NCBI GenBank assembly: GCA_016931915.1
Contig: JAFGDU010000098.1
Location: forward strand, 1,728 to 65,727
Reading direction: 5' to 3'
Length of the DNA: 64,000 nucleotides
Source of the DNA: Actinomycetota bacterium
Lineage (GTDB): Bacteria > Actinomycetota > Geothermincolia > Geothermincolales > RBG-13-55-18
This document shows positions 1 to 64,000 of the stretch, piece after piece. A program made the translations under genes and the position numbers. Positions within the stretch are counted from its first letter, which is position 1, and every line of letters starts with the position of its first letter. The notes beneath the pieces were generated by a model that had not been told where the DNA came from, did no database searches, and saw only the letters and a program-made list of their open reading frames with translations.

Positions 1-720
1 GTGCATTATCGCGTCTATCTCGCGCGGACCGGTGAAGACCATACGCCTGCCGGTGACCGTATCGGTGATCACTCCTTCCTCGAGATCCCACGCGTATTCC
101 TTGAGGTCTAGCGGGACATCACATTGCGGACATCTTTCATGCTTCACATCGCCTGGTTTTATGGGATATCTTTCCATATCCAGGCGGGAGACCAACTCCT
201 CGTACTCCTTGCCGCGCGCCACTGTGACCACATACCCGTTTTCCTTCTCCTCTATGCGCAGATCGGCGGGTATCCCCTCCACGAAGTTGAATACGGCGAT
301 GAGATCCCCGCTGAACAGGGAAAGGGAGTAGACGTTGCGGCAGTATACCTTGATGTATTCCCGTTTCTTGAACTCGAGGAGTTCGTAATGGCCCAGGCCA
401 AATATGGCGCCGATATCGGCAGTGCTCTGGTAGACCTTGCCGCGGAAAGCACGCAGCAACGCGCGCTTATAGCCGGGATAGATATTCTGGATATATTCCA
501 GGGACCCCTTGCGCTTTCCCTCTACGATGATACGGTCGAGCGGCAGGCCTACGAGCTCTTCCACCCTTGCGAACAACTTGTCCAGCCCATCAGCCTCGTA
601 GAAGAACACGCGATGGTCCGGGTTCCTCGCCTGGGTTATGGTTCCATCGTCGTTCCAGACATTTCCCCTGGCGAAATCCCTGGGTATCCCACAATAAGGA
701 CAACGTTTTATTCTGCTCAT
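1..720 (-). CDS. hypothetical protein with two CxxC zinc-ribbon-like motifs (3-prime end runs off the window)
   Basis: Not in the supplied ORF track. Plus-strand triplets 1-720 contain no tta/cta/tca, so the reverse frame is open for 240 codons from ATG 720-718. GGAGGG lies 5 nt upstream. Translation MSRIKRCPYCGIPRDF...HERCPQCDVPLD has protein-like composition. The competing + ORF 124..774 looks like an antisense shadow. Confidence 0.6.
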   Translation of the reverse strand, partial: MSRIKRCPYCGIPRDFARGNVWNDDGTITQARNPDHRVFFYEADGLDKLFARVEELVGLPLDRIIVEGKRKGSLEYIQNIYPGYKRALLRAFRGKVYQSTADIGAIFGLGHYELLEFKKREYIKVYCRNVYSLSLFSGDLIAVFNFVEGIPADLRIEEKENGYVVTVARGKEYEELVSRLDMERYPIKPGDVKHERCPQCDVPLDLKEYAWDLEEGVITDTVTGRRMVFTGPREIDAIMH

Positions 721-942
721 GATCGCCCTCCGCACTCTCGTTCTTTGCGCTGCCAGACCCTGTCAAGCTCTTAACCGCCTTGCTGAAGCGACCGCATAGC
801 ATTGAGACATGCTGCCCTTATACCCCCGGGGCCGAGAGATTAAACCGTCCCGCCATCATCTTGCCCACAAACATAGAGAGGCAGCAGACGCGAGAAGTCC
901 CGCATCAAAGCAACGTACATGAATGGGAATGCTCCATATGCG

Positions 943-1569
943 TTACTTGATGACGGGGGAAGCATCCGGATCCAGGGGATTCATCCTTATGGCGAGCGAG
1001 AAAAGATATGGGTAGTTGGTTCTGAGGTGCTCGAGGTAGACAAGCCACTCTCGCAGCAACAGCTTATATGACCTGGCGATATCGCCGCACAGGTGTTCGT
1101 GGTCCGCGTCCGGCAGGTCGGCGATGGCATACCTGTATTTCAACTCCTCGGTGAGGTGGAAGACGGCCCAGAGGAGGTCGGTGAAGGTCTCGTGCTCGAG
1201 CAGGGTGGGGTTCTCGAGCAGGGTCAGCAGGAAGTCCCTCTTAGAGAGCAGGAACTCGCGCATATCCTCGAGCTGAACGTCGTCCCGCCCGATGGAGCAT
1301 TCGTACTCGGCGATCCTGCCGGCGGCATCTCTGAAATCCTCGCTGCTCCACCCCGCATCCGCCTGCAGGCATTCCTTGATCCGCTGACAGGTCGCGTCGA
1401 ACTCAGCCAGGGAATGCAACAGCTGCATCCCCATCTCGCTGAAGAAAGCCCCGATCACCATGTTCAGCTTCTCCATGCGGTTGCGCTTCTCGCGCATATC
1501 CAGGACGCGGTGGACGATAAGGGTCACCAGCAGCACCTCTACCGGCAGGAACGCGATGTCTCCCAGCAT
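943..1569 (-). CDS. hypothetical membrane-associated protein; true N-terminus probably upstream (frame open to 1707)
   Basis: 208-aa ORF. The upstream in-frame extension encodes a further hydrophobic helix (WYVLLGASLILLTIVLYLIHYAIF) but contains no ATG/GTG/TTG. GGAGGG at 1719-1714 lies 9 nt before an ATC codon (1704-1702). Confidence 0.55.
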   Translation of the reverse strand: MLGDIAFLPVEVLLVTLIVHRVLDMREKRNRMEKLNMVIGAFFSEMGMQLLHSLAEFDATCQRIKECLQADAGWSSEDFRDAAGRIAEYECSIGRDDVQLEDMREFLLSKRDFLLTLLENPTLLEHETFTDLLWAVFHLTEELKYRYAIADLPDADHEHLCGDIARSYKLLLREWLVYLEHLRTNYPYLFSLAIRMNPLDPDASPVIK

Positions 1570-1986
1570 GTAGATCCATATATGGTGGGCGTCCCGGAAG
1601 ATGGCGTAGTGGATGAGGTAGAGGACGATGGTGAGCAGGATCAGGGATGCCCCGAGAAGGACATACCAGTTGCGGTACCACTTATCTTCTCTCTCGAAAT
1701 CGATAGGTCATCACCCTCCACAATCCTACGGGCACAAGCACCCTGCGGGCGCAAGTAGATGAACCTTAGTCCAGTTAAGATTTTATACTACTTTCGAGGC
1801 GGCGCAGATAATCTTCGTCACCCCACCGCAAGGCATATAGAAAGCTTCGAACTCGACCTCACGCTTGCCGGGAGATAATATAGATAAACAAATTAAAGTC
1901 TCGGCACGTTTCTGCTTCGCGTCTTTATGCATACTCTGAGAGCGAGTGACGGGCGCTGATGCAGTCAGGTATCTTGGGAGGGAGAT

Positions 1987-3675
1987 ATGCAGGAATACGA
2001 CGTCGTAATCGTGGGGGCGGGTTTCGGAGGGCCCGTGGCGGCAAAAAAGTGCGCCGATGCGGGCTTGAGGACCCTGATGATCGAGAGGTCCGAGAAGGTC
2101 GGCGAGAAGGTTATCTCAGGCCTGACCATTCCATTCTACGGTTTTCTGTTCGGGCCGGCCTTCATACGCGACGGCAATCCGCCTATCGAAAGGCCCGTTG
2201 ACGGGATCATCAACTATATAATCACGGACATCGATGCCGGCGAGATACATATCGAGGATTCCCTGCGCATACCAAAACCGCTCTCCCCCGTCATCGGCTT
2301 CGGCTACAACGCCTACTGTCAGCCCTTCTGTCAGTGGGAGGCGGAGAAGGCGGTCGAGGCCGGAGCGGAGCTGCGCACCTCGACCACGGTTGTAGACGTG
2401 CTGCGCGAAGACGGGAGGATAGCGGGCGTGAGGACGGATAAAGGGGAGGAGATCCGGGCGCGTATAGTCCTCGACGCCGAGGGCTCCCAGGGGCTGCTGG
2501 CGGTGAAGACGGGGGTGAGGGAGAAGTATCCCCCCGAGGTCATCTCGCTGGCCGATATCTACGACTACGAGATCGACAAGGATGAGCTCGACGAACTCAT
2601 GGGACATACCCTGCGTTTCTGCTGGGGATGGGATGAACAGAGGCTCGCCCCTCCCCTGGGCCAGGGCAACGGCCTCATGGTGTGGCCGTACCGCAACAGC
2701 ATACATTTCATGCAGGACCAGTGCCTGCGACTGAAAGACGGAGAGGTACCCAACCTGAGAAAGCTCTTCGAGGAATATCACGAGAACATAACCACCAGGC
2801 TTCCCTGGTGGAAGGAGGAGGTAGCCCCCCGCATCAAGCTGCGCGCGCGCATTTGGGAGGGGTTCGAGATCTTCGTCGGGCTGGACCGCGAGCTGCGCGA
2901 GATGCCAAATCATACTGACGGTATGATACTCATCGGCGATGCCGCGGGGCTGGAGAGCACGGAGTTGTGCGACGGCGTGCCGGCTGCCTGGTTCTCAGCC
3001 GATATCGCCGCCGACGTGGCCATCGAGGCCCTGCGCGCCGGGGACACCTCGCGGGAGTTCCTCTCCAGGTACGACGAGCGCATCCGCAACCATCCCATCC
3101 TCCAGTGGTCGATAACCGCCACCAACCGCTACAACCTGCGCTTCGCCCAGGAGCACCACGACCTGGAGGAGTTGAAGAAATACGTCCACGACGGCTGGGG
3201 CCTGGGCGGCTTCGCCTCCATGGGCACTCCGCTTGCTGAGACCATCCTGCAGTCGCTCAAGGAGGACCCCACCATCATCACTTCCTGGATCAGGATGTAC
3301 TTCCGCTACTACTTCAACTGGGTATACGAGCGTTTCGACTACAGCGGCGGAAAGGGCGAGCCGCAGCGGGACGCGGCCTCCGAACCCCGCATCGCCCAGA
3401 GCATCTTCCGTGGCGCGCTGAAGGCATGCGACGCCGCCCTGGGGTTGCTCTCTCCCGTAACGCGTGCCGCGGCGGACCTCCTCATGCCCCTGTGCCGCTT
3501 CGCCAACCCGGTGATGAAGGCGTCGCTGCCATTGTTGGAGGCGCTGATGCGAGGCATGGTGAAGATCGAGCCGGTGATGTCTCCAGTAAGCGTGAGGATC
3601 ATAGATTTCGTGCGCCGGGCCGACCCCGAGGTCTTCGACCAGCCCAACGACAACGCTCAGAGAGCGAGGGGATGA
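1987..3675 (+). CDS. FAD-dependent oxidoreductase, FixC / geranylgeranyl-reductase-like, with long C-terminal extension
   Basis: N-terminal dinucleotide fold DVVIVGAGFGGPVAAKK, later LIGDAAG motif. GGGAGG RBS before the ATG. 562 aa. Confidence 0.8.
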   Translation: MQEYDVVIVGAGFGGPVAAKKCADAGLRTLMIERSEKVGEKVISGLTIPFYGFLFGPAFIRDGNPPIERPVDGIINYIITDIDAGEIHIEDSLRIPKPLSPVIGFGYNAYCQPFCQWEAEKAVEAGAELRTSTTVVDVLREDGRIAGVRTDKGEEIRARIVLDAEGSQGLLAVKTGVREKYPPEVISLADIYDYEIDKDELDELMGHTLRFCWGWDEQRLAPPLGQGNGLMVWPYRNSIHFMQDQCLRLKDGEVPNLRKLFEEYHENITTRLPWWKEEVAPRIKLRARIWEGFEIFVGLDRELREMPNHTDGMILIGDAAGLESTELCDGVPAAWFSADIAADVAIEALRAGDTSREFLSRYDERIRNHPILQWSITATNRYNLRFAQEHHDLEELKKYVHDGWGLGGFASMGTPLAETILQSLKEDPTIITSWIRMYFRYYFNWVYERFDYSGGKGEPQRDAASEPRIAQSIFRGALKACDAALGLLSPVTRAAADLLMPLCRFANPVMKASLPLLEALMRGMVKIEPVMSPVSVRIIDFVRRADPEVFDQPNDNAQRARG

Positions 3676-3677
3676 GA

Positions 3678-3947
3678 ATGGCCAGGACATACGAGGAGCT
3701 GCCGGGAGTAGAGTGGGTGGAGGGCGCCGGCGAATTCATCGCGGTGAATGAGGAGAAATGCGACGGCTGCGCCAACTGCGTACGCGTATGCCTGGGGGGA
3801 TGTTACGAGATAGCGAAGAAGAAGGCGCGTATAAAGAGCCTGGATAGATGCATGGAATGCGCCGCCTGCTGGTATGTCTGCCCCAGCGGCGCCATCGAGT
3901 TTTCCTGGCCCCCGGGGGGCACGGGCTTCCGTACCGATTGGGGTTAG
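3678..3947 (+). CDS. FixX-like 4Fe-4S ferredoxin
   Basis: ATG 2 nt after the upstream stop. 89 aa with Cys clusters CDGCANCVRVC and CMECAACWYVCP. Track ORF 3426..3947 trimmed to this internal start. Confidence 0.75.
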   Translation: MARTYEELPGVEWVEGAGEFIAVNEEKCDGCANCVRVCLGGCYEIAKKKARIKSLDRCMECAACWYVCPSGAIEFSWPPGGTGFRTDWG

Positions 3948-3990
3948 ACGGGGACATATACCTGGCCAGGCTCATAGGTGTGTCCTTACC

Positions 3991-4082
3991 GTCATTGCGA
4001 GGAGTCCGCGACGAAGCAATCCCTTTGCAGTCGAAACCGGCATGCCCTTACAGGGGATCGCTTCGCATACGCTCGCGATGAC
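3991..4082. repeat. 92-bp imperfect palindrome (GTCATTGCGAGGAG...CGCTCGCGATGAC) between convergent genes
   Basis: Left arm gtcattgcgaggagtccgcgacgaagcaatccc is matched by the reverse complement of the right arm (gtcatcgcgagcgtatgcgaagcgatccc). It lies between the fixX-like (+) and cheY-like (-) 3-prime ends. Confidence 0.6.
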
Positions 4083-4110
4083 AGAAGATTGGTGTTCGTG
4101 GGGGTAGCGA

Positions 4111-4473
4111 TCAGGGTAGTGCTTTCTTTATGACTTCTATCACCTTATCCGGCTGAAAGGGCTTGGTGATGAAGTCGATCACACCCTCCTCCAGCGCCTC
4201 CAGCATGAGCTGTTTCTCGCCCAGGGCGCTGCAGATGATTATCTTGGCCTGCGGGTTGGTACGCAGAATACTCTTGGCCGCGGCCATGCCATCCATCTCG
4301 GGCATATTGATGTCCATGATTATCAGGTCGGGCTTCCAGCGCTCGTAGGCCCAGATGGCCTCCGCCCCCGTTTCCGCCTCCACGATGGCGCTGTAGCCGT
4401 TCTCGGAGAGGATGTTGCGCAGCATCATGCGCGTAAAAAGCGCGTCGTCCGCGATCAATATGGTGTTCGCCAT
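4111..4473 (-). CDS. single-domain CheY-like response regulator
   Basis: Receiver signature ILIADDA...DLIIMDINMPEMDG...IIICSA...KPF. 120 aa with no output domain. Confidence 0.9.
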   Translation of the reverse strand: MANTILIADDALFTRMMLRNILSENGYSAIVEAETGAEAIWAYERWKPDLIIMDINMPEMDGMAAAKSILRTNPQAKIIICSALGEKQLMLEALEEGVIDFITKPFQPDKVIEVIKKALP

Positions 4474-4606
4474 CTTTTATTACCGGTTCCCCTCGTTACT
4501 CACCAAGCGCCCCGTCCCGACCCTCGTGTCGTGCCGGGGCATCTTTAACCATAATCTTATATGGCCCAGCCTGCAATGTCGCTTAATCTATCGGTTAAAC
4601 ATCCCG

Positions 4607-6619
4607 TCATGTTGAGCTGCCGCCCAGGGTGAACTCGAAACGCGCTCCTGCGTCGTTGTATACCCTTATCTCTCCCCCATAGACATCGACCACTTTCTTG
4701 ACTATGGACAGCCCGATCCCCGTCCCACCCTCCTTACCCTTGAAGAGGGGGTTGAAGATCTTATCCAGGTCCTCGGGGGCGATACCGGACCCGTTGTCCC
4801 ATACCCAGTAGCGGTTCGATCCTTCCCCCGTTTTCTCGCAGCCGATGGTTACGCTCGGCTCCGGGCTGTCGTTATAGGCGAGAGCGTTCGCGATGAGATT
4901 GCTGAAGAGTTGATAGACATGGGTGGGGTCGGCCGCGACCCGGTCCAGGTCCCCGGACAGGACCACCCTCACGCCCATATCCTTGATGGGGCCGGCCTTC
5001 TCCCGCAACACCCTCCTCACGACCTCCTCGACGTCCACCTCCGTCACTTCTTCCGACAGCTGGCCCGCCTGGGCAAGGCTGAGGAGGTCCTCGATAAGCC
5101 GTCGCGAGGAATCGGCGCTGCTTTCGATTATCTCCGCCGCCCGTGCGAGCTGCCTGGCGTTCTCTTCATCGATGGGCCTCTGGAGCATCTCCTGCAGCGC
5201 CCTGCTTGCGGAGATAACGATGGAGACGGGGCCGCGCAGGTCGTGAGAGACCACGTAGGCATAGGCGTCCAGTTCCCTATTTATCCTCTTCAGCTCCTCT
5301 TCCGACCGCTTGGCCTCGGTGATATCCCTGATTATGCTCCCAATCAGATTGCCCTCCCTGGTACTGATGGGGAAGACCACGGACTCGATTATATGGTGCT
5401 GGCCGTCCGGCCGCCGGATCTCGTTCTCGTACGCCTGCCCGAACCATTTCGCTCTTTCCACTCCCCGAGAGTCGAGGATCATCCTCTTCAACGACTCGTA
5501 CATCTGCGGCGTTCTCATCTCCTCCAGGGCGAGGCCGAACTGCACGTCCCAGAGGAACTTGCCCAGTGCCTCCTCACGCTCTATGCCCACAATCCTCTCC
5601 TGGGCGCGGTTCCACTCTACGATCACCCCTTCCCGGTCAACCAGCACGATCCCGTCCGACGATTGCTCCACGATGCCACGGAACTTCTCCTCGCTCTCCA
5701 GGAGGGCCTCCTCGGCTTTCTTGGACTCGGTGACATCCCGGGCTACGTTGGTGAAGGCGATGACCTTTCCTTCCCTGTCGTAGAGGGGCGCTCCGGTCAC
5801 ATCGCCGATGGCCACCGAGCCGTCCCTCCTTATAAAGCGCAGCTCGTCGTTTACCACTTCCCCCTGGTACAACCTCTGGATATCCACCATAGTCCGCTCT
5901 ATATCGTCGGGATGGAGGATGCCCAGCTCCAGCGCGTTGCGTCCCAGGATCTCCTCCTCGGAATAACCTATCAGCTCGCAGGCTATCTTGTTCACGCCGA
6001 TAATCCTCAGCTCGGTGTCGTAGGTATAGATGGCCTCACCGGTGAAATCGTAGATAAGCCGGTACTTCTCCTCACTCTCCCGCAGCGCTTCCTCCATGCC
6101 GCGGTGCTCGATCATCCTCCCCAGGCCATCGGCGATGGCATCTATCAGCACCCTTTCCTCCCTGAGGAAGGGTCCCTCGTCCTTGTCCGGCCTGCGCTCA
6201 CGGTAGTAGACTTCCACCGAACCGGCCATCTCACCGCGGACCCGGATCTCCCTCACCAACCCCCATGAGGTTGCCTCGAAGTCGGCGCTGCGGTACTCGT
6301 CCTGGCCATAGATAATCCTGGCACAGGTTATCTCGGAATAGTGCCACCCCGGGGGCATGAGCTCGACGGTTCCCTGCATTATCTGCCCCGGGTCCAGGTC
6401 CTGCCTCTCCACCAGGCTGGAAAAACCGTACAGGCACGCCAGTTCCTTGACCCTTTCCTCGAGGGCGGACGAGTATTCCCGCAAAGACCTCTGCGTCTCC
6501 TCGTACTGTATAGCCAGGCCGTCGCACTCCTCTTTCTCCCGGGCAAGGGCATCCTCGAGGTCGGCGACGCGGCGGCGCAGCCGCTCCAGCTCCGAGACCA
6601 TATCGGAGTCTTTCTTCAT
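4607..6619 (-). CDS. PAS-domain sensor histidine kinase
   Basis: Coiled-coil N-terminus, repeated PAS-like blocks (SEEKYRLIYD, SEEKFRGIVEQ), H-box SHDLRGP, ATPase boxes NLIANALAY / DNGSGI / GTGIGLSIV. Start set at internal ATG 6619 (MKKDSDM); the ORF is open to 6679. Confidence 0.85.
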   Translation of the reverse strand: MKKDSDMVSELERLRRRVADLEDALAREKEECDGLAIQYEETQRSLREYSSALEERVKELACLYGFSSLVERQDLDPGQIMQGTVELMPPGWHYSEITCARIIYGQDEYRSADFEATSWGLVREIRVRGEMAGSVEVYYRERRPDKDEGPFLREERVLIDAIADGLGRMIEHRGMEEALRESEEKYRLIYDFTGEAIYTYDTELRIIGVNKIACELIGYSEEEILGRNALELGILHPDDIERTMVDIQRLYQGEVVNDELRFIRRDGSVAIGDVTGAPLYDREGKVIAFTNVARDVTESKKAEEALLESEEKFRGIVEQSSDGIVLVDREGVIVEWNRAQERIVGIEREEALGKFLWDVQFGLALEEMRTPQMYESLKRMILDSRGVERAKWFGQAYENEIRRPDGQHHIIESVVFPISTREGNLIGSIIRDITEAKRSEEELKRINRELDAYAYVVSHDLRGPVSIVISASRALQEMLQRPIDEENARQLARAAEIIESSADSSRRLIEDLLSLAQAGQLSEEVTEVDVEEVVRRVLREKAGPIKDMGVRVVLSGDLDRVAADPTHVYQLFSNLIANALAYNDSPEPSVTIGCEKTGEGSNRYWVWDNGSGIAPEDLDKIFNPLFKGKEGGTGIGLSIVKKVVDVYGGEIRVYNDAGARFEFTLGGSST

Positions 6620-6852
6620 TATCCCCGCTCTCCTCCCGCGAAAAATACGAAGGTGATAGTGCATGGCCAAGGCCCGCAATCAAAGCCTTGTTCGTGCAGG
6701 CGATTTCCCCATTTATATCATACCCCCTTCCAGTTATTCACTCTCACTAAACCTTTATGCCATGTATTTTCATCCAGAATAAGGTAAGATTATGTCGAGC
6801 GGCTTTCCTCGCGACAGCAGGTGCGCGAAGACTGTGCGGAGGCCAGGGGCTG

Positions 6853-8787
6853 ATGGATGAAGGTGGAACTCTGAAAGAACAACCCGCAGAACCGGAGCGG
6901 AACTCAGACCTTACCAACCAGCGTGAAAACGCAGGAGAGACGCAAGCGGAGGCGGGTGGGCTATCCACCCCACAAGGTAAGTATCACCGGTTCCTCCTGG
7001 AAAACCCCCTCGACATGTTCACCATCATCGACAGGGAGGGACGAGTGCTCTTCAACAGCCCCTCCACGAAGATGATCATGGGCTACGAACAGGAGGAGCT
7101 CACCGGCAGGAGCGCCTTCGACCTCATCCACCCCGACGATCGCGAGGCCCTGATGGAGATGTTCAGCAGGGGATTAAGCGAAGCGGGGGCGACCGGTTAT
7201 TTCGAATACCGCCACTTACACAAGGATGGTACCTGGCACCTCCTCGAATCCATCGCCAACAACCTGCTGGATGACCCGGAGGTACAGGGCATCGTGGCCA
7301 CCTCCCGAGACATCACCGAGCGCAAGCGCATGGAAGAGGAGTTGAAGCAGCGCGAGGAGTATTTCCGGGCGGTGGTCGAGAACACCGTAGACCTCATCCT
7401 GATCATCGACGCGGACGCGAAGATCAAGTTTGCCAACCGGGCGTCCAGGACCCTGCTCGGCTACGAGCCCGAAGAACTCACGGGCAGGAGCGGCCTGGAT
7501 CTTGTACATCCGGATGAGATCGAGTGGGCAAGCGCCGTGGTGGAAACCGCCGTGCGGGACGACCAGTACTCCCCGCTCCTGGAGGTGCGCGTGCGGCACA
7601 AAGACGGTTCCTGGCTGCACATGGAGGGCATCGGCAAGAACTTCCTCGAGCACCCCGCCGTCGAAGGTATCGTGCTCAGCTTCCGGGACATCACCGACCG
7701 CAAACAAGCGGAGCAAAGCCTGAGGGATTCCGAGGAGATGTACAGATCGCTTGTGGCTGCCTCCCCGGATGCGGTGACCGTTACAGACCTGCAGGGCAAC
7801 ATCACATTCGTGTCGCCGCAGACTCTGCGGCTGCACGGATACGGCAGCGAGGAAGAGCTGCTGGGAAAGAGCGCATTCACCCTCATCGCTCCCGAGGACC
7901 ACGTGAAAGCGGCTGCGGGCCTCGAGGGCACCCTCAAGGAAGGGCGCGTAAGGAACCTTGAGTTCAGGTTTCTGCGCAAGAACGGCACGGTTTTCATGGC
8001 GGAGTTGAACGCGGCTTTGATCAGGAATGCCAACGGGGAACCCCAGAGTTTAATCGCCTATACCCGGGATATCAGCGAGCGTAAGAGGATAGAGAAGGAA
8101 CTGCGGGACCGCAACGAGGAACTGGAGGCCTTCGCCCACACCATCTCACACGACCTCCTCACCCCCGTATCCATAGTGGAGGGATACGCCAAGGCCGCAC
8201 TGGAGGCGGATGCCGAGGGCAGAACCGAGGCGGAGAGGGAGTGCCTGGAGGCCATAGCCAGGGGGGCACGCCGCATGAGCGACCTCATCAACTCCCTGCT
8301 GCAGTACGCCCAGGCCGGACACATGGATTTCGAGAGCCGTGGCGTAGACCCGGAGGAGATACTCATGGAAGTACTCATGGACCTCGAGGAGGATATACGC
8401 TGCAAGGGGGTGGAAGTCTCTGTCCAGAACGAGCTGCCTTGCGTGAAGGTCGACGCCGTCAAGCTGCGCCAGGTCTTGAACAATCTCATCGGCAACGCCA
8501 TCAAGCACATGGGAAACATCCTGGAGCCACAGGTCGAGGTGGGGATGGAGGTGCAGGGCAGGACAGCTACGTTCTTCGTGCGCGACAACGGGATCGGTAT
8601 ACCGGCCGAACTGCAGGAAAAGATCTTCGAGCCCTTCCGGCATTTCTCCCTGGCCGGTTCGCAGGGGCTCGGTATCGGGCTGTCCACCGTCAAACGCGCG
8701 GTGGCCGCATGGGGCGGGATGGTGTGGGTGGAATCCCAGCCCGGCGCGGGAGCCGCGTTCTTCTTCACCGCCCCCCTGGTCGAATAA
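6853..8787 (+). CDS. multi-PAS sensor histidine kinase
   Basis: Several PAS-like repeats (DITERKRMEEEL, DITDRKQAEQSL, DISERKRIEKEL linkers), H-box SHDLLTP, NLIGNAIKH / DNGIGI / GLGIGLSTV. Start at ATG 6853 after GGAGG; the ORF is open from 6757. Confidence 0.85.
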   Translation: MDEGGTLKEQPAEPERNSDLTNQRENAGETQAEAGGLSTPQGKYHRFLLENPLDMFTIIDREGRVLFNSPSTKMIMGYEQEELTGRSAFDLIHPDDREALMEMFSRGLSEAGATGYFEYRHLHKDGTWHLLESIANNLLDDPEVQGIVATSRDITERKRMEEELKQREEYFRAVVENTVDLILIIDADAKIKFANRASRTLLGYEPEELTGRSGLDLVHPDEIEWASAVVETAVRDDQYSPLLEVRVRHKDGSWLHMEGIGKNFLEHPAVEGIVLSFRDITDRKQAEQSLRDSEEMYRSLVAASPDAVTVTDLQGNITFVSPQTLRLHGYGSEEELLGKSAFTLIAPEDHVKAAAGLEGTLKEGRVRNLEFRFLRKNGTVFMAELNAALIRNANGEPQSLIAYTRDISERKRIEKELRDRNEELEAFAHTISHDLLTPVSIVEGYAKAALEADAEGRTEAERECLEAIARGARRMSDLINSLLQYAQAGHMDFESRGVDPEEILMEVLMDLEEDIRCKGVEVSVQNELPCVKVDAVKLRQVLNNLIGNAIKHMGNILEPQVEVGMEVQGRTATFFVRDNGIGIPAELQEKIFEPFRHFSLAGSQGLGIGLSTVKRAVAAWGGMVWVESQPGAGAAFFFTAPLVE

Positions 8788-8802
8788 ACCCGCCTTTGCG
8801 AT

Positions 8803-8820
8803 GGGGCCAGCCGTTCAATC
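8803..8820. repeat. solo remnant of family B terminal inverted repeat
   Basis: GGGGCCAGCCGTTCAATC matches 17 of the first 18 nt of the family B TIR (GGGGTCAGCCGTTCAATC). No partner arm nearby. Confidence 0.45.
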
Positions 8821-8864
8821 TATAATGAATTGGCGGGTATCGGATCTTTTGGAGGTGATGCGTC

Positions 8865-10031
8865 TTGTCCGCAAGACATGACAGGGTCCTCGCAGCGCTG
8901 GAACTCAGGGAACCGGACCGCGTTCCCACCTTCGACCTCATGCTCGAATACGCTACCAACAACGCCATCCTGGGCAGGAAAGCCCATCCCCTGCACAGGC
9001 TGATCGCCGACGAGAGGGCTTCCGGGCTCCTGGACTGGTTCTTCTCCCGCGTCAAGAGCTTCTCCCTGTTCGACAGCGAGTTGAAGCGCTTCATGCATCT
9101 GGGCGCCGAGGCGGCAGAGAGAATGGGATACGATGCGGCCTGGCTCACCTTCTTCCCCGTGTTGCGCATGCGGGACTCCGGAACCATGCTGGACATGTAC
9201 GGACGCTTGAGCGATGTCGTCGTCGATGCCGGTGGCAACCTCGGCAATCCCATTTATCGCGAGGGCCTCATCACCAGCCCCGAAGCCTGGCACGCCTGGG
9301 ACAAGAAGCCCCTGCTCCGCCTCCCCGCGAAGGTCAACAAGGCTTTTTCCAGCCTGCATAAGAAATATGGAGATAAGATGTTCATCTTCGGATTCTGCTC
9401 CTACGGCCTCTTCGAGAACACCTGGCAGCCACTGGGATTCGAGCGCTTCGTGGTGGCCGCCCGCAGGGAGCGGGAGTTCCTGGAAAGCATGATAGGGTTC
9501 CACACCGATCTCTACTGCGTACTGGTGGAGGCGATGGCCGACACCGGGCTTCCCGCCATGGTCTATACCGACGACCTGGCGTACAAGTCTGGTCCCATGC
9601 TCAACCCGCGCCTAATCGAGGAGCTCTACGGTGACTCCTACCGGCGTATCGTGGAGACGGCACACTCCCAGGGGATGAAGATCATCATCCATTCCTGCGG
9701 TAACACCACGGCGCTGCTGGAATGGTTCGCAGACTGCGGTTTCGACGGCGTGCATCCCCTGGAGCCCACAGCCGGAATGGACCTGGCGACGGCCAAGGAG
9801 ATAGTGGGAGAGCGCATGTGCCTGATAGGAAACATCGATATAACCCACATCCTGGTGGATGCGAGCAGGGACGAGGTCTTCGCGGCGGTGCGACAGGCCA
9901 TCGCCGACGCGGGAAAGGGAGGAGGGTTTATCCTGGCCCCCGATCACTCCCATCCCGACATCTCGGTGGAAAGGTTGCGCTGGATGGTGGAGGCAGCGGA
10001 GGAATACGGCAGCTATCCCCTCACCCCGTGA
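8865..10031 (+). CDS. uroporphyrinogen decarboxylase (URO-D) family protein / MtaA-like methyltransferase
   Basis: 388 aa. TTG start 8 nt after GGAGGTG. URO-D-like blocks (RVPTFDLM, IIIHSCGN, DGVHPLEP, FILAPDH). Confidence 0.7.
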   Translation: MSARHDRVLAALELREPDRVPTFDLMLEYATNNAILGRKAHPLHRLIADERASGLLDWFFSRVKSFSLFDSELKRFMHLGAEAAERMGYDAAWLTFFPVLRMRDSGTMLDMYGRLSDVVVDAGGNLGNPIYREGLITSPEAWHAWDKKPLLRLPAKVNKAFSSLHKKYGDKMFIFGFCSYGLFENTWQPLGFERFVVAARREREFLESMIGFHTDLYCVLVEAMADTGLPAMVYTDDLAYKSGPMLNPRLIEELYGDSYRRIVETAHSQGMKIIIHSCGNTTALLEWFADCGFDGVHPLEPTAGMDLATAKEIVGERMCLIGNIDITHILVDASRDEVFAAVRQAIADAGKGGGFILAPDHSHPDISVERLRWMVEAAEEYGSYPLTP

Positions 10032-10106
10032 GCGGCTCCCGGTCAGCCCTTAGGGCGCACGCTTTTTTATCGCTCGTGGTAAATACGGCACGTATGATGT
10101 CGCGTT

Positions 10107-10430
10107 TCAAAACCTCGCTCCCGCCAGCCGCCTCGGGATGTCCGGATCGACCAGGGCTATCTTCTTTCCCTTGTAGGTGAAGATTATGCGCGTCCCCTCC
10201 GCCAGTTCCATGGCGAATTCCCTACGGTGCCGGTCGACGTAGGATATACTCCTTACCACCGCGTCAGCGGGTGTCCTCGACTTTTCCGTAAGCGGCTTGA
10301 TCAAAGCCACCGGCCTCCCGCGGCTGGTCAGAAGCAGCTTGTCCCCTTTGAAGAGATGGTCGCGGATCTCCAGGGTGCGGTAATGCAGGTCGTTCATCTT
10401 GACGATGATGACCCTTTCTCCGGAAACCAT
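10107..10430 (-). CDS. hypothetical protein with Phd/YefM-antitoxin-like motifs
   Basis: 107 aa. GDKLLLTSRGRPVALIKPL and GTRIIFTYKGKKIALVDPD resemble the strand-turn-strand of prevent-host-death antitoxins. No toxin gene adjacent. Confidence 0.4.
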   Translation of the reverse strand: MVSGERVIIVKMNDLHYRTLEIRDHLFKGDKLLLTSRGRPVALIKPLTEKSRTPADAVVRSISYVDRHRREFAMELAEGTRIIFTYKGKKIALVDPDIPRRLAGARF

Positions 10431-10530
10431 GGCCAGTCCAACCTCCAGTTATTATCAGATAACCTTGCCGGCGTTACCGGCACGCAACCATACCCGAACA
10501 TTCTATCATCCTCGCCAACGTCGTGAAGCG

Positions 10531-10550
10531 AACTTACCATAACTTACCAT
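10531..10550. repeat. perfect tandem 10-mer AACTTACCAT x2
   Basis: Read directly, about 130 nt upstream of the acyl-CoA dehydrogenase start. Confidence 0.7.
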
Positions 10551-10681
10551 GTAGGTTGCCGAAACAAGCACGCAGATGGAATTCTCACCAGGGCTGGAAA
10601 GCGTCAGCCCTTGGTGCGCTTACCACGTCAGCAGGTAAAATGGATAAGGAACGGTGCGAGGTTGTAAAAGGAGAGCGCCTC

Positions 10682-11815
10682 ATGGGAAACGGAGCAGACG
10701 ATATTCACACTATGCTGCGGGGGGAAGTCCATGCTTGCGTACGCAGGGGGATGCGCTCGCTGAGCTCGTATGAGGCCATGGACCCCGCAAGTATGCGCGA
10801 GAGGCTCGGCGTCATGGCCGGCGCCGGCTACCTGGGCATCCTGGTGCCCACCATGGCAGGTGGTGAGGGAGGGGGCTGGCAGGAGGCGGCGATCGTCGTG
10901 GAGGAGACGGCCCGGGCGCAGCCCGTGCTGGCGCTGATGCTCTCATCCCATCTCTCCTGCTGCCACGGCATCATGCTCTGGGCCCCTTCCGAGCAGGCAG
11001 AACGGTTTCTCCCACCCCTTGCCGCCGGCGCCGTCCTGGGTGGCGTGGCGATAACCGAGCCCGAAGCGGGGAGCGATTACGACGCGGTGCAGACCCGGAT
11101 GGAGAGAAGCGGCGGGGACGTGGTGGTCAACGGCAACAAGTGTTTCGTTACCAACACGGGACCGGGTTTTGAAAGCGGCATCCTCGCCGTCATCAGGGGA
11201 GAAACGGGACTGGCCTCCATGTATATCCCCGCAGACACACCGGGATTCCACCTCGTGCACCATTACCGCTTCGCCGGCTGGGACAATCTCCCCAACCACG
11301 CGGTGCTGCTGCAGGACTGCAAGGTCGGCGGCGGCAACCTGCTCTGCGACGGTCTGAGCCGCGATGACCTGCGGCCGTTCCTCGCAGGGGGTAGACTGCT
11401 CACGGTCGCGGTCGCGGCCGGAATGTCATGGGCCTGCCTGGAGGAAGCCTCGAGCTACGGTAAGGAAAGAAATCAGGGGGGCAGAAAGATCGTCGAGCAC
11501 CAGGCCGTATACTTCCGCCTGGCTGACATGGCTACCTCCATCGCATCGATGCATACCTGCCTGCTCCAGGCAGCCGCGTGCATGGACTCCGGCGGGTCAT
11601 GCCTGCGGGAGATAAACATGCTCAAGCTCTTCAGCACGAGCCGGCTGGAGGAGATCGCGTCGTCTGCGCTGGAGACGGCCGGAGCCTACGGCTACACGGC
11701 GGACAGCAGGCTCTCCAGCCTCTACCGTGACGCTAAGGGGCTGCAGCTGCACTGGGGGTCGCGGGATCTCATGCGCATGGAGATAGCGGCCGATCTGGGG
11801 CTGGAAACCGCCTGA
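10682..11815 (+). CDS. acyl-CoA dehydrogenase family protein
   Basis: ATG 10682 after AAAGGAGAG (track ORF open from 10523). ACAD-like blocks (AITEPEAGSDYD, NGNKCFVTN, C-terminal YRDAKGLQL). Confidence 0.85.
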   Translation: MGNGADDIHTMLRGEVHACVRRGMRSLSSYEAMDPASMRERLGVMAGAGYLGILVPTMAGGEGGGWQEAAIVVEETARAQPVLALMLSSHLSCCHGIMLWAPSEQAERFLPPLAAGAVLGGVAITEPEAGSDYDAVQTRMERSGGDVVVNGNKCFVTNTGPGFESGILAVIRGETGLASMYIPADTPGFHLVHHYRFAGWDNLPNHAVLLQDCKVGGGNLLCDGLSRDDLRPFLAGGRLLTVAVAAGMSWACLEEASSYGKERNQGGRKIVEHQAVYFRLADMATSIASMHTCLLQAAACMDSGGSCLREINMLKLFSTSRLEEIASSALETAGAYGYTADSRLSSLYRDAKGLQLHWGSRDLMRMEIAADLGLETA

Positions 11816-11827
11816 AGCGGAATATCA

Positions 11828-12259
11828 CTACGCTTCCTCGCCTGTGGCCTCGCACTCCTGTGGGCATCCCTCGGTGCGCCTGGAATGATGGACCAGCTGC
11901 GGGTAGTCCTTCAAGCCATCCTTGAGGTAGGCATCGACCGCCTCCTCGACACTGGAGAGCGTGGTGATGATGGGCAGGACGTCCCGCCTCAAGAACCCGA
12001 CGTAGGCGTTCTCGCCCATACCCGAGGTTATTATCACCCTTACGTCCGGAAGCATGCCCTCGATCAGATCCCAACAATCGGTGTGGCTCTCCTCCATGGA
12101 ACGCAGATATCCCTTGGCATTCTCGCGCAGCTCCCTGTCGGTGATCCTGCCTTTGTTTATGGTGCATACGAGGAAATACGGCGACAAACCGAAATGAGAG
12201 GCGATGACCTCGCCGTCGACGGTCGCAATGGCTACTTTATGTTCCTGCTGAAGCGGCAT
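11828..12259 (-). CDS. NifB/NifX-like (dinitrogenase Fe-Mo cofactor biosynthesis domain) protein
   Basis: 143 aa. KVAIATVDGEVIASHFG...YFLV...ITSGMGENAY pattern typical of NifX/NifB C-terminal-like proteins. Divergent to a DUF134 gene, a pairing I remember as common. Confidence 0.55.
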   Translation of the reverse strand: MPLQQEHKVAIATVDGEVIASHFGLSPYFLVCTINKGRITDRELRENAKGYLRSMEESHTDCWDLIEGMLPDVRVIITSGMGENAYVGFLRRDVLPIITTLSSVEEAVDAYLKDGLKDYPQLVHHSRRTEGCPQECEATGEEA

Positions 12260-12620
12260 TTCCCGTCCTCCTCCTGTTCCCCTGCAACCTCCGCCACTTT
12301 GGCTCCAGCCAGAGGTAAAGACCCGTGCACGCGGAGAGCAGGCTGAACGTTATATGCAACTTCCTCCACGTCTTTTTTCTTATCATCTTCTTTCTCTGCA
12401 TGATGAATCCTCGCCTGGTTATTATTATACATATGCTATTTATTATACTACCCCATGTTGCCCCCCGGTTCAAGGGCACGTGCGCAAGGGTCGAAACCTT
12501 TGATGACGGATTCAGCGTGATTCTCCGGAATGGGAGAAATAGTACCAAAGGTCGGCTAGAATATAGATATGTCAGGCATATTCCGAGGCCTGACCCCAGT
12601 GCCCTGTAAGGGAGGAAGAG

Positions 12621-13025
12621 TTGCCCAGACCGGTCAAACCCAAGCTCGTGCAGGAAGCGCCCAGGGCGGCGTACTTCAAACCACGCGGCATTCCCATCAA
12701 CCAGCTGAAAGAGATCATCCTGAAGATCGAGGAACTGGAGGCATTGCGCCTTGTGGACCTGGAAGGGATGTACCAGGAAGACGCAGCAAAGGAGATGGGG
12801 ATATCGCGCCAGACCATCCAACGCATGCTGGGCGAAGCAAGGGCAAAGGTGATCGACGCCCTCTTCGCCGGCAAAGCCCTGCGCATCGAGGGCGGCAGCT
12901 ACATCCTGCAGGAGGGCACGGGGAGGTACCGTTGCGGCAGGTGCGGCGACACCGTCCCGGCCGAGTACGGCCGCAGGCGGCAGGGCTGGAAATGCCCCAC
13001 CTGCGACGAGAAGGGCGAGGAGTGA
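12621..13025 (+). CDS. DUF134 (UPF0251) family putative DNA-binding protein with C-terminal zinc ribbon
   Basis: TTG start after GGAGGAAGAG. MPRPVKPK...YFKPRGIP...EELEALRLVDLEGMYQEDAAKEMGISRQT, then CGRCGD...CPTCDE. Confidence 0.7.
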   Translation: MPRPVKPKLVQEAPRAAYFKPRGIPINQLKEIILKIEELEALRLVDLEGMYQEDAAKEMGISRQTIQRMLGEARAKVIDALFAGKALRIEGGSYILQEGTGRYRCGRCGDTVPAEYGRRRQGWKCPTCDEKGEE

Positions 13026-13097
13026 CCGGCTCCCGGGCCGCGCTCAGCCGCCACCGGATTCCACTCCACGAACGCGAGAGCAAGCCAGGATGGGAGT

Positions 13098-13955
13098 ATG
13101 GGCGAATACCGCAACCTCGACTGGCGCGATATCGCGCCCCTGATACCCAGGAGCGATGACTACGCCTGGAAGCTCTACGAGAGCGACCCGATCAGAAGAC
13201 CTTATATCCTCGAGGCCATCGAGTTCCTGCAGCTCCCTGAGGGAAGCCGCGGCCTTGACGCGGGTTGCGGCATCGGCCTGCAGACCATGCTCCTGGCCGA
13301 CGCAGTCGGTCCGGACGGGCACGTGACCGGCCTGGACATATCGCAGGGCTTTCTCGCCCGCGGCAAGGACGTAGCCGGGAAGGCCGGGTACGGGCGGGAG
13401 ATCGATTTCAAGCATGGGGACATCTACGGTATCCCCTTCGAGGACGGCACCTTCGACTGGATATGGAGCGCTGACTGCGCCGGCTACCAGACGCGCAAGC
13501 CGGTGCCTCTCATCAGGGAACTGGCCCGGGTGGTCAAACCGGGTGGCATGGTCTCCATACTGGTCTGGTCCTCCCAGCAGCTGCTTCCGGGGTATCCCCT
13601 TCTGGAGGCTCACCTCAACGCGACCGCCTCCGGGATCGCCCCGTTCACCAGTGGCATGGCCCCGGAGATGCATTACCTGCGCGCCCTGGGCTGGCTCGAA
13701 TCCGCCGGGCTGGAGCAGCCCCTCGCCCACTCCTTGGTGGGTGAGTTCCAGGCCCCCCTGGAGGAGGCGGTGCGCGCGGCCCTGCTGGCCCTCATAGAGA
13801 TGCGCTGGCCGGACGTAAGGTCCGACCTGCCACCCGAGGAATGGGAGCTCTTCGAGCGGCTCACCCGCCCCGGGTCGCCGCAGCTTATCCTGGATGTTCC
13901 GGGATACTACGCCTTCTTCACCGAGACCCTCTTCTGCGGCAGGGTACCAGCTTGA
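13098..13955 (+). CDS. class I SAM-dependent methyltransferase
   Basis: Motif I LDAGCGIGLQT, post-I GLDIS, motif II-like DWIWS. 285 aa. Confidence 0.8.
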   Translation: MGEYRNLDWRDIAPLIPRSDDYAWKLYESDPIRRPYILEAIEFLQLPEGSRGLDAGCGIGLQTMLLADAVGPDGHVTGLDISQGFLARGKDVAGKAGYGREIDFKHGDIYGIPFEDGTFDWIWSADCAGYQTRKPVPLIRELARVVKPGGMVSILVWSSQQLLPGYPLLEAHLNATASGIAPFTSGMAPEMHYLRALGWLESAGLEQPLAHSLVGEFQAPLEEAVRAALLALIEMRWPDVRSDLPPEEWELFERLTRPGSPQLILDVPGYYAFFTETLFCGRVPA

Positions 13956-13961
13956 GAGCGC

Positions 13962-15638
13962 TCAAGCACCTTCCTGCTCGAGTTTGAAGGCCTCCACGAA
14001 CATCACCGTGGCCGGGCTGGTCACCGTGGGGTCGGTGATCACGTTCACGCATGCCGGACCCCCGCACTCCAGCGCCCGCTTGATGGCCGGAAGGATGTCC
14101 TCGTCCTTGTCCACGAACTCTGAATAGCCGCCGAAGGCCTCCATGACCTTCTCGTAGTGGATGACCCCCAGCTCGGTACCGCACACGCGGCACTCCTCGT
14201 AGTACAGCTCCTGGTGGTGCTTGACCATTCCCCACGCCTGGTCGTTGCAGATCACGGCCACGATGGGTGCCCCGTGGCGGCAGGACGTCTCCATCTCCAT
14301 GGCATTGAGGCCGAAGGAGCCGTCTCCGGTCATGAGGACGACGGTCTTGTCCGGGCGGGCCAGCTTGGCCCCGATGGCGAAGGGCACGCCGGTACCCAGG
14401 CAACCGAAGAGGGTCCCGCTGCCGATGACCCCGGACATCTCCTTCGCGCGCAGCCCTATCATGCCGAAGTAGAGGGTGTCTCCACCGTCGAGGATGAAGA
14501 TGGCGTCGTCGCCGGTAGCCTCCCGCAAGGCAGTGGTGATGCGGAAGGGATGGATGGGGGCGGCGGGAGTCTGCATGGCATCCTTCTCCCCCGCGGTGAG
14601 GGCAGCGAAGGTATTCTTCAAGGTGTCCATCCATGCCCCGCGGTCCTTCTCCTCGATACCACGGTTCAGCATACGCAGCGCCACGCTGGCGTCTCCCACC
14701 AGCGCGACGTCGGCCGCGCGGTTGCGGTCCACCTCGGTGGGATCGATGTCCACGCGAATCACCTTGGCGTTTACGAGGGGGTCCCCGAAATTGAGCACCC
14801 AGTTGAACCTTATGCCCACGGCCAGGACGACGTCGGCCATGGAGGTGGCCGCCAGCACGCCCATGAGGCCCCCGTCCCAGATGGACAGGGGGTGCTCGTC
14901 GGGGATTGCGCCGCGACCGTTGTCGAAGAGCAGGGTGGGGATGCCGGCCTTCTCTATGAGTTCCTTGACCTCGGCGGCACATCCGCTGTGTGCCACTCCG
15001 CTTCCCCCGATGAATAGCGGCCTCTCCGCGCCGTTCAGCAACTCCACGGCCTGTGCGACCGCATCCTCATCCGGGGCCACGGGATACTTGGTGGCAGCCT
15101 TGGCCGGGTAGCTTATCTCCTCCTCCTCCACGGCCAGGTAGAGGGCCTCGGGCGTGATCTCCAGGAAGACGGGACCGGGGCGGCCGGTGACGGCCTGGCG
15201 GAAGGCCATATCGAGGTACTCGGGGATCCTGTGCGCCTCGCGACATCTCCCCGCCCACTTGACCACCGGCTTTACCATGCTCTGCTGGTCCATATCCTGC
15301 AGGGCGCCCTTGTCCAGGTCGCGCAGGGCTACCATGCCGCTGATGACGACGACGGGGACGTTCTCCATATAGGCAGCGACCACACCGGTGAGGGAATTGG
15401 TGAACCCGGGACCGGCGGTGACCAGGCATACCCCGGGCTTGCCCTTGAAGATAGACCAGGAATGGGCCATCATCACCGCGGCCTGCTCGTGGCGCACGTC
15501 GATGATCCTGACGCCCAAGTCCAGGCAACCGTCGAAGATGGGGGCGATATGCCCGCCCGAGAGGGCGAATATGGTGTCTATGCCCTCGACGTTCTTCAGG
15601 TATTCCGCTACGATATGTCCTCCGTGCACCTCAGCCAT
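13962..15638 (-). CDS. thiamine-diphosphate-dependent enzyme (acetolactate synthase large subunit / oxalyl-CoA decarboxylase-like)
   Basis: 558 aa. N-terminal TPP-Pyr domain (GGHIAPIFD, TAGPGFTN) and C-terminal GDGSFGLNAMEMET TPP-binding motif. Confidence 0.85.
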   Translation of the reverse strand: MAEVHGGHIVAEYLKNVEGIDTIFALSGGHIAPIFDGCLDLGVRIIDVRHEQAAVMMAHSWSIFKGKPGVCLVTAGPGFTNSLTGVVAAYMENVPVVVISGMVALRDLDKGALQDMDQQSMVKPVVKWAGRCREAHRIPEYLDMAFRQAVTGRPGPVFLEITPEALYLAVEEEEISYPAKAATKYPVAPDEDAVAQAVELLNGAERPLFIGGSGVAHSGCAAEVKELIEKAGIPTLLFDNGRGAIPDEHPLSIWDGGLMGVLAATSMADVVLAVGIRFNWVLNFGDPLVNAKVIRVDIDPTEVDRNRAADVALVGDASVALRMLNRGIEEKDRGAWMDTLKNTFAALTAGEKDAMQTPAAPIHPFRITTALREATGDDAIFILDGGDTLYFGMIGLRAKEMSGVIGSGTLFGCLGTGVPFAIGAKLARPDKTVVLMTGDGSFGLNAMEMETSCRHGAPIVAVICNDQAWGMVKHHQELYYEECRVCGTELGVIHYEKVMEAFGGYSEFVDKDEDILPAIKRALECGGPACVNVITDPTVTSPATVMFVEAFKLEQEGA

Positions 15639-15777
15639 TGGTCATACCTCCCTCTTGATTAAAGCCTCTTCTCATTGACGAATGTACACGTGCCAGGCCA
15701 GGCCCGGCACGGCCGGGACTGGCGCTGGGACACCGCCGCATTCCGAGCTTATCCATCCAAACGCAACACTCAATCGA

Positions 15778-15855
15778 GGTTGCCGCATCGCTACACTCCT
15801 CGCAATCTGACTTCTCGCTGCACGAGCAGTCAGACTTTCGCGATGCATTCACGCG
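15778..15855. repeat. imperfect palindrome related to the 3991-4082 element, directly after the epimerase stop codon
   Basis: The reverse complement contains gtcagattgcgaggagtgtagcgatgcggcaacc, which shares ATTGCGAGGAGT plus further matches with the 3991 element. Arms cctcgcaatctgac / gtcagactttcgcga can pair. Confidence 0.4.
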
Positions 15856-16832
15856 TTTAAGCAATATTCCTTTTGGACCCATTCTTCGATGACGGCCTTT
15901 GCATCCTCCCAGGGAACCCTGGTCCTCCAGCCCAGCTCCTCCTTGGCGCGGCGGTTGCTGACGTCGAGATCCCTTCCCAGAACCCCCACCCCCAGGGCGG
16001 TGATGGGCGGACGTACCTTGAACGGCAAAATGGCGGTCTGCACCATCCAGGACAACCTCCATGCGAGTTTAAAGGGGAGCGAACCGAGGGGCTTCTTGCC
16101 GATGAGACCTCCCAACCATTTTTCGTATTCCCCCCAGGTGATCTCGTAATCGTCCCGGATATTGTATGTCCTGCCACGGGCCGCATCGCTCTCCATGGCC
16201 ATGATGATCCCGTCCACAAGGTTCTCCACGAAGACCAGGCTGGCGCTCCACCGCCCGCCGTCCATTAGCGGCAGCGGCCCCTTTCTCATGAGGTCCAGGA
16301 CCTCCCTCACCCACACGCTCCCCGGCCCGGTGACGTTGGAGGGCCGGATGACGGTGGTGTCCATAAGTTTCCGGGCCATATACGTACTGACGATCTGCTC
16401 CGCCTCGGCCTTGGCGTCACCGTAGTGGATGCCCGTCTTCACCAGGGGCGTATTCTCGTCGAAGTCCCTCATGTGTACGCCCAAGCCGTAGGCCGCCACC
16501 GAACTCAGGTAGACGAAGCGCTCGACCTTGCCCGCGCATTCCTCGAGGATATTGCGGGTTCCGTCCACCCCGATGGAGAAGAACTGCTTCTTGGTGCCCC
16601 AGTCGATGGTGCGGTTGGCGGTGTGGATGGCTTTCTCGCATCCCTCGGCCGCGCCCCGGATGCTGGAGGGTTCGGTGAGATCGCCCCGGAAGACCTCCAT
16701 ACCCGCCGCCTCCAACCCGCGGTCCGCCTCCCCTGGCATGAGCAGGCCCCTCACTTCGTCCCCGCGCTCGAGCAGTCTCCGGGTAAGATGCGAACCGATG
16801 AATCCCGCGGCCCCAGTGATCAAGACCCTCAT
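15849..16832 (-). CDS. NAD-dependent epimerase/dehydratase (SDR family)
   Basis: MRVLITGAAGFIGSHL Rossmann motif. ATG 16832 after GGGAGGGG (track ORF open to 16856). Confidence 0.85.
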   Translation of the reverse strand: MRVLITGAAGFIGSHLTRRLLERGDEVRGLLMPGEADRGLEAAGMEVFRGDLTEPSSIRGAAEGCEKAIHTANRTIDWGTKKQFFSIGVDGTRNILEECAGKVERFVYLSSVAAYGLGVHMRDFDENTPLVKTGIHYGDAKAEAEQIVSTYMARKLMDTTVIRPSNVTGPGSVWVREVLDLMRKGPLPLMDGGRWSASLVFVENLVDGIIMAMESDAARGRTYNIRDDYEITWGEYEKWLGGLIGKKPLGSLPFKLAWRLSWMVQTAILPFKVRPPITALGVGVLGRDLDVSNRRAKEELGWRTRVPWEDAKAVIEEWVQKEYCLNA

Positions 16833-17033
16833 GGCTATCCCCTCCCATACGAACAACCGTGGCGCTCCCCTGACACCGGCGCCAGGTATATCGATTATAT
16901 CCCGAACGCATAAGGCCCGAAACCACCCCGAGATGGGCTTTCACGCTCAAAAGGGGGTTCCCCACAGAGCCCCGGTTGATTAAGATGTATGCTGAAACGG
17001 CAGGCGCGGGGGCAGCACGGAAACGAGAGGATA

Positions 17034-17525
17034 ATGGAGACCGACCTGAAGAAGATAAAGAAAAAGGCAACGGCGCGCGAGGAGGAAGTCGATGCTTTCC
17101 TCGAGTGGTTGAAAATATCGCGGGTCTCCCAGCGCAAACTTGACGCTCGCCTGAAGAAACTGATGCGCGGGATCATGCCCGAATTCGACTGCACCAGGTG
17201 CGCGGCATGCTGCAAGGAGGCTTACGTGGTGCTCGAGACCGACGACATCGCGCGCCTCGCCGAAGCCCTGGACATGAAACGCTCCAAGTTCCGGGCCAAG
17301 TACGTCACCAGGAACGAGGACGGCGACGTGTGTCTTAACAAGCGGCCCTGCCCCTTTTTAAAAGACGACCTGTGCACCGTGTACGAAGCACGCCCCGACT
17401 CCTGCCGCGAATACCCCTTCTCCCTCGCGGTGGACAGCAAGGAGAAGATGGACAACATCAGCGCCAACTACACGGTCTGCCCTGTGCTCTTCCATACCCT
17501 GGAGCAACTGCGAGACTTCATCTAA
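17034..17525 (+). CDS. YkgJ-family (CxxCxxCC) cysteine-cluster protein
   Basis: FDCTRCAACC...CPFL...CTVYEARPDSCREYP pattern. ATG 17034 after GAGAGG. Confidence 0.65.
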   Translation: METDLKKIKKKATAREEEVDAFLEWLKISRVSQRKLDARLKKLMRGIMPEFDCTRCAACCKEAYVVLETDDIARLAEALDMKRSKFRAKYVTRNEDGDVCLNKRPCPFLKDDLCTVYEARPDSCREYPFSLAVDSKEKMDNISANYTVCPVLFHTLEQLRDFI

Positions 17526-19069
17526 GTATCCGCTATGCCCGACAGGTATATTTCCTCCGCGAGGTCGCAGGCCTCCTTCTGTAGCCCGGACATCACGGCC
17601 ATCCCGTCTCCAAGCTCCAGGCTAAGGTCGCTGCCCCCTTCGTATGCGGGCCATGCGGGCAACCCGTCATCGTTGGGGTCTCCCGCGCGGGCGAAGTTCA
17701 CCCAATAATGCATGATAGTCGAGGAAAGTCGTCTGTCAGGCTCGCCGTATCCCTCCCCCGTATCCAGCTCCCCGAAGACATAGGGCAGCTCGGACCCGTG
17801 GCAGGCGCAGAGATCCCTGCCCTGCTCGGTGGGGGGAACGCGGATGAAACGGTAGAGATAAGCCCTTCTCCCCCGCTCGCTGACACAGCGCGCGAGGAAA
17901 CGGCTCGGCGCCGCGAATTCGAAGGCAGTGACCATCTCGCTCAGGGCGGCTTTCACGCCCCCCTCGCGTCCGGGCGGGAAAAGCCGCAGCGCTTCCTCCG
18001 CCTGCTCCCCCGCCATGCGCCGCACGAACTTCGTGTAGTCGCCGGCGGAGCAATCGAGGCCGGCGAGGAAGAAGTTTGCCTCGTCCCGGTTTGACCCGAT
18101 GATGAGATCGACGTCGTGTATCTTTCCCCGGGAAAAGAGAGTCTCCGGCCGGTCCGGGAGCAGCCACCCGTCCACCACCGGCCCGAAATCCATGCCGCCG
18201 GGCAGCAGCCCTATCTCGAGGCGGGAGGCGGCCAGTATTTCCTCCTCCCCGCGTGCGCGCATGTCGGCCAGTACGTCGCGCGAGCCATCGCTGCCCAAGG
18301 CCCGCGCCAGCTTCCCTCCCACTTCCTCGGCCCGTGACAGGGAGCGGTACGCGGGGGGAAGCAGGTGTCTTATCCAGAAGGGAGAGCTCTCGGCTATGGC
18401 GCCGCCGAAGAGGCCCTCCGCCAGCGGGCTTGCCACGAGGTCCAGGATGCTGGTGGCGCCCGCAGATTCCCCGAAGAGGGTGACGCGCGACGCGTCCCCG
18501 CCGAAGCCACCGATGTTCCGTCGTACCCACTCCAGGGCGGCCAGCTGGTCCAGCAGACCGTAGTTGCCGGATACGCCCGCGGGCGATTCCCGTGAGAGGA
18601 GCGGATGGGCCAGGAAGCCTAAGGGACCAAGACGATAATTGATGGTCACCACGACGGCGCCGCGCCCGGCCAGCCCGCGGCCGTTGTACAGGGGAAGGCC
18701 GCGGTGGAGCTCCAGCGACGTCGAGCCGGAGAGGAAGGCGCCGCCGTGTATCCAGACCATAACCGGAGGCGGCTCCCCGGTCTCCCCCGCCGCCACCCAC
18801 ACGTTGAGGTACAGGCAGTCCTCCCCGAGTCCCCCCAGGCCGTACCAGGGGGCCTCGGGTTGGGGGCAGGAGTCGCCGAACTGCTTGCAGGGCCGTACGC
18901 CCTCCCAGGCGGGCACCGGCTGGGGCGGTTTCCAACGCAGCCTGCCGATAGGCGGCGCGGCGTAGGGGATACCCAGGAATTCCCATATTCCCTCCTCCAG
19001 CCTGCCTTCGACCATCCCGGCATCGGTGCTCACCGCACACCTGCACGGGCCGGTCTCCTTGAAGTCCAT
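17522..19069 (-). CDS. type B carboxylesterase/lipase family protein
   Basis: 515 aa. FLGIPYAAPP, EDCLYLNVW, HGGAF, nucleophile elbow GESAGA. Confidence 0.85.
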   Translation of the reverse strand: MDFKETGPCRCAVSTDAGMVEGRLEEGIWEFLGIPYAAPPIGRLRWKPPQPVPAWEGVRPCKQFGDSCPQPEAPWYGLGGLGEDCLYLNVWVAAGETGEPPPVMVWIHGGAFLSGSTSLELHRGLPLYNGRGLAGRGAVVVTINYRLGPLGFLAHPLLSRESPAGVSGNYGLLDQLAALEWVRRNIGGFGGDASRVTLFGESAGATSILDLVASPLAEGLFGGAIAESSPFWIRHLLPPAYRSLSRAEEVGGKLARALGSDGSRDVLADMRARGEEEILAASRLEIGLLPGGMDFGPVVDGWLLPDRPETLFSRGKIHDVDLIIGSNRDEANFFLAGLDCSAGDYTKFVRRMAGEQAEEALRLFPPGREGGVKAALSEMVTAFEFAAPSRFLARCVSERGRRAYLYRFIRVPPTEQGRDLCACHGSELPYVFGELDTGEGYGEPDRRLSSTIMHYWVNFARAGDPNDDGLPAWPAYEGGSDLSLELGDGMAVMSGLQKEACDLAEEIYLSGIADT

Positions 19070-19291
19070 AACGTATCCTACCCTCCGTTTTCCAGCGCGA
19101 TTATACTTTCAGCCTTTATTAATGATAGGGCAAACGGCGGCGGCGCGGGACTTAGCTGGAGGTGGGAGGTTTCCTCAACTGGGGCAATAAGGAAAGGACG
19201 ATCAATATGAACGTTTTCTCAAGGAATATCTCTTGCGTCCGATATAAAGAGACGGTGTTTGCTTCTACTGCTATAAGGGTGGTGAGTTTTC

Positions 19292-20227
19292 ATGAACGAG
19301 GAGAGGAGAGCAGGCTTGGGGAAGGGCAGATCGCGGCTCCTATACCAGATAACTCTTATGCTGGTCATAGTGCTGGTGATCATAGGCGTGACCGTCTTCC
19401 TGGTCGTCAACGGCGCTATGGATCGCCTGATCGAGGAGGACAAGCAGGACCGCATCGACTCGGAGGCCCAGATCATCTACAACGATGCCGTATATATATC
19501 CGACATCCAGCTCGCGCAGATGCTGGTGGATTTTCCGGAACTGGACGTCGCGGAGGTCCTCGCAGCCGTAAAAGAGAAAAGGATGCACGAATTCATTGCA
19601 TACGCCAACGAAGGGCTGAAGGAAGGCTTGGAGGCGGGGATGCTGGGGGCGGAGACGGTTATGATAGCAGACCCTACGGGCTCGACTTCCCTTGGCTATC
19701 CTTTTGCCCTGGCGTGCAGTGATGACGATCTGACATACGAGGAGATCCCGGAGAACATAATCACGGCCTTCGAGGAAGACGAGCACTATATTTACCTGGA
19801 GGAGGGCATCCCCGAGCTTGGCTTCGAGGGCGAATACCTGGTAACCCTCGTTTCGTTACGCCCTCAAGGCATCCCTACGGAATATATTTTCCTGGGCATC
19901 AGGCCCTTCGCTGAGGAGATCGCCCGCATAGACGATTTCTACAGCAGCGAGAGGAACCGGGTTACCTGGATCCTGGCGTTGGTGATCGGGGGCGGCATCG
20001 TCCTCATCTTCCTCATCACCTTCTTCATCCTGCAGCGCATGATCAACAAACAGATAACCCGACCCATAGACGAATTGACCGCCGTAGCCGGAGAGGTTAT
20101 GGACGGAAACCTGGACGTGGAGATCGATATACGCGAGGGCGAGGAGTTCGAGACCCTCAAGCGGGCTTTCAGGGAGATGCTGGTAAGCATCCGGGACGTA
20201 TTGAACAAAAGCATTGGTAAAGAATAG
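19292..20227 (+). CDS. membrane sensor-like protein ending in a HAMP domain (no output domain)
   Basis: TM helix, ~200-aa extracytoplasmic region, second TM helix, then HAMP-like ITRPIDELTAVAGEVMDGNLDVEIDIREGEEFETLKRAFREML, with the stop 15 aa later. Confidence 0.65.
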   Translation: MNEERRAGLGKGRSRLLYQITLMLVIVLVIIGVTVFLVVNGAMDRLIEEDKQDRIDSEAQIIYNDAVYISDIQLAQMLVDFPELDVAEVLAAVKEKRMHEFIAYANEGLKEGLEAGMLGAETVMIADPTGSTSLGYPFALACSDDDLTYEEIPENIITAFEEDEHYIYLEEGIPELGFEGEYLVTLVSLRPQGIPTEYIFLGIRPFAEEIARIDDFYSSERNRVTWILALVIGGGIVLIFLITFFILQRMINKQITRPIDELTAVAGEVMDGNLDVEIDIREGEEFETLKRAFREMLVSIRDVLNKSIGKE

Positions 20228-20274
20228 TGCGGGAACGGGCTGCCGTTAGTCGGCTGCTGGAGAGTTGGCTGCAT

Positions 20275-20302
20275 CAGGCCGGGGCAATAATACCCCGGCC
20301 TG
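20275..20302 (+). terminator. GC-rich hairpin after the HAMP gene, between convergent genes
   Basis: CAGGCCGGGG-caataata-CCCCGGCCTG followed by atatcttt. Confidence 0.45.
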
Positions 20303-20380
20303 ATATCTTTGCAGCGATTCAGGTGGTCCGAACCTCCGGTGCAGGGTTTCGGTTGACCAGCCTGCCGCAGCTCGCCGCGG

Positions 20381-21133
20381 TCAGAGGTCGGCCTTCTCGA
20401 AAAGCAGCATGGATATATAGAGCAATGCGGCGGCCAGAACGGAAAGAAAGAGGATGCCGGGAAGGAGTTCCGCCAGGCCCGCCGCGCCCACAACGGCCTC
20501 GGAGGACCGGCTGAAGAGGGCTGTAGGCGCGAGCTCCCACGGGAGCGGCAGCAATCCCAGCAGCAGTGATACTACGAAGAAAAGGACCAGGGAAAGCACC
20601 CCGGACAACACCGCTCTTCTGGTTACAACTCCCATGAAGATGGTCAGGGCGAGCAGCATGCACAGGCAGGCGGCACAGGCAATGAGGGATTCCAGCACGC
20701 CCCAGAAGCGCAGCCCGCCGAAGAGCAACTCGGTGTAAATGGCGAAGCAGGCATGCCCCAAGACCAGGCCCACGAGTATGAGCAGGGTATAGGAGACGAA
20801 ACCGCTCCCGATCACGGCCCTGCGGTTTATGGGCTTGGTGAAGAGTATCTCGAAGAAACGGCTGTTTCTCTTGCCGGCCGTGATACCCACTGCCAGGAGC
20901 ACCACGATGAGGGTGATTATCTGGGTTATATTATCGAAATACTGCGTCGCGGCGCTGAGGGCCGTCGTGTCCCTTAAGATCACCTGGAACTCCTCCGACT
21001 CCGGCAATATTTTCGGGAGCACCTTCATCAACACGGGGCTTATGATGCCGAAAACCACAAAAGCCCCGACTATGACGTAAGCCCTGTAAGTCCTGACCGC
21101 TTCGAGCAGGTCCTTTCTAAGCTGGTTCTTCAA
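20381..21133 (-). CDS. ABC-2 type transporter permease
   Basis: 250 aa, six predicted hydrophobic helices. Overlaps the upstream ATPase gene by 17 nt. Confidence 0.7.
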   Translation of the reverse strand: MKNQLRKDLLEAVRTYRAYVIVGAFVVFGIISPVLMKVLPKILPESEEFQVILRDTTALSAATQYFDNITQIITLIVVLLAVGITAGKRNSRFFEILFTKPINRRAVIGSGFVSYTLLILVGLVLGHACFAIYTELLFGGLRFWGVLESLIACAACLCMLLALTIFMGVVTRRAVLSGVLSLVLFFVVSLLLGLLPLPWELAPTALFSRSSEAVVGAAGLAELLPGILFLSVLAAALLYISMLLFEKADL

Positions 21134-22064
21134 CCCGATCTCCCCTGGTCAGCGAGATATATACCTCCTCGAGGGTTGGCGACCTCTTTACGAATCTCAT
21201 CAGTTCCAGCCCTGCCTCGGCGATGAGCGCCGGTATCGCCTTTCCCGCGCGTGACACGTCCGACACCACCACGCTCAGGGTGTTTCCATCCACCGTGAGG
21301 GTATTCACCCAGGGCATGTCTTTTAGGTTCCCCGCGAGGGCCTCCGCACCCTCCCTTACCTCCAGGATGAAGGCATTGCCTTCGGGGCGGGACCTGATAT
21401 CGGCGAGGGGCGCGTCGAGGATCTTCACGCCGCTGTCTATCATCAGCACGTCATCGCATATCCTCTCCACGTCCTCCAGAAGATGCGTGGAGACGAGCAC
21501 CGCAGCCCTGCCCTTCAGGCGCTCGATATAGGTGATGACCTCGTAGCGCCCCAGGGGGTCGAGCCCGGACGTGGGCTCGTCGAGTATCAGCAGCTCCGGC
21601 TCGCCCATCAACGCCTGGGCCATCCCCAGCCTCTGGCGTTCCCCCCTGCTGAACCCCTCTATCTTTCTCTTCTGCAGCCTCTCCAGGCCGAACTCCTGCA
21701 TCACTTCCGCGACGCGAAGCTTTATCGCTTTCCTGTCCCGCGAAAAGAACCCCCCGATGTATTCCAGGAACTCGGGGGGACGCATCCACTCAACGAAGAC
21801 CGGTACGTCGGGCATATAGCCGATCTTAGCGAGACCCTCCATATCATGCCGGTCCGCCCGCTTTCCGAAACGGAAGACCTCCCCTTCGTCGGGGGAGATG
21901 AGGCCGAGGATCATCTTCAGGGTGGTCGTCTTTCCCGCGCCGTTGGGGCCGACCAGGCCCACCTGCCGGCCGGGGCGGACCGTGAAGCTCACGCGGTCCA
22001 CGGCGGTCAGCTCGCCGAATCTCTTGCTGAGGCCGGTGACCTCCACCACGCTGTCAGGGCCCAT
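21117..22064 (-). CDS. ABC transporter ATP-binding protein
   Basis: Walker A GPNGAGKTT, signature FSRGERQRL, Walker B LILDEPTSGLD. Confidence 0.9.
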   Translation of the reverse strand: MGPDSVVEVTGLSKRFGELTAVDRVSFTVRPGRQVGLVGPNGAGKTTTLKMILGLISPDEGEVFRFGKRADRHDMEGLAKIGYMPDVPVFVEWMRPPEFLEYIGGFFSRDRKAIKLRVAEVMQEFGLERLQKRKIEGFSRGERQRLGMAQALMGEPELLILDEPTSGLDPLGRYEVITYIERLKGRAAVLVSTHLLEDVERICDDVLMIDSGVKILDAPLADIRSRPEGNAFILEVREGAEALAGNLKDMPWVNTLTVDGNTLSVVVSDVSRAGKAIPALIAEAGLELMRFVKRSPTLEEVYISLTRGDRVEEPA

Positions 22065-22341
22065 AGTCCTCCCCTCCGCCCTCCGCCGGCATGCGTCCCC
22101 AGGCCAGGTATATGATGGGCCCGATGATGTTAATGAGCACGATGACGACGACCCACAAGAGTTTGCTGCCGTAGCGCACCCTCTCGCGCCTGGCCACGTC
22201 CACCAGGGCGTACACCATGAGCGCGAGTTGGATTATTATCACCGGCAGGAGATAGAGGACCAGCTCGCCCGTTGTTATGCCGTTCCCAGCCTCCACGATA
22301 TCACCACCGTCTCCTTCCCACCTTTTCCCGTACGTTGGCAA
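22054..22341 (-). CDS. small membrane protein, PLD-nuclease-N-terminal (PLDc_N)-like
   Basis: 95 aa, two helices. LLWVVVIVLINIIGPIIYLAWGR is typical of this family, which often precedes ABC-2 operons. 11-nt overlap with the ATPase gene. Confidence 0.55.
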   Translation of the reverse strand: MPTYGKRWEGDGGDIVEAGNGITTGELVLYLLPVIIIQLALMVYALVDVARRERVRYGSKLLWVVVIVLINIIGPIIYLAWGRMPAEGGGEDYGP

Positions 22342-22393
22342 ATGATATCGGACACGGACATTCTACCTTGTACCTATGCCTTGCGTCTCGATA

Positions 22394-22463
22394 GGGGTCG
22401 TATCTTTATTTTTGAATTCACAACCAGAAATTGTCAGGCTATTCAAGAATAAAGATGTGACCC
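22394..22463 (+). repeat. family A hairpin element, copy A1
   Basis: GGGGTCGTATCTTTATTTTTGAAT-tcacaaccagaaattgtcaggct-ATTCAAGAATAAAGATGTGACCC. Confidence 0.9.
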
Positions 22464-22721
22464 TGGAGCCGGACATTGGGTTTGGACAACTCGACCCGCC
22501 AGTTGGATGGTAAGATATTGGCATCAGGAGGTTCATATGAGGGATTTCGACTGATGTTTGTTGCAGGAAACGGAAATGGAAAATAGCAACTCACAGCTAG
22601 AAAACAATCTCTACGGGCAAAGTCCCGTAAATTGGTGCATCATACTCAGAATACTGATATCAGGTAGTGTATTTGGAAAACCCCTGGTTAATCAAGGCTC
22701 TTACAATACCAGGAGGTTGCC

Positions 22722-23516
22722 ATGATAAGTTACAAAGAGTTACGAACGGTTACACCACACGATCCATTCATGTCTGGAGATAACCTTTCCTATTTTGTGG
22801 TAGCTTATTTCCCCAAAGCGGATCTCATGAGGATCTTGCGGAGGGGGATGTCTATACCTTCTGAAGAGATCATGGCCAGGGAATTCCCGACTGCAAAGCA
22901 GAGGAAGGGTATGATCCCGTTCTTGACCCTGTACAGCAGGTGCAACAATGTCCGCGAGCATATCTTCGATGTCACCGTGCGTCCGTACCTGGAGATCAAT
23001 TTCTTTTTCCCGGTCATTTACACCTACAAGGGCGAGGAGCATCTGTGCTCGTTCATGCCACTGCTCTACCTCGATCGCCTTTTCCACACAGTTGGCGGAT
23101 GCCTGCTAGGCTTGCGCAAACAATTCCACCCCAACTTGAGATTCACGGAGACCGACACGTTGTGCTCTTTCCATCTCGAAAACATCCTCAGCGCGAGTTT
23201 TCCGGATGATTCGATGCAAGAGGTAGATGAAGTCGACCCGTTCATCACGCAGATATTCAGAAAGCCGACCCTGACCTATTCCTATTTCCACAAGACCGAC
23301 TTCTACACGACGCAAGTGTTTGATGCCAAGAAGGTGTACAGAGCTTCGGCTGACTTCGAATGGAACTGCAAGGGCACCGTGATCAAGAGCGACGAGCATA
23401 CCTTCTGCAACTTCGCCGAGTACAGCTTCACGGTTTCACGGGCCATGAGCTACAAGAAATACTTCTACCCGAAATACCCTGTAGATTGGGAGCAAATAAC
23501 GGAGATCCAGATCTGA
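22722..23516 (+). CDS. hypothetical protein on a low-GC insert; possible acetoacetate-decarboxylase-like fold
   Basis: 264 aa. AGGAGG 5 nt before the ATG. 41 G+C in the first 100 nt, versus 71/100 at 21961-22060. The pattern YLEINFFFPV..LLYLDRLFHTVGGCLLGLRKQF..ETDTLCSF resembles ADC-family blocks (from memory only). Confidence 0.6.
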   Translation: MISYKELRTVTPHDPFMSGDNLSYFVVAYFPKADLMRILRRGMSIPSEEIMAREFPTAKQRKGMIPFLTLYSRCNNVREHIFDVTVRPYLEINFFFPVIYTYKGEEHLCSFMPLLYLDRLFHTVGGCLLGLRKQFHPNLRFTETDTLCSFHLENILSASFPDDSMQEVDEVDPFITQIFRKPTLTYSYFHKTDFYTTQVFDAKKVYRASADFEWNCKGTVIKSDEHTFCNFAEYSFTVSRAMSYKKYFYPKYPVDWEQITEIQI

Positions 23517-23541
23517 TCCCTTACGAGCTCGCGAAATAATA

Positions 23542-23612
23542 GGGGTCATATCTTTATCTTTGAAATCACGACCAGAAATTGCCAGATAATTTAAAAATAA
23601 AGATGTGACCCC
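23542..23612 (+). repeat. family A hairpin element, copy A2
   Basis: GGGGTCATATCTTTATCTTTGAAA-tcacgaccagaaattgccagataa-TTTAAAAATAAAGATGTGACCCC. TA on both flanks. Confidence 0.9.
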
Positions 23613-23650
23613 TATAGTTTAGAAGACGCGGTTCCCGCCTCTGAGAATGT

Positions 23651-23691
23651 AAAAAAACCAGGCCGGGGCATATACCCTCTGACCTGGTTTT
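23651..23691 (-). terminator. intrinsic terminator after the tRNA cluster
   Basis: Minus strand reads AAACCAGG-tcagagggtatatgccccgg-CCTGGTTT followed by TTTTT, 4 nt after the tRNA-Phe 3-prime end region. Confidence 0.55.
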
Positions 23692-23695
23692 ATGG

Positions 23696-23771
23696 TGGTG
23701 GCGAGAGAGGGATTTGAACCCCCGACGCCAGGATTTTCAGTCCTGCGCTCTACCAACTGAGCTATCTCGCC
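23696..23771 (-). tRNA. tRNA-Phe (GAA)
   Basis: Reverse complement GGCGAGATAGCTCAGTTGGTAGAGCGCAGGACTGAAAATCCTGGCGTCGGGGGTTCAAATCCCTCTCTCGCCACCA. 76 nt, anticodon loop CUGAAAA, encoded CCA. Confidence 0.95.
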
Positions 23772-23804
23772 TCTAGATATATAGACTCCCGTGGGAGTAA
23801 ATAT

Positions 23805-23882
23805 TGGCGGAACCGACGGGATTTGAACCCGCGATCTCCGGCTTGACAGGCCGGCGTGTTAACCTGGCTACACCACGGCTCC
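23805..23882 (-). tRNA. tRNA-Asp (GTC)
   Basis: Reverse complement GGAGCCGTGGTGTAGCCAGGTTAACACGCCGGCCTGTCAAGCCGGAGATCGCGGGTTCAAATCCCGTCGGTTCCGCCA. Anticodon loop CUGUCAA. Confidence 0.9.
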
Positions 23883-23963
23883 GCGAAAAAACCTGCTGTG
23901 GGGGCCGTTCGGGCCCCAGCAATTATATTATATTAAGTTGTCACCCCGGACAATCTTAACACC

Positions 23964-24039
23964 TGGTGCCCCCAACGGGATTTGAACCCGTGTCACCGCC
24001 TTGAAAGGGCGATATCCTAGGCCTCTAGACGATGGGGGC
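23964..24039 (-). tRNA. tRNA-Glu (TTC)
   Basis: Reverse complement GCCCCCATCGTCTAGAGGCCTAGGATATCGCCCTTTCAAGGCGGTGACACGGGTTCAAATCCCGTTGGGGGCACCA. Anticodon loop CUUUCAA. Confidence 0.95.
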
Positions 24040-24256
24040 ATACATCAAATCGTATGCGCTACTTACACCTGCATATATGATAACATCCCTGCCGGGATGT
24101 GCCCTGACCCAGGCCATAAAGATTTAAGCATCTTGGCAGTTCAATATCAATCCTTTTTGACCGATAAGTGAGGTGGGAGACGATATATGGGTTTTCCCGC
24201 CAGGAAAGGGCTTATTTTTATCTCAAGAGCCCTGCTGTTGCAAAGGACGAGTCCCT

Positions 24257-26434
24257 ATGGAAGATAGCAATAAACGGGATATAGAGCAGAAGGGGGGCGC
24301 CGACATCACGGGGGGTGATGAGGCACGGCTGAGGTCCGTCGTCGATATCTTCTCCCGCCTGTCCATCGCCTGCAAGTCCCGCATGCTCTATCCTGCGGAG
24401 CACCCCACCGCCATCGACACGGTGGTCCTGCTGCATGCCGTGATGGAGGACTCCCTACGCACCATACCCAGCATAGCGGTGAAGGTCGGAAAGGACAGCC
24501 TGGTCTACGAGAATTGGGTGGTGGGGCGCAGGATGGAGAGCCTGCGAGCCCTGGCCTCGCGTATCCGCTCCCTGAACATACAGGAGATATTCATCGATGC
24601 AGGCGCATCCTTCCAGGAGGCCGAGGCCTTCGTGGAACTGCTGGTCTTCGACCCCGAGGAACTGGAGAAGGTCGGGGGGGCGGAGGCCTTTTTAACCGCC
24701 AAAGGAGTTCACAGCATCGTAGTGGCAGAGAGCGAGGCCCAGAGGGCGGAGGAAGAGGATGCGGAGGCAGAACTTATCGCAGAGGAACTGGCGACGGCGC
24801 CAGAGGAGATAGAGAGACCCGAGGCCGCCTCCCCCGAGGAAGTAGGGGACTTACTCGAGTTGCTGCTCAACCCCGAGGAACTCGGCCGGGTGCTCATGGC
24901 GTTAACTGGCAAGGACGGCAAGCCCCTGGGCAAGAAGGAACTGGCCGGCGCCATCTTCTTCTTTCTAAAGGATGCCAACGCGATCGTGAGAAGCGAGTAC
25001 CCGGAAAGGCAGGAGGAGTGTTGGCGCTCGATGGCGGAATCCCTGCTCTTCCTGAATGCTGACGTGCGCAACCTGCTTCTGCTCGGCTATCTCTTCCCCC
25101 AGCTGCGGGAAGAGCCCGTATGCTCCGAGATCCTCAAGCAGTTCAACGCCCAGGAGATGGCCGACCTGCTGAGCATCTTCCTTCCCATCACGCCCGAGCT
25201 CACCCCAAAGACGGGGAGCCTGCTCAAGGCCATAGGTTTCCGAGATGGAGAGATCCGCAATACCCTGAGGCTGCTGCGCGCTAAACTGGTGGACCTGGGA
25301 CAGATACCCACCTCACTGCTGGAACCACTGGAAAAAGGGCTCGAGAGGGGCAGGCCCAAGAGCCAGCCCTCCACCAGACTCCCGACTTTCGAGGATATTA
25401 TGTCGTGCCTGGGTGAATACCGGCCCGAGGAGCTGGACGAGATCCGGCTTATCTCGGTCTACGACCCGTCCCTTGATATGATGGCGGAAACCACCCCCAT
25501 GCTCCTGGGCCTGCTGAAGGAGGGAGGCGACCTGGACAACTCGGGCAAGGTCGTGGAGCTTCTGCAGCAGAATTTCTGGGGTCTTGCCATGTCCGCGCAA
25601 TTAGACCTGGCGGCATCGGTGCTGGAGGGCACGCGCGAGATACTGCAGAACGGCGACCCGAATATCGACCCCTTCCGCTCCGAACTCAAACGCATGTTGG
25701 AGGAGGCGGCCAGCGAAAAGGCCATGAAGAGCACCATCGCGGCTGCCTGCAGACGGCGTGGTAATCCTCAGGCGGTGGAGGCACTCAAGCGCTACATGGC
25801 CGCACTGGGCGAGAAGGGGCTCGCCGCAATGGTCGAGGCCCTGGGTGCGGAGGAGGACATGTCCGTGCGTAAATATATAGTCGACGTGCTCACCGCCATG
25901 TGCCGCGACCGCGTCAGCCTCCTGGGTGCTTACGTGGACGATCCGCGCTGGTACCTGGTGCGCAACGTCGTATCCATCATGGCCAGGTTCCATGACCCGG
26001 AGACCATCCCCTATCTGCGCCGCACCTTCTTCCACCCCAACCCCAAGGTGAGATCGGAGACCATCCGCGCCCTGGGTTTGACCGGCGGCTATGGGGCGAG
26101 CGAGCTGCTCATGCAGGGGCTGCAGGACCCGGACGAGAGGATGCGCATCCTGTGCATCCGCTGGCTGGGAAGGCTCGAGGAGGTCCGGGCGGTAAGCCAC
26201 TTGATCATGATGCTGGAGGACAAGGAACCTGGCGGTGAGAGCATGGACGTGAAGAAGGAGATCCTGCTGAGCCTGGGCGAGATCAAGGCCCCTGAGAGCT
26301 ACGAGGTGCTGAGAAAATACAAGATAAAACAGAAAAGGTTCAGCCGTGCAGAATGGCAGGAGCTGAACGAGGCGGCAGCCCAGTCGCTGCAACGGCTGGA
26401 GATAAAATTCCCCCACCTGGAGAGAAGAAGATGA
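24257..26434 (+). CDS. HEAT-repeat protein with N-terminal domain paralogous to the downstream HD-GYP protein
   Basis: C-terminal HEAT/PBS-lyase-like repeats (DPRWYLVRNVVSIMARFHDPETIPYL, NPKVRSETIRALG, DPDERMRILCIRWLG). ATG 24257 (MEDSNKRD); the ORF is open from 24173. Confidence 0.65.
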   Translation: MEDSNKRDIEQKGGADITGGDEARLRSVVDIFSRLSIACKSRMLYPAEHPTAIDTVVLLHAVMEDSLRTIPSIAVKVGKDSLVYENWVVGRRMESLRALASRIRSLNIQEIFIDAGASFQEAEAFVELLVFDPEELEKVGGAEAFLTAKGVHSIVVAESEAQRAEEEDAEAELIAEELATAPEEIERPEAASPEEVGDLLELLLNPEELGRVLMALTGKDGKPLGKKELAGAIFFFLKDANAIVRSEYPERQEECWRSMAESLLFLNADVRNLLLLGYLFPQLREEPVCSEILKQFNAQEMADLLSIFLPITPELTPKTGSLLKAIGFRDGEIRNTLRLLRAKLVDLGQIPTSLLEPLEKGLERGRPKSQPSTRLPTFEDIMSCLGEYRPEELDEIRLISVYDPSLDMMAETTPMLLGLLKEGGDLDNSGKVVELLQQNFWGLAMSAQLDLAASVLEGTREILQNGDPNIDPFRSELKRMLEEAASEKAMKSTIAAACRRRGNPQAVEALKRYMAALGEKGLAAMVEALGAEEDMSVRKYIVDVLTAMCRDRVSLLGAYVDDPRWYLVRNVVSIMARFHDPETIPYLRRTFFHPNPKVRSETIRALGLTGGYGASELLMQGLQDPDERMRILCIRWLGRLEEVRAVSHLIMMLEDKEPGGESMDVKKEILLSLGEIKAPESYEVLRKYKIKQKRFSRAEWQELNEAAAQSLQRLEIKFPHLERRR

Positions 26435-27879
26435 ACCGGGAAGAGACCGAAGGTATGCAGGAGACAACGAACCGTAAACAAGAAGCCCTTGCCTACTTCC
26501 ACGCCAAAGGGCAGATGGAGCGGGCGCGGGAGGTGTTGAAGCTTTTCTCCGGTGCCAAGAAATCCGCCTCCATATATCCTCCGAACCACGAGATCTGCAT
26601 CAATTCCTTCACCGATTTCATGCGCTCCTTCAAACAATACCTGGCCTGGCAGGAGCAGTTCTCGCTGCGCATCGTGGGCGAGGAGTTCTTCTACGAGGAG
26701 AAGCTCATGCCCAGGGAGAGTGTCCTCTATTACCCCCTGATCAAGGAACTCAAGGACAAGGAGATAGGCGGCATCACCATCTTGGGCGGACTGACGCCGG
26801 GAGAATTTGTCGACTTCCTCTATCTCTTGAACCTCAGCGCGGAGGAGCTGCGGGCCAGGGGCGGCCTGCAGCGCCTCATGGAGCAGAGAGAGGTCGTCAA
26901 TATCACCCTGGACGAGCCGGGGACCTGGGAGGAAAGATCGCCCGAGATAAAGGAGAGGGGCTCGGCGCGCGAGGAGTATTTCGATGCCGTGGACGTTATC
27001 CGGGAGCTGGCCGACCAGGTGATGAGCGACCGCCGCCTCTCGGTGAGTAAGGCAAACCGCGTGGTGGGCGTAATGCTCAACCGCGTAGGCGAGAACCGCT
27101 CCGCAGTGCTGGGGCTGGCGACTATCAAGAACTATGACGAGTACACCTCCTTCCATTCCGTAAACGTCCTCATCCTCTCCCTCGCGCTGGGCTCCATGCT
27201 GCCCCTCGACCGCAGTTCCCTGATGATCCTGGGCACGGGGGCGCTACTGCACGACCTGGGAAAGATAACCATTCCGCAGAGTATCCTCAACAAGACCGGC
27301 CCCCTCACCACGCCCGAATGGCAGATGATGCAGGACCACCCGGTCAGGGGAGCCGACATCCTCATGGCACAGCCGGGCGTTCACCCCCTTTCGGTGATGG
27401 TGGCCTACGAGCATCACGCCCGCTACGACCTGACGGGCTATCCCAAGATCAAGTATAAGGACAGCCTCGGGCTCTTCTCCCGTATCGTGGAGGTCTGCGA
27501 CGTCTACGACGCCATGACTTCCGCGCGCCCTTACCAGAAGGCGCGCACTCCGGACCAGGCCATGCGCGTTCTGGTCAAGGACATGAACACCGTCTTCGAC
27601 CCCCTGATGGTGAAGGTCTTCGTGGACATGATGGGGGTCTTCCCAGTGGGCACCCTGGTGCGCCTGGCCACGGGCGAGGTGGCGGTCATTTACGAACCCG
27701 GGGAGAGCGACGCAATGTGGCCGCGGGTGAAGGTGATCCGCGACCCCGAGGGCGGTGAGATAGAGCCGCGCATCGTAGACCTCCTGTACATGAAGGAAAA
27801 GATCGGGGAGACGGGGCAGGCCATCCTGGAGTCCATCCACCCCGAGGATCTTGGCATCGATCCCCTGGAATACCTGTAA
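26431..27879 (+). CDS. HD-GYP domain phosphohydrolase (putative c-di-GMP phosphodiesterase)
   Basis: ATGA overlap with the upstream stop. HDLGK...HHARYDLTGYP signature. Confidence 0.85.
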   Translation: MNREETEGMQETTNRKQEALAYFHAKGQMERAREVLKLFSGAKKSASIYPPNHEICINSFTDFMRSFKQYLAWQEQFSLRIVGEEFFYEEKLMPRESVLYYPLIKELKDKEIGGITILGGLTPGEFVDFLYLLNLSAEELRARGGLQRLMEQREVVNITLDEPGTWEERSPEIKERGSAREEYFDAVDVIRELADQVMSDRRLSVSKANRVVGVMLNRVGENRSAVLGLATIKNYDEYTSFHSVNVLILSLALGSMLPLDRSSLMILGTGALLHDLGKITIPQSILNKTGPLTTPEWQMMQDHPVRGADILMAQPGVHPLSVMVAYEHHARYDLTGYPKIKYKDSLGLFSRIVEVCDVYDAMTSARPYQKARTPDQAMRVLVKDMNTVFDPLMVKVFVDMMGVFPVGTLVRLATGEVAVIYEPGESDAMWPRVKVIRDPEGGEIEPRIVDLLYMKEKIGETGQAILESIHPEDLGIDPLEYL

Positions 27880-27880
27880 G

Positions 27881-28741
27881 ATGTTACCTGAAGTGTTAAC
27901 GCAGGATATCGGCGAAGTGGAGCTGCAGTACCTGCATTACCCCGGTGACGGGCCTGCCTTGGTATTGCTCCACGCCACCGGTTTCCTGCCCTGGCTCTGG
28001 CACCCCATTGCCAGGGAACTGGTTGGGGATTTCCGCGTCATCGCCCCCTATTTCTGCGACCACAGGGTCTTCGATCCCGAGGAAGGGGGCTTGAGCTGGC
28101 TTCTCCTGGCCAGCGACCTCACGACCTTTATCAGGCGCCTGGAAATCGACGAGCCCTATATCGTGGGACATTCCATGGGAGCCACCGTCGCCGCGATCGC
28201 CGAAGCACACATGGGCCCGCTGGCATCCCGCATGATGCTCATCGAGCCCATCCTCCTGCCCTCGGGTTTCTACGAGGCCGAGATAACGGTCGAACAGCAT
28301 CCGCTGGCCTCGAAATCCATCCGGCGCCGCAATGCCTGGAGCGACGAGGAGGAAGCCAGGGAGTACCTGGGCGAAAAAGACCTCTTCGCGAACTGGGACC
28401 GGGAGATGCTCGACCTGTATCTCCAGCACGGTATGAGCGAGGCAGACGGCGGCGCACTCACCCTGGCCTGCAGTCCCCGGCGGGAAGCGGCGCTCTTCAT
28501 GGGGGGCATGGAGATAGACCCCTGGCCGCTTCTGGAGAAGGTCGCCTGCCCCGTTCTCCTCGTGGAGGGCGAGAAAAGCGAGAACAGGCTGGTGATAGAC
28601 CTGAGCCGTGCGGCATCCATCATACCCAATGCGGACCTGGAGGTGGTTACGGACGCCCGGCACCTCGTGCCCATGGAGAAGCCCCGCGAGGTGCTCGCCC
28701 TCATACGAGAGTTTGGGGTCAGCCGTTCAATCGACACGTAG
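27881..28741 (+). CDS. alpha/beta hydrolase; last 8 codons and stop lie inside MITE B1
   Basis: HATGF oxyanion region and GHSMGA nucleophile elbow. ATG 27881, 1 nt after the upstream stop. The C-terminus GVSRSIDT* is encoded by the element TIR. Confidence 0.8.
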   Translation: MLPEVLTQDIGEVELQYLHYPGDGPALVLLHATGFLPWLWHPIARELVGDFRVIAPYFCDHRVFDPEEGGLSWLLLASDLTTFIRRLEIDEPYIVGHSMGATVAAIAEAHMGPLASRMMLIEPILLPSGFYEAEITVEQHPLASKSIRRRNAWSDEEEAREYLGEKDLFANWDREMLDLYLQHGMSEADGGALTLACSPRREAALFMGGMEIDPWPLLEKVACPVLLVEGEKSENRLVIDLSRAASIIPNADLEVVTDARHLVPMEKPREVLALIREFGVSRSIDT

Positions 28742-28888
28742 GGTCACGTGTCCATATGCTTTCCAGCCGACAATCCGGCAGTTCCCCATAATAATCAGCG
28801 GCTAAAATGTGGTGCTCCTTCGTCAGAATATATACTGGTAATAGTCCGTGTACGCCTGACCCTACGTGTCGATTGAACGGCTGACCCC
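28715..28888 (+). mobile_element. family B MITE-like element, copy B1 (174 bp)
   Basis: Perfect 32-nt TIRs GGGGTCAGCCGTTCAATCGACACGTAGGGTCA / TGACCCTACGTGTCGATTGAACGGCTGACCCC. No ORF inside. Confidence 0.9.
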
Positions 28889-30115
28889 ATCTTGCCAGAG
28901 GATGCGTACGCGTGCGAAGAGGACGGTGGATACCACCACACAAGCCAGGGCCAGGACCCAGGCCCAGAAATAACTCTCCGACAGGTCGTAGATTAACCCG
29001 GTGATCACCGGGCCGGCCGCGCCCCCCAGCGCCCCACCCGTGGTGACCGCCCCGAAAATGGCCCCCATGTTGGCCTTGCCGAAGACCTCCGCGCACACCG
29101 CGGGTATAACCGGCCCGTATGCCGCATACCCGAAGCCGAATATGGCCGCGAAGACCATGAGGGACCACACCTCGCGCACGAAGATGAGGATGCCCACGCT
29201 TACCAGCAGCACGGCGCAAGCGGGATAGAGCGCGTTCTTCTTCTCCTGCGTGTGGTCCGAGAGCCTGCCGAAGAAGAACCTACCCGCGATGGAGGTGGCT
29301 CCGTATACCACTATCGACCACTCCGCCCAGGACTTGGAGATACCATGGTCCGTGGCGTACGGCACGAGGTGGACCATGACGCCGTACATGGCGATGACGA
29401 TGAGGACGAAGCCCATGAAGAGCAGCCAGAATGAAGATGTGCGCATGGCTTCCCGCAGGGTGAGACCACCCGGGAACGAGGCGGGGGTGGCGGGTTGTTC
29501 TCCCGCCGCTGATTCCCCCTCGTCGTCGGAAGGCTTCTCCTTCGGTCTCAGCAGGAAGAAAGCGGGTATGGTGAGGGCGATGGCCACGTAGCCCAGGAAC
29601 TGAAAGGATGCCCTCCAGTCCCACTGCGACTGCACCACCCCGGTGAGGCGGGGGAGGATCATGGTACCGAAGCCTATACCCATGGTGGCTATGCCCAGGG
29701 CCAGGCCCAGGCGGCGGCGGAACCACATGGTAACCGAGGTGTTGGAGGGCACGAGCCCGATGCCGTTTCCCCCGATACCGAAGACGATGCCGAAGAAGAA
29801 CACCAGGGCGAAGAGGCTCTGTGAGCGCGAGCACATCCACAGGCCCACCCCGGAGATGAGGGCCCCTCCCACCATAACCCAGCGCGGGCCGTAGCGGTCC
29901 ACCAGCCTGCCGGTGACCGGCGCCAGGAAGGCGTAGACCAGCACGCAGATGGTGAAGGGCAGGGACGCCGCACCGCGGCCGATATCCAGGTCCTCTGAGA
30001 ACCCCTTGATGAGCACGGTTTGGGTGGCGCGCACGCCGTAGTTCACGAACATGACCATGAAGGCCACGCCCACGACCACCCAGCCGTAATACAGCTTCTG
30101 CCGGGTCTCGCTCAA
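28862..30115 (-). CDS. MFS transporter (oxalate/formate antiporter-like); last 8 codons inside MITE B1
   Basis: 417 aa, about 12 hydrophobic helices, N-terminus YYGWVVVGVAFMVMFVNYG. C-terminus GVSRSIDT* is read from the other TIR. Confidence 0.75.
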   Translation of the reverse strand: MSETRQKLYYGWVVVGVAFMVMFVNYGVRATQTVLIKGFSEDLDIGRGAASLPFTICVLVYAFLAPVTGRLVDRYGPRWVMVGGALISGVGLWMCSRSQSLFALVFFFGIVFGIGGNGIGLVPSNTSVTMWFRRRLGLALGIATMGIGFGTMILPRLTGVVQSQWDWRASFQFLGYVAIALTIPAFFLLRPKEKPSDDEGESAAGEQPATPASFPGGLTLREAMRTSSFWLLFMGFVLIVIAMYGVMVHLVPYATDHGISKSWAEWSIVVYGATSIAGRFFFGRLSDHTQEKKNALYPACAVLLVSVGILIFVREVWSLMVFAAIFGFGYAAYGPVIPAVCAEVFGKANMGAIFGAVTTGGALGGAAGPVITGLIYDLSESYFWAWVLALACVVVSTVLFARVRILWQDGVSRSIDT

Positions 30116-30197
30116 GTCATCCCCTTTCAGGAGGGCCGCAACTAACGCGGCAGGCTCTCGCGTAAGCCCCAGTCCCCTACCGCGCCGGGCGCCGCCC

Positions 30198-31577
30198 TCA
30201 GCGCCCGGCGCGCAGGCTGTAATCGCGCAGGACGGCCGCGGCGTCCACCGCCTCCTCCGCGTCGTTGAAGATGGGGAAGTCCACCTGACGGCGCGTCCCT
30301 ATGCGCACCTCACCCGTACACATAAGGCTGAAGACGAGGGGTTTGTTGTGTCTCTTTATCGCCGCGCCCAGTTCGGGCAGGATGTTCTTCTGCAGGCTCT
30401 GGATGTTCCCCCTTATCTGGGCGCCGGAGGAGAGGCGGGCGATGAGGAGCATGATCACGCCGTCGATGGAATCCTGCTCCAGGAGGCGGTCGATGATATA
30501 TACGCGCGCGTCGGCGTCGTGCACGTCGCCCAGGTCCACGGGGTTGGAGATGTTTATGACCCCCGCCCGCAGGTGCGCCCTGATGTCCTCCACCAGGGAC
30601 GGGGGCAGGCTGGGGAACTCGAAACCGCGCCGGGCGCACTGGTCGGAGGCCAGCACCAGTATGCCTCCGGTGGGCGAGACCAGGGCGACGCGGTTGCCGC
30701 GCAGCGGCGGCAGGTTGAAGACCTTGGCGTACCCCGCCAGGTGTGCCAGGCGGTCCACGCGCAGGATACCCGCCTGCTCGAAGGCACCGCTCAGGACATC
30801 GTCGTCATTGGCGAGGGCGGCGGTGTGGGACTGGGCGCTCTCCCTGGTGAGCGGCTCGACGTTCGCCTTGTAGGCCAGGATGGGTTTATCCACGGCACGC
30901 GCGGTCTCCAGGAGCTCCCGGCCGCGGGCGACGTCCTCCAGGTACATGCAGATGACCTCGGTGCCGGGGTCCCTGCCCAGGTACTCCAGGAAGTCAATCT
31001 CGTCCAGGTCGGTCTTGTTGCCCACGCTGATGAACTTGGAGAATCCGGTGTTGTCGTCCTTGAGGCGCGCGAGGAAGTCAAGGCCTATACCGCCGCTCTG
31101 GGCTATGATGCTCGCCCCCCCGCGCGGGAGGTCCGGGGGTACGGGCACGAAGGGCAGACAGAGGCCGGTATGGGCGTTGATGACCGTGAGGCAGTTGGGA
31201 CCCACGAAGCGGATACCGTTGCGGCGGGCCGCCCCCACCAGCGCGTCGCGGGCGGCTGCGCCGCCTCCCTCGAACTCCTCGAATCCCCCGGCGGGGATGG
31301 CCAGGCGGGTGATGCCCTTGCGCCCGCACTCTTCTACCACGCCCGGTACCACGGGCGCGGGGACGAGGACCGAAGCGAGGTCCACGTCTCCGGGGATCTC
31401 GGATACCGAGGTGTAGATGGGATAACCCAGGGCCTCCCCGCCCTTGGGATTGACGCAGTATATATCACCCTCGTAACCCCAATCGATGAGGTTCTGGAGG
31501 ATGTTGAGACCCAGGTTGCCGGGGCGCTCGGAGACTCCGACTATTGCTACGCTGCGTGCTTCGAATATGCGTTCCAT
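30198..31577 (-). CDS. CoA-binding / ADP-forming acetyl-CoA synthetase alpha-like protein
   Basis: ARSVAIVGVSERPGNLG CoA-binding Rossmann, then a succinyl-CoA-ligase-like flavodoxin domain. ATG 31577 (MERIFEAR); the ORF is open to 31658. Confidence 0.7.
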   Translation of the reverse strand: MERIFEARSVAIVGVSERPGNLGLNILQNLIDWGYEGDIYCVNPKGGEALGYPIYTSVSEIPGDVDLASVLVPAPVVPGVVEECGRKGITRLAIPAGGFEEFEGGGAAARDALVGAARRNGIRFVGPNCLTVINAHTGLCLPFVPVPPDLPRGGASIIAQSGGIGLDFLARLKDDNTGFSKFISVGNKTDLDEIDFLEYLGRDPGTEVICMYLEDVARGRELLETARAVDKPILAYKANVEPLTRESAQSHTAALANDDDVLSGAFEQAGILRVDRLAHLAGYAKVFNLPPLRGNRVALVSPTGGILVLASDQCARRGFEFPSLPPSLVEDIRAHLRAGVINISNPVDLGDVHDADARVYIIDRLLEQDSIDGVIMLLIARLSSGAQIRGNIQSLQKNILPELGAAIKRHNKPLVFSLMCTGEVRIGTRRQVDFPIFNDAEEAVDAAAVLRDYSLRAGR

Positions 31578-31676
31578 GGCGGGATTAATTATAGCATCGC
31601 TGCAAGGCTTCCTGTGTCGAGGCGATACTCGCAATGTCTTGTTTTGGAGCCCGCACATGGGATATATAATGTCTTT

Positions 31677-31753
31677 GGGCCGTTAGCTCAGTTAGGTAGA
31701 GCACCGGACTTTTAATCCGGGTGTCCCGGGTTCGATTCCCGGACGGCTCACCA
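31677..31753 (+). tRNA. tRNA-Lys (TTT)
   Basis: GGGCCGTTAGCTCAGTTAGGTAGAGCACCGGACTTTTAATCCGGGTGTCCCGGGTTCGATTCCCGGACGGCTCACCA. Anticodon loop CUUUUAA. Confidence 0.9.
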
Positions 31754-31822
31754 TATGATAGAAGCAGGCCGGGAGGGGTATTTGCCCGGCCTGTTCGCTG
31801 AAGGGACACGCGGCTAAAAGGA

Positions 31823-32296
31823 GTGATGCAAGGCATGGAACAGGAAGCGATACAGGACGAATGGCCGGAAGCTTTCAGGACCTGCTGGGGCTGTGGGAGT
31901 AATAATGAGCATGGGCTGCGCATAAAGAGCTACTGGGATGGCGATGAGGCGGTATGCGAATGGCAGCCCGAGGACTACCATATCGCGTTTCCCGGCTACC
32001 TGAACGGCGGCATCATCGCGACTATCATCGACTGCCACAGCGTGAACACCGCCAACTCGGCCGCATACCGGGCGGAGGGAAGGGAGCCGGGAACGGAACC
32101 GTACCTCTTCTACGTCACCGGCTCCATGCACATCGATTACCTGCGGCCGACACCCCTGGGCAAGCCCGTGACCCTGCGGGCGAGGGTCATGGAGATGGGG
32201 GAACGCAAAGCGGTGGTCGCCTGCTCTCTCTTTTCCGACGGCCAGGAATGCGCGAGGGGCGAGACGGTCGCCGTGAGGCTCAACGCCTTCGGATAG
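31823..32296 (+). CDS. PaaI-family hotdog-fold thioesterase
   Basis: 157 aa. CWGCG..N..GL, GGIIATIIDCH and a C-terminal beta-sheet pattern typical of PaaI/YbgC-like proteins. Confidence 0.6.
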   Translation: MMQGMEQEAIQDEWPEAFRTCWGCGSNNEHGLRIKSYWDGDEAVCEWQPEDYHIAFPGYLNGGIIATIIDCHSVNTANSAAYRAEGREPGTEPYLFYVTGSMHIDYLRPTPLGKPVTLRARVMEMGERKAVVACSLFSDGQECARGETVAVRLNAFG

Positions 32297-32337
32297 GCAA
32301 AGGGTCGGGTCCAGGAGATGAACACGGAGGGGTTCCG

Positions 32338-33252
32338 GTGAGAAAAAGACCCAAAGATATCCTGTGGTATGTACTGGCCAGGATGTTCTCTCTCTGCCAG
32401 AAGATGGGTGTTAATATCACCCCGGTCCATTACGAATCGACTATTCCCGTGATCGGCGAACTACCCGAAAGCCTCTGGGATAGTAAATCGGAGATGGTCG
32501 GGGTCGATCTCAAAGAGGATAGACAGCTGGAGCTGCTGCGCGAATTTTCCAATAAGTTCAGGAACGAATATGAACGGTTCCCGGCGGAGGACTCCGGCCG
32601 TCCGGGAGAATATTATATGAACAACCGCTTTTTCGCTGGTTATGATGCAAAGACCCTGTACTGCTTCGTCCGGCATTTCAAACCAAAGAGGGTTATCGAA
32701 ATAGGGAGCGGGTACTCCACCCTGATCCTGGTGCAATCTCTGCTCAAGAACAGGGAAGAGAACCCGGATGATGACGGTGAACTGCTGATAATCGACCCAT
32801 ATCCTAGAGACTTCGTAAGAGAGTGCTCTACCGCTCTCAGGTCATCGTTGCGGGAAACGAGGGTCCAGGACATAAGCCTTTCCGAGTTCGATGCACTGGG
32901 AGCCGATGATATCCTCTTTATCGACTCCAGCCATGCCCTCTGCATCGGTAGCGACGTGCAGTACGAGATACTAGAGATATTTCCCAGGCTGAGACCTGGC
33001 GTCATAATCCAACTGCACGACATCTTTCTGCCCGGAGAGTATCCACGCAGTTGGGTAATGGACAGGGTGAGATTTCTGAACGAGCAGTATCTCCTCCAGG
33101 CCTTCCTCGCCTTCAACCGGCAGTTCGAGGTACTGCTTGCACCACGTTATATTTACTTTTCTCGTCCCGTGGACTTGTATCAAACCCTTGGAACAGAGCG
33201 CGAAAATTTCGCGCTACCTGTAAGCTTCTGGCTGCGCAGGATGCCTGACTGA
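32338..33252 (+). CDS. class I SAM-dependent methyltransferase (Methyltransf_24-like), lower-GC gene
   Basis: GTG 32338 after GGAGGGG (track ORF open from 31954). Motif I VIEIGSGYSTL, then DILFIDSSH. 50 G+C per 100 nt at 32401-32500. Confidence 0.6.
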   Translation: MRKRPKDILWYVLARMFSLCQKMGVNITPVHYESTIPVIGELPESLWDSKSEMVGVDLKEDRQLELLREFSNKFRNEYERFPAEDSGRPGEYYMNNRFFAGYDAKTLYCFVRHFKPKRVIEIGSGYSTLILVQSLLKNREENPDDDGELLIIDPYPRDFVRECSTALRSSLRETRVQDISLSEFDALGADDILFIDSSHALCIGSDVQYEILEIFPRLRPGVIIQLHDIFLPGEYPRSWVMDRVRFLNEQYLLQAFLAFNRQFEVLLAPRYIYFSRPVDLYQTLGTERENFALPVSFWLRRMPD

Positions 33253-33253
33253 T

Positions 33254-33324
33254 GGGGTCGAATCCCGGTAATCGAGTTTTCACCCATTATCTGGCAGATT
33301 TCTCGATTATCGAGACCCGACCCC
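33254..33324 (+). repeat. family A hairpin element, divergent copy A6
   Basis: GGGGTCGAATCCCGGTAATCGAG-ttttcacccattatctggcagatttc-TCGATTATCGAGACCCGACCCC. 71 bp, starting 2 nt after the methyltransferase stop. Confidence 0.7.
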
Positions 33325-33330
33325 ATTTAG

Positions 33331-33360
33331 TTGACAAAGAGGCACTATTGGATATTTAAT
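33331..33360 (+). promoter_or_regulatory. candidate promoter of the marR-like gene
   Basis: TTGACA (33331-33336), 18-nt spacer, TTTAAT (33355-33360). An ATTTA-atgtg-TAAAT palindrome overlaps the -10 region. Confidence 0.35.
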
Positions 33361-33414
33361 GTGTAAATAGTTTGTATATAAATAATATGGCTCCGAAATA
33401 ACAGGAGTACGGAC

Positions 33415-33909
33415 ATGGCGGGCGAGAGCGAAAAGCAGGCAAACGGTTTCGAGAAGATAGTGAATGCCGCCATGAGCATCGCGGAGACGTGGAACGAAAA
33501 GACCAACAACTGGCTGCGGGAGAAACACATCACCTTCGTGCAGTTCAAAGCGCTCCTGCTGCTGAGCGAGCAAGAGAAACAGACGCTGAGCCAGCTTAGC
33601 GACGGGCTGTCACGTACCCGCTGCACCATCACCGGGCTCGTGGACAGGCTCGAGGACAAAGGCCTGGTGAGAAGGAAACGCAGCCGCAAGGACAGGCGGC
33701 TGATATACGTATCCCTCACCGACAAGGGGAGGGAGCTGGCAGTGGAACTGAAGGAAAAGGTAGCCCCGGAGATATCGAAACTGGGAGAAATGATAATGGG
33801 CAAGCTCACGGACTCGGAGGCCGCGGCCTTGTATGGCGCTCTGAACAAGCTCAGCACCGGCATAGGTGAGGTCCAGATACGCAGCATAGCAATGGAGCAA
33901 GAGATCTGA
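33415..33909 (+). CDS. MarR family transcriptional regulator
   Basis: Winged-helix block FKALLLLSEQEKQTLSQLSDGLSRTRCTITGLVDRLEDKGLVRRKRSRKDRRLIYVSLTDKG. Confidence 0.85.
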   Translation: MAGESEKQANGFEKIVNAAMSIAETWNEKTNNWLREKHITFVQFKALLLLSEQEKQTLSQLSDGLSRTRCTITGLVDRLEDKGLVRRKRSRKDRRLIYVSLTDKGRELAVELKEKVAPEISKLGEMIMGKLTDSEAAALYGALNKLSTGIGEVQIRSIAMEQEI

Positions 33910-33912
33910 AGC

Positions 33913-35199
33913 ATGGGAATCGCAGACTTTAAACGCAGGACGAAAAACAGCAAGACGGAGGACAAGGGTTATACGCCGGACTCTAAAGCAGAAGTCCAAG
34001 GCAGCAGCGCCAGCGAACCGACGGCCGCGCCCCACATGTATCATCATGGGGATGTGGACGGGGATGCGAGGGAAAGCGTGGTGGTCCCGCAGCCGGACGG
34101 CAAATGTATAACCGAGATAGGCGCGCGGCTCCGCGATATCCCCTTCTCCCCGCAGCGGCCTTACCTGCTCAGCCTGGCCGACGCGTACCGGCCGGATCTT
34201 TCGAAGATAAACCTGGACAGGCGCGGCTCCAAGCCGGACGACGTCCATCCCTATCCCGAGGGATTCGAAAAGGTGGTCTTTCCCAGCCTGGACGGCACCC
34301 CCCTGGTGGGGGTCCTGGGGGTGCACCGGGACGGCAGAAAAAGGCCGGGGGTGGTTTTCGCCCACGGTCTCCTCGGCTCCAAGACCAAAAACTACATACT
34401 GGAGGCCGCCCTGGAGGCCTATTCTTCCTGGGATTACAACGTCTTCGCGCTGGACATGCGCAACTTCGGGGAGAGCCAGTGGCTCTCTAACTCTCCTACC
34501 ACTGGGGGCTGGAAGGAAGGCCAGGATATCCTCGGCGCCTGCCGCTTTCTGGGCGAAGTGGAGGAGGTGACCAGCGTAGCCGCCGTGGGGTTCAGCCTGG
34601 GCGCCGGCTCGGTGGTCAACGCCGCCTATCAATGCCGGCAACATCCGTACATCACCGGGGGAGCCATGGCCTGGAGCAGCTATGCCTCCATGGAAAAGAT
34701 GATGTCCCTCATGAGCAGCCGCCCCCCGCTGGGCGATCCATTCTTACCCATCTACATGGCTTTCTTATGTCTTACCGAGATACGCCGCCTGGAAATACGC
34801 CGTCAGATGAGCAAGGAAGCCGCCAGCGCCTACCTGGGCGACAAGCCATTCTCCCCGGATTACAGGCGGTACATACGGGAGATATCCGCCCCCCACTACG
34901 GCCTCGACGAGGAGACGATGTACGCCCTCTCCAGCCCGAAGGAATTCATATCCCAGGTGGACGTGCCGCTGATGCTGGTCCACGCCGAGGACGATCCCGT
35001 CTGCCGCGTCGAGGAGATGGAGGAGCTTCGCCGCTCCGCCGGAGGCAACCCCAACGTCGACATCTGGGTGCTGCCGACCGGCTATCACTGCGGTTTTAAG
35101 GGTTTCGACCAGGATTGGTACTGGTCCGTGATGCGCACCTTCCTCGACTACTGGGCGGACCGGACCGAGGAAGCCGATTCAGCCGCGATAGCATCCTAG
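33913..35199 (+). CDS. alpha/beta hydrolase
   Basis: 428 aa. FAHGLLG, nucleophile elbow GFSLGAG, late HAEDDP and GYHCGF. The stop TAG overlaps the first G of hairpin A3. Confidence 0.75.
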   Translation: MGIADFKRRTKNSKTEDKGYTPDSKAEVQGSSASEPTAAPHMYHHGDVDGDARESVVVPQPDGKCITEIGARLRDIPFSPQRPYLLSLADAYRPDLSKINLDRRGSKPDDVHPYPEGFEKVVFPSLDGTPLVGVLGVHRDGRKRPGVVFAHGLLGSKTKNYILEAALEAYSSWDYNVFALDMRNFGESQWLSNSPTTGGWKEGQDILGACRFLGEVEEVTSVAAVGFSLGAGSVVNAAYQCRQHPYITGGAMAWSSYASMEKMMSLMSSRPPLGDPFLPIYMAFLCLTEIRRLEIRRQMSKEAASAYLGDKPFSPDYRRYIREISAPHYGLDEETMYALSSPKEFISQVDVPLMLVHAEDDPVCRVEEMEELRRSAGGNPNVDIWVLPTGYHCGFKGFDQDWYWSVMRTFLDYWADRTEEADSAAIAS

Positions 35200-35269
35200 G
35201 GGTTACATCTTTATTTTTGAATTCGTAACCAGAAATTGGCAGGCTATTCAATAATAAATATGTGACCCT
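35199..35269 (+). repeat. family A hairpin element, copy A3 (degenerate arms)
   Basis: GGGGTTACATCTTTATTTTTGAAT-tcgtaaccagaaattggcaggct-ATTCAATAATAAATATGTGACCC. Confidence 0.85.
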
Positions 35270-35304
35270 CAAACCATTTCTCGATTTTAAGGACCTGACC
35301 CCTT

Positions 35305-35892
35305 ATGATGGACACGCGGGAGGTGATACAGGTGGTAATGGAGACCGCGAAGCCGGACATGTCCTGCTATCCCTTCAGGAGGAAGAAGCTCTACCTGGCC
35401 ATAGTCATACCTTATGTTACAGTTCTCGCCGCGGTCTTCTTCTATCTCCTGGCCAGGAAGAGCGCTCCAGGGGCAGGCAAGCGCTATTTCCCCGGCCTTA
35501 CATTCCTGTCCTTTTACCTGGGCATTTGCTATTTCCAGGCCTACTGCTGCGCCTGCCAGGAATGTCCCTACATAGGGGAGTTCTGCCCCGCCCTCGCGGG
35601 CATCTATCCGGCCAATACCCTGGCCAGAATGGAGTACGGAAAGAAAGGGGCAGTAAAACCAGAGGAAGCCTTCAAGGCCAACGCCACCGCGGCTGCCTTC
35701 TGCTGGGGCGGCATGGTGCTCTTTCCCCTCCCCTGGCTGGCACGGCGGAGCGCCAGGCTGGCCGCCGCATACGTGTTGTTGCACGCCGTCTATTACCTGG
35801 CACACGGGCTTATCCTCTGCCCGGTCTGCGCCATCCGTGATACCTGTCCCGGCGGCATGCTGCAATCGATGGTGCTGAAGCGGAAGGGGTAA
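35305..35892 (+). CDS. hypothetical cysteine-rich integral membrane protein
   Basis: 195 aa with about 4 hydrophobic helices. Cys motifs CYFQAYCCACQECPYIGEFCP and CPVCAIRDTCPGG. Confidence 0.55.
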   Translation: MMDTREVIQVVMETAKPDMSCYPFRRKKLYLAIVIPYVTVLAAVFFYLLARKSAPGAGKRYFPGLTFLSFYLGICYFQAYCCACQECPYIGEFCPALAGIYPANTLARMEYGKKGAVKPEEAFKANATAAAFCWGGMVLFPLPWLARRSARLAAAYVLLHAVYYLAHGLILCPVCAIRDTCPGGMLQSMVLKRKG

Positions 35893-35898
35893 GGGGCC

Positions 35899-36123
35899 TT
35901 GAAATGTAGAAAGTGCGGGGCATGCTGTATCGCCCTCTCCATATCGTCGCTGAACAAACCGGCGGGAGTGAGGTGCGAGCATCTCACGCAGGAAAACCTG
36001 TGCGCGCTGTGGGGCAAGCCGGAGAGGCCGGAGGTGTGCTCGGCGTACAAGCCCGACCCCCTCTTCTGCGGGAACAGCTTCGAAGAGGCGCTGGAACTCA
36101 TGCGCGCCATGGAGGAAGGATAG
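35899..36123 (+). CDS. small YkgJ-like cysteine-cluster protein
   Basis: TTG start 6 nt after the upstream stop. KCRKCGACC...CEHL...CALW...PEVCSAY pattern. 74 aa. Confidence 0.55.
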   Translation: MKCRKCGACCIALSISSLNKPAGVRCEHLTQENLCALWGKPERPEVCSAYKPDPLFCGNSFEEALELMRAMEEG

Positions 36124-36163
36124 AAAGCGGCGGCGGTATATACCGAACCGCAGAAAGGAGAAG

Positions 36164-37039
36164 GTGATGAGCGCAGGGCTGCGCGCGGAACTGACCCAGT
36201 CGCTGAGGATGATCGCCTATTCCACGCTGGCCTCTTCCAGATATTATCACTGGATGCTGCGCGAACGTCCCGAGCGCGCAAAGGGCCGTGTCGATATCGG
36301 AGACGCCCGCATCTTCTACCTCTCCTGCGGGCGGGGAGAACCGCTGCTGCTGCTGCACGGCGGTTTCGCCTACGCCGAGACGTGGGTGGGACAGACGCCG
36401 GAACTGGCCCAACGCTACCGGGTGATCGCCCCCGATTCCCGCGGCCACGGCCGCAGCACCCTGGGCACGAAGCCCATCACCTACCGGCAGATGGCGGAGG
36501 ACATGGCGGCGTTGGTGGAGAGGCTGGGCCTGGGCGGCGTCCACCTCATCGGGTGGAGCGACGGCGGCTGCACCAGCCTGGCCATGGCTTTGCAGCGGCC
36601 CGACCTCGTACGCAGCATGGTGCTGCTGGGCACGCCATTCAACACCGATAACTACAGCGCCGAGGGCTGGCGCCAGATGGAGAGCATCCTCGACCCGCGC
36701 TCTCTGTCCATGCTCAGCCTGAGATCCATGCGCCGCATGATGAACCCCGAACCGCACCGGGGCAAAGAGTTCCTGGAGGAGATGTCCCGGATGTGGAGGA
36801 CCCTGCCGGACTTCACTACAGAAGACCTTGGCCGCATCGAGGCTCCGACCCTGGTCATAGGCTGCGACCGCGACGAGTTCCTCTCCCTGTGGCCCGATCC
36901 TCTGCAGGTGTTCAAGGACACCACAGCGGCCATCCCGAACGCCCGGCTGGAGATCGTCAGGGGAGGTACGCACTTCGTAAGCCTGGAACGAGCTCGCGAG
37001 GTCAACCGGCTCATCCTCGACTTTCTCGCCTCCCTCTAG
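36164..37039 (+). CDS. alpha/beta hydrolase
   Basis: LLLLHGGF, nucleophile elbow GWSDGG, late GGTHF. The stop TAG overlaps the first G of hairpin A4. Confidence 0.8.
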   Translation: MMSAGLRAELTQSLRMIAYSTLASSRYYHWMLRERPERAKGRVDIGDARIFYLSCGRGEPLLLLHGGFAYAETWVGQTPELAQRYRVIAPDSRGHGRSTLGTKPITYRQMAEDMAALVERLGLGGVHLIGWSDGGCTSLAMALQRPDLVRSMVLLGTPFNTDNYSAEGWRQMESILDPRSLSMLSLRSMRRMMNPEPHRGKEFLEEMSRMWRTLPDFTTEDLGRIEAPTLVIGCDRDEFLSLWPDPLQVFKDTTAAIPNARLEIVRGGTHFVSLERAREVNRLILDFLASL

Positions 37040-37110
37040 GGGGTCACATCTTTATTCTTGAATAGTCTTCCATTTTCTGGTTGTGAATTCAAAAATAAAG
37101 ATGTGACCCC
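37039..37110 (-). repeat. family A hairpin element, copy A4 (reverse orientation)
   Basis: GGGGGTCACATCTTTATTCTTGAAT-agtcttccattttctggttgtga-ATTCAAAAATAAAGATGTGACCCC. TA on both flanks. Confidence 0.9.
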
Positions 37111-37177
37111 TAATTGGAACACAACACCGTACCCAGGGGTCGAAAGGATGGGGTTAATGAAATCATAAGGAAATACC

Positions 37178-37933
37178 ATGAAAAGGATCGTATTCAAAGC
37201 GTTGACGGTTTTCTTCATCCTGTTCTTCGTCGCCATCGCGATAATCGGATATCTGTTTTATACCGGACGCATGTGGTTCGTCGACCCCCCGCACGACAGG
37301 TTCCCGGTAAGGGGCATCGACGTCTCGGAACACCAGGGGAATATCGACTGGGAAAGGGTTGAGGCAGATGGATTCCATTTCGCCATCATCAAGGCGACGG
37401 AGGGAATGGACCACCGGGACAGCTGCTTCGCCCGCAACTGGGAGGGCGCAAGTAACGCGGGGCTGGCCAGGAGCGCATATCATTTCTTCACCTTTCGCAG
37501 CCCCGGGCTGGAACAGGCGAGGAACTTCATCGCAGTCGTGCCCAATGAACCTGGATGCCTGCCCCCCACCATCGACGTGGAGTTCGGCGGCAACAGCAGG
37601 GAGGTGCCCGACAGAGGGACCTTCACCAAGGAGCTCAAGGATTTCATCGGCGAGATAGAGGTGAACTACGGCACCAAGCCCATACTTTACGTGACCTACG
37701 ACTCCTACGAGGAGTTCATCGTCGGTGATTACGAGGATTGCATCATCTGGATAAGGGACCTCTTCGGATATCCACTACTGGAGGACGAGCGCTGGCTTTT
37801 CTGGCAGTACAACTGCCGCGGCAGGGTCGCGGGCATCGAAGGATACGTGGACCTGAACGTGTTCAACGGCGACCGTGCCGAGTTCGAGCGGCTGCCGCGG
37901 CAGACCGCGGACCAGCCTTCGTCACCCGAGTGA
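37178..37933 (+). CDS. glycoside hydrolase family 25 lysozyme (muramidase), membrane anchored
   Basis: N-terminal TM helix, then GIDVSEHQGNIDWERV...FAIIKATEG...AYHFF GH25 blocks. Confidence 0.8.
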   Translation: MKRIVFKALTVFFILFFVAIAIIGYLFYTGRMWFVDPPHDRFPVRGIDVSEHQGNIDWERVEADGFHFAIIKATEGMDHRDSCFARNWEGASNAGLARSAYHFFTFRSPGLEQARNFIAVVPNEPGCLPPTIDVEFGGNSREVPDRGTFTKELKDFIGEIEVNYGTKPILYVTYDSYEEFIVGDYEDCIIWIRDLFGYPLLEDERWLFWQYNCRGRVAGIEGYVDLNVFNGDRAEFERLPRQTADQPSSPE

Positions 37934-37981
37934 AATAGAATAGTAGCGTTGGTATCGGCGGGATATGGGAGGAGGCCTGAA

Positions 37982-38263
37982 ATGGCGGAATCGGAACCTC
38001 TCGGCTACCGCGTGGTCGGGACCATCAAGAGCGTGAAGGGCGAGTGCGGAGCCGGGCACAAGGAGGGGGATCAGCTGGAGATCAGCGGCTACAGCTCGGG
38101 AGGACTGTGCGGCTTCTTCTACCACGACATCTTCCCCTACCTCATGATGCTCCAGTTCGGCGGGGGCTTTCCCGAGGACTGGGGCGACCCAGAGGTGGTC
38201 GAGCTGGGCTGCGTGGACAAGACGAACATGGTAACCATAGAGCTGAGGCGCGTCAGGGAATAG
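37982..38263 (+). CDS. TIGR04076-family small protein
   Basis: ATG 37982 after GGAGGAGG. C..GH..GD...GGLCGFFYHDIFPYL...FGGGFP...LGCVD...V.IEL pattern as I recall for TIGR04076. Confidence 0.5.
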   Translation: MAESEPLGYRVVGTIKSVKGECGAGHKEGDQLEISGYSSGGLCGFFYHDIFPYLMMLQFGGGFPEDWGDPEVVELGCVDKTNMVTIELRRVRE

Positions 38264-38300
38264 CGGCCTTACTCGAGAAGGCCAGGGGAAGAAGCAGCGA

Positions 38301-38732
38301 TCAGATATCCCTGCCGAAGAGCTGGCAGATCCCCTCGAAACCGTGGTTTTCATAAAAGCGGTGGGCATCTGCACGGTGGAAGGCTGAATCAAGTTCCACC
38401 CTGCGGCAGCCGTCCTTCTTCGCCAGTTCAAGGGCCCGTTCCAGCAGCATACCTCCTATCCCCTCTCCCCTGCGGCTCTCATCGACTACCAGCTCATCTA
38501 CGTATCCCAGGAAGCCCTGCCCCCACAGGCTCTTCCTGACGCTGAGGGAGCAGAAGCCCACGAGCTTGCCCTCGCTCACGGCGCACAAGTAATGTTGGGA
38601 AGCCAGACCCAGGTTGTGGCGGAAGACCTCCTCCAACGCCTCGCGGCCCAGCTCACGACCCGGCCACAGCTGCCGCAGCAACCCGAGGACCGGCTCGAAA
38701 TCATCCTCTATGCACTGCCTGATCTCAACCAT
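38301..38732 (-). CDS. GNAT family N-acetyltransferase
   Basis: 143 aa. RRGEGIGGMLLERALELAKKDGCRRVELD acetyl-CoA-binding block. Confidence 0.85.
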   Translation of the reverse strand: MVEIRQCIEDDFEPVLGLLRQLWPGRELGREALEEVFRHNLGLASQHYLCAVSEGKLVGFCSLSVRKSLWGQGFLGYVDELVVDESRRGEGIGGMLLERALELAKKDGCRRVELDSAFHRADAHRFYENHGFEGICQLFGRDI

Positions 38733-38784
38733 GGTCCTCTTATGATTACGCGCGGCGCAGCACGGCGCAAGACCCGCCTGTCCT

Positions 38785-38855
38785 GGGGGTCACATCTTTA
38801 TTCTTGAATAGTCTGCCAATTTATGGTTGTTAATTCAAATATAAAGATGTGACCC
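38785..38855 (-). repeat. family A hairpin element, copy A5 (reverse orientation)
   Basis: GGGGGTCACATCTTTATTCTTGAAT-agtctgccaatttatggttgtta-ATTCAAATATAAAGATGTGACCC, in a divergent intergenic region. Confidence 0.9.
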
Positions 38856-38944
38856 TGAAATGACCACTGAAACTTGGGGCGCCACTATAAACATCCAGCC
38901 CCGATGTTTCGATAATCAATAACGTAACCGGCGACGAGAAGAAG

Positions 38945-39808
38945 GTGGTGATGATCGTGGCGGGAACGTTCGAGCGCAGCACGCAGATACTCAAGGAGAG
39001 TTTGGGGGTTCTCAAGCAAGACAAGGAGTTGGTGCTCTTCCCCATAATATCCGGGATCGTGATGCTGATACTTACCGCGTCCTTCGTCGTGCCCCTGGTC
39101 ATGTTTACCGGCATCAAGGACGGCGAGGTCGAGAACAACGTCCTCTACTATGTCTTCTTCTTCCTCTTCTACCTCGTCGGCTACTTCGTGGTCATCTTCT
39201 TCAACACCGGACTCATAGCCTGCGTGCAGATACGCCTCAGCGGGGGAGACCCCAAGTTCAGCGACGGCATGCAGTACGCCGTGGGCAACCTGGGCAAGAT
39301 AGCCGGGTGGGCGCTGATATCAGCCACCGTGGGCCTGGTGCTGCAGATGATACGGGAACGCGCCGGACTGCTGGGCAGGATAGCGGCGGGCCTGTTCGGG
39401 ATGGCATGGAACCTCATCACCTTCTTCGTTATCCCGGTCATGATCTTCCAGAACGCGGGGGTCATCGATTCCATAAAACAGTCGGCCGCGCTGTTCAAGA
39501 GAACCTGGGGCGAGAACGTGGTCCTGCGCTTCTCCCTCGGTCTTATCATGTTCCTGCTCGGGCTGCTGGGGATAATCCCCATCGCCCTCGCCATAATGAC
39601 GAAGTCTGCAGCGGTTATAATCGTTGTGGGCGCCGTTGTTGTGCTGTACTGGTTCGCGCTGGGGATCATCAGCTCCGCCCTCAATGGCATATTCGCGACC
39701 GCCCTGTATAACTATGCCATGACCGGAACCGTGCCGTCGGCCTTCAGCCCCGCAGTGATCTCGAGCGCCTTCGGGCAGAAGACCACCAGCGGCTTCTTCT
39801 CCCGCTGA
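38945..39808 (+). CDS. DUF6159-like integral membrane protein
   Basis: FERSTQILKESLGVLKQDKELVLFPIISGIVMLILTASF N-terminus and 6 hydrophobic helices. The stop TGA directly abuts MITE B2. Confidence 0.55.
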   Translation: MVMIVAGTFERSTQILKESLGVLKQDKELVLFPIISGIVMLILTASFVVPLVMFTGIKDGEVENNVLYYVFFFLFYLVGYFVVIFFNTGLIACVQIRLSGGDPKFSDGMQYAVGNLGKIAGWALISATVGLVLQMIRERAGLLGRIAAGLFGMAWNLITFFVIPVMIFQNAGVIDSIKQSAALFKRTWGENVVLRFSLGLIMFLLGLLGIIPIALAIMTKSAAVIIVVGAVVVLYWFALGIISSALNGIFATALYNYAMTGTVPSAFSPAVISSAFGQKTTSGFFSR

Positions 39809-39999
39809 GGGGGTCAGCCGTTCAATCGACACAAAGTGCCAGGCGTACACGGATTACTCAATTGCTTATGTAGCAAAGCAACCAGTTGCTACGCGAAATG
39901 CAGGAAATATGTGGGCTAGATCATAGGTGCTTCTTGTTGAGATTCAGGCTGCAAATATGTGGACACTTGACCCTATGTGTCGATTGAACGGCTGACCCC
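39809..39999 (-). mobile_element. family B MITE-like element, copy B2 (191 bp, inverted relative to B1/B3)
   Basis: Ends GGGGGTCAGCCGTTCAATCGACACAAAG... and ...TGACCCTATGTGTCGATTGAACGGCTGACCCC. The subterminal blocks are swapped relative to B1/B3. Confidence 0.9.
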
Positions 40000-40856
40000 T
40001 AGGTGATGCCGATGTAGGGGTTGGCCTCCTGGCGTGAGGGAGGTACGCCGTAATACCCGATGCCCCTCAGCCAATCCCGTATGGCCGCATTGGAGGCCTC
40101 GGGCCTGGTATAGGTGCAGCAGTGACCGCCGCCATCTATGATGACCAGGTCCGCGTGGGGTATCCTTCCCGCCAACTCCACGACGGTCTCCGCACCGACC
40201 AGGCGGTCCTCCTCGCCCCGCAGCACCAGTGCGGGCACGCTGATATCCCGCAGCTTCGCCGTGTAGGACACCTTCACGCCCGCGATAATACGATCGAGAT
40301 AGGCGGCCGCTCCGCAGGCGAGCCCGTAGTCGATTATATAATCGACCAGTTCGGAATTGCCCGGAGAAGGATCCAGCACGAAGCCGCGCCTCCTGCCCAC
40401 CCAGCGCAGAAGGCTCCTTCGCTGGTCCATGGAGAGGAAGGGAAGAAAGGCGAACTGGTGCACGAAGGAGGCCAGGGTGAAGATGTTGAGGCCGAATCCT
40501 CCCCGGCGCGGGCGGTCCATGGTGTTGCAGAGGACGATGCCGGACAGCCGCTGCGGGTGATAGAGGGCAAGCTCCTGGGTGACCATGCCCCCCAAGGACT
40601 CCCCCACCACCACCGCCTTCTCCAGCCCCAATTCATCCATGAGGGCGACGACGCTGGCTGCGCAATCCGAAATCGTGCTGGACATGCTCGGCTTCCACAC
40701 CGGCAGGCTGGTGGTGATGGTACGGTAAGCGTCCGAGAGCCCCTCAACCTGGGGACGCCAGAACTCCTTGGCGCCCTCCATCCCCGGGATGAAGATAAGG
40801 GGCCTTCCCTTTCCCGCCTCCATGTAGTCCGGTATCACGCAGCGCCCTACACTCAT
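39999..40856 (-). CDS. alpha/beta hydrolase
   Basis: LIFIPGMEG, nucleophile elbow GESLGG, late GGGHC. The stop TAG (40001-39999) uses the terminal base of MITE B2. Confidence 0.8.
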   Translation of the reverse strand: MSVGRCVIPDYMEAGKGRPLIFIPGMEGAKEFWRPQVEGLSDAYRTITTSLPVWKPSMSSTISDCAASVVALMDELGLEKAVVVGESLGGMVTQELALYHPQRLSGIVLCNTMDRPRRGGFGLNIFTLASFVHQFAFLPFLSMDQRRSLLRWVGRRRGFVLDPSPGNSELVDYIIDYGLACGAAAYLDRIIAGVKVSYTAKLRDISVPALVLRGEEDRLVGAETVVELAGRIPHADLVIIDGGGHCCTYTRPEASNAAIRDWLRGIGYYGVPPSRQEANPYIGIT

Positions 40857-41341
40857 CCTTCGCTCCTCCGTTTCTCGAGATAGACCAGGGTAAGGTGGTC
40901 GTGGACGGGTTCGGTCCTGTAAACACTGTATCCCTTTTGCGCATATATATGGAGGGGTTTTTCGCTGCGGTGCCCGGTGAACAACCTGAAACTCTCCACC
41001 TGCGCGAAGCGCTCCTCGATCTCCCCCAGGAGCAGGGTGCCGATGCCGCGGTCCTGGCGGTCCGGGTGCACGATGAGCCTGCCTACATAGCAGGTGCCCT
41101 CCTTCTCGTAAGCGCGCACCGAACCGACTATCTCCCCCGTACCCTCCTCCACCGCCTTGAGAAAAAGCTGGCGGTTAAAATCATCCCGTATCTCGGCGAG
41201 CGTCTGGGTGAGGGGGGGCAGGGTGAGATCCTCATACAGGCGCCCCTCGCTCTCGTACGCCGCTTTCTGGAGAGCGAGGATCTCCTCCGCATCCCCAATC
41301 TTCGCTTCCTCGATTATCACGTTATGAGAATCCCGCAACAT
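40853..41341 (-). CDS. GNAT family N-acetyltransferase
   Basis: 162 aa. HPDRQDRGIGTLLLGEIEERF block. 4-nt overlap with the downstream hydrolase gene. Confidence 0.85.
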   Translation of the reverse strand: MLRDSHNVIIEEAKIGDAEEILALQKAAYESEGRLYEDLTLPPLTQTLAEIRDDFNRQLFLKAVEEGTGEIVGSVRAYEKEGTCYVGRLIVHPDRQDRGIGTLLLGEIEERFAQVESFRLFTGHRSEKPLHIYAQKGYSVYRTEPVHDHLTLVYLEKRRSEG

Positions 41342-41346
41342 GCCTC

Positions 41347-42672
41347 TTATACCAGAGCTCCGCCTTTATAGACCGCCTTGATGCGCCCCATATTGGAAAT
41401 ATCCTCTAAGGGATCGCCTTCCACCACCACCATGTCGGCGTACTTCCCCGGCTCCAGCGTGCCGATGTCCTTCTCCAGGCCCAGTATCCTCGCGTTCACC
41501 GCGGTGGCACAGCGCAGGGCCTCGCAGGGGCTCAGCCCCACCTCGACCAGGTTCTCCAGCTCGCGGTGGAAATAACCGAAGAAGGCGAAGTCGGCGCCGC
41601 CGGAGTCGGTACCGCACCCCAGGATACCCCCCGCCCTCCATATCTTGTGCACGTTCTCGTAAGCGTTGGGGAGCAGTTCGCGCGGCATGGTCTCGTCCAT
41701 GACCCACTCCTTCTCTACCTCCCGCGCGCTGAAACCGTTGTGCATGTACTTGTGCAGGTGCTGCGAGACCAGCCTGTAGCATACCGGCTCCAGGAACTCC
41801 TTTCCCCGCTCCTCCAGGTCGCGGGATATGCGCTCGAACTCGAAGGTGTCCTTGTATACGTCAAGGGTGGCGATGAGCGCGGCTCCGGAGGCGACGAATC
41901 CCGCCACGTCCTCGTCTGAAAGCAGGCCGTCCATGGGGGTGTGATCGAAGGTCGCGGGGCCGTACTGCAAGCCCTTGCGGAAGGCGGAGAGCCACATCTG
42001 GTGGAATGCCACGGGCCTGCCCAGCCTCTCCGCCTCGGCGAAGAAGGCATCGTAACCCTCGTCCTCCCACGTGGGCAGAGCCCCCTTTCCCCTGCACAGG
42101 GAGAGGTCGCTGTGACAGGTCTTCACCCAGTCCGCGCCCAGGCCCACCATGCGCCGCACCAGGGCCGCGACGTCCTCGGGAGAATCGGCGCGGTCCACGG
42201 CCTGCCCCCCCGCGATGAGCCTGGCAGGCCCCTTCAGGTAGGGCACCCACTCGGGCGTGCCCCCGAAACAGGTTATATAGGAATTGGCGCAGACGATGCG
42301 CGGGCCGGGCAAACGCCCCTCCTCCACCGCCCGCCTGGCGCCCTGGATGCGGCGGGGGAAGGCCGCGACGTCCCTCACCGTCGTGACACCACTGTTCACC
42401 ACCGCCGCCAGGTTCCTCTTGACCTGCCTGCCCAGGGAGGCGATGACTCCCGGGGTGACCTTGGGCACGAAGGGCGTGATGAGGTGCACGTGTGCGTCTA
42501 TAAGCCCGGGGGTTACGCAGGCGCCACCGAGGTCGACCACCTGTTCCGCCGCGAGCCCATCGCGGTCCGCGGTTATCTCCGCGATCCTCTCCCCCTCCAC
42601 GCGCACGGCCATACCCTCCTGCGCTTCTTCCGTAACGCCGTCGATGAGCTTCAGATTCCTGAAAAGGACCAT
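41347..42672 (-). CDS. amidohydrolase family metallo-hydrolase
   Basis: GLIDAHVHL metal-binding motif, later GTDSG. ATG 42672 after GAGGAGAGGGG (the ORF is open to GTG 42693). Confidence 0.8.
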   Translation of the reverse strand: MVLFRNLKLIDGVTEEAQEGMAVRVEGERIAEITADRDGLAAEQVVDLGGACVTPGLIDAHVHLITPFVPKVTPGVIASLGRQVKRNLAAVVNSGVTTVRDVAAFPRRIQGARRAVEEGRLPGPRIVCANSYITCFGGTPEWVPYLKGPARLIAGGQAVDRADSPEDVAALVRRMVGLGADWVKTCHSDLSLCRGKGALPTWEDEGYDAFFAEAERLGRPVAFHQMWLSAFRKGLQYGPATFDHTPMDGLLSDEDVAGFVASGAALIATLDVYKDTFEFERISRDLEERGKEFLEPVCYRLVSQHLHKYMHNGFSAREVEKEWVMDETMPRELLPNAYENVHKIWRAGGILGCGTDSGGADFAFFGYFHRELENLVEVGLSPCEALRCATAVNARILGLEKDIGTLEPGKYADMVVVEGDPLEDISNMGRIKAVYKGGALV

Positions 42673-42800
42673 CTCTTCCACCCCTCTCCTCACCGTGACG
42701 GTCCAAGGCGGGAGCGCCCAACCCCTGCCCGGCGCGGGGCGGTCCCACTGCGAGCTGCGGGCTCATGTCCCGCAACGCCTTCTGTCATCGTTCTGCCAAG

Positions 42801-42983
42801 CTAGGAGGCCGCGATAGCCAGGACCCATATCCCGAAGATGCCCAGGGTCATGTGGAGGATTATCGCGCCGACGACCTCGTGCACCTTCGCTTTTCCCGCT
42901 GCAAACTGCGCGGTAACGGAGAGCATTCATATGGTCCCGCCGAAGAGAAGGAATATGGACAATATCAACCATCCGACGTTCAT
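42801..42983 (-). other. small two-helix membrane protein reading frame interrupted by one in-frame TGA (pseudogene, two mini-ORFs, or recoding)
   Basis: ATG 42983 overlaps the upstream stop (ATGA). 18 codons, then TGA (42929-42927), then ATG plus 40 codons, then TAG. The hydrophobic helix WLILSIFLLFGGTI-*-MLSV runs across the stop. Confidence 0.35.
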
Positions 42984-43216
42984 GATCCCTCCTCCCCCTC
43001 CGCGCCGACCGCAGCCGGTATCTCCCTGCCCTTATTGGCTATGCCGAAGAGTATCAAGGCCACCAGGGACACCACGCCGTGGACGAGATAGAAGGGCCAT
43101 ATCTCCCACGTGCCCTTGTCTCCCTGCCCCACCTCCACGATGCCCCAGACCATGAAGACCAGGGCCACGATCACCAGTATGGTGCCGATGAACAACAGCG
43201 TTCCCCTCACGCGCAT
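42980..43216 (-). CDS. small two-helix membrane protein
   Basis: ATG 43216 after GAAGGGGTG. MRVRGTLLFIGTILVIVALVFMVWG...FYLVHGVVSLVALILFGI. Track ORF open to 43306. Confidence 0.5.
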   Translation of the reverse strand: MRVRGTLLFIGTILVIVALVFMVWGIVEVGQGDKGTWEIWPFYLVHGVVSLVALILFGIANKGREIPAAVGAEGEEGS

Positions 43217-43317
43217 CACCCCTTCATAAGAGTCGATAATTCGCTCAGGCCCAAAGCCGGGCCTGGCCCCTGGGCTTAACGCCTCACGCGCATCACCCCT
43301 TAACAAAAGCCGGATAT

Positions 43318-44634
43318 CTACGGTTCCTTTCTACGCCGCTTTCGCACCGCCTTTTTCAGTTTCAGGCCATAGAGCCTGGATTGCACCAACGACCTGGGCT
43401 CGAAGCCGAAATAGTAGCGGTGCCAGTAGTATATGGAATCGAGCGCGTCCCTCATCTTGCGGTAGGCGCTGATACGCAGGGGGTAGCGGCGGCGCATCTC
43501 CTGCGCCTCCTCGAAGGTATCCACCCGCACCATGCGGCCGTCCGGCCCCGGCACCACGATGCCGGACTCTGCAAGGGCACGATACCTCTCCGCGGTCTCC
43601 TCCAGGGTGGGCCCGCACACCAGTGCGCACTGGCCGCAGATCATGGGGATAGGATAGGCGTCAATACCACCTACGCCCATCCTCCTGCCAAACTCGGCCA
43701 GGATGCGGTAACGCTCCGCCTCATCCTCCGGAAGGTCCTCGAGCCCGGGGACTCCCTCCATGATCTCCTGCGGCCAGAGTACGCTGCACAGAACGCGCAG
43801 AATATCGAAGCGGGGCCATGCGTCCCCCGCCGTCAGGCCGCGCTTGAACATATCCCAGATCAGCTTGAGCGGGTTCCCGCCGTCGGGCGGATTATCCACC
43901 CATGATTCGATCCAGTGCAGGCCCCAGTTGGAATAGCGCCTGTCCGCGCTCAGGCTGTGCAGGCCGAAACAGGAGATGTGGCAGAGGTCGATGTTGTTAC
44001 GGCGGCCGCGCGGATGCAGCTCGCCGCCCAGCAGCAGGTATTCCTCTTCCTTCGCGTCGAACATGCGGCTGGGACAGGATCTGGCGCAGCGCTTGCACTT
44101 CATGCAATAGCCATCCACGAAATAACGGGGCGTCAGCGCCGCATCGCTCTCCAGCACGGCGTCTGTGAGTACCGCCCCGAGGTAGATGGAGGCGCCGTAT
44201 TCCTTCGTCATCAGGTTGCCGCTCCACCCCTGCCCTCCCGCTCCCGCGGCCATGGCCCCCAGGCGCAGGGAGAATGCCGGGCGCGGCCGGAAGACATAAA
44301 TGGCGCGGCGGTAATCGGCGCTCAAGGGAACCCCTACGGCGCGGTGGCCCCGCGAGACGAGGAAGTCCGCCAACTCCTTTCCGATGCGCTGCAGGCGCTG
44401 GTAGTTGAGGAACTGGTCCAGGTTGTGGGGCGCGGGCGAGCGCTTGCACAGGAAATCGTAGATGGCATCGGTGTTCATGGGCAAGGCCATGGATACCACG
44501 GACCTCGCGCCAGGCATGGTGTAGGAGAGGTCGAGGGACGGAGGACCGTCCAGGCGCTCCGGTCCCGCGATCCCGACCACGTCTACACCGCGGGCTCGTA
44601 CGAAATCCTTGATCCTGTCCTCGATGGACGCCAT
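43318..44634 (-). CDS. Fe-S protein, epoxyqueuosine-reductase / reductive-dehalogenase-like
   Basis: ATG 44634 after GGGGAG. 4Fe-4S motif CMKCKRCARSCP and further Cys (CGQCALVCGP). N-terminal region resembles the QueG-type fold (memory only). Confidence 0.45.
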   Translation of the reverse strand: MASIEDRIKDFVRARGVDVVGIAGPERLDGPPSLDLSYTMPGARSVVSMALPMNTDAIYDFLCKRSPAPHNLDQFLNYQRLQRIGKELADFLVSRGHRAVGVPLSADYRRAIYVFRPRPAFSLRLGAMAAGAGGQGWSGNLMTKEYGASIYLGAVLTDAVLESDAALTPRYFVDGYCMKCKRCARSCPSRMFDAKEEEYLLLGGELHPRGRRNNIDLCHISCFGLHSLSADRRYSNWGLHWIESWVDNPPDGGNPLKLIWDMFKRGLTAGDAWPRFDILRVLCSVLWPQEIMEGVPGLEDLPEDEAERYRILAEFGRRMGVGGIDAYPIPMICGQCALVCGPTLEETAERYRALAESGIVVPGPDGRMVRVDTFEEAQEMRRRYPLRISAYRKMRDALDSIYYWHRYYFGFEPRSLVQSRLYGLKLKKAVRKRRRKEP

Positions 44635-44907
44635 GGAGGCTCCCCAAAAAACGAATAAGCCGGAAACGCCTACGGCAGCCAAGCAATGTATGCAGCAGCT
44701 TGCACCGTTTCTTAATTATACAGGTGCCGGGGTCACTCTAGAATTCCTCATCCCGGTCGGCGGCGAAACGGTATCGCCCAGGAGGGAGCGCAGCACCACC
44801 TCTTCCTCCGCTGCTCCTGGCGTAGAAAACGCCGCTCCCGCCACCGCGCTTATATGTCATAATGTTGCTGCAAAGGGGATTCTCAGGCGAGGTAAGGAGG
44901 CGGAAAG

Positions 44908-45273
44908 GTGACGGTGAGGGGCAGAACGGTAAGGGAATTCACAGCCGGGGCCGACCTGTGGCAGATAGTGGACGCCTGGGCCCAGCAGACCGGCTACAAG
45001 CTCGTCGCCTACGACCAGGTGTCAAGGCTCTACCAGAGGGGCGAGGGATTCCTGGTCGCGCCCCAGAGGCTGCAGGTGACCTATACCGGCGCCGGTTACC
45101 GCCTGGAGGCGTACGTGTGGGTGCCCATGTTCACGCGCGTATTCACCCTCATGCTCATGCCCGAGGAATTGCGGTTGGATTCCGGGGGGTTCACCGGGTC
45201 GCTTCCGCGCAAGACGGCGCGGGGCCACGTGAACCTGCTGCTGCAGGCGCTGGGGCAACCCCTTATAACGTAG
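44908..45273 (+). CDS. hypothetical protein
   Basis: GTG start after AAGGAGG. 121 aa, realistic composition, no motif recognised. Confidence 0.45.
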   Translation: MTVRGRTVREFTAGADLWQIVDAWAQQTGYKLVAYDQVSRLYQRGEGFLVAPQRLQVTYTGAGYRLEAYVWVPMFTRVFTLMLMPEELRLDSGGFTGSLPRKTARGHVNLLLQALGQPLIT

Positions 45274-45421
45274 CCAAAATCACCTTCCTGTATTATCCTT
45301 GTGATACCGTAGCAACTATCGCGGTCCCATCGACACACCCCTTACAGCAGTCACCCCACAACAGCGATGCCCACGTCTCACGTTGATATCTCGTCAACGA
45401 GCCGGAACAAGGGGGATGACC

Positions 45422-47281
45422 ATGCAAGCCGAAAAGACCTTCATGGGCCTGATGCGAGCCCTGCCTCCCTTCATGCGCATGGAGGAGACCAAGGGGTTGG
45501 GGAGGACTTTCAAGCAGCAGTGGGGCGGAGGTGGGAACACCTTCAAGATCGTGGTCAAGATCTTCACCGGGGGTCAGGGACTGCTCAAGAACCTGATAGA
45601 CCTCGGAAAGGTCAAGGTGGGAAAGATCGTTCCCAACTGGACCCTGGCGTTGTGGGATATTCTAGAAGACCGCGAGGCGGCCGTGGACGGCGATACCAGG
45701 CTGGACTATGGTGAGTTAGGGGTCCGGGCACTCAAGCTGGCCAATGCCCTGCAGGGTCTGGGAGTGAAGCCCAAGGACCGCGTGGCCACCATGATCTACA
45801 ACAGCGTAGCCTTCCTGGAGATACTGAACGCCACGAGCCTCATCGGGGCGCCCATGCCCTTCGTCAACTGGCACCTGAGGGGGGAGGAACTGCGCAAGAC
45901 CATCAACCTGCGCAAGCCCCGGGTCTTCATCTTCGACGCCGATCTCCTGCAGGAGATACTGGAGATCAAGGACGGCCTGGAAGGCATCGAGCATTTCGTG
46001 GTGCTGGGGGGCGGCGGCCCTCCACCCCGGGGAATGCTCTCCTACGAAGAACTGCTGGAGAGGGCGCCGGCCGTCAGGCCGGACGTCAACTTCATCGCCT
46101 CCCTCAACCCCTATACGGGTGGGACCACCGGAATACCCAAGAGCTCCAACCTATACGACAGCCTGAGCTACGCCCTATCCGACCTGGCGGAGGCTCCGCG
46201 CGAGACCTTCGAGAACTTCCTCCCCTACTCGTCCAAGGCTTTCAGCTACTTCTACTGGTTCGGCGGCGACCGCATATGCGATCCCATCAGCAGGAACATC
46301 AGGACCCTCATCGTCACGCCCGTGTATCACGCCGGGACGGCGGCGGGATGGGCGCCGTGTTTCATGCTGGGAGCGACGGGCGTCTTCGTGCGCAAGTTCG
46401 ACGCCGAGGAGTTCCTGCGGCTCATCGAGGCCGAGCGCATCAACTGGGTCTTCGTGGCTCCCACCATCCTGCAGCGCGTGCTGGCCCTCCCCGACGAGGT
46501 GAAGAAGAAGTACTGGCTGGGCTCCATGCGCTCCGTCATCTGTGCAGCGGCTCCCTGCCCGCCGCAGGTGAAGAGGGATATCAACCAGCTGTTCCAGGAG
46601 CGCGGGGCGCCCGGGCCGGTTTTCTGCGAGTATTACGGCAGCTCCGAGACGGCCATCGTCACCGTCCTCTTGCCCGAGGATTACGAGGAGGAACCGCGGC
46701 GCATCAACAGCGTGGGCAAGGCGCGCTGCGGCGACCTGGGTATCTTCATCGAGGAAGAGGGAAGATGGGCCGCCCCCAACGAGATCGGGAAGGTCATGGG
46801 CCGCACCGCATCGACCCTGGCCCTGCGCTATCCCGGCTCCGAGGACAAGCTGCACGAATCCATCCGTACCATCGACGGTGTCGAATGGTACGACGACGGC
46901 CTGCTGGGTTACCTGGACGAGGACGGCTTCCTCTACCTCACGAGCAGGTTGAAGGAGATGATCATAACCGGCGGAGTAAACGTCTATCCCCTGGAGATCG
47001 AGGGGGTCATCCTGCGCCACCCGGCCGTCTTCGACGCGGCCGTGGTGAGCATGCCCCACCCCGACCTGGGGGAGGTACCCGTAGCCTGCGTGCAACTCCA
47101 CGAGGGCAGGGAAGCGAGCGCCGACGACATCCTCGCCTTCTGCAGTGAGGAGGGCCTGCACGGTTACCTGCTCCCCGCCATGGTGGAGTTCCTCCCGGAA
47201 CTCCCCCGCCATATCGACGGAAAGATAATCAAGAGGGAGCTCGAGAAGCTCTACTGGAAAGATGAGGAGAGAAAGGGCTAG
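45422..47281 (+). CDS. AMP-dependent acyl-CoA synthetase/ligase
   Basis: AMP-binding motif YTGGTTGIPKSS, YGSSET, and C-terminal GWYDDGLLGYLDEDGFLYLTSRLKEMI..GG.NVYP.EIE. Confidence 0.85.
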   Translation: MQAEKTFMGLMRALPPFMRMEETKGLGRTFKQQWGGGGNTFKIVVKIFTGGQGLLKNLIDLGKVKVGKIVPNWTLALWDILEDREAAVDGDTRLDYGELGVRALKLANALQGLGVKPKDRVATMIYNSVAFLEILNATSLIGAPMPFVNWHLRGEELRKTINLRKPRVFIFDADLLQEILEIKDGLEGIEHFVVLGGGGPPPRGMLSYEELLERAPAVRPDVNFIASLNPYTGGTTGIPKSSNLYDSLSYALSDLAEAPRETFENFLPYSSKAFSYFYWFGGDRICDPISRNIRTLIVTPVYHAGTAAGWAPCFMLGATGVFVRKFDAEEFLRLIEAERINWVFVAPTILQRVLALPDEVKKKYWLGSMRSVICAAAPCPPQVKRDINQLFQERGAPGPVFCEYYGSSETAIVTVLLPEDYEEEPRRINSVGKARCGDLGIFIEEEGRWAAPNEIGKVMGRTASTLALRYPGSEDKLHESIRTIDGVEWYDDGLLGYLDEDGFLYLTSRLKEMIITGGVNVYPLEIEGVILRHPAVFDAAVVSMPHPDLGEVPVACVQLHEGREASADDILAFCSEEGLHGYLLPAMVEFLPELPRHIDGKIIKRELEKLYWKDEERKG

Positions 47282-47357
47282 TAGGCCCGTTCGAGCCTGC
47301 AAACCAGCTGCGATCCTGGAATGGGAGGGGTTTGAAAGGAAGGGATAAGGAGGGCAC

Positions 47358-48596
47358 ATGGAACTCAAAGAAGTCGTAGTAGTGGAGGCCGTGCGCACCC
47401 CGACGGGCAGGTCCGGTTGGGCCGGAGCCGCGAAGGGCGGCGTGTTCTCCAACGTATCGGCGCAGAACCTGCTGGTGACGGCGCTGCGAAGCCTGGTGGA
47501 CCGGGTGAAAGAAAGGGCGCCGGGGTTCGACGAAGTACAGATCGAGGACGTCGCCGTGGGATGCCTGAGCCAGATCGGCGAACAGGGCCTCAACGTGGGC
47601 AGGGTCGGCTTGCTCGCCGCCGACTTCCCCGAGGAAGTGGCGGGATGGACGGTAAACCGCTACTGCAACGCGGGCCTGCAGGCGATCAATTCCCAGGCAC
47701 ACGCCCTCATGTGCGGGGCGGGCGATATCGCCGTCGCCGCCGGGGTCGAGAACATGAGCCACTACGGCATGGGGTCGGACCTGCAGGCGGCCATGCAGGC
47801 GGGAATGTCCGTCACCCTCCATCCCCGGGCCATCGAGCGCGCCGCCCTGGCCCCCATGGGCGTGAGCGCGCAGATGCTGGCCGACCGCTACGAACTCGAC
47901 CGCGAGGACATGGACCGCTTCGCGCTGTGGAGCCACCAGAAGGCCGTCCTGGCCATGCGCGACGAGGAGAGCTACCGCAAGCGCGTGGTCCCGGTGGAGG
48001 TGGACGGCGAGGGCGGAGAGAAAAAACTGGTGGAGTTCGACGAACCCCCGCGCGCGCAGGCGGTGGACGATCCGGACGCCGCCCTGGCGAAGATCGCCTC
48101 CCTGGCCCCGCGTTTCCGCGACGACGGTACGGTGACCGCCGCGACGTCCTCGGCCATCGTGGATGGAGCTGCGGCGGTGATGCTCATGACCGCGGAGAAG
48201 GCGGAGGAGTTGGGCCTGGAGCCCATGGTGCGCATAGTATCCACCGCCGTGGCCGGCTCCGAGCCGCTGATCATGCTGCTGGGACCCGTGCCCGCGATGC
48301 ACAAGGCTCTCGACCGCGCGCACATGACCATGGACGATATGGACGTGTTCGAGCCCAACGAGGCCTTCGTGCCCCCCGTACTGGCCTTCTGCACCGAGTT
48401 CGGCATAGAGTTCGACGACCCGCGCATAAACCCCACCGGCGGTGCTTGCGCCATCGGCCATCCCATCGGTTGCACCGGGGTCCTCTACTTCACGGAGATG
48501 GTCCATCACATGATGCGCAACGACCTCAAGTACGGACTGCAGACCCTTTGCGGCGGAGGGGGCGTCGGCATAGCGACGATAGTGGAAAAAGTTTAA
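47358..48596 (+). CDS. acetyl-CoA C-acyltransferase (thiolase)
   Basis: 412 aa. VNRYCNAGLQAI active-site Cys region, NPTGGACAIGHPIGCTG and CGGGGVGIATIVE C-terminal thiolase signatures. Confidence 0.85.
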   Translation: MELKEVVVVEAVRTPTGRSGWAGAAKGGVFSNVSAQNLLVTALRSLVDRVKERAPGFDEVQIEDVAVGCLSQIGEQGLNVGRVGLLAADFPEEVAGWTVNRYCNAGLQAINSQAHALMCGAGDIAVAAGVENMSHYGMGSDLQAAMQAGMSVTLHPRAIERAALAPMGVSAQMLADRYELDREDMDRFALWSHQKAVLAMRDEESYRKRVVPVEVDGEGGEKKLVEFDEPPRAQAVDDPDAALAKIASLAPRFRDDGTVTAATSSAIVDGAAAVMLMTAEKAEELGLEPMVRIVSTAVAGSEPLIMLLGPVPAMHKALDRAHMTMDDMDVFEPNEAFVPPVLAFCTEFGIEFDDPRINPTGGACAIGHPIGCTGVLYFTEMVHHMMRNDLKYGLQTLCGGGGVGIATIVEKV

Positions 48597-48599
48597 GCC

Positions 48600-48773
48600 G
48601 GGGGTCAGCCGTTCAATCGACACATAGGGTCAAGTGTCCATATGCTTTCCAGCCGACAATCCGGCAGTTCACCACAACAATAGCGCAAAAGAGCTTGATG
48701 CTCTTTCGCCATATGTATTCTTGGAATAGTCCGTGTACGCCTGACCCTATGTGTCGATTGAACGGCTGACCCC
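48600..48773 (+). mobile_element. family B MITE-like element, copy B3 (174 bp)
   Basis: GGGGGTCAGCCGTTCAATCGACACATAGGGTCA ... TGACCCTATGTGTCGATTGAACGGCTGACCCC. Begins 4 nt after the thiolase stop and ends 2 nt before the trp -35 box. Confidence 0.9.
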
Positions 48774-48775
48774 AG

Positions 48776-48804
48776 TTGACAGGTTTTGGATTTTGTCCTA
48801 CAAT
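48776..48804 (+). promoter_or_regulatory. trp operon promoter (sigma70-type consensus)
   Basis: TTGACA (48776-48781), 17-nt spacer, TACAAT (48799-48804). Confidence 0.7.
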
Positions 48805-48814
48805 CGCAACCACT

Positions 48815-48862
48815 ATGAAAGAGAACTTGCGTATTTACCGATGGTGGTGGAGCTCCTCGTAG
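48815..48862 (+). CDS. trpL: trp leader peptide MKENLRIYRWWWSSS
   Basis: 15 codons with three consecutive TGG (48842-48850). The ATG is 10 nt after the -10 box, with no SD. Followed by alternative hairpins and a terminator upstream of trpE. Confidence 0.65.
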   Translation: MKENLRIYRWWWSSS

Positions 48863-48967
48863 AGAGGGCTCCGGCTGCCGCGCGTTCTCCGATTAGACCG
48901 TAAGTTAGAAAAAGGCCGTGAATCCTCTCTGAAGGGGTCACGGCCTTCTATATTCCCACCCCATACA
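48863..48967 (+). promoter_or_regulatory. trp attenuator alternative-structure region
   Basis: GGCCGTGA (48914-21) / TCACGGCC (48938-45) hairpin. TCACGGCC can alternatively pair with GGCCGTGT (48968-75). AGAGAGG (48861-67) is complementary to CCTCTCT (48924-30). Confidence 0.55.
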
Positions 48968-49003
48968 GGCCGTGTACCCGAGGTGCACGGCCTTTAATTA
49001 TTT
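48968..49003 (+). terminator. trp attenuator terminator
   Basis: GGCCGTGTAC-ccgag-GTGCACGGCC (10-bp stem) followed by TTTAATTATTT, about 20 nt before the trpE start. Confidence 0.65.
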
Positions 49004-49022
49004 GCAAAAGGAGGAGATGGAC

Positions 49023-50579
49023 ATGGAGACGTATACTTACGCCTACGGCACGCAGAACAGGGCACCCGGACTCTACTACCCGGGCCAGGAGGAGTTCGTG
49101 AGCGAAGCCCGGCGGCACAACCTGATCACCGTATCGCGCACGGTGAGCGCGGACACGGAGACCCCGGTCACGGCCTTCATGAAGCTGGGTGGGGGCAAAT
49201 ACTCGTTTCTGCTGGAGAGCGCCGAGGGCGGCGAGCGCTGGGGGCGCTATTCCTTCATCGGCTGCGAGCCGCACGCGGTGTTACGCTGCAGCGGCGGCAT
49301 GCTCGACTTCCCCCTGGGGAAGCTGACAACCCCCGGGGGATCCAACCCCATCGACTTCCTCTTCGAGACCATGGGCGCCTTCAATGCCAGCGACGGCGGT
49401 GGAGGGCTGCCTTTCCGTGGTGGGGCGGTGGGGTTCATCTCTTACGACATGCTTCCCTACATGGAGAAGGTCAGGATCGTGGCCCGGGGCGGGCTGGGGC
49501 TGCCGGAGATGATGTTCATGCTCACCCGCACCTCGGCCGCCTTCGACCACCTGGCGGGGCGCCTGGTGCTCATGGCCAACGTCCTCATACCGCAGAACGC
49601 GGGGGAGGGAGAGCTGCGCGCTCTCTACCGCCAGGCCATCGCCTCCCTGGAATCAATGGCCGGCGCCCTCTCCGCCAGCGTGCCGAGGGATGCCTCCTCG
49701 GACGTCTATTTCCTCTCGCAGGAGACCGATTTCCAGGGCGTCGACTCCAACTTCACCCGCGACGAATACGAGGCGGCGGTGGAGAGAGCCAGGGAGTATA
49801 TCTTCGCCGGGGATGCCTTCCAGGTGGTGCCCTCGCAGCGCTTCTCCTTCCCCCTGCGCTGTTCGCCGTTCTCCGTCTACCGCAGCCTGCGGTCCGAGAA
49901 CCCCTCGCCCTACATGTTCTTTCTCCGCTTCGACGACCTGTGCCTCATAGGCTCCTCCCCGGAGCCCCTGGTGCGCCAGTACGGGGGCCAGGCGGTCATC
50001 CGGCCCATCGCCGGAACGCGGCCGCGGGGAGTGACCCCGCAGGAGGACGCGGCCATGGAGGAGGAGCTGCTGGGCGATGCCAAGGAACGGGCGGAACACG
50101 TGATGCTCGTGGACCTGGCCCGCAACGACCTGGGGCGGGTATGCAAGCCCGGCTCGGTGCGGGTGGAGCGCATGATGGAGGTGGAGCGCTTCTCCCACGT
50201 CATGCACCTGGTAAGCGAGGTGAGCGGCGAGTTGCGGCCCGGGTGCGGCAACCGCGAGTTGCTCGCCTCGTCCTTCCCCGCCGGCACGGTATCGGGCGCG
50301 CCGAAGATACGCGCTTGCGAGATCATCGACGAACTGGAGAAGGACCGGCGGGGGCCCTACGCGGGCGCCGTGGGATATATCTCCTACAGCGGGGACATGG
50401 ACACCTGCATCGCCATCCGCACCATCGTCGCCCACGGCGGCCTGGCGCACGTGCAGGCGGGCGGGGGCGTGGTCGCCGACTCCGACCCCGCGCGCGAATA
50501 CGAGGAGACCCGCAACAAGGCACGCGCTCTCCTGCGCGCGGTGCGCCTGGCCGAGGCCAGGGAGGGGGTGAGGTTGTGA
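49023..50579 (+). CDS. trpE: anthranilate synthase component I
   Basis: ATG 49023, 8 nt after GGAGG. Chorismate-binding blocks (SPEPLV, IAGTRPRG, LLGDAKERAEHVMLVDLARNDLGRV, GAPKIRA, YAGAVGY). Confidence 0.9.
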   Translation: METYTYAYGTQNRAPGLYYPGQEEFVSEARRHNLITVSRTVSADTETPVTAFMKLGGGKYSFLLESAEGGERWGRYSFIGCEPHAVLRCSGGMLDFPLGKLTTPGGSNPIDFLFETMGAFNASDGGGGLPFRGGAVGFISYDMLPYMEKVRIVARGGLGLPEMMFMLTRTSAAFDHLAGRLVLMANVLIPQNAGEGELRALYRQAIASLESMAGALSASVPRDASSDVYFLSQETDFQGVDSNFTRDEYEAAVERAREYIFAGDAFQVVPSQRFSFPLRCSPFSVYRSLRSENPSPYMFFLRFDDLCLIGSSPEPLVRQYGGQAVIRPIAGTRPRGVTPQEDAAMEEELLGDAKERAEHVMLVDLARNDLGRVCKPGSVRVERMMEVERFSHVMHLVSEVSGELRPGCGNRELLASSFPAGTVSGAPKIRACEIIDELEKDRRGPYAGAVGYISYSGDMDTCIAIRTIVAHGGLAHVQAGGGVVADSDPAREYEETRNKARALLRAVRLAEAREGVRL

Positions 50580-51151
50580 AGAGGGTACTTCTCATCGACA
50601 ACTACGACTCCTTCACCTTTAACCTGGCCCAGGCCATGGAGGTGCTGGGGGCGGAGGTGATAACGATGCGCAACGACGCCGCCGAGACCGGAGAGCTCGT
50701 GGGCTACGGACCCACACACCTGGTCATCTCACCCGGCCCCGGTACTCCGGCCGAGTCCGGCATCACCCTGGGCGCGGTTGAGCTCTTCGCTGGCGACATC
50801 CCCATCCTGGGCGTATGCCTCGGCCACCAGGCCATAGGGCAGTGCTTCGGGGCCAGCCTGGTGAGGGCGCCGCGCCCCGTGCACGGCAAGGTCTCCACTA
50901 TCTCGCACGACGCGAGCACCATCTTTCAGGGTCTGGAGAACCCCCTTACCGCCACCCGCTACCATTCCCTCATCCTCGAGGACATCCCGGCCGAGCTGGA
51001 GGTAAGCGCACGCTCTGAAGACGGGCTGGTGATGGGCGTGCGCCACCGCGGCATGGCGGTGGAGGGGGTGCAGTTCCACCCCGAGTCGATCCTCACCCCG
51101 AGCGGTAATTCCCTGCTCGAAAATTTCCTGACCATGGGGGTGGGACCATGA
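50576..51151 (+). CDS. trpG: anthranilate synthase component II (glutamine amidotransferase)
   Basis: GTGA overlap with the trpE stop. LLIDNYDSFTFNL, GVCLGHQAI catalytic Cys, VQFHPES. Confidence 0.9.
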   Translation: MKRVLLIDNYDSFTFNLAQAMEVLGAEVITMRNDAAETGELVGYGPTHLVISPGPGTPAESGITLGAVELFAGDIPILGVCLGHQAIGQCFGASLVRAPRPVHGKVSTISHDASTIFQGLENPLTATRYHSLILEDIPAELEVSARSEDGLVMGVRHRGMAVEGVQFHPESILTPSGNSLLENFLTMGVGP

Positions 51152-52170
51152 TCGCGGAGACGATATCCCGGCTGACGGCGGGAGAGAGCTTGAGCCGGGA
51201 GGAAGCCCGCGAGACCATGCTCTTTCTCATGCAGGGCGAGGCGAGCGACGCCCAGATAGCGGCCCTGCTGACCGCGCTCAAGATGCGGGGCGAGACGGTG
51301 CAGGAAATAGCCGGCTTCGCGCAGGGCATGCGCGAGGCGGCCACGCGCATCAGCCCCGCGGCCTCCCCCCTCATCGATACCTGCGGCACCGGGGGCGACG
51401 GCCTCTGTACCTTCAACATCTCCACCGCAGCCGCCTTTATCGCCGCCGGAGCGGGGGTCTACGTCGCCAAGCACGGCAACCGCGCGGTGAGCTCGCCCTG
51501 CGGCAGCGCCGACGTCCTGGAGGCCCTGGGCGTGGATATCACCCTCGAGGCGGACAGGGTGCGTGAGTGCATCGAGGAGGTGGGTATCGGCTTTCTCTTC
51601 GCCCCCTCCTTCCATCCCGCCATGCGCCACGTGATGCGCGCGCGGCGGGAGATGGGCGTCCCCACCGCTTTCAACCTGCTGGGACCGCTCACCAACCCCG
51701 CGGGCGCGGAGTCCCAGCTCCTGGGCGTGGGTGCGCGGCAAAAAGCGCCGCTCCTGGCGGAAGCCCTGGCCGAACTGGGCACGAAGCGCGCCATGGTGGT
51801 GCACGCCGAAGACGGCATGGACGAGTTCTCCACCACCTCCCCCACCCTGGTGTGGGACATAGGTCCGCAGGGGGTGCGTACCATCCGCTTCAAATCCGAG
51901 GAGCTGGGGATGGCGCGGGCCTCCCTGCAGGATATCGCGGGGGGCGCCACGGCGGAGGCCAACGCAGGCATCATCAGGGACGAGGTCCTGGCAGGACGTA
52001 CGGGCCCCCGGCGCGACATCGCGGTACTCAATGCCGCCGCCGCCATCGTGGTGGCCGGAAAGGCGGACGACATCGCGCAAGGCATAAGCGAGGCGGAACG
52101 GTCCATAGACTCCGGGGCGGCCCTGGGCAAACTGGACGAGCTGGTGGAGTTCTCCGCCGGAGGTGGATGA
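51148..52170 (+). CDS. trpD: anthranilate phosphoribosyltransferase
   Basis: ATGA overlap. DTCGTGGDG, KHGNRAVSS, GIGFLFAP blocks. Confidence 0.9.
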   Translation: MIAETISRLTAGESLSREEARETMLFLMQGEASDAQIAALLTALKMRGETVQEIAGFAQGMREAATRISPAASPLIDTCGTGGDGLCTFNISTAAAFIAAGAGVYVAKHGNRAVSSPCGSADVLEALGVDITLEADRVRECIEEVGIGFLFAPSFHPAMRHVMRARREMGVPTAFNLLGPLTNPAGAESQLLGVGARQKAPLLAEALAELGTKRAMVVHAEDGMDEFSTTSPTLVWDIGPQGVRTIRFKSEELGMARASLQDIAGGATAEANAGIIRDEVLAGRTGPRRDIAVLNAAAAIVVAGKADDIAQGISEAERSIDSGAALGKLDELVEFSAGGG

Positions 52171-52970
52171 GGATGTTCCTGGACGAAGTAGCCGAACTGA
52201 CGAGGAAGCGCGTGGAGCGGGACAGGGCGCTCGTCCCCAGCGATGTGCTGTGGGAGGAATGCGCTCACCGCAGGCAGCTTCCATCCTTCCGCGACGCCCT
52301 GCTGCGGTTGCCAGGCGGGAGCATAAACGTGATCGCCGAGGTCAAGCGCTCGTCCCCCTCGCGCGGCCCCATCCGTCCCGACCTGGTCCTCGAGGACCTG
52401 CTGGGATGCTACGAGAGAGGCGGGGCCTGTGCGATTTCGGTGCTCACCGAACCCGAGTTCTTCGGGGGCAGCCTTGACGACATCTACAGGGCATGTTCCG
52501 CCACCGCCCTGCCGGTGCTGCGCAAGGACTTCATCCTCGATCCCTACCAGCTCCTGGAGGCGCGGGCCGCCGGGGCGGGAGCGGTACTGCTCATCGCCCA
52601 TATCCTCGAAGACGGCGAGCTCATCCGCCTGCTCTCGGAGGCGGAGGGGTTGGGCCTGGAGGCCCTGGTCGAGGTGCACGACGAGGACGAGCTGGAAGCG
52701 GCACTGGACGCGGGCGCGAGCATCATCGGCATCAACAACCGCGACCTCAAGACGCTGGAGGTGGACCTGGAGACGACCACCAGGCTGGCGGCGCTGGTAC
52801 CGGAGACGAAGGTGCTGGTGAGCGAGAGCGGGTACACGCAGGCCGGAGAGATGGCGGACCTCGCGGACCTGGGGGTGGACGCCGTCCTGGTAGGCGAGTT
52901 CCTGGTAAAACAGGATGACCCGGAACGAGCCGTGCGGGAACTGATCGGAGGCGGCGACAGTGTGGCTTAA
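52167..52970 (+). CDS. trpC: indole-3-glycerol phosphate synthase
   Basis: ATGA overlap with the trpD stop. IAEVKRSSPS, VLTEPEFFGGS, LRKDFI, IIGINNRDL. Confidence 0.9.
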   Translation: MRMFLDEVAELTRKRVERDRALVPSDVLWEECAHRRQLPSFRDALLRLPGGSINVIAEVKRSSPSRGPIRPDLVLEDLLGCYERGGACAISVLTEPEFFGGSLDDIYRACSATALPVLRKDFILDPYQLLEARAAGAGAVLLIAHILEDGELIRLLSEAEGLGLEALVEVHDEDELEAALDAGASIIGINNRDLKTLEVDLETTTRLAALVPETKVLVSESGYTQAGEMADLADLGVDAVLVGEFLVKQDDPERAVRELIGGGDSVA

Positions 52971-53607
52971 GGTATGCGGCATCACCAGGGTGGAGGACGC
53001 GGCAGAGGCATACGCTCTCGGATACGACGCGGTGGGCATGGTCTTCGCGGAAAGCCCGCGGCGCTTGAACGTCGAGCGCGCTAAGGAGATCTGCTCCGCG
53101 CTCCCCCCATCTATCCTGCGCGTAGGAGTATTCGCCGGACTGGAGGGCGAAGAGGTGAGAAGCCTGGCGGAGTACTGCGGGCTCGACCTGGTGCAGCTGC
53201 ACGGGGTGGAAGGGGAGCACGTAGCCGCCCCCTTCGGCTCCAGGGCCATCGTGGCCAGGCGCCCGCGCCTGCCACACGACCTCGAGGGCATGAAGGAAAA
53301 TGCCGGCGCCTTCGCGGTGCTCATCGACGCCTGGGACCCGGTGCTCGCCGGCGGCACCGGGCGCACCTGCGATTGGGACCTTGCGGCCCGGGCCGCACGC
53401 ATGGTGAGGGTGATCCTGGCGGGAGGCCTCAACCCCTCCAACGTGGGAGAGGCGATAGGCACAGTCAATCCCTTCGGCGTGGACGTCTCCAGCGGCGTGG
53501 AGAGCGAGCCGGGGATAAAGGACCACGCGCTGATGCGGGATTTCGCCCGCAAGGCGCGCATAGCCGCCGCCGTGGCGGCGGAGGAGGACTCTTATGTCGA
53601 CAAATAA
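52960..53607 (+). CDS. trpF: phosphoribosylanthranilate isomerase
   Basis: GTG start, 11-nt overlap with trpC. KVCGITR...DAVGMVF...VQLHG...ILAGGL..NV. Confidence 0.85.
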
Positions 53608-54790
53608 GACCGTGGAGCGCGGCGGGCATTTCGGCGCCTTCGGCGGACGCTACGTCCCAGAGACGCTCATCGCCCCCCTGGCCGAGCTGGAGCAGGCCTA
53701 CGCGGAGGCGATGGCGGACCCCGCTTTCCAGCGTGAACTAGCCCTGTACCTGCAGGATTACGCCGGCAGGCCGACGCCGCTTTACGAGGCGCGCCGCCTC
53801 TCGCGCGAGGTGGGTGGGGCGACGATCTTTCTCAAGCGCGAGGACCTCTGCCATACCGGCTCGCACAAGATAAACAACACCCTGGGCCAGTGCCTGCTGG
53901 CGCGGCGCATGGGCAAGAGCCGCATCATCGCGGAAACGGGAGCCGGCCAGCACGGCGTGGCCACGGCCACGACCGCCGCCCTGCTCGGCCAGGAGTGCGA
54001 CGTGTACATGGGAGAGACGGACATGGAGAGGCAGTCCCTTAACGTGTTCCGCATGGAGCTGCTGGGGGCGCGCGTGATCCCCGTAGCCACCGGCTCGCGC
54101 ACCCTCAAGGACGCGGTGAACGAGGCCCTGCGGGACTGGGTGGCCACCTCCGACCATACGCATTACTGCCTCGGTTCGGTGGTCGGGCCCCATCCCTTTC
54201 CCCTGCTGGTCCGGGACCTGCAATGCGTCATCGGCAGGGAGGCGCGGCGGCAGCACCTCGAGCGCACGGGCCGGTTGCCGCAATGCCTGGTCGCCTGCGT
54301 GGGCGGGGGCAGCAACTCCCTGGGGCTCTTCCATCCCTTCCTCGCGGACGGCGTGCGCATGGTGGGCGTCGAGGCGGGGGGAAAGGGTGTGGGCCCGGGA
54401 GATCACGGAAGCACGCTGTGCCTGGGCTCCGCCGGGGTCCTGCACGGCACCCGCAGCTACCTGCTGCAGGACGGTGACGGCCAGATACTGGAGACACATT
54501 CCATCTCGGCGGGACTGGACTACCCTGGCGTGGGGCCGGAACACGCCTTCCTCAAGGACAGCGGCACGGCCGAGTACACCAACGTGAGCGACGCGGATGC
54601 GCTGCGCGCGACGGAATTGCTCTGCCGCACCGAGGGCATCCTGCCCGCCCTGGAGAGCGCCCATGCCGTGGCGGGCGCGGTGGAACTGGCGCAGGGGATG
54701 CCGCGGGACACCTCCCTGGTGGTTTGCCTCTCGGGCCGGGGCGATAAGGACGTGAACACGCTCATGGATATAAGGAGGGGCGAGAGTTGA
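53594..54790 (+). CDS. trpB: tryptophan synthase beta chain
   Basis: 14-nt overlap with trp[25 protein letters not shown] (PLP lysine), [15 protein letters not shown]. Confidence 0.95.
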
Positions 54791-55605
54791 GCCGCATCGA
54801 CGACGCATTCAGCGCAACGAAGGATAACGGGTGCGCCCTCATCGGTTACGCCACCGCCGGGTTCCCGGACAGGCGTACCTGCCTGTCCATCGCCTCCTCC
54901 CTGCTGGAGCACTGCGATATCCTGGAGCTGGGAATCCCCTTCTCGGACCCGGTCCTGGACGGAGCGGTGATACAGGAATCATCGCGCCGGTCCCTGGAGT
55001 CGGGATTCAAAGTCGGCGACGCCTTCGCTATCGCCGCCGAACTACGGGCTGCGTCGGAGAAACCCATCCTGGTGATGACCTACTACAACCCCGTGCACCG
55101 CATGGGACACGCATCCTTCGCCGCGGAAGCGGCGCGGGCGGGACTGGACGGGACGCTCATCCCCGACCTGCCGCCGGAGGAGATGGCGGCATGGAAGGAC
55201 GCCGCGGACGGCGAGGGGCTCTGCAACGTGCTCTTCGCTTCCATGACCACCCCGGAGCGGCGCCTGAGCTTCCTGGGCGGGCTGACCCAGGGCTTCCTCT
55301 ACTGCTTCGCCGTCAAGGGGACCACCGGCATGCGCGAGAGCCTGGCCGGCGGGCTTGGAGACTTCATGGCGCGGGCCCGCGCCTTCTGCACGGCCCCCCT
55401 GGCACTGGGGCTCGGCATCTCCACGCCCGGCCAATGCCGCGACGCCTCCGCGCTGGCCGACGGTGTGGTGGTAGGGAGCGCCCTGGTCAAGGCGGCCATG
55501 GACGCCGTGGAGCGTGGAGGCGATCCCGCCCTCGAGGCCGGCCGCCTCGCCTCGCAGCTCAAGGGCTCCCTGGCAGGGAACCAGGCCGCGCAGGCCGAAG
55601 AATGA
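54787..55605 (+). CDS. trpA: tryptophan synthase alpha chain
   Basis: TTGA overlap with the trpB stop. [45 protein letters not shown]. Confidence 0.9.
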
Positions 55606-55694
55606 TTGCGACGGGCAATCTCCGATAGCACGGCTCCGGTACGTATCGTCCGTGCCAGGGGCAGCGGCCGCACAGCGGAAAGGAGGCGGTTACG

Positions 55695-56456
55695 GTGACT
55701 GGAGCGCTGGTGGCAGTGGCCATCGTCCTCGTGGTTCTCATCCTGTACGTCCTCTCCGGGATACGCGTGATCAACGAGTACGAGCGGGGGGTCAAGTTCA
55801 CCTTCGGCAAGTTCAGCCGCGTGTGCGAACCGGGGTGGCGCCTCGCGCTGCCCATCTTCCAGCGCATAGTCACGGTGGACATGCGCGTCACGGTGATGGA
55901 CGTCCCCTCCCAGGTAGCCATCACCAAGGACAACGTCTCCACCACCATCAACGCCGTGCTCTACTTCAGGGTCTTCAAATCGGAGGACGCCATAATCAGG
56001 GTCAGCGACTACTTCTATGCCATCTCGCAGCTGGCACAGACCACCATGAGGAACGTGGTCGGCGAGGTGAGCCTCAACGAACTACTGCAGAAGCGCGAGG
56101 CCATCGCGGCCCGCATCAAAGACATCGTGGACAAGGAGACCGATCCATGGGGGATAAAGGTCACCTCGGTGGAGCTCAAGGATATCCAGCTGCCGGAGAA
56201 CCTGCAGCGCGCCCTGGCGCGGGCCGCCGAGGCGGAGAGGGAGAAGGAGGCGGTGATCATCAAGGCCGAGGGCGACCGCATCGCTGCGGACAACATCTCC
56301 CTGGCGGCCCAGATTATCGAACGTACAAAGGGGGGGATGTTCCTGAGGACTCTCTCCACCCTTACCGATCTCTCTTCCGACCAGAGCAACACCATCGTGT
56401 TCCTGCTGCCCTTCGAGATCCTCAAGGCCATAGAGAGATTCGGGCCGGCGGACTAG
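55695..56456 (+). CDS. SPFH/band 7 (stomatin-like) membrane protein
   Basis: GTG start after AAAGGAGG. N-terminal TM helix, then INEYERGVKFTFGK...VITKDNV...YAISQLAQTTMRNV...LQRALARAAEAEREKEA. Confidence 0.85.
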   Translation: MTGALVAVAIVLVVLILYVLSGIRVINEYERGVKFTFGKFSRVCEPGWRLALPIFQRIVTVDMRVTVMDVPSQVAITKDNVSTTINAVLYFRVFKSEDAIIRVSDYFYAISQLAQTTMRNVVGEVSLNELLQKREAIAARIKDIVDKETDPWGIKVTSVELKDIQLPENLQRALARAAEAEREKEAVIIKAEGDRIAADNISLAAQIIERTKGGMFLRTLSTLTDLSSDQSNTIVFLLPFEILKAIERFGPAD

Positions 56457-56711
56457 GGATTTCCACCCTTAACCCGACTGAGTGGCCCGCGCATGCGCCG
56501 AGGTACCCGCGATATCGCGCAACCCGCAAGGCTCTTTCGCGTTCTCGTTTATGCGTCCCCGTAGAGCAGCCTGAACCAGAGTCTGTCCCCACGGACGTAA
56601 TTGCATCAAGCAATTCCGCGCAAGCACCGACAATAACCTAGCAGCAACGAAGCCGTGAAGGCTGTGGTGCGGTCGAAAATGGCGTCGCTTCAAGAGAAAC
56701 GAGGCGTGAAG

Positions 56712-57971
56712 ATGGTGAATAAACTCCTGCTCCTGGCGATGGCGGTGGTGCTGTGCGCCGTCCCGTGCTCCTGCGGGAACGGCGGCGGCGAGGCCACAGG
56801 CAGCGGCGTTCAGGCGCCCGTCGCCAGCTACCCGGAGCAACCCGAAGGGGCCACGGACGTCCTGGCGGAGGGCAGGCTGTACAAGGCGGGAAAGATAAAC
56901 GTCCTGGTGCTGCAGGGGACCTACGAGCAGATGGGCCGGCAGTACGGAGCCCTGCTCAAACAGGAGCTGAACGAAAATTACCGGGGCATGGTGGAAGGCC
57001 TGCAGGACATCGAGGATCTTTCCATCGAGGACCTGCAGGAGCTGGGGGAATCCGTATACGAGAAGTACCCACAGAAGTACAAGGAGATCATAAACGGGCT
57101 CGCCGAGACCTCGGGGCTGGGGCTGGAGAAGGCCAAGGCCCTGAACATGCAGGAGATGTACGTAAGCGCGGCGCTGGTGAACTGGGCGCAGACCCAGGGG
57201 ATGCAGTGCTCGGGGATGGCGGCCTGGGGCCCCTATACCTCGGGCGGCCCACTGGTCTTCGGCCGTAATTACGACCTGGGGTTCTTCAACGCGCAGTATG
57301 CGACCATGACCGTCTACAATCCCATCGACGGCAGCATCCCGGTAGCGAGCTTCACCTTCGCCGGATGTATATACGTCACCTCCGGCATGAACGGCGCGGG
57401 CGTGTTCCTGGAATTGAACAACGGCTCGACTTCGGACTGCAGCGATTTCATGGATACGCGCCCCTGGGCTCCCATCGACCTCTTCTCCTTCCTGGAGGGA
57501 GCGAGCGACCTGGAGCAGCTGTCGTACTTCTTTGAGACCACCCGGCCGGACCTGGCCTATATCGTGAACGCCGCCGACGCGGATTCTGCATGCTCGTTCG
57601 AGTGGGCTACCTCGGGGGTGAAGAAGCGGCTGCCCGATCAGGAAGGCCTGCTGGTCGCCACCAACCACTTCGTGGACCCCTCCTGGGACATTCCGCCGCC
57701 GGGCGTGAACGCCCCGGACGTGGATTTCTCAGTGCAGCGCCGCGTGAACCTGCTGACCCTGGGGGAGGAGAACAAGGGCGCTTTCGATCCCGAGGTGATG
57801 ATGGAGGTCATCTCCACCGCCCTGGAGGACGGCGGGGCGTTCCGGGCGCCCAACCTGACCAGCTACGAGATAGTTGCGGTGCCCGCCGAGCTCACCGTGT
57901 GGGTGCGCGTCCCGGAATATCAGGACTGGGTGGAGATAGACCTGGGACGGTACTTCTCCTGGAGGGAATGA
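56712..57971 (+). CDS. lipoprotein, C45-peptidase / acyl-CoA:6-APA acyltransferase-like
   Basis: ATG 56712. Signal peptide with lipobox-like LCAVPCSCG. Candidate autoproteolytic Cys in MQCSGMAAWG. Family call from memory only. Confidence 0.45.
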   Translation: MVNKLLLLAMAVVLCAVPCSCGNGGGEATGSGVQAPVASYPEQPEGATDVLAEGRLYKAGKINVLVLQGTYEQMGRQYGALLKQELNENYRGMVEGLQDIEDLSIEDLQELGESVYEKYPQKYKEIINGLAETSGLGLEKAKALNMQEMYVSAALVNWAQTQGMQCSGMAAWGPYTSGGPLVFGRNYDLGFFNAQYATMTVYNPIDGSIPVASFTFAGCIYVTSGMNGAGVFLELNNGSTSDCSDFMDTRPWAPIDLFSFLEGASDLEQLSYFFETTRPDLAYIVNAADADSACSFEWATSGVKKRLPDQEGLLVATNHFVDPSWDIPPPGVNAPDVDFSVQRRVNLLTLGEENKGAFDPEVMMEVISTALEDGGAFRAPNLTSYEIVAVPAELTVWVRVPEYQDWVEIDLGRYFSWRE

Positions 57972-58038
57972 TCCCCGCGGGATCGCAGCGATGCTGCGCC
58001 CGCTGCCGTGTATCCATCTCCGAGTTCGGAATCCCCGC

Positions 58039-58851
58039 TCAGTCGAACTTGACGTAGGAACGGATGCGCTCGTAGCTCTTGTCGAGGAAATCGGGGTCGT
58101 CGATACTCACCCTGATGGCATCGTTGGGGCAAGTGGTGGCACAGCGCCCGCAGGCCCGGCAGTGCTCCCCGATGACCGCCCTGCCCCCCTCCAGGCGCAT
58201 AGCCTGGATATAGCATTGCTCTACGCATTCCCCGCATCCCGTGCAGTCGTCCGTGACCTCGATGGTAACTCCTTCCAGGCGGGGGAACATGGGGTCGAGC
58301 ACGTCCAGGCGGGCATAGCGCGTGAACCGGGTTATACAGCAGCACTCGCAGCAGAAGCATACGGTGAGCAGGCGCGAGCGGTCCTTTATACCGAAGAGGA
58401 AGTTGTCCACCCTGGCCTTACCCACCACGGGCACCAGTCCCGCGTCCACCGCCGCGCGGGCATGTTCCTTGGCCTCCTCTACCCCCACCTCGTGGCTGAC
58501 CGAGAAGGGGGATTCCATGGCCGAGTCGCCCATGAGCAGGCAGCCTATCTCCACCGGGTAATCCTTGCACCCGAATCCCTTGCGGCACCCGCAGTAGTCG
58601 TAGACGACGCGGTGGGAGGCTTCCTCGATGAAGCGGTCCAGGAGGGCAAGGGGCATGGGAACGTTGTCCGGCATATGGATATCCTGGTTGATGGGCAGCC
58701 AGCGCATGTCGGTCTTGTCGGGGTTCGTCCAGGGATGGATGCGCGGCGGCAGCGGCAGTTTCCCTCCCCACTTGAGGACCGTCTCCATAAATCTCAGTCC
58801 CCGGTTGAGTTTGCCCGCGTCTCCCTCCTCGAGGATCTTTTTACCGTCCAT
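58039..58851 (-). CDS. 4Fe-4S dicluster protein with additional Cys-rich N-terminal module
   Basis: CTGCGECVEQC and CRACGRCATTCP ferredoxin motifs, plus YCGCRKGFGC and CFCCECCC. Confidence 0.6.
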   Translation of the reverse strand: MDGKKILEEGDAGKLNRGLRFMETVLKWGGKLPLPPRIHPWTNPDKTDMRWLPINQDIHMPDNVPMPLALLDRFIEEASHRVVYDYCGCRKGFGCKDYPVEIGCLLMGDSAMESPFSVSHEVGVEEAKEHARAAVDAGLVPVVGKARVDNFLFGIKDRSRLLTVCFCCECCCITRFTRYARLDVLDPMFPRLEGVTIEVTDDCTGCGECVEQCYIQAMRLEGGRAVIGEHCRACGRCATTCPNDAIRVSIDDPDFLDKSYERIRSYVKFD

Positions 58852-59050
58852 CCGCTACACCTCCAAAGCCGCTGAACGCCTCCCCACTCTATAAGAACCT
58901 TTTCGGCATCCCCTCCGGCTCCCTCAAGGATGCCCCCTCCCCCAGCAACCCGCGAGCAGACACGGTACCGCGCAGATGTCTTACACCGGGACATGGCGCG
59001 TGGGATAATTAAGGCGGTCGGCCGGGGGTTGAAACAAGGAGGATGGTGCC

Positions 59051-60127
59051 ATGAGCGGGGAGCGCATGGGTGTCGGTATCATCGGCTGCGGGCGTATCTT
59101 CGACCTGCACATGCGGGGATACGAGGGCCGCGAGGACGCCGAGGTGCTGGCGGTTGCAGACGTCTCGGAGGAAAAGAGGCGGGAGCGGGCCGGGAGTTAC
59201 GGTATCGCCGCGCGGTACGGGGACTACCGGCAGCTCCTGGAAGACCCTTCCATAGATCTGGTGGAGATACTCACCCCCCACCACCTGCACCGCGAGATGG
59301 CCATAGCCGCGGCGGAGGCCGGGAAGCATATCTCCCTGCAGAAGCCACCGGCGCTGAGCGTAGGCGATTTCGACGACATCATCGCCGCGGCAAAGAAGGC
59401 TGGAGTCGTCCTGCGCATCTACGAGAACTTCGTCTTTTACCCGCCCATCGTCAAGGCCAGGGAGCTGATAGACGAGGGGGCCATCGGCACCCCCATAAAC
59501 ATCCGCATGCGCTCGGTGGGCGGCTCGGCGGCGGGCGGCTGGGAGGTCCCGCTGGAATCCTGGGCCTGGCGCGTCGACGAGAAGACCTGCGGGGGCGGAC
59601 CCTTCGTCTTCGACGACGGTTACCACAAGTTCTCCATCGCCCTCTACCTCCTCGGCGAGGTAGAGAAAGTGTTCGCGTGGATGGAGGCCATGCCAATGGG
59701 CGAAGGCCTTTGCGTGGACGCTCCCAGCATATGCATATGGAAGCACAAGGAGGGGAGCCGCTTCGGCAGCATCGACTTCGCCTGGGCCTACGACCTCTAC
59801 ATCAAGTCGAATTACTACTCCGCGGACGACCGCGTGGAGGTGACGGGCACCGAGGGGATATTGTGGGTCACGCGGGGACACGGCAACATGCTGGATATCC
59901 CTCCCCTGCTCCTCTACCGCGAGGGCAGGCTCACCGCCTACACCGACCTGGAGGCGGACTGGGGCGCGAGCTTCCGCGATTGCACCCGCCACCTGCTCGA
60001 TGCGATGCGCGAGGGCGGTGACCCCCACCTCACGCCCGGGGAGGGGCGCCGGGTGCTGCAGTTCGCCCTGGCGGCGATCACCTCGGCGCGGGAGGGGCGC
60101 GAGGTGCGCCCGGACGACATGACTTGA
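59051..60127 (+). CDS. Gfo/Idh/MocA family oxidoreductase
   Basis: MGVGIIGCGRI Rossmann, EILTPHHLH, and a C-terminal alpha/beta domain. 358 aa. Confidence 0.85.
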   Translation: MSGERMGVGIIGCGRIFDLHMRGYEGREDAEVLAVADVSEEKRRERAGSYGIAARYGDYRQLLEDPSIDLVEILTPHHLHREMAIAAAEAGKHISLQKPPALSVGDFDDIIAAAKKAGVVLRIYENFVFYPPIVKARELIDEGAIGTPINIRMRSVGGSAAGGWEVPLESWAWRVDEKTCGGGPFVFDDGYHKFSIALYLLGEVEKVFAWMEAMPMGEGLCVDAPSICIWKHKEGSRFGSIDFAWAYDLYIKSNYYSADDRVEVTGTEGILWVTRGHGNMLDIPPLLLYREGRLTAYTDLEADWGASFRDCTRHLLDAMREGGDPHLTPGEGRRVLQFALAAITSAREGREVRPDDMT

Positions 60128-60240
60128 GGCGATGGCCGACATGCATCCGGGATGCCCGCAGGGTACCCCTCAGGCAGTGAACGACCGGTGGTGAGGTGAG
60201 CAAGGAACGGGACCGTTTACTGAGCAAAGGAAGGGAGCCT

Positions 60241-60684
60241 ATGAACAAGACCTTCTATTACGCATTGGCCTTCGTGGTGGGGGTGATAATCGCCGCCCAC
60301 CTGGCCATGAACGCGGACGTGGGCGAGAAGATAGAGAACGCCCGCGCCGCAAACGCCGCTTTCTGGAGCATCGGGGCGGTGGTTGCCGTCATCATCTGGC
60401 TTGCCGGCCCCAACCGCTCCGCCATGAGCAGGCTCAAGGAGATCAACCCCCTCCTGCTGCTGGCGGGGGCCATGGGAGCCGCACTGGTGCTTGCCATCGC
60501 CATCATCATCCCCAAGATCGGTGCCGGTCCCACGAACGTGCTGCAGCTGGCGGGCCAGGTCATAGCCGGGGTGCTCATCAGCCAGTTCGCGCTGTGGAGT
60601 TCGCCCCAGGAATCGCTAAGCGTGCTCAAGATGGTCGGGGTGGTGGTGATGGTCGGGGGCGCCTACATGGCGGTGGCGTTATGA
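60241..60684 (+). CDS. DMT-superfamily small membrane protein (DUF606/YdcZ-like)
   Basis: ATG 60241 after AAGGAAGGGAG. 147 aa, 4-5 helices, VIAAHLAMNA...QLAGQVIAGVLISQF pattern. Confidence 0.55.
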   Translation: MNKTFYYALAFVVGVIIAAHLAMNADVGEKIENARAANAAFWSIGAVVAVIIWLAGPNRSAMSRLKEINPLLLLAGAMGAALVLAIAIIIPKIGAGPTNVLQLAGQVIAGVLISQFALWSSPQESLSVLKMVGVVVMVGGAYMAVAL

Positions 60685-60838
60685 ATAGACGCGACCGCCG
60701 GATAAAGATGCACACTGGACGATAGGATTTCCTGCAGGGAGGAGAAACATACATTGCCGTTAAAATAATTGCTGACCGTTTCGGGTTGCGATATACGGCC
60801 GAGGGTCGGCTGTTGCGGTATCGATCAAGGGGGCTCAA

Positions 60839-62173
60839 ATGGAAGATACCACTGGGGCTGAAGAATACAGGCAATACGGCTACCGCTGGGTGGTGCTGCT
60901 GGTCTTCGGCCTGGTCCTGTGCGTCCAGGCTTTTCTGTGGATAAGCTTCGCGCCCATCGAGAGCAGCGTGGAGCAGGTCTTTGGCGTAAGCGAGACGCTG
61001 GTAAGGCTGCTGGCCCTGGTGGGGCCGGTGATGTTCGTCTTTCTGGGCTCCTACGCCGGGGACATCTCCGACCGCCGCGGCTTCAAGTTCGCGGTCTCGC
61101 TGGGAGCGATCATCATCTCGGTGTTCGGCGTCATCCGGGCTATCGTGCCCCACGTCATCGACTCCGGCACCGCGCAGTACTGGATAGTGCTCGTCTGCCA
61201 GGCCGTCATAGGCAGCGGCGCCGTCTTTATCCTGGTCAACCTGTCCAAGATGCCCATCAAGTGGTTTCGGGAGGAGAACCGGGCAACTGCCATCGGCCTG
61301 GCTACCCTGTTTTTCTATCTGGGTACGGCCATCGGCATCCCGCTCGTGAACGCGTTGGCGAGTATCCCCGAGGGAACCACCGACGTGGCGGTGATGAGCG
61401 CGGGCGTGAACCGTATCCTCTGGGTGACGGCAGCCGTCATGGTCGCGGCAACCGTAATCTTCATTCTCATCTCCAAGGAAAATCCTCCCACTCCCTCGGG
61501 AGCCGTACCGGAAGAAGCGAAACTCGGTACCTGGGAGGCACTCAAGCGTTTCCTGAGCCTGCCCACTTTTAGGGCTCTGGCCTTCGTATCCCTTATCGGC
61601 TACGGCGTTTACCTTGGTCTTACGGTTACCATGGAGAAGATCATCGGATACCACGGCTTCTCCTCGAGCTTCGCATCCATCGTGGCCGCCGGCATCACCA
61701 TTGGAGGCATAATCGGTGCGGCCACCATCCCGGGTATATCCGAGAAGGTGGGGTTGCGCAAACCTTTTCTCATCATCGCGGCCCTGGTCACCCTGCCCAT
61801 GGGCCTTGTTATCGGCTTCGTGGGAGTCAAGGCCCTCGATGTGATCGGCGCCTTCCTGCTGGGCCTCTTCCTGCTGCCCGCCCTGCCCATAACCTTTACA
61901 ATCGTGGGAGAGATGGAGGAGATCGGCCCGTTATTCGCCGGATCGGCAGTGGGTACGCTCATGGCCATGGGCAACATCGGCTCCCTCCTGGTGCCACTGG
62001 CCATGGAGCTGTTCAAACGGGAAACGGAGGCGGGAGTGACCGACTACCGTTTCTCCATCGTGTTCCTGGGGGTGCTGGGAATACTCGGACTCGTGGCCGT
62101 AATCGTATGGGTCAGGGAGACCGGCCCCCGCGTCAGGGGCAGGAGCGAGAGCGGCAAGACCGCAGCGGGATAG
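60839..62173 (+). CDS. MFS transporter
   Basis: 444 aa, about 12 hydrophobic helices, GDISDRRGFK loop motif between TM2 and TM3. Confidence 0.8.
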   Translation: MEDTTGAEEYRQYGYRWVVLLVFGLVLCVQAFLWISFAPIESSVEQVFGVSETLVRLLALVGPVMFVFLGSYAGDISDRRGFKFAVSLGAIIISVFGVIRAIVPHVIDSGTAQYWIVLVCQAVIGSGAVFILVNLSKMPIKWFREENRATAIGLATLFFYLGTAIGIPLVNALASIPEGTTDVAVMSAGVNRILWVTAAVMVAATVIFILISKENPPTPSGAVPEEAKLGTWEALKRFLSLPTFRALAFVSLIGYGVYLGLTVTMEKIIGYHGFSSSFASIVAAGITIGGIIGAATIPGISEKVGLRKPFLIIAALVTLPMGLVIGFVGVKALDVIGAFLLGLFLLPALPITFTIVGEMEEIGPLFAGSAVGTLMAMGNIGSLLVPLAMELFKRETEAGVTDYRFSIVFLGVLGILGLVAVIVWVRETGPRVRGRSESGKTAAG

Positions 62174-62492
62174 ACAGCAACAGCCGCGTTAAACGCTGCC
62201 TGGAGCGCGGTATCATGTCCTGATCGCCCTTGTGTCCTTTAGCCAGGCCGGCCGCTGTCCGGATCGCTGCCCTTGTTGATGAGCGGCGAGCAATATCCTT
62301 AAGCGATCATTTGAAGGGGCGTTGCACCAGTAGTAAAATGAATTATATTCAGTATTTGAATATTGCTCATTTCATGCACGGTCTTCACGCTGTCACGGGG
62401 CGGTTACCAGGGAAGGAATCCAGGCTTCCCAGGCCAAGAGGAACGGATAAAGCGGGCCAAGTCGTAACAGGACGATAAAGGGAGTGATCAGC

Positions 62493-63749
62493 ATGACGGA
62501 GTTCATCACCGAAGTCGACTGGGGAGAACAGGCTGCCGAGGCGCCCTATCCCACCATACCGAAATCCGAGTTCGAGCTGCGCAACAAGCGGGCGAGGGAA
62601 TTGATGGAAGAGCACGGGTTGGATGCCATGATCCTCTTCTCGCCCGCCAACGTCTATTACTTCACGGGTTTCCGCGACCCATGCCTCATGGAGACCCACC
62701 GCTGGCGATACTGCGCCATCCTTCCCCGCAAGGGCGAGACCGTGCTCATCGTGGAGAACGTCTTCAACAACAACGCACGCCAGACCACCCACGTGAAGGA
62801 CATCCGCACCTGGTGCCGGATCAAGGTCTGGTGGCTACCCACCACCTTCGAAGAATGCCTGAAGGGCGCCTTAAGAGATCATGGGGTCGATAAGGGAGTA
62901 CTCGCCTGGGAGCGCGGGGACAGCTTTGCACTCAACGTAGCCCTGGACGAGCTGGACGCGTTTCGTTCCGCACTAGACGGAGCAACCTACGCCGCGGCAG
63001 ACCCGGTTATTTGGGGATGCCGCATGATCAAGACGGAATGGGAGGTCGCCCTCATCCGCGACCTGTGCGACCGGGCAACCCGCTGTGTCAAAGCCGGCTT
63101 CGAGGCCATCAAGCCCGGCGCCACGGAACGAGATGTCCAGAGGGCCATGTGGAGCAAGTGGATGGAAGAGGATATGTTCGACTGCCCGGTGACCATGAGC
63201 TTCGTCTTCTTCTCCTCCCCTTCCGAGCAGGGCATAGCCGGTTGGCGCTACGTATCACCCCAGGCGGAACGGGTGCTCCAGGAGGGGGATACGGGGTTTT
63301 ACGATTGCGGACCCACCATGAAGGGATACTGGACCGACTTCCAGCGCATCTTCCACATCGGGGAGCCGCCTCAACGTCAGCAGGACCTGATCAAGATGAC
63401 CCTGGAAGCCTACCAGATGACCATCGACAACATCCGGCCGGGCATGCGCGCCTGCGATGTCTGGGACCTGGCGCACCGCGCTATCATCGCGCAGGAATGG
63501 ATGCAGAGCGAGCCCATCGACTTCGTCGGGCACGGCATCGGATTGGGCAACCACGAGTATCCCTGGCTATCGGACGATGATTTCACCGTCATCCAACCTG
63601 GGATGGTGCTTTGCGTGGAGATGGGGTGCTACGACATCCCGGACCTCAAGGAGCTGGGTTACATGATCGAGGACATCTACCTGGTGAAGGAAGACGGCCT
63701 GGAACTGCTCACCGGTGGCATGCCCCAGGATATGTGGGTGGTCGAGTGA
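62493..63749 (+). CDS. M24 family metallopeptidase (Xaa-Pro dipeptidase / creatinase-like)
   Basis: N-terminal creatinase-like domain plus pita-bread fold metal ligands (FYDCGP, DFQR, GHGIGL, VEMG). ATG 62493 after AAAGGGAG. Confidence 0.8.
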   Translation: MTEFITEVDWGEQAAEAPYPTIPKSEFELRNKRARELMEEHGLDAMILFSPANVYYFTGFRDPCLMETHRWRYCAILPRKGETVLIVENVFNNNARQTTHVKDIRTWCRIKVWWLPTTFEECLKGALRDHGVDKGVLAWERGDSFALNVALDELDAFRSALDGATYAAADPVIWGCRMIKTEWEVALIRDLCDRATRCVKAGFEAIKPGATERDVQRAMWSKWMEEDMFDCPVTMSFVFFSSPSEQGIAGWRYVSPQAERVLQEGDTGFYDCGPTMKGYWTDFQRIFHIGEPPQRQQDLIKMTLEAYQMTIDNIRPGMRACDVWDLAHRAIIAQEWMQSEPIDFVGHGIGLGNHEYPWLSDDDFTVIQPGMVLCVEMGCYDIPDLKELGYMIEDIYLVKEDGLELLTGGMPQDMWVVE

Positions 63750-63786
63750 GAACATAGCGACGCGAGCCTCTCACGGGAGTAACCAT

Positions 63787-64000
63787 ATGGGAGTCAAAGA
63801 TAGGAAAAAGAGGGAGAAGGAACAGCGGCGCCACCAGATACTGGACGCCGCGCGAGACCTGTTCATGCACAAGGGCTACTTCGACGTGAGAATGGACGAC
63901 ATCGCCACAGGAGCGGAGGTGGCTATCGGTACCCTCTACCTTTATTTTCACAACAAGGACGAGATATACGCCACCCTCTGCGAGGAAGGCCTGGACATAC
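63787..64000 (+). CDS. TetR/AcrR family transcriptional regulator (5-prime part; runs off window)
   Basis: MGVKDRKKREKEQRRHQILDAARDLFMHKGYFDVRMDDIATGAEVAIGTLYLYFHNKDEIY is a typical TetR N-terminal HTH. The frame is open to the window edge. Confidence 0.8.
   Translation, partial: MGVKDRKKREKEQRRHQILDAARDLFMHKGYFDVRMDDIATGAEVAIGTLYLYFHNKDEIYATLCEEGLDI

Follow-up and report, generated by a model that had tools for sequence, protein, structure and literature searches.

Hairpins between genes of the window

The window, i.e., the whole 64,000-nucleotide stretch of Actinomycetota DNA analyzed here, carries six intergenic hairpins of 71 nt: five close copies, called family A, and one divergent copy, assigned below to a subfamily A2. 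Longer elements with the same termini (family B) and arm remnants occur as well. An earlier note on this DNA had described six hairpins of about 71 bp, placed strictly between genes and in two orientations. This description was correct, including its consensus of the five copies and, to within 1 nt, its coordinates.

22394-22464, plus strand: family A copy 1, 71 nt (arm motif, repeat search, folding)
23542-23612, plus strand: family A copy 2, 71 nt (arm motif, repeat search)
33254-33324, plus strand: subfamily A2 hairpin, the sixth copy of the earlier note, 71 nt (geometry, folding, alignment)
35199-35269, plus strand: family A copy 3 (arm motif, comparison with relatives)
37040-37110, minus strand: family A copy 4, loop reversed (arm motif, comparison with relatives)
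38786-38856, minus strand: family A copy 5, loop reversed (arm motif, comparison with relatives)
35280-35302, plus strand: remnant of an A2 right arm, CTCGATTTTAAGGACCTGACCCC, with 20/23 matches to the A2 arm
28715-28888, plus strand: family B element, 174 nt (repeat search)
39810-39999, minus strand: family B element, 190 nt, in the opposite orientation to both other B copies (repeat search)
48601-48773, plus strand: family B element, 173 nt (repeat search)
8803-8820, plus strand: solo B-type arm remnant, GGGGCCAGCCGTTCAATC, in the intergenic gap 8788-8864

Family A occurs far above chance. Its arm motif GGGGTCACATCTTTATT, searched with up to three mismatches, gave 10 matches in the window compared with 0.09 expected from shuffled sequences. 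They correspond to five sites with a pair of inverted arms each, and a repeat search recovered the same five copies. Inverted pairs of copies are 84–92% alike in the true reverse-complement register, and two copies on the same strand are 90% alike; the 65–68% obtained for the other three copies against the reference copy is a cross-orientation figure and not their true similarity. All six hairpins share the geometry GGGGTC-N24-CCA-N5-TGG-N24-GACCCC, with a layout of 24 + 23 + 24 nt and a conserved asymmetric loop. The proposed capacity to form a long hairpin was found for every copy, both as RNA (−21 to −40 kcal/mol, z −4.9 to −10.8) and as DNA (−12.7 to −22.3 kcal/mol, z −4.3 to −9.4), and in neither case did a shuffled sequence fold as well.

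Copy 1 is flanked by two divergent genes, namely ORF 22722-23516 and, on the minus strand, a PLDc_N-like ORF. Copy 2 follows the stop of ORF 22722-23516 by 25 nt, ahead of a tRNA-Phe/Asp/Glu cluster. This low-GC ORF sits between two direct family A copies. The A2 hairpin begins 1 nt past the stop of a methyltransferase-domain ORF (31954-33252), copy 3 begins with the G that closes the TAG stop of ORF 33913-35199, and copy 4 begins immediately 3′ of the TAG stop of a hydrolase ORF (36164-37039). Three of the six hairpins thus touch the stop codon of the gene upstream or overlap with it, with stops at 33252, 35199 and 37039. Copy 5 is located between divergent GNAT and DUF6159 genes.

Such positions raise the question of a host function, i.e., of terminators, stabilizers of mRNA 3′ ends or protein-binding sites that spread because of a cellular role rather than by mobility. 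A start 0–1 nt past a stop codon in three of six cases would agree with this, and hairpin terminators without a U-tract have been proposed for Actinobacteria. Moreover, copy 3, which has orthologous copies in the relatives L241, L242 and L234, shares 93–96% identity with those in L241 and L234, compared with 83–89% for the surrounding DNA (binomial p ~0.015 for L241). However, two copies lie between divergent genes, both orientations occur, and transcription does not consistently use the strand that folds better. A terminator scan of positions 22000-40200 gave no hit at the hairpins, whose stems are not followed by a T-run. At gathering score, Rfam returned four tRNAs only and no family for the hairpins; at a relaxed threshold, only plant miRNA-precursor models appeared, at 23–25 bits compared with cutoffs of 84–90. 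In addition, related arms elsewhere enclose a transposase gene and code for its C-terminal residues, as described below. We regard a host function as an improbable origin of the hairpins, although it may be a secondary, exapted one, and they may act as U-tract-less terminators.

Subfamilies and gene blocks that vary among relatives

The arms of the sixth copy had been called entirely different, which is not the case: they match the family A consensus at 14/24 positions in an ungapped alignment, and the loop matches at 15/23. The 71-nt length is indeed kept, with the geometry of the other five copies. At least five further copies of this type occur in related Actinomycetota genomes and, judged from these alignments, the sixth copy is a member of a sister 71-nt subfamily, A2, rather than an isolated variant of family A with covarying arms. 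At 35199-35302, a family A copy adjoins the A2 remnant, and at the position of this remnant L240 carries an A2 element with complete loop and right arm and a degenerate left arm. The arm covariation that the earlier note described is real, with double-sided changes in 10/24 arm pairs and pairing in 91.9% of cells, but it is essentially a single split between A and A2. Two arms that both match one transposase-binding sequence would predict covariation equally well, so that it alone is no proof of a selected fold, and the selection on structure read from it does not follow from the covariation by itself.

Family B ranges from 173 to 190 nt in the window. The element at 28715-28888 has inverted arms of ~40 nt, GGGGTCAGCCGTTCAATCGACAC..., and the same GGGGTCA/TGACCCC termini as family A. 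At the site orthologous to 48601-48773, L241 carries a diverged B-like element.

Comparison with syntenic relatives, in which presence/absence boundaries are blurred by 12–16% sequence divergence, indicates that copies are gained, lost and exchanged among related genomes. The site 3′ of the hydrolase stop (37040) is occupied by A in the window and by A2 in L240, L243 and L244, and is empty in L241 and L242. Copy 5 is missing from the orthologous site in L240. L241 lacks both the block 37045-38885 (A, GH25, GNAT, A) and the block ~31803-33340, which consists of the methyltransferase ORF and the A2 hairpin. L240 features an additional block of ~5.7 kb flanked by two A2 copies, and in L243 four A2-type hairpins (three complete, one partial) lie between gene blocks within 6.2 kb.

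Hairpin borders of blocks that differ among relatives (L241, L240, L243) might be expected of cassette recombination sites like integron attC, where hairpins would bound gene blocks inserted or excised as units. Conserved ends with a variable centre, as in attC, and the low-GC ORF enclosed by copies 1 and 2 would be in line with this. No integrase or attI-like site was found, however, and no integrase or recombinase domain is present among the ~40 window ORFs. The GGGGTCA/TGACCCC ends differ from attC core sites (RYYYAAC ... GTTRRRY), the hairpins occur in both orientations, and elsewhere such arms are linked to a Y1 transposase gene. For the block borders, ordinary homologous recombination between 71-nt direct repeats suffices, as does an intergenic insertion bias in a variable region. 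We hence consider cassette sites an extremely improbable explanation.

Flanks, orientation and a transposase element with related arms

No consistent target-site duplication of any length was found at nine A, A2 and B elements, with all flanks listed, and the flanks of family B did not contain 5-bp direct repeats. Among the matches listed from metagenomes, hairpin flanks tend towards complementarity rather than direct repetition. A lack of consistent direct repeats is the expectation for HUH transposition. Neighboring copies have the same orientation in 11 cases and the inverted one in 1 among the metagenome loci listed (4 compared with 1 in the window). This concordance fits strand-specific insertion, although local duplication of segments may account for part of it, given that some neighboring copies share flanks.

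Conventional MITEs derived from an IS with a DDE transposase, moved by cut-and-paste, would be either of the IS630/Tc1 type, which duplicates TA, or of the Tn3 type with GGGG ends. Like the hairpins, such MITEs would have terminal inverted repeats and a short body without coding capacity, and would lie between genes. TA...TA flanks copies 2 and 4 (23542 and 37040), AT...AT flanks the A2 hairpin (33254), and the repeats of the Tn3 family typically also start with GGGG, as do those found here. Yet TA stands on both sides of only two of the six copies and, being self-complementary, TA and AT may merely extend the palindrome. Family B is without 5-bp repeats, and every gene enclosed by the arms encodes a Y1/HUH transposase. 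Lacking a fixed-length duplication (2 bp TA or 5 bp Tn3) at nine elements, a DDE-type MITE is disfavored and, in our view, very improbable.

A metagenome search with the pattern GGGTCNNATCTTTA-N35-65-TAAAGATNNGACCC retrieved at least 127 hairpins on at least 120 DNA stretches; among the matches listed, they measure 63–93 nt and combine the arm consensus GGGGTCAAATCTTTATTCTTGACA with very variable centres. An AAATC subfamily of these features a weak internal GTCAA-N10-TTGAC and, among the sequences listed, comprises the only hairpins with such self-complementarity of the arm. In several unrelated contigs, family-A-like arms also form the ends of a full element (L156:7297-8366, the same element as in L169) with 1,070 nt and a single ORF of 337 aa. 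Architecture and 1,070-nt length are the same in L245/L246 and L247/L248 from other organisms, and assemblies often contain the element by itself as a contig of ~1.07 kb. We take it as the likely parent type of the window hairpins, although its arms agree with family A at 21/24 positions and not at all of them.

The 337-aa ORF matched Pfam Y1_Tnp (E 1e-13) and scored 75.1 bits with the NCBIfam model 'REP-associated tyrosine transposase', where the cutoff is 80, and is thus a near-miss for the curated RAYT family. H60-F-H62 and Y119, the latter in RYIHLNP, are invariant in 17 homologues. For an AF2 model (pLDDT 75.5), Foldseek found 4ER8, E. coli TnpA-REP, as best match (E 3.8e-5), followed by IS608 and ISDra2 TnpA structures (2A6O, 2XQC, 2F4F). 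The C-terminus resembles DnaA domain IV (1J1V, TM 0.84 with Foldseek; E 0.002 in a profile search), and PF08299 is present in some homologues. From these matches the element is predicted to encode a Y1/HUH, RAYT-like transposase of the TIRYT type. The arm at the 3′ end of the gene encodes its final residues and stop, with TCAAGAATAAAGATTTGACCCC being translated to S-R-I-K-I-stop. In the other arm, a TTGACA hexamer is followed 16 nt later by TAATAT, which we read as the predicted promoter of the transposase gene.

The size gap between the 1,070-nt element and the hairpins is bridged by shortened forms of 485, 269 and 92 nt. L072:1536-2020 and L090:1792-2276 contain transposase remnants inside arms GGGGTCACATCTTTATTCTTGA that are essentially identical to those of family A, further arm-bounded remnants are found at L165:1346-1616 and in L194, and L080:6185-6276 is a 92-nt derivative. 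With exact family-A (CACATC) arms, only remnants and no full-length transposase were found. Other RAYT-like genes have different arms with the same start, GGGGTCAGGCATAAC... in L157 and GGGGACACC... in L222; this arm diversity parallels families B and A2. At all such loci examined, the gene enclosed by arms is a Y1/HUH transposase and never codes for a DDE enzyme.

In the window itself, Pfam detected no Y1 or DDE transposase among the ~40 ORFs, and tblastn with three TIRYT proteins gave no match within the 64 kb, in agreement with the earlier note, which had found no transposase or RAYT gene. A likely autonomous parent type with shared ends, as the earlier note had proposed to look for, exists in other public sequences as the 1,070-nt Y1 element, but was not found in the window. 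A TIRYT gene was also absent from ~56 kb of syntenic DNA from four relatives (L240-L244) and from L101/L116, two other contigs of a related MAG. A resident transposase is thus hypothetical, and the copies may be fossils.

Relation to TIRtrons and REPINs

TIRtrons and TIRYTs were described by Di Nocera, De Gregorio & Rocco 2013 (PMC3733652). According to that paper, the terminal inverted repeats (TIRs) flanking TIRYT genes share GGGGWSAS, i.e., GGGG[AT][CG]A[CG], and part of them make up repeated families, frequently in dimeric form. The 26 published genes stem mostly from Proteobacteria and Acidobacteria in culture, and their TIR families are termed 'moderately abundant'. In Quentin et al. 2018 (PMC6006769), a further source of the motif, TIRYT corresponds to TnpA-REP subclass 2.1 with a Bac_DnaA_C or HTH C-terminus. 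The termini of the family A consensus, GGGGTCAC, and of family B, GGGGTCAG, fit GGGGWSAS, and individual family A copies vary (GGGGTCGT, GGGGTCAT, GGGGTTAC). A2 termini are GGGGTCAG, GGGGTCGG or GGGGTCGA, and their fit is only partial. In the arms of the 1,070-nt element, GGGGTCAAATCTTTATTCTTGACA, the last motif base is A and not S as in the published motif. Like TIRtrons, our elements combine GGGGWSAS ends, arms flanking a RAYT-like Y1 transposase of ~330 aa with a DnaA_C/HTH-like C-terminus, and dispersed, dimeric and clustered repeats. In contrast to the published ones, their host belongs to an uncultured Actinomycetota lineage, the dimers are fixed at 71 nt with a conserved asymmetric loop, and searches of the available sequence gave no cognate gene. 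The 1,070-nt element, its range across phyla and the deletion series are apparently undescribed in the accessible parts of PMC3733652 and PMC6006769.

REPINs are doublets of REP sequences that form hairpins and are mobilized by RAYTs (Bertels & Rainey 2011, PMC3116915; Nunvar 2010, PMC2817692). The window hairpins share with them two inverted short units that form one long hairpin with a short spacer, intergenic multi-copy occurrence, an IS200-like Y1 transposase gene flanked by the same units, and the lack of target duplication. However, a GTAG or CGTC tag is missing both at the termini and directly beside them. Whereas the REP unit is an imperfect palindrome of 20–40 bp, a family-A arm is no palindrome and pairs with its partner arm. 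The transposase has an additional, predicted C-terminal DNA-binding domain, and the parent is compact and IS-like, with repeats that overlap the stop codon of the gene and carry a promoter-like −35 hexamer. With IS200/IS605 elements (IS608, ISDra2, palindrome-associated transposable elements), the system has in common the HUH/Y1 fold, the missing target-site duplication and an orientation bias of neighbors, as expected of single-strand, replication-coupled transposition; those elements, however, have non-identical sub-terminal hairpins and no TIRs, whereas the ends here are 24-nt inverted repeats. Bacterial DDE MITEs (Nezha, Correia/NEMIS, RUP) are alike in length (70–190 nt), TIRs, lack of coding capacity, proximity to genes and possible RNA folding, but differ by target-site duplication and by a DDE partner enzyme instead of a tyrosine HUH transposase.

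With a probability of roughly 85%, we take the hairpins to be non-autonomous REPIN/MITE-like derivatives of a TIRtron of the TIRYT class, i.e., of one RAYT-like Y1 (HUH) transposase gene (TIRYT) between TIRs of ~24 nt starting with GGGGTCA. The MITE/REP-like, non-autonomous character suggested earlier is borne out by arms that bound a Y1 transposase element elsewhere. Each hairpin would consist of two TIRs joined by a 23-nt leftover of the interior. The hairpins might be moved in trans by a TIRYT whose gene lies, or once lay, elsewhere in the genome; the presence/absence differences among relatives bear on this indirectly. Such an enzyme, in analogy to IS608, ISDra2 and E. coli TnpA-REP, would recognize the conserved GGGGWSAS ends and cut them on single-stranded DNA at replication forks, and its DnaA-domain-IV-like C-terminal domain could help to bind the arms. 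Since family-A arms, unlike the REP and IS200 ends recognized by known Y1 enzymes, are not small hairpins, recognition is possible both as a folded single strand and as a duplex TIR. A, A2 and B would be lineages with jointly diverged arm pairs, presumably with different transposase variants. We may also speculate that some copies beside stop codons double as 3′-end RNA hairpins for the host.

The searchable literature contains no report of biochemical activity for any TIRYT. The earlier note did not recognize the hairpins as a described family; this holds for their exact sequence, which is absent from the searchable literature and Rfam, but not for the class, which is known from the GGGGWSAS TIRs of TIRYT genes. 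Described since 2013, this class has been little studied, and the window elements add to a known kind.

Hairpin families of the window

A search of the window with the arm motif GGGGTCACATCTTTATT (up to 3 mismatches) returned ten occurrences, which correspond to the two inverted arms of five sites, against 0.09 expected and a maximum of 2 in the shuffled control. This bears out the repeated ~71-bp hairpins that the earlier note had described, and all six copies fold.

Hairpin elements and arm remnants in the window (family A copies found by arm-motif and repeat search)
22394-22464, + loop orientation: family A copy
23542-23612, loop oriented as in the 22394 copy: family A copy
35199-35269, loop oriented as in the 22394 copy: family A copy
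37040-37110, reversed loop: family A copy
38786-38856, reversed loop: family A copy
33254-33324: A2 hairpin (the sixth copy), 71 nt, register equal to family A
28715-28888, 39810-39999 and 48601-48773: family B elements, arms of ~40 nt, total length 173-190 nt
8803-8820: solo remnant of a family B arm
35280-35302: right-arm remnant of an A2 element, just past copy 35199

All six copies have a common register (GGGGTC, 24 nt, CCA, 5 nt, TGG, 24 nt, GACCCC), and for each a single long hairpin is predicted, with folding energies of -21 to -40 kcal/mol as RNA (z -4.9 to -10.8) and -12.7 to -22.3 kcal/mol as DNA (z -4.3 to -9.4). Family B shares the GGGGTCA...TGACCCC ends of family A, and its ~40-nt arms hold a second, internal GGGTCA. 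All six hairpins are intergenic, as had been proposed. Three of them begin 0-1 nt past the stop codon of the upstream gene (at copy 35199, the G of the TAG stop is the first G of the element), and two are located between divergent genes.

Hairpins at these positions could be read as a purely host-functional RNA or as terminators, and some copies possibly serve secondarily as 3'-end hairpins of the genes that end on them. However, copies occur in both orientations and in part between divergent genes, a terminator scan found no T-tract, and Rfam yielded no match to the hairpins at either gathering or relaxed thresholds; we hence disfavor a purely host-functional reading. In a promoter scan, overlap with the elements was limited to weak 9-of-12 promoter-like matches. 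G·U-compatible changes were considered as a marker of the transcribed strand and dropped, being inconsistent across copies.

The host DNA is ordinary chromosomal sequence of ~60% G+C with four tRNAs and genes for metabolism and regulation. The protein of ORF 36164-37039 has an identical counterpart in an Actinobacteria MAG and more distant homologues in Actinomycetota MAGs, Candidatus Solincola and Anoxymicrobiaceae. A tRNA-Phe, tRNA-Asp and tRNA-Glu cluster (23696-24039, minus strand) lies immediately downstream of the second family A copy. Two direct-orientation family A copies flank ORF 22722-23516 (264 aa) in the stretch 22394-23612, which has ~51% G+C vs ~60% elsewhere; the same arrangement recurs with 99.9% identity in a Logan contig (L001, SRR13394437). 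The ORF has no Pfam or NCBIfam match and looks like a passenger gene between hairpins. A short direct repeat CCTCACGCGCATCACCCCTT... (43205-43235 and 43282-43312, 87% identical, 77 nt apart) lies in a segment (42705-43281) without counterpart in the syntenic relative L241.

The arms of the sixth copy had been described as entirely different. This does not hold, as 14/24 arm and 15/23 loop positions are identical to family A, and judged by sequence the copy is a diverged family A homologue, not an unrelated sequence of like shape. Further 71-nt elements of its type occur in syntenic relatives (L240:6825 and 10874; L243:574, 2782 and 5854; degenerate copies at L240:3386 and 9045), and the sixth copy thus belongs to a sister subfamily, A2, with the consensus GGGGTCRGGTCTCGATTATCGAG-TTTNCANCCATTATCTGGNAG...-CTCGATTTTCGAGACCTGACCCC. 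In an alignment of 15 A and A2 copies, 91.9% of the aligned cells pair, which drops to 33-50% when the partner is slid by 1-3 columns. Ten of 24 arm pairs are altered on both sides (41 cells with two-sided change), and none of 500 shuffles reached the covariation score. The two arms are confirmed to change in concert, and this covariation is essentially one A/A2 split. The covariation that the earlier note took as a sign of selection on structure is hence there, although it does not single out structure: one protein-binding sequence used for both arms predicts the same pattern as a selected hairpin. The asymmetric loop CA-N-CCA-N5-TGG-N-AG is conserved in A and A2 and also in L116:4355-4425, an intermediate copy.

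The probable parent transposase element and its class

Scanning metagenomes with the pattern GGGTCNNATCTTTA-N35-65-TAAAGATNNGACCC recovered at least 120 DNA stretches with at least 127 hairpins of 63-93 nt. Among the matches listed, the arm consensus is GGGGTCAAATCTTTATTCTTGACA / TGTCAAGAATAAAGATTTGACCCC, the centres are highly variable in sequence and length, and isolated arms include pairs spaced 1,068 nt apart. One such pair bounds a full element of 1,070 nt (L156:7297-8366; the same element in L169), of which both ends are the arms and the interior is one 337-aa ORF. The same gene between arms, at equal distances and with an element length of 1,070 nt, was found independently in L245/L246 and in L247/L248 (a Candidatus Aegiribacteria MAG).

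The 337-aa ORF matches Pfam Y1_Tnp (E 1e-13) and is thereby a Y1/HUH transposase; the nearest NCBIfam model, 'REP-associated tyrosine transposase', scored 75.1 bits at a cutoff of 80. The HUH histidines H60 and H62 and the tyrosine Y119 (in RYIHLNP) are invariant among 17 homologues of 60-78% identity. Its AlphaFold model (pLDDT 75.5) has as best fold match E. coli TnpA-REP with bound REP hairpin (4ER8, E 3.8e-5), followed by the IS608, ISDra2 and IS200 transposases. The C-terminal 90 residues of the model resemble DnaA domain IV (1J1V, TM 0.84, rmsd 1.6 Å), which a profile search with the transposase also recovers (E 0.002); a PDB search by the single transposase sequence gave no match. Homologues number 2,383 at E <= 1e-10 (90% clusters) and 1,088 clusters at E <= 1e-30 (50% representative set). 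Many carry the annotation 'REP element-mobilizing transposase RayT' or 'transposase', and they come from Thermodesulfovibrionales, Desulfobacterales, Syntrophales and Aegiribacteria, so that the family is very large and spans several phyla. Against plasmids, tblastn gave only distant 'transposase' matches of at most 36% identity. Several homologues occur only on contigs of ~1,071-1,081 nt, from which we infer repeat-collapsed assembly of a multi-copy element.

One arm overlaps the gene. At the 3' end of the gene the arm is coding (ATG TCA AGA ATA AAG ATT TGA CCCC, i.e., M-S-R-I-K-I-stop), and this MSRIKI-stop C-terminus is conserved in the transposase protein alignment. Of the gene-bounding repeats (L156:7297-7320 and 8343-8366; also in L245 and L247), one thus encodes the final six amino acids together with the stop. 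The family A arm of the window, TCAAGAATAAAGATGTGACCCC, would translate as S-R-I-K-M-stop. The other arm of the 1,070-nt element ends in TTGACA, with TAATAT 16 nt on, while 52 nt separate the ATG from the end of the element; this arm probably contributes the -35 box to the promoter of the transposase gene. This promoter-like arrangement looks to have a very short or absent leader. Double duty as C-terminus with stop and as putative promoter helps to explain why the arms are well conserved across phyla.

Deletion intermediates connect this element with the hairpins. Those in L072, L080 and L090 come from an unspecific contig scan with GGGGTCRYATCTTTAT, in which most of the matches listed were due to chance and which also yielded L116 and L101.

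Truncated elements between the 1,070-nt element and the hairpins
L072:1536-2020 and L090:1792-2276: 485-nt elements, Zixibacteria MAG, first ~92 transposase codons between arms
L165:1346-1616: 271-nt remnant whose arms are of another variant
L080:6185-6276: 92-nt derivative, interior aligning to the left interior of L072

The arms of the 485-nt elements, GGGGTCACATCTTTATTCTTGA..., are essentially the family A arm of the window, and the A/A2 loop is similar to the interior sequence next to the left repeat in the L072 remnant; this likeness is no more than suggestive of homology. The hairpins probably derive from the 1,070-nt element via such intermediates. A search by the L072 remnant for a full-length transposase with exact family A arms gave just three truncated proteins. 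Viral contigs contained no match to GGGGTC-N24-CCA-N5-TGG-N24-GACCCC, and the arm pattern found one related 65-nt hairpin there, in L119. This viral-classed IMG/VR contig has related hairpins with GGGGTCAAATCTTTATT arms at 4283-4347 and 489-545, one of them just past an ORF stop; this could be cellular DNA that was misclassified, or else a phage that carries the element.

RAYT-like genes with flanking inverted repeats were described by Di Nocera et al. (2013) as 'TIRtrons' and their enzymes as 'TIRYT'; the type was named from 26 genes, and the TIRs share GGGGWSAS, some of them belonging to repeated families and often occurring as dimers or in clusters (PMC3733652). In Quentin et al. (2018), most TIRYTs fall into TnpA-REP subclass 2.1, whose members have a Bac_DnaA_C or HTH C-terminal extension, and the TIR end consensus is quoted as GGGG[AT][CG]A[CG] (PMC6006769). 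Family A (GGGGTCAC) and family B (GGGGTCAG) match GGGGWSAS, and A2 does so in part. Since the ends of A and B match the published motif, we assign the window elements to the TIRYT class as dimers of TIRs, an architecture that corresponds to that of REPINs. Two further RAYT-like genes, in L157 (inverted repeats GGGGTCAGGCATAACAATC..., element of 976 nt) and L222 (inverted repeats GGGGACACCATAC...), have repeats quite unlike family A apart from the common beginning; a conserved GGGG... end with differing arms is just the published TIRYT signature.

The MITE/REP-like nature proposed in the earlier note is thus confirmed, the arms being the ends of a Y1-transposase element. Its statement that no described family was recognised stands for Rfam but not for the class, which has been known since 2013 (TIRYT/TIRtron). 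New are the three subfamilies A, A2 and B in an uncultured Actinomycetota lineage. Also as stated there, the window holds no transposase, as no transposase or recombinase domain was found among its ~40 ORFs; a TIRYT gene was likewise absent from ~56 kb of syntenic DNA of relatives and from L101/L116. A literature search for arm 14-mers returned nothing relevant, and the searched literature reports no biochemistry for TIRYT.

Insertion and a candidate mechanism

None of the nine elements is flanked by a consistent target-site duplication; TA, AT and 5-bp duplications were all considered and rejected as inconsistent among copies. In HUH/Y1 transposition (IS200/IS605, RAYT), the absence of a target duplication is the rule. 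A MITE mobilized by a DDE-type transposase would be another source of short elements with inverted ends, but the missing target duplication and the Y1 enzyme encoded by the enclosed gene both speak against it. Directly before GGGG, on the left side as defined by the loop, TA is present at five of six independent family A sites, which hints at a short left-flank target by analogy with IS608.

Among the metagenome hairpins listed, flanks tend to be complementary and not directly repeated, with 30 complementary runs of at least 3 nt vs ~10 expected from a shuffled control; insertion into pre-existing hairpins is a possible cause. In some copies (L146, L165/L238, L210, L217), the palindrome reaches 7-9 nt past the GGGGTC end with copy-specific sequence. 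Neighboring elements tend to agree in orientation, with 11 direct vs 1 inverted callable pairs among the metagenome matches listed and 4 direct vs 1 inverted in the window. This concordance fits replication-coupled, strand-specific insertion; local duplication may contribute, and some neighbors also share flanks. In the mechanism that we infer, TIRYT would work in trans on the hairpins and would cut single-stranded DNA at the GGGGWSAS end, while its DnaA-like domain would bind the arms and the left arm would supply the promoter.

Gain, loss and replacement of copies among relatives

Syntenic sets have nucleotide identities to the window of ~88% (L240), ~87% (L243/L244) and ~84% (L241/L242). 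L241/L242 and the metagenome contig L234 retain copy 35199 in the same position and with its individual features, at 93-96% identity vs 83-89% for the surrounding DNA. In L240 this site is occupied by an A2 copy, which is followed by ~5.7 kb of additional genes with another A2 among them and then by an A2 with degenerate left arm, whereas in the window and L241 the A2 following copy 35199 is reduced to the right-arm remnant. Directly behind the stop codon of the orthologous hydrolase gene, a reversed A is present in the window and an A2 in L240/L243/L244, and L241/L242 are empty (L241 junction TTTAG-AGGG-TATAAAC). L241 lacks the entire 1.8-kb block 37045-38885 (A, GH25 lysozyme, GNAT, A and ~30 nt), which two same-orientation A copies border, and its hydrolase gene is directly followed by the DUF6159 gene (L241:8243-8312); copy 38786 is absent from L240. 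L241 also lacks the methyltransferase ORF 31954-33252 with the A2 copy behind it (~31803-33340, G+C 0.54 and thus lower) and has ~180 nt of unrelated spacer from tRNA-Lys to the MarR gene. Hairpin copies hence turn over among these genomes by gain, loss and replacement, and the borders of indels fall on them.

In L240:3386-9115 and L243:574-5924, runs of A2-type hairpins separate gene blocks missing from the window; the extra blocks encode a Tricorn-like protease, a serpin with sigma-70, and a 343-aa ORF. L243 has three complete and one partial A2-type copies in 6.2 kb. At orthologous sites, B elements of relatives differ in arm sequence and length, and L241 has a diverged B-like element (B2). 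Sites equivalent to B in L241 (23-364 and 9174-9346) hold clusters of nested or adjacent GGGGTCAG... arms around different inner sequence, resembling BIME-like arrays.

It is conceivable, if improbable, that the hairpins are preferred entry and exchange points for entire gene blocks, which would be acquired, deleted or swapped there; the HUH tyrosine transposase, or hairpin-targeted recombination, would then drive cassette-like gene flux in these Actinomycetota. The idea builds on different subfamilies (A/A2; B/B2) occurring repeatedly at exactly the same post-stop-codon sites, and on same-orientation copies bounding variable blocks (A-GH25-GNAT-A; methyltransferase ORF and A2; A2-block-A2 in L240/L243; ORF 22722-23516). 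An integron-like cassette system, as another account of such blocks, is disfavored: there is no integrase, the ends are unlike attC core sites, and homologous recombination between 71-nt direct repeats can also give the block boundaries.

The TIRYT class has hardly been studied since 2013, and the present case offers a testable pair of a substrate, the 24-nt arm with GGGGTCA end, and an enzyme, the 337-aa Y1 transposase with its predicted DnaA-domain-IV-like tail, along with deletion forms that clearly step down from the autonomous element to 63-93-nt hairpins. Further additions to the knowledge of the class are the 1,070-nt element with its distribution, the overlap of its arms with the stop codon and a putative promoter, subfamily replacement at the same site, and the orientation concordance of neighbors. 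For annotation, the case accounts for a class of prominent palindromes between genes, which one might otherwise take for regulatory RNAs. The hairpins shape local genome structure, in that genes end on them and subfamilies interchange at one site.

Follow-up and report, generated by a model that had tools for sequence, protein, structure and literature searches.

Within the 64,000-nt stretch of DNA analyzed here (the window), a single gene lies between two similar hairpins close to the 3' end of a tRNA-Phe gene. The hairpins, A1 (22391..22466, + strand) and A2 (23539..23614, + strand), are copies of one palindromic element and are matched by repeat search as a 73-nt direct repeat with 86% identity (22391-22463 and 23539-23611). 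Each consists of inverted arms, 23-31 nt long and 84-89% complementary, around a 23-25-nt spacer; in A1 the two inverted arms (GGGGTCRYATCTTTATTTTTGAAT) are ~25 nt long and enclose a loop of ~23 nt. Folding gives -29.6 and -32.5 kcal/mol for A1 and A2, with z values of -4.1 and -8.2. The loop sequence ACCAGAAATTG is common to both elements, which therefore have the same (+) orientation, as the first-pass annotation of this DNA had described for a pair of hairpins bracketing one gene. The distance from A1 to A2 is 1148 nt. The spacer between them, put at 1078 bp in that annotation, measures 1075-1076 bp, and it does hold a single gene: the one long ORF, ORF264 (22722..23516, + strand), encodes 264 amino acids, and no other ORF in the spacer exceeds ~115 aa.

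The start of an ABC-2 operon (20381..22341, - strand) lies just left of A1. The operon encodes a PLDc_N small membrane protein (22054-22341), an ATPase with ABC_tran and DrrA C-terminal domains (21117-22064), and an ABC2_membrane_2 permease (20381-21133), all on the - strand. At the other end A2 begins 22 nt past the ORF264 stop codon and lies 83 nt from the tRNA-Phe (GAA) gene (23696..23771, - strand), the first of a conserved Phe-Asp-Glu tRNA cluster, so the placement originally given, between the ABC-2 operon start and the tRNA-Phe 3' end, is right. A terminator-type hairpin (23657..23690, strand unassigned) separates ORF264 from the tRNA-Phe 3' end; its conservation extends to relatives and to L054, a metagenome contig. 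The ORFs scanned in 19000-27000 match esterase, HAMP, ABC and PLDc_N families only and none matches an integrase family, in agreement with the integrase-free character first ascribed to the site. Rfam searches of 22300-23700 returned merely sub-threshold plant miRNA-precursor matches on A2, as for a generic hairpin. A2 may act as a terminator or stabilize the mRNA.

ORF264 and its predicted fold and chemistry

ORF264 is preceded by a leader/promoter region (22479..22721, + strand) that travels with the gene and is 88% identical to L054 at the nucleotide level. This leader has two copies of a CAGGAGGTT-ATG context, a mini-ORF of 5 codons (MRDFD in the source genome, MSNFD in L054), and a further short reading frame of some 49-55 codons. 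ORF264 has 41 G+C in its first 100 nt and 21961-22060 has 71, exactly as in the hand counts on which the gene had been called low in GC. Over its whole length the GC content of 0.496 is at the 1st percentile of the genome's 1539 long ORFs, while the GC3 of 0.697 is at the 17th percentile, 0.9 sd below the genome mean of 0.774 (sd 0.087). It is mostly amino-acid composition that is behind the low GC of the gene. ORF264 has 58 homologues, and dN/dS is 0.13-0.25; by these sequence measures ORF264, which is single-copy in the source genome, is a real gene under purifying selection.

A resemblance to acetoacetate decarboxylase (ADC), advanced tentatively at the outset, is borne out by the predicted fold and, transitively, by sequence. 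The alignment-based AF2 model of ORF264 has a pLDDT of 89 and a pTM of 0.87. Its top 24 PDB fold matches are all ADC-like (MppR, ADCs, Swit_4259 and Sbi00515), with E of 1e-10 to 3e-8, probability 1.00 and TM of 0.50-0.59, and the next match has an E of 8e-3. As modeled, the protein has the full-length ADC beta-cone fold. ORF264 itself has no match in Pfam (E<=1), NCBIfam or PDB profile searches. Distant members of its family do match PF06314, P0208 with 32.5 bits (cut-off 29.8) and three others with 28-29 bits, and P0208 aligns with the ORF264 profile at 99.3% probability. The ORF264 profile compared with a true ADC profile gave a probability of 1.2%, which is not significant. No match came from hhalign when the profile of close homologues was run against one true ADC or an unannotated 270-aa neighbor in L061, nor from phmmer of P0208 against the PDB. 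ORF264 thus shares fold and similar length with the members of the ADC-like superfamily (PF06314; CaADC 3bh2, CvADC 3bgt, MppR 4jm3, Sbi00515 4zbo/4zbt/6eej, Swit_4259 5upb), but is 9-15% identical to them and has no direct Pfam or PDB sequence match.

Two residues of ORF264, E91 and K133, show no variation among 30 diverse family members. The lysine sits in a G-x-x-x-G-x-x-K motif with the glutamate ~42 residues upstream, and in the weak, non-significant hhalign profile alignment K133 and E91 fall on ADC K119 (equivalent to CaADC K115) and E80, placing them in register with the P-K-K and Y-L-E of the ADCs. ORF264 and its close relatives have L-R-K133-Q/E where true ADCs have P-K-K. The second lysine of the true decarboxylases is reportedly K116 in CaADC. 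Since Q or E occupies this position in ORF264 (R-K-Q), aldolase/dehydratase-like or hydratase-like chemistry, as in MppR and Sbi00515, seems more likely than decarboxylation. The absence of the K115-K116 lysine pair likewise speaks against a true (family I) acetoacetate decarboxylase. The enzyme would form a Schiff base through K133, with E91 assisting, and its substrate would be a keto acid or a carbonyl compound.

Thiolase, acyl-CoA ligase, nitroreductase and flavin-oxidoreductase genes repeatedly adjoin the homologues of ORF264, and at one locus a true PF06314 gene follows immediately downstream. The source genome has the thiolase/acyl-CoA ligase/nitroreductase set, which often adjoins the homologues, elsewhere, on contig C186, and ORF264 may work together with it. 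The family is rare, comprising 69 clusters at 50% identity in 1.84 billion representatives. We regard the ORF264 clade as a rare, Pfam-less branch of the ADC-like superfamily, subject to purifying selection and to exchange among distant lineages. It is a plausible candidate for catalyzing a novel Schiff-base-dependent step in the metabolism of acyl-CoAs or keto acids.

A variable slot at the tRNA-Phe 3' end

The segment from 20228 to 23658, which comprises the ABC-2 operon, A1, the ORF264 module and A2, is absent from this site in all eight congeners examined. In congeners with contigs spanning the junction, 60-330 bp separate an esterase or HAMP gene from tRNA-Phe. Since the esterase or HAMP gene is directly beside tRNA-Phe in these relatives, the whole of 20228-23658 is variable, the ABC-2 operon included. 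An empty site in which the ABC operon directly adjoins tRNA-Phe had been predicted and was not found; the relatives are also without the operon, for which no counterpart was found anywhere in nine congeners. The site between the carboxylesterase/HAMP gene and the tRNA-Phe 3' end would accordingly be a variable slot, in which the source genome has 3.4 kb extra relative to its congeners.

The first-pass annotation had taken the gene to be foreign DNA landed at the tRNA-Phe 3' end, and its patchy presence, differing neighbors and low dS agree with a mobile gene in a variable slot. ORF264 is present in 5 of the 51 genomes of the class. Its dS to the relative G006 is 0.355 as against 0.64-0.97 for the flanking core genes; compared with a genome from another family it is 0.435, and the homologue of a 'Deltaproteobacteria' MAG is 81% identical in amino acids. 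With G006, G007, G008, G029 and the 'Deltaproteobacteria' MAG the gene alone is shared (22650-23500) and the neighbors differ. The contig L054 aligns to 22479-23514 at 88% nucleotide identity and again at 23652-23751, which covers the terminator and tRNA-Phe, has no hairpin, and upstream of its ORF264 homologue carries an alpha/beta hydrolase, not the ABC operon. These alignments suggest that a ~1.04-kb self-contained module, the leader plus the 264-aa gene, has been exchanged horizontally between lineages.

An ancient resident gene, ancestral beside tRNA-Phe and repeatedly lost, its low GC being that of an aromatic- and lysine-rich protein, would be compatible with the small departure of GC3 from the genome mean (0.9 sd) and with the tRNA-Phe site common to L054. 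Against it, dS to congeners is lower for ORF264 (0.36-0.52) than for the flanking core genes (0.59-1.0). The low dS to the genome of another family, the close 'Deltaproteobacteria' homologue, and the location of the gene at other sites in those congeners that have it likewise speak against long residence, which we consider most improbable.

Arrival of the whole of 20228-23658 as a tRNA-Phe island, by site-specific integration with subsequent loss of the integrase and with the hairpins as later passengers, has more in its favor. The 3.4 kb has sharp borders in all eight congeners that lack it, its ABC-2 operon is without counterpart in the nine congeners, and ORF264 adjoins tRNA-Phe in L054 also. 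In addition, ~28-nt hairpins containing CAGGCCGGGGCA are located just inside the left edge (20273-20302) and just outside the right edge (23657-23690). As in tRNA-linked genomic islands, strain-specific DNA is found at a tRNA 3' end and is absent from congeners. Unlike in such islands, however, there is neither an integrase nor a direct repeat of the tRNA 3' end, and a search for repeats across the borders found CAGGCCGGGGCA, between the two terminator hairpins, as the sole shared word of at least 11 nt. The contents are also a mosaic of differing histories: L054 has ORF264 with the hydrolase upstream instead of the ABC operon, and the GC3 of the ABC genes is host-like at 0.78-0.82, compared with 0.70 for ORF264, a difference that indicates separate histories. 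On balance we think a decayed island unlikely, though the best placed of the alternatives to separate arrival of the parts.

A dispersed hairpin family

A1 and A2 belong to a family that nhmmer finds at 19 loci on 13 contigs of the 3.9-Mb source MAG, five of them on this contig, and mostly as solitary copies. The 16-nt arm has 9 matches in the window, where chance would give 0.06. Further copies are located at 35196..35271 (+ strand) and 37037..37112 (- strand, loop reversed), immediately following the stop codons of a hydrolase gene and an alpha/beta-hydrolase gene, respectively, and at 38783..38858 (- strand, loop reversed), in an intergenic region. All window copies are intergenic or abut stop codons, and four of six are in the + orientation; the element would thus appear to favor intergenic DNA near gene ends. 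A1 and A2 are 0.83 identical and A1 is 0.84-0.87 identical to other copies, so that, judged by sequence identity, A1 is no nearer to A2 than to the rest of the family. Among 41 relatives the family is patchy, with ~17 loci in the congener G008, a few in G006, G009 and G011, and none elsewhere.

On contig C57 of G008 single arms stand in inverted orientation on either side of a 283-aa ORF, spaced 1157 nt apart. This ORF matches PF01797 (Y1_Tnp) with an E of 5.8e-13, shows both HYHLLL and GRY motifs, and reaches 76.6 bits against the NF047646 model (REP-associated tyrosine transposase, RAYT), just under the cut-off of 80. Because single arms flank this IS200-like Y1 gene of RAYT type, we interpret the hairpins as probable REPIN-like non-autonomous elements. 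The source genome has two paralogues of the G008 transposase, 35% identical, each flanked by its own GGGTCAG-headed repeat, one of which is also dispersed in the window. The cognate transposase of the hairpin family was not found in the source MAG (92% complete), where a search for an arm-bounded autonomous element found only stray half-arms (C107:4234, C186:9487, C2:435 and C58:8082). A hairpin copy on C186 lies between the thiolase and ligase genes, in a spacer of 122 nt that is 49 nt longer than the 73-nt spacer in G006. This longer spacer and the patchy copy numbers among congeners are consistent with mobilization of the hairpins by a RAYT, and we infer that a RAYT-type Y1 (HUH) transposase moves the element in trans via single-stranded hairpin DNA.

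The dinucleotide TA is found outside GGGGTCA in most copies and, as the element is palindromic, may be part of each arm. An IS630/Tc1-like MITE with a TA target-site duplication was considered as an alternative identity for the element and dropped, given that the TA may belong to the arms and that the transposase is Y1-type.

REPINs are REP doublets that form hairpins and are associated with RAYT transposases (Bertels & Rainey 2011, PMC3116915; PMC3337134; PMC5581495). In classical REPs each arm forms a short, imperfect palindrome headed by a conserved 5' tetranucleotide, GTAG or CGTC (PMC3733652). Like REPINs, the present element is ~70 nt long, consists of two inverted arms around a spacer with a predicted long hairpin, and occurs in tens of copies between genes with a lineage-specific abundance. 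As in REPIN/RAYT systems, a Y1/HUH gene is flanked by inverted single arms (in the congener G008, not in the source MAG), and several repeat/transposase pairs coexist within one genome. There are also differences. The arms (GGGGTCACATCTTTATTTTTGAAT) are AT-rich in a 60% GC genome and, unlike those of classical REPs, have no internal palindrome except GAATTC at the loop edge; the head is TAGGGGTCA (TA-GGGGTCA) instead of GTAG or CGTC; and the copy number is low (~19), with the cognate transposase not found in the source MAG. The G008 transposase differs from known RAYTs in a ~140-aa C-terminal extension and falls just below the NCBIfam cut-off, and the host is an uncultured lineage labeled Actinomycetota, not a proteobacterium. 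Since the arms are not themselves palindromic, we use the term REPIN-like, for A1 and A2 as for the family, as one of analogy plus association.

Relation of the hairpins to the gene

The first-pass annotation read the arrangement as a composite element in which the gene is mobilized between two hairpin copies. Y1 transposases of the IS200/IS605 type act on hairpin ends of one strand, and the same-orientation hairpins could in principle serve as left and right ends of this kind, with a Y1 transposase carrying the gene as cargo. Several features are as this proposal would have them. A1 and A2 share an orientation, their 1148-nt spacing is close to the 1157 nt between the arms around the G008 RAYT gene, and they lie at the module borders, A1 ending 13 nt before and A2 starting 25 nt after the block conserved in L054. 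Intergenic homology to L054 running through the hairpin insertion points would have marked clean insertions, but the flanks to the left of A1 and from the stop codon to the terminator align no better than shuffles, a result that favors neither view. The wider comparison speaks against a composite element. ORF264 is single-copy and no second unit was seen. Four genomes of the same class have the gene in other contexts without an adjacent A-type hairpin, and a hairpin HMM run over more than 12 homologue loci found no copy beside the gene, G008 with its ~17 copies included. In L054 the leader and gene, of the same composition as here, are beside tRNA-Phe without hairpins, the very observation that the annotation had named as counting against its proposal. 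The hairpins are moreover dispersed, A1 and A2 are not closest kin, and with four of six window copies in the + orientation a shared orientation of neighbors is roughly a coin toss. We judge the composite element very unlikely. The broader notion that a same-orientation REPIN-like pair could provide surrogate RAYT/Y1 ends and render any gene between them mobilizable, this locus being one such unit, is equally hard to credit.

An integron-type cassette, with A1 and A2 as attC recombination sites and ORF264 as the cassette, has a similar layout, a single promoter-proximal gene between same-orientation hairpin-forming repeats, and a distant homologue of ORF264 (L064, 54% identity) is indeed an integron-type cassette in an array of attC-like sites. 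The R'' RYYYAAC and R' GTTRRRY cores present around that homologue are, however, lacking in A1 and A2, and no attC-like sites were found around the closer homologues L055, L059, L068 and L069. The hairpin copies are also scattered singly over many contigs and are tied to a Y1 transposase, not to an IntI integrase. The odds of this explanation are, in our view, negligible.

The locus is an ordinary mosaic. We consider it likely that three independent things adjoin here, a variable slot, a horizontally exchanged gene module, and two separate repeat insertions, and that the hairpins are not the carrier of the gene. A1 and A2 would then each have arrived separately as a 73-nt REPIN-like element with two inverted REP-type arms folding into a hairpin; the order of events at the locus is one that we infer. 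The occurrence of ORF264 beside tRNA-Phe in two lineages is a recurrence for which this three-part explanation does not account. On the side of the mobile elements the locus reduces to a known kind, REPIN-like repeats gathering in variable intergenic DNA, and presents no new cargo carrier. REPIN/RAYT-type systems, mainly studied in Proteobacteria, appear here as several families in an uncultured Actinomycetota-labeled lineage, and one hairpin family is expanded in only two of ten congeners, which makes it a usable natural comparison for the spread of such elements.

Hairpins A1 and A2 and their repeat family

The locus is an ordinary mosaic, in which a variable slot beside a tRNA gene combines a horizontally exchanged accessory enzyme gene with two independent REPIN-like insertions (REPINs are REP doublets forming hairpins). 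The window derives from a 3.9-Mb MAG of 187 contigs and 60% GC. As the first-pass annotation had described, it contains two hairpins, A1 (22391-22463) and A2 (23539-23611), which form a 73-nt direct repeat of 86% identity. Each copy is itself an inverted repeat whose arms measure 23-31 nt, and both fold far more stably than shuffled sequence (A1, -29.6 kcal/mol, z -4.1; A2, -32.5 kcal/mol, z -8.2). Both loops are ACCAGAAATTG, and so the two copies have the same orientation. The spacer of 1075-1076 bp holds a single long ORF (22722-23516, plus strand; 264 aa), here ORF264, and tRNA-Phe (23696-23771, minus strand) lies 83 nt past A2. The earlier G+C counts of 41 per 100 nt at the start of ORF264 and 71 in the neighbouring ABC ATPase gene are exact on recount.

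Chance alone would give 0.06 occurrences of the 16-nt arm in the window, which contains nine. An HMM built from five window copies located 19 loci of this family (family A) on 13 contigs of the genome, all built as GGGGTCAcATCTTTATTtTTGAAT - loop - ATTCAAgAATAAAGATGTGACCCC. The copies elsewhere in the window (35196-35271, 37037-37112 and 38783-38858) are directly 3' of stop codons or intergenic, with the loop reversed in two of the three. Among 41 related genomes, family A is abundant only in the window genome and the congener G008 (~17 loci); between one and three (1-3) copies are present in each of G006, G009 and G011, and the remaining relatives have none. This patchy distribution is consistent with a mobile repeat rather than with a conserved regulatory site. 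The hairpin has no family in Rfam.

In G008, one left arm and one inverted right arm stand 1157 nt apart (G008:C57:15459-16615; L056:1459-2615) around a 283-aa ORF that matches PF01797 (IS200-like Y1 transposase; E 5.8e-13), carries HUH (HYHLLL) and GRY motifs, and scores 76.6 bits, against a cut-off of 80, on NCBIfam NF047646 'REP-associated tyrosine transposase' (RAYT). The same arrangement has been described for RAYT genes with REP/REPIN repeats (PMC3116915, PMC3337134). Removing the interior of such an arm-RAYT-arm unit would leave the 73-nt hairpin. Classical REP arms, however, are small palindromes headed GTAG or CGTC (PMC3733652); the family-A arms differ in this respect, and we therefore term the element REPIN-like. 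The window's carboxylesterase gene (17522-19069) has an orthologue in G008, and the RAYT unit is found immediately downstream of it, with the right arm overlapping the orthologue's stop codon. At this spot (window ~17520-17555) several congeners also carry variable DNA, 90-880 bp long.

A cognate family-A transposase gene was not found in the window's MAG, which is 92% complete. The MAG does encode two paralogues of the G008 transposase, 35% identical to it, at C169:5201-6061 and C44:1655-2356, and each has a flanking repeat of its own that is headed GGGTCAG. The arm beside the C169 paralogue, GGGGTCAGCCGTTCAATCGACAC, recurs in the window as three further doublets (28715-28888, 39810-39999 and 48601-48773), a second hairpin-doublet family, and the genome thus hosts several RAYT/REPIN-type systems. 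The repeat flanking the C44 paralogue is the GC-rich GGGGGGTCAGGCCCGG.

Relationship of the hairpins to ORF264

The first-pass annotation had proposed that A1 and A2 mobilise the gene between them as a composite element. The homologue contig L054 (ENA ERZ27256770 k141_123854) encodes a protein 90% identical to ORF264 and aligns at 88% nucleotide identity to window 22479-23514 and then to 23652-23751 (terminator hairpin and tRNA-Phe). A1 ends 13 nt before the conserved block and A2 starts 25 nt after it, and beyond those points the two sequences are no more alike than shuffles. This placement at the block borders would suit a composite element, as would an A1-A2 spacing resembling that of the RAYT unit, but the other evidence makes one highly improbable. 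A1 and A2 are not each other's closest copies (identity 0.83, against 0.84-0.87 between A1 and other family-A copies), ORF264 is single-copy in the genome, and L054 has the gene beside tRNA-Phe with no family-A hairpin on either side. In G006, G007, G008, G029 (a genome of another family), a 'Deltaproteobacteria' MAG and several metagenome contigs, only ~22650-23500 is shared, that is, the gene and its ribosome-binding region, and the neighbours differ. The hairpin HMM found nothing beside the gene at these loci, even in G008 where the repeat is abundant. This is the outcome, the same low-GC gene in relatives without the hairpins, that the first-pass annotation had itself named as refuting its proposal. 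A1 and A2 are two independent REPIN-like insertions.

A variable slot at tRNA-Phe

In congeners with contigs spanning the junction, the carboxylesterase gene lies 60-330 bp from a Phe-Asp-Glu tRNA cluster; in the congener G007 the 311-aa HAMP gene (window 19292-20227) adjoins the cluster instead. Relative to G007, window 20228-23658 is extra, and contains an ABC-2 operon (PLDc_N protein, ABC_tran ATPase and ABC2_membrane_2 permease), A1, the ORF264 module (leader 22479-22721 plus gene) and A2. The segment has neither a repeat of the tRNA 3' end nor an integrase. A search of nine congeners for the operon gave no counterpart and yielded short paralogous matches only. The empty site predicted at first reading, in which this operon would stand directly against tRNA-Phe, was not found. 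Similar terminator-type hairpins sharing the word CAGGCCGGGGCA mark both borders (20273-20302, CAGGCCGGGGCAATAATACCCCGGCCTG; 23657-23690, CAGGCCGGGGCATATACCCTCTGACCTG); they may reflect duplication at insertion or be two unrelated terminators. In G007 the interval from the HAMP gene to tRNA-Phe contains a single hairpin of this kind.

GC3 is host-like in the ABC genes (0.78-0.82) against 0.70 in ORF264. Because of this difference in composition, and because L054 has ORF264 but no ABC operon, its upstream neighbour being an alpha/beta-hydrolase gene, we read the slot as a multi-step mosaic, which would have been filled on more than one occasion. ORF264 lies beside tRNA-Phe in two lineages, those of the window genome and L054, with different tRNA-Phe T-arms. 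This recurrence may be due to recombination that used the conserved tRNA as its anchor or to a site-specific system since lost. In L054 the gene lies beside tRNA-Phe at 1706-1805, and the T-arm of this tRNA is unlike that of any of the window genome's congeners.

The earlier suggestion of a foreign gene in a tRNA-side landing zone is supported. Between the window genome and G006, dS is 0.355 for ORF264; the three flanking core genes compared give 0.64-0.97. The dS of ORF264 to G029 is 0.435, and the 'Deltaproteobacteria' homologue has 81% amino-acid identity. These comparisons, together with the presence of the gene in 5 of the 51 class genomes, show that it is exchanged horizontally. Its family is rare, forming 69 clusters at 50% identity in a set of 1.84 billion representatives. 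ORF264 GC (0.496) is at the 1st percentile and GC3 at the 17th, the low GC coming mostly from codon positions 1 and 2.

In L064 (JGI 3300024035, Ga0255364_10080; 225-3600), four single-gene units follow one another, and one of them is a homologue of 54% identity. The units are separated and bounded by five same-orientation sites of 86-143 nt. Four of the five start with GCCTAAC or ACCTAAC (the fifth with a deviant GGCTAAC) and three end with GTTAGGC or GTTAGGT (two with a deviant GTTATGC or GTTAGCC). These ends match the R'' and R' cores of integron attC sites, so the array looks like an integron cassette array, which would place the ORF264 family in such an array in at least one organism. The cores are absent from A1 and A2.

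ORF264: selection, fold and likely pathway

ORF264 is a real gene under selection, with a dN/dS of 0.13-0.25. Its 58 homologues (42-90% identity) are all unnamed and lack Pfam domains. The G008 copy (G008:C21:839-1624; L025/L058) is split by an in-frame TAG into ORFs of 142 and 97 aa, and the G007 copy (G007:C35; L026) stops early at a TAG (250 aa); such decay suits an accessory gene. The leader (window 22525-22725; L054:640-832) may be regulatory. It has a duplicated CAGGAGGTT-ATG context, a five-codon mini-ORF (MRDFD in the window; the L054 version is MSNFD) and a second short ORF, ~49-55 codons, starting MEN, both ORFs being kept in L054; this block of ~130 nt is absent from the closer homologues L028 and L055.

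Sequence searches with ORF264 gave no direct match in Pfam or the PDB. An AlphaFold2 model built on 39 sequences (pLDDT 89, pTM 0.87) was compared with the PDB by Foldseek, and the top 24 matches all belong to the acetoacetate decarboxylase (ADC)-like superfamily (MppR 4jm3/4jmc; ADCs 3bgt/3c8w/3cmb/3bh2; Swit_4259 5upb; Sbi00515 4zbo/4zbt/6eej), with E 1e-10 to 3e-8, TM 0.50-0.59 and 9-15% identity; the next match has E 8e-3. Distant family members match PF06314 (P0208, 32.5 bits against a cut-off of 29.8), and an alignment of P0208 with the ORF264 profile has 99.3% probability. The ADC-like family guessed at first reading is supported. E91 and K133 are invariant among 30 diverse members, and a profile alignment with true ADCs, weak in statistical terms, places Y89-L-E91 on Y-L-E80 and G-L-R-K133 on F-P-K119, K119 being K115 of CaADC. 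True ADCs have a second lysine, whereas ORF264 has Q/E at that position; the expected reaction is therefore a Schiff-base one as in MppR and Sbi00515 (aldolase-dehydratase or hydratase) rather than decarboxylation.

Several gene sets recur beside ORF264 homologues. The G006 homologue adjoins genes for a thiolase, an acyl-CoA ligase, a Fer4-nitroreductase and acyl-CoA dehydrogenases. Those in L061-63 are accompanied by a luciferase-like oxygenase, ligase, nitroreductase and thiolase and then a true PF06314 gene, a set that in L065 is divergently transcribed behind a TetR gene; those in L059 and L031 adjoin FAD oxidoreductases and short-chain dehydrogenases. The window genome has an operon 78-81% identical to that of G006 (C186:3011-9402; thiolase, acyl-CoA ligase, Fer4-nitroreductase and two acyl-CoA dehydrogenases), which lacks ORF264 and in which a family-A hairpin separates the thiolase gene from the ligase gene. 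We infer that ORF264 works with this operon. In G006 the homologue lies directly upstream of the C186-type operon, and a stray family-A half-arm follows the last C186 operon gene (C186:9487).

Follow-up and report, generated by a model that had tools for sequence, protein, structure and literature searches.

Palindromic repeats, probably of the REPIN/MITE kind, in the intergenic gaps of a gene-variable chromosome region of an Actinomycetota bacterium

The window, i.e. the whole 64-kb stretch of DNA that was analysed, contains between positions 33254 and 39999 small groups of genes separated by five palindromic elements. To the left of the first element lie a 4HBT thioesterase gene and a Methyltransf_24 gene (31835-33252, + strand), which adjoin a tRNA-Lys gene (31677-31753). 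The first element, A6 (33254-33324), begins 2 nt past the stop codon of the methyltransferase gene (gap 1 nt) and is followed by a MarR gene and the gene of a 428-aa alpha/beta hydrolase (33415-35199, + strand). A3 (35199-35269) overlaps the TAG of this hydrolase by 1 nt (distance -1), and directly behind it lies the right half of an A6-type copy (35276-35302), orthologous to a fuller copy at 9046-9116 of the related contig L066. The genes of a Cys-rich membrane protein, a small CxxCxxCC-like protein and a 291-aa alpha/beta hydrolase (35305-37039, + strand) come next, followed by A4 (37040-37110) immediately after the hydrolase TAG (distance 0), a block of GH25 lysozyme (+), TIGR04076 protein (+) and GNAT (-) genes (37178-38732), and A5 (38786-38856), on either side of which the GNAT and DUF6159 genes diverge. 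The gene of the DUF6159 membrane protein (38945-39808, + strand) separates A5 from B2 (39810-39999). B2 lies where this gene and that of a 285-aa hydrolase converge, and it touches both stop codons (distances 1 and -1 nt). All five elements were found where the initial annotation had placed them, and its module spacing of 1.87, 1.77, 1.67 and 0.95 kb agrees with the measured gaps of 1875, 1771, 1676 and 954 nt. Its gene calls hold for MarR, three alpha/beta hydrolases, GH25, GNAT and DUF6159, and also for TIGR04076; the match of the CxxCxxCC (YkgJ-like) protein is weak.

Four further copies outside this region bring the window to nine elements, none of which is assigned to a strand. A1 (22394-22464) and A2 (23542-23612) flank a 264-aa gene, A1 in the divergent region upstream of it and A2 25 nt past its stop codon, with tRNA-Phe at 83 nt. 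B1 (28715-28888) lies between convergent alpha/beta hydrolase and MFS genes, and B3 (48601-48773) 4 nt past a thiolase stop codon. All nine start with GGGGTC and end with GACCC(C/T), and the common ends of the superfamily of short, non-coding palindromic repeats to which they belong are GGGGTC(A/G)...(C/T)GACCCC. Three types can be distinguished: type A is a hairpin of 71 nt; type A6 retains its frame, length, ends and apical CCA..TGG with a different stem; and type B comprises 172-190 nt with inverted ends of 40 nt. A and A6 copies together span 62-79 nt, and no element of any type contains an ORF, so that all three combine small size and terminal inverted repeats with zero coding capacity, as MITEs do. 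By chance, no copies would be expected in 64 kb: the A pattern gave 7 strand-matches in the window versus 0 in 100 shuffles, and the B end 6 matches versus 0 in shuffles.

All nine copies are located between genes or overlap gene ends only, and seven of them have an end at most 4 nt from, or overlapping, a stop codon. The earlier statement that the elements sit at gene ends near stop codons is correct for A6, A3, A4 and B2 and fails for A5, the exception within 33254-39999, which lies, like A1, in a divergent promoter region and not at a 3' end. In B1, the two ends of the element each provide a convergent flanking gene with its last 9 codons and its TAG stop. The closeness to stop codons would suit a reading in which the hairpins are not mobile DNA but host-selected structural signals, i.e. 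U-tract-less 3' terminators, mRNA stabilisers or translation-stall sites, or binding sites of a GGGGTCA-recognising protein. Such roles at 3' ends have been reported for the REPs of E. coli.

The structure of the elements bears on this reading in both directions. Every copy that was tested as single-stranded DNA folds into a strong hairpin, with energies of -12.7 to -21 kcal/mol and z-scores between -4.3 and -9.4. A single frame persists in the A, A6 and L198 stem types even where both strands of the stem have changed; 79% of cells are paired, and the covariation score is 0.259, compared to 0.147 in shuffled and 0.08-0.11 in slid controls. These compensatory changes, together with the invariance of the ends and the apical CCA..TGG across stem types, speak for selection on structure, and the second GGGTCA box in the B ends and in several A flanks is what a binding site might show. 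On the other hand, no T-run follows the stem of any element, a terminator scan picks up none of them as a whole, and the hairpins match no Rfam family. Each arm of A6 contains a small palindrome, TCGATTATCGA, and the arm palindromes CTCGATTATCGAG (A6 type), TATTCTTGAATA (A type) and GTCAA-N10-TTGAC (cross-phylum consensus) are short and could partly be due to chance. The elements consist, as REPINs do, of two inverted units, each imperfectly palindromic, which jointly form one hairpin.

A total of 63 loci in GTDB genomes of several phyla carry the A arm, GGGGTCAAATCTTTATTCTTGACA. Its 24 nt are near-identical in metagenome-assembled genomes (MAGs) labelled Atribacterota, Thermodesulfobacteriota, Actinomycetota and others, some of which labels may be binning errors, as the contigs are short. 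On these labels, the arm crosses phyla and does not follow the lineage-specific vertical inheritance of REPINs. The 69 A copies in these other genomes are almost all extragenic, and of 46 with a classified context 26 are tandem, 12 convergent and 8 divergent. Direct repeats of 6-8 bp flank 6/69 copies, compared to 0.85 expected, and six were reached in 0/2000 GC-matched shuffles; no flanking duplications were detected at the other 63 A copies, at the copies in the window or at a clean B-type filled/empty pair. The near-identical arms across phyla and the duplications point to movement. Together with the divergent positions of A1, A5 and the 8 classified copies, and with the closest relative, L066, which manages without A5, they make host-selected signals an unlikely explanation, even though the sites stay occupied in several genomes despite sequence change.

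Comparison with seven related contigs revealed a mosaic region. The initial annotation had raised the prospect that modules come and go, or permute, as units with breakpoints at the hairpins. This was borne out in part: gene content changes at 7/8 hairpin junctions compared to 9/21 hairpin-free ones (Fisher one-sided p = 0.038), a weak enrichment based on a hand count of 29 junctions at a single locus. No permutation was seen, as the shared genes stand in identical order within the region in L066-L072 and L203, with a sole rearrangement at the edge, at B3 in L069. Synteny with L203, a 91% relative, stops about 40 nt to the right of A2. The 4HBT thioesterase gene, the Methyltransf_24 gene and A6 are all missing in L044/L072, and different genes are found there in L203. 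MarR and the 428-aa hydrolase are present in L066 and L072 and missing in L071, where most of the DUF6159 gene is also deleted. GH25 alone is missing in L069/L071.

The elements themselves turn over at these sites. A3 is retained at the orthologous site in L044/L072/L073. The A4 site carries an A6-type hairpin in L066/L067/L068 and a lone GGGGTCAGCC in L069, and is empty in L071/L072; different element types thus occupy exactly the same base after the stop codon of the 291-aa hydrolase. At the B2 site, differing GGGGTCAGCC... variants are found in L044/L072 and in L066, and the B3 site carries a different variant in L072 and an array of GGGGTCAGCGTCTTGC units in L069, at which the synteny of L069 ends. 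The B copies of the window share 0.73-0.89 identity with each other and only 0.47-0.62 with the L072 element at the same site, whose flanks are about 85% identical. In two cases a single element is present or absent without any change of genes, namely A5, which is lacking in L066, and a 294-nt B-like element of L203, which is absent from the window at 27881-27887. Both cases count for mobility.

According to another reading, the hairpins are recombination sites of an enzyme encoded elsewhere that inserts and excises gene modules, a new cassette-like system with functional parallels in attC/IntI or in the XerC/D-bounded dif modules found on plasmids of Acinetobacter. The high share of hairpin junctions that coincide with breakpoints would fit such a system, and so would three blocks. 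The block A4-GH25-TIGR04076-GNAT-A5 is gone from L044/L072 with no hairpin remaining; L066 carries a 5.7-kb block between two A6-type hairpins exactly at the place of A3; and two additional ABC-transporter genes left of GH25 in L066/L067/L068 terminate at the right-hand border of the A4 site. However, 4/5 lineages have TIGR04076 and GNAT, which suggests that L072 lost them by deletion, and the gain or loss of GH25 has only one breakpoint at a hairpin. Indels of an amidohydrolase gene and of small ORFs involve no hairpin at all, the gene content is unchanged across the hairpin junction at B1, and in the relatives compared no gene module was found in a second location or in another order. Hairpin polarity is independent of gene direction: the loops of A1-A3 are oriented opposite to those of A4-A5, so that A3 and A4 differ relative to their upstream genes, and the genes of the stretch lie on both strands, confirming the mixed orientation of elements and genes observed earlier. 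A Pfam scan of about 55 ORFs of the 64-kb window detected no Phage_integrase, other recombinase, transposase or HUH enzyme, in agreement with the initial annotation as to the integrase. Recombination sites of this kind are thus improbable. The same low probability applies to the variant in which a putative unlinked enzyme both copies the hairpins and cuts and joins at them, so that related genomes could lose, gain or exchange hairpin-bounded blocks; if true, it would amount to a chromosomal, cross-phylum, integrase-free module-exchange system.

With integron attC sites and cassette arrays, among them the integrase-free CALINs, the elements share imperfect hairpins of similar size at gene 3' ends that separate small accessory genes. 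They differ in that neither R/L core sites nor an integrase are present (no RYYYAAC/GTTRRRY core lies within 15 nt of the nine elements, as noted before), sites and genes alike occur in both orientations, the stems are nearly perfect, and the cassettes are neither reordered nor seen elsewhere. In addition, homologues of the 264-aa gene flanked by A1 and A2 occur in L075-L081 without hairpins. The suggestion of an integron-like cassette array fails on these differences, together with the inconsistent polarity, the conserved gene order and the lack of a recombinase in the window, and the main result is in this respect negative: there is no new cassette system. The alternative offered alongside it, a MITE-like repeat favouring gene boundaries, fits better.

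The coincidence with breakpoints could also be passive, hairpins and indels both accumulating in weakly constrained intergenic DNA (adjacent to tRNA genes, or recently acquired and of low GC) and neither causing the other. The breakpoints at hairpin-free junctions are in line with this, as are two variable spots that tRNA genes adjoin and a segment at 22-24 kb with 51% GC, compared to about 61% elsewhere in the window. It leaves unexplained why elements of different types share one precise position behind a stop codon, and we give it little weight in its own right; it is a weaker form of the explanation that we favour rather than a true alternative.

That explanation is that the elements are probably REPIN/MITE-like non-autonomous repeats in 3' intergenic gaps, which mark, and perhaps promote, indel hot spots and are not cassette-defining recombination sites. 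The stretch would then be a chromosome piece of variable gene content of an uncultured Actinomycetota bacterium that was colonised by a palindromic-repeat superfamily. An enzyme whose gene lies elsewhere in the genome would copy the repeats to new places, namely the short gaps that separate a stop codon from the following gene, and rapid replacement or homogenisation could give each genome its own variants. Since the copies in this change-tolerant region are numerous, alike and closely spaced, indels of neighbouring genes coincide with them and may in part be due to them. Such indels might arise by recombination between copies, a role suggested by a coincidence that is modest as observed. Candidate enzymes are a DDE transposase with a 7-8-bp duplication or a HUH/RAYT-like enzyme without duplication; most copies, including the B-type filled/empty pair, have no target-site duplication.

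The head of REP sequences is reportedly GT(A/G)G, as described by Nunvar and colleagues in 2010, whereas the conserved head here is GGGGTC. With the RAYT-mobilised REPINs of Pseudomonas and Enterobacteria (PMC3337134), the elements share an extragenic hairpin of ~70-110 nt made of two inverted, imperfectly palindromic arms, many copies per genome, conserved arms with a variable spacer, genome-specific variants, the lack of coding capacity and the lack of a target duplication at most copies. They differ from them by the 6-8-bp direct repeats at a few copies and by the absence of a RAYT gene, none of which was found in the window or recurrently in the 63 hairpin loci. Nor does any other gene recur beside the hairpins in these loci as a candidate for mobilisation. 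The cross-phylum A arm also contrasts with REPIN-RAYT systems, which are described as vertically inherited (bioRxiv 10.1101/2022.05.22.493013).

Similarly, the Correia elements of Neisseria (PMC3898611) are intergenic MITEs of about 60-190 nt with long terminal inverted repeats, presence/absence differences between close relatives, a gene-adjacent location that can alter gene ends, and target-site duplications in a subset. In contrast to them, no TA duplication is seen here and only about 9% of the copies are flanked by duplications, type A is palindromic over its full length and not at its ends alone, and no autonomous parent insertion sequence with matching ends was found; the solo arms at the loci turned out to be hairpins that have decayed or been duplicated in part, rather than the termini of longer elements. 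The mosaic of relatives matches the pattern of the neisserial dRS3/RS arrays and 'minimal mobile elements' (PMC3898611), in which intergenic repeats lie where strains differ by whole-gene blocks between conserved flanks and block exchange is thought to be recombination-based, without a linked mobility gene. The dRS3 repeats are unrelated in sequence and from another phylum, and the phage integrase proposed to act on them in Neisseria has no known counterpart here; nor is natural transformation an established trait of this lineage.

Plasmid and phage collections gave no match to the hairpins. As far as found, the family is previously undescribed and of a known kind, and the repeats look like a REPIN/MITE-type family of uncultured anaerobic lineages of Actinomycetota, Atribacterota and Thermodesulfobacteriota. 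They mark where close relatives differ in gene content, and they rewrite gene 3' ends, B1 giving two genes one identical 9-residue tail. With an arm conserved across phyla and genome-specific variants at orthologous sites, they would offer a good test case for the spread and homogenisation of repeats. If short-read assemblies break at copies, the MAGs of these groups would come out in fragments; several of the related contigs terminate at or near a copy.

Searching the window for repeats, together with a targeted scan, recovered nine palindromic elements, all of which start with GGGGTC or GGGGTT and finish with GACCC(C/T). Five of them, starting at 22394 (A1), 23542 (A2), 35199 (A3), 37040 (A4) and 38786 (A5), are 71-nt near-perfect hairpins referred to as type A (GGGGTCACATCTTTATT...AATAAAGATGTGACCCC), with the loops of A1-A3 oriented opposite to those of A4-A5. 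A6 (33254-33324) has the length, the ends and the apical CCA-N5-TGG of type A but a different stem, and the right half of this A6 type occurs a second time at 35276-35302. In the three type B elements, B1 (28715-28888), B2 (39810-39999) and B3 (48601-48773), 40-nt inverted ends (GGGGTCAGCCGTTCAATCGACAC...) flank about 90 unpaired bases. The A pattern was matched seven times and the B end six times in the window compared to zero times each in shuffled sequences, and folding of the hairpins gave z values of -4.3 to -9.4. The hairpin elements reported by the initial annotation for 33254-39999 were confirmed, and its element coordinates, spacings and gene calls were all correct on re-check. Among 20 copies of the A and A6 types and of the type of L198, a metagenomic locus, the stem was kept despite changes on both sides, with pairing in 79% of the cells and a covariation score of 0.259, where shuffles scored 0.147 and slid controls 0.08-0.11; since only about three subfamilies supply these changes, they amount to few independent events. 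Each hairpin arm contains a small palindrome of its own, as do the REP units of REPINs (PMC3337134). A second GGGTCA box is often located outside the A-type end at a distance of about 12 nt (left flanks of L011, L022, L026, L035, L047, L050 and L057) and inside the B-type end at a distance of about 27 nt (B ends of the window), a spacing that looks like that of repeated protein binding sites.

The placement of the elements at gene ends, as proposed initially, holds for 7/9 of them, in which a stop codon lies at most 4 nt from one end or is overlapped by it, but not for A5 and A1, which lie in divergent promoter regions. Selection by the host for signals at gene 3' ends is an unlikely explanation of the elements: the seven copies at stop codons speak for it, and the two promoter copies and a terminator scan, which saw no resemblance of the elements to intrinsic terminators, speak against it. 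At B1, the inverted ends (28715-28741 and 28862-28888) constitute the last nine codons plus the TAG stop of both convergent neighbours, so that an alpha/beta hydrolase and an MFS transporter share the tail GVSRSIDT.

Comparison with known families yielded no Rfam family for the elements, with only noise at gathering thresholds and at E <= 1, and no match in plasmid and phage collections; viral contigs gave one match to A and zero to B. A literature search with the element sequence returned only unrelated primers, and no literature was found on MITEs in Atribacteria or on MITE-bounded cassettes. The inverted ends of the Tn3 family likewise begin with GGGGTC; membership in this family was ruled out by the missing 5-bp duplication and the missing inner TAAG. 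The repeat family appears to be undescribed, yet of a known kind of element.

The elements belong to a dispersed, extragenic, hairpin-forming repeat superfamily. The two-arm A pattern was matched by 63 loci in GTDB species representatives, labelled as Atribacterota, Thermodesulfobacteriota, Actinomycetota and several other phyla, where some short contigs may be misbinned, and the Actinomycetota MAG GCA_964529285.1 carries eight A loci in one genome. The arms are nearly invariant (GGGGTCAAATCTTTATTCTTGACA), and the loop and the total length (61-79 nt) vary by lineage. Almost every copy lies outside genes; the neighbouring genes are tandem in 26 cases, convergent in 12 and divergent in 8. Apart from ABC transporter, permease and GGDEF proteins, the only families repeatedly found near hairpins, no protein family recurs beside them, which fits the expectation for non-autonomous elements. 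A metagenome scan using the frame pattern GGGGTYR-N-CCANNNNCTGG-N-YRACCC gave one true hairpin, L198, among at least 120 loci listed, the others being chance matches. The palindrome extends beyond the GGGG/CCCC ends by one base only (T...A), and the copies show no general target duplication. Flanking duplications are present on a minority of copies: direct repeats of 6-8 bp, e.g. AAGTTTTT in L005, (C)AGCTTT in L052 and TATTCTT in L060, flank 6 of 69 copies, where 0.85 were expected and 0 of 2000 GC-matched shuffles reached six. In three loci (L022 6100-6143, L046 5179-5226 and L203 5604-5683), the right end of the hairpin plus a few flanking bases is tandemly duplicated, which may be a trace of element insertion or repair.

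For comparison of gene content by BLAST maps, seven related contigs were reached via homologues of the 291-aa alpha/beta hydrolase and a HEAT-repeat protein. Their nucleotide identities to the window are approximately 91% (L203/L204), 87% (L066 and L067/L068), 83% (L044, which equals L072, and L073), 75% (L069/L070) and 75-85% (L071); L074, a 67% hydrolase homologue, is not syntenic with the window. The relatives form a mosaic, in which the following differences in gene content coincide with hairpin sites. L044/L072 lacks 4HBT, the methyltransferase and A6 beside tRNA-Lys as well as the entire block A4-GH25-TIGR04076-GNAT-A5, with zero hairpins remaining; recombination between A4 and A5 was rejected as cause of the latter loss because it would have left one hairpin behind. 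L066 carries, at the place of A3, a 5.7-kb block (TIG-domain protein, serpin and sigma factor) between A6-type hairpins, and two ABC-transporter genes are located at the A4 site in L066, L067 and L068. A4 and GH25 are missing in L069 and L071, which retain TIGR04076 and GNAT; DUF6159 is mostly missing in L071, where one breakpoint coincides with the A5 site. Neither B2 nor the 285-aa alpha/beta hydrolase is present in L069, which loses synteny at B3, and L203 departs from the window at a distance of about 40 nt from A2.

By our own count over 29 junctions at 23.6-48.8 kb, eight of which hold an element, gene-content breakpoints were found at 7/8 element junctions versus 9/21 others (one-sided Fisher p = 0.038), i.e. 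there is a modest excess at occupied junctions. A purely passive coincidence of hairpins and breakpoints is in our view very unlikely. A causal link is challenged by the amidohydrolase gene and a 0.58-kb segment of small ORFs, which are gained or lost without being bordered by hairpins, by GH25, of which just one breakpoint coincides with a hairpin, and by the B1 junction, where gene content is unchanged in three genomes. The suggestion that modules vary as units at the hairpins is borne out in part, but weakly: most element junctions are breakpoints, but so are many others, and the order of shared genes within the region is identical in all relatives. About 55 ORFs cover the window, and a Pfam scan found metabolic, regulatory and transport genes and no integrase, transposase or HUH protein among them; GTTRRRY/RYYYAAC motifs are absent at every one of the nine elements. 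The objections already raised against an integron (no core sites, no integrase, mixed orientations, as in the loops of A1-A3 versus A4-A5) hold, and the cassette idea is unsupported given the lack of a mobility enzyme and attC cores in the window, the constant gene order and the absence of hairpins at homologues of the gene that A1 and A2 flank. A true recombination-site system, for which the breakpoint excess could be cited, is very unlikely.

Copies vary individually in presence between relatives, and the variants are genome-specific. A5 is missing in L066 with unchanged genes. In L203, a B-like element of 294 nt, located 4 nt past a stop codon, takes the place of 7 nt in the window, with no duplication. 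The base directly behind the stop of the 291-aa hydrolase begins a type A element in the window and an A6-type element in L066, L067 and L068; this site holds a lone GGGGTCAGCC in L069 and is empty in L071 and L072. Different GGGGTCAGCC... variants fill the B1, B2 and B3 sites in L072 and the B2 site in L066. B copies are 0.73-0.89 identical within the window compared to 0.47-0.62 with the same-site element of L072, the flanks being about 85% identical, and L203 (91%) retains the B type of the window at B1. Judged from these identities, turnover or homogenisation of the elements is faster than divergence of the flanking genes, yet not instantaneous.

These results are best explained by a family of REPIN/MITE-like elements that has colonised a variable region, a reading that we consider probable and that supports the MITE-like alternative of the initial annotation. 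An enzyme encoded elsewhere would move the copies in trans and recognise either their GGGGTC(A/G) ends or the hairpin as such, and neighbouring copies might act as recombination substrates. Functionally, the mosaic is most closely paralleled by the repeat arrays and 'minimal mobile elements' of Neisseria (PMC3898611). The clustering of hairpins in a variable region is not the textbook REP pattern, since REPs in Pseudomonas are markers of stable regions and do not occur in DNA acquired recently (PMC3390384).

The 264-aa protein encoded between A1 and A2 (22722-23516; segment GC 51%) has no match in Pfam or NCBIfam, and its homologues in anoxic metagenomes number at least 58. Those compared (L075-L081) occur in unrelated contexts free of hairpins, and their short contigs lack hairpin ends, which led us to reject A1-gene-A2 as a mobile cassette. 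The bases directly 5' of the gene start (CTCTTACAAT...AGGAGGTTG) are alike in the distant homologues L075 and L081.

The tRNA-Lys spot differs in three relatives: it holds 4HBT, the methyltransferase and A6 in the window (31660-31835), about 180 nt of unrelated DNA in L072 (4331-4511), and in L203 (8463-10322) two UbiE-type methyltransferase genes inserted 5' of the tRNA and bordered on each side by a copy of a 21-nt stretch spanning the tRNA promoter and the first tRNA bases. At the place of B3, behind the thiolase, L069 (8860-9050) has at least six arrayed GGGGTCAGCGTCTTGC units, the last of them followed by an inverted GCAAGACCTGAC. Past this array lies a homologue of 1987-3399 of the window, where the two places are about 45 kb apart. 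A 1.5-kb insert at 41.3-42.8 kb was rejected as a window-specific insertion sequence: it is the amidohydrolase gene (41347-42693), which is also present in the more distant L072 and missing from the closer L066 and from L069 and L071; the 0.58-kb small-ORF segment (42704-43282) has the opposite pattern. Since the presence of both segments mismatches the sequence identities, recombination between lineages is suggested. At 43205-43312, a 31-nt sequence (family D18) occurs twice, 77 nt apart, and the alignment breaks there in L066, L071 and L072. The adjacent 454-aa protein (43318-44682, minus strand), with weak, below-threshold similarity to QueG and reductive dehalogenases, is absent from L069 and conserved in L066, L071 and L072.
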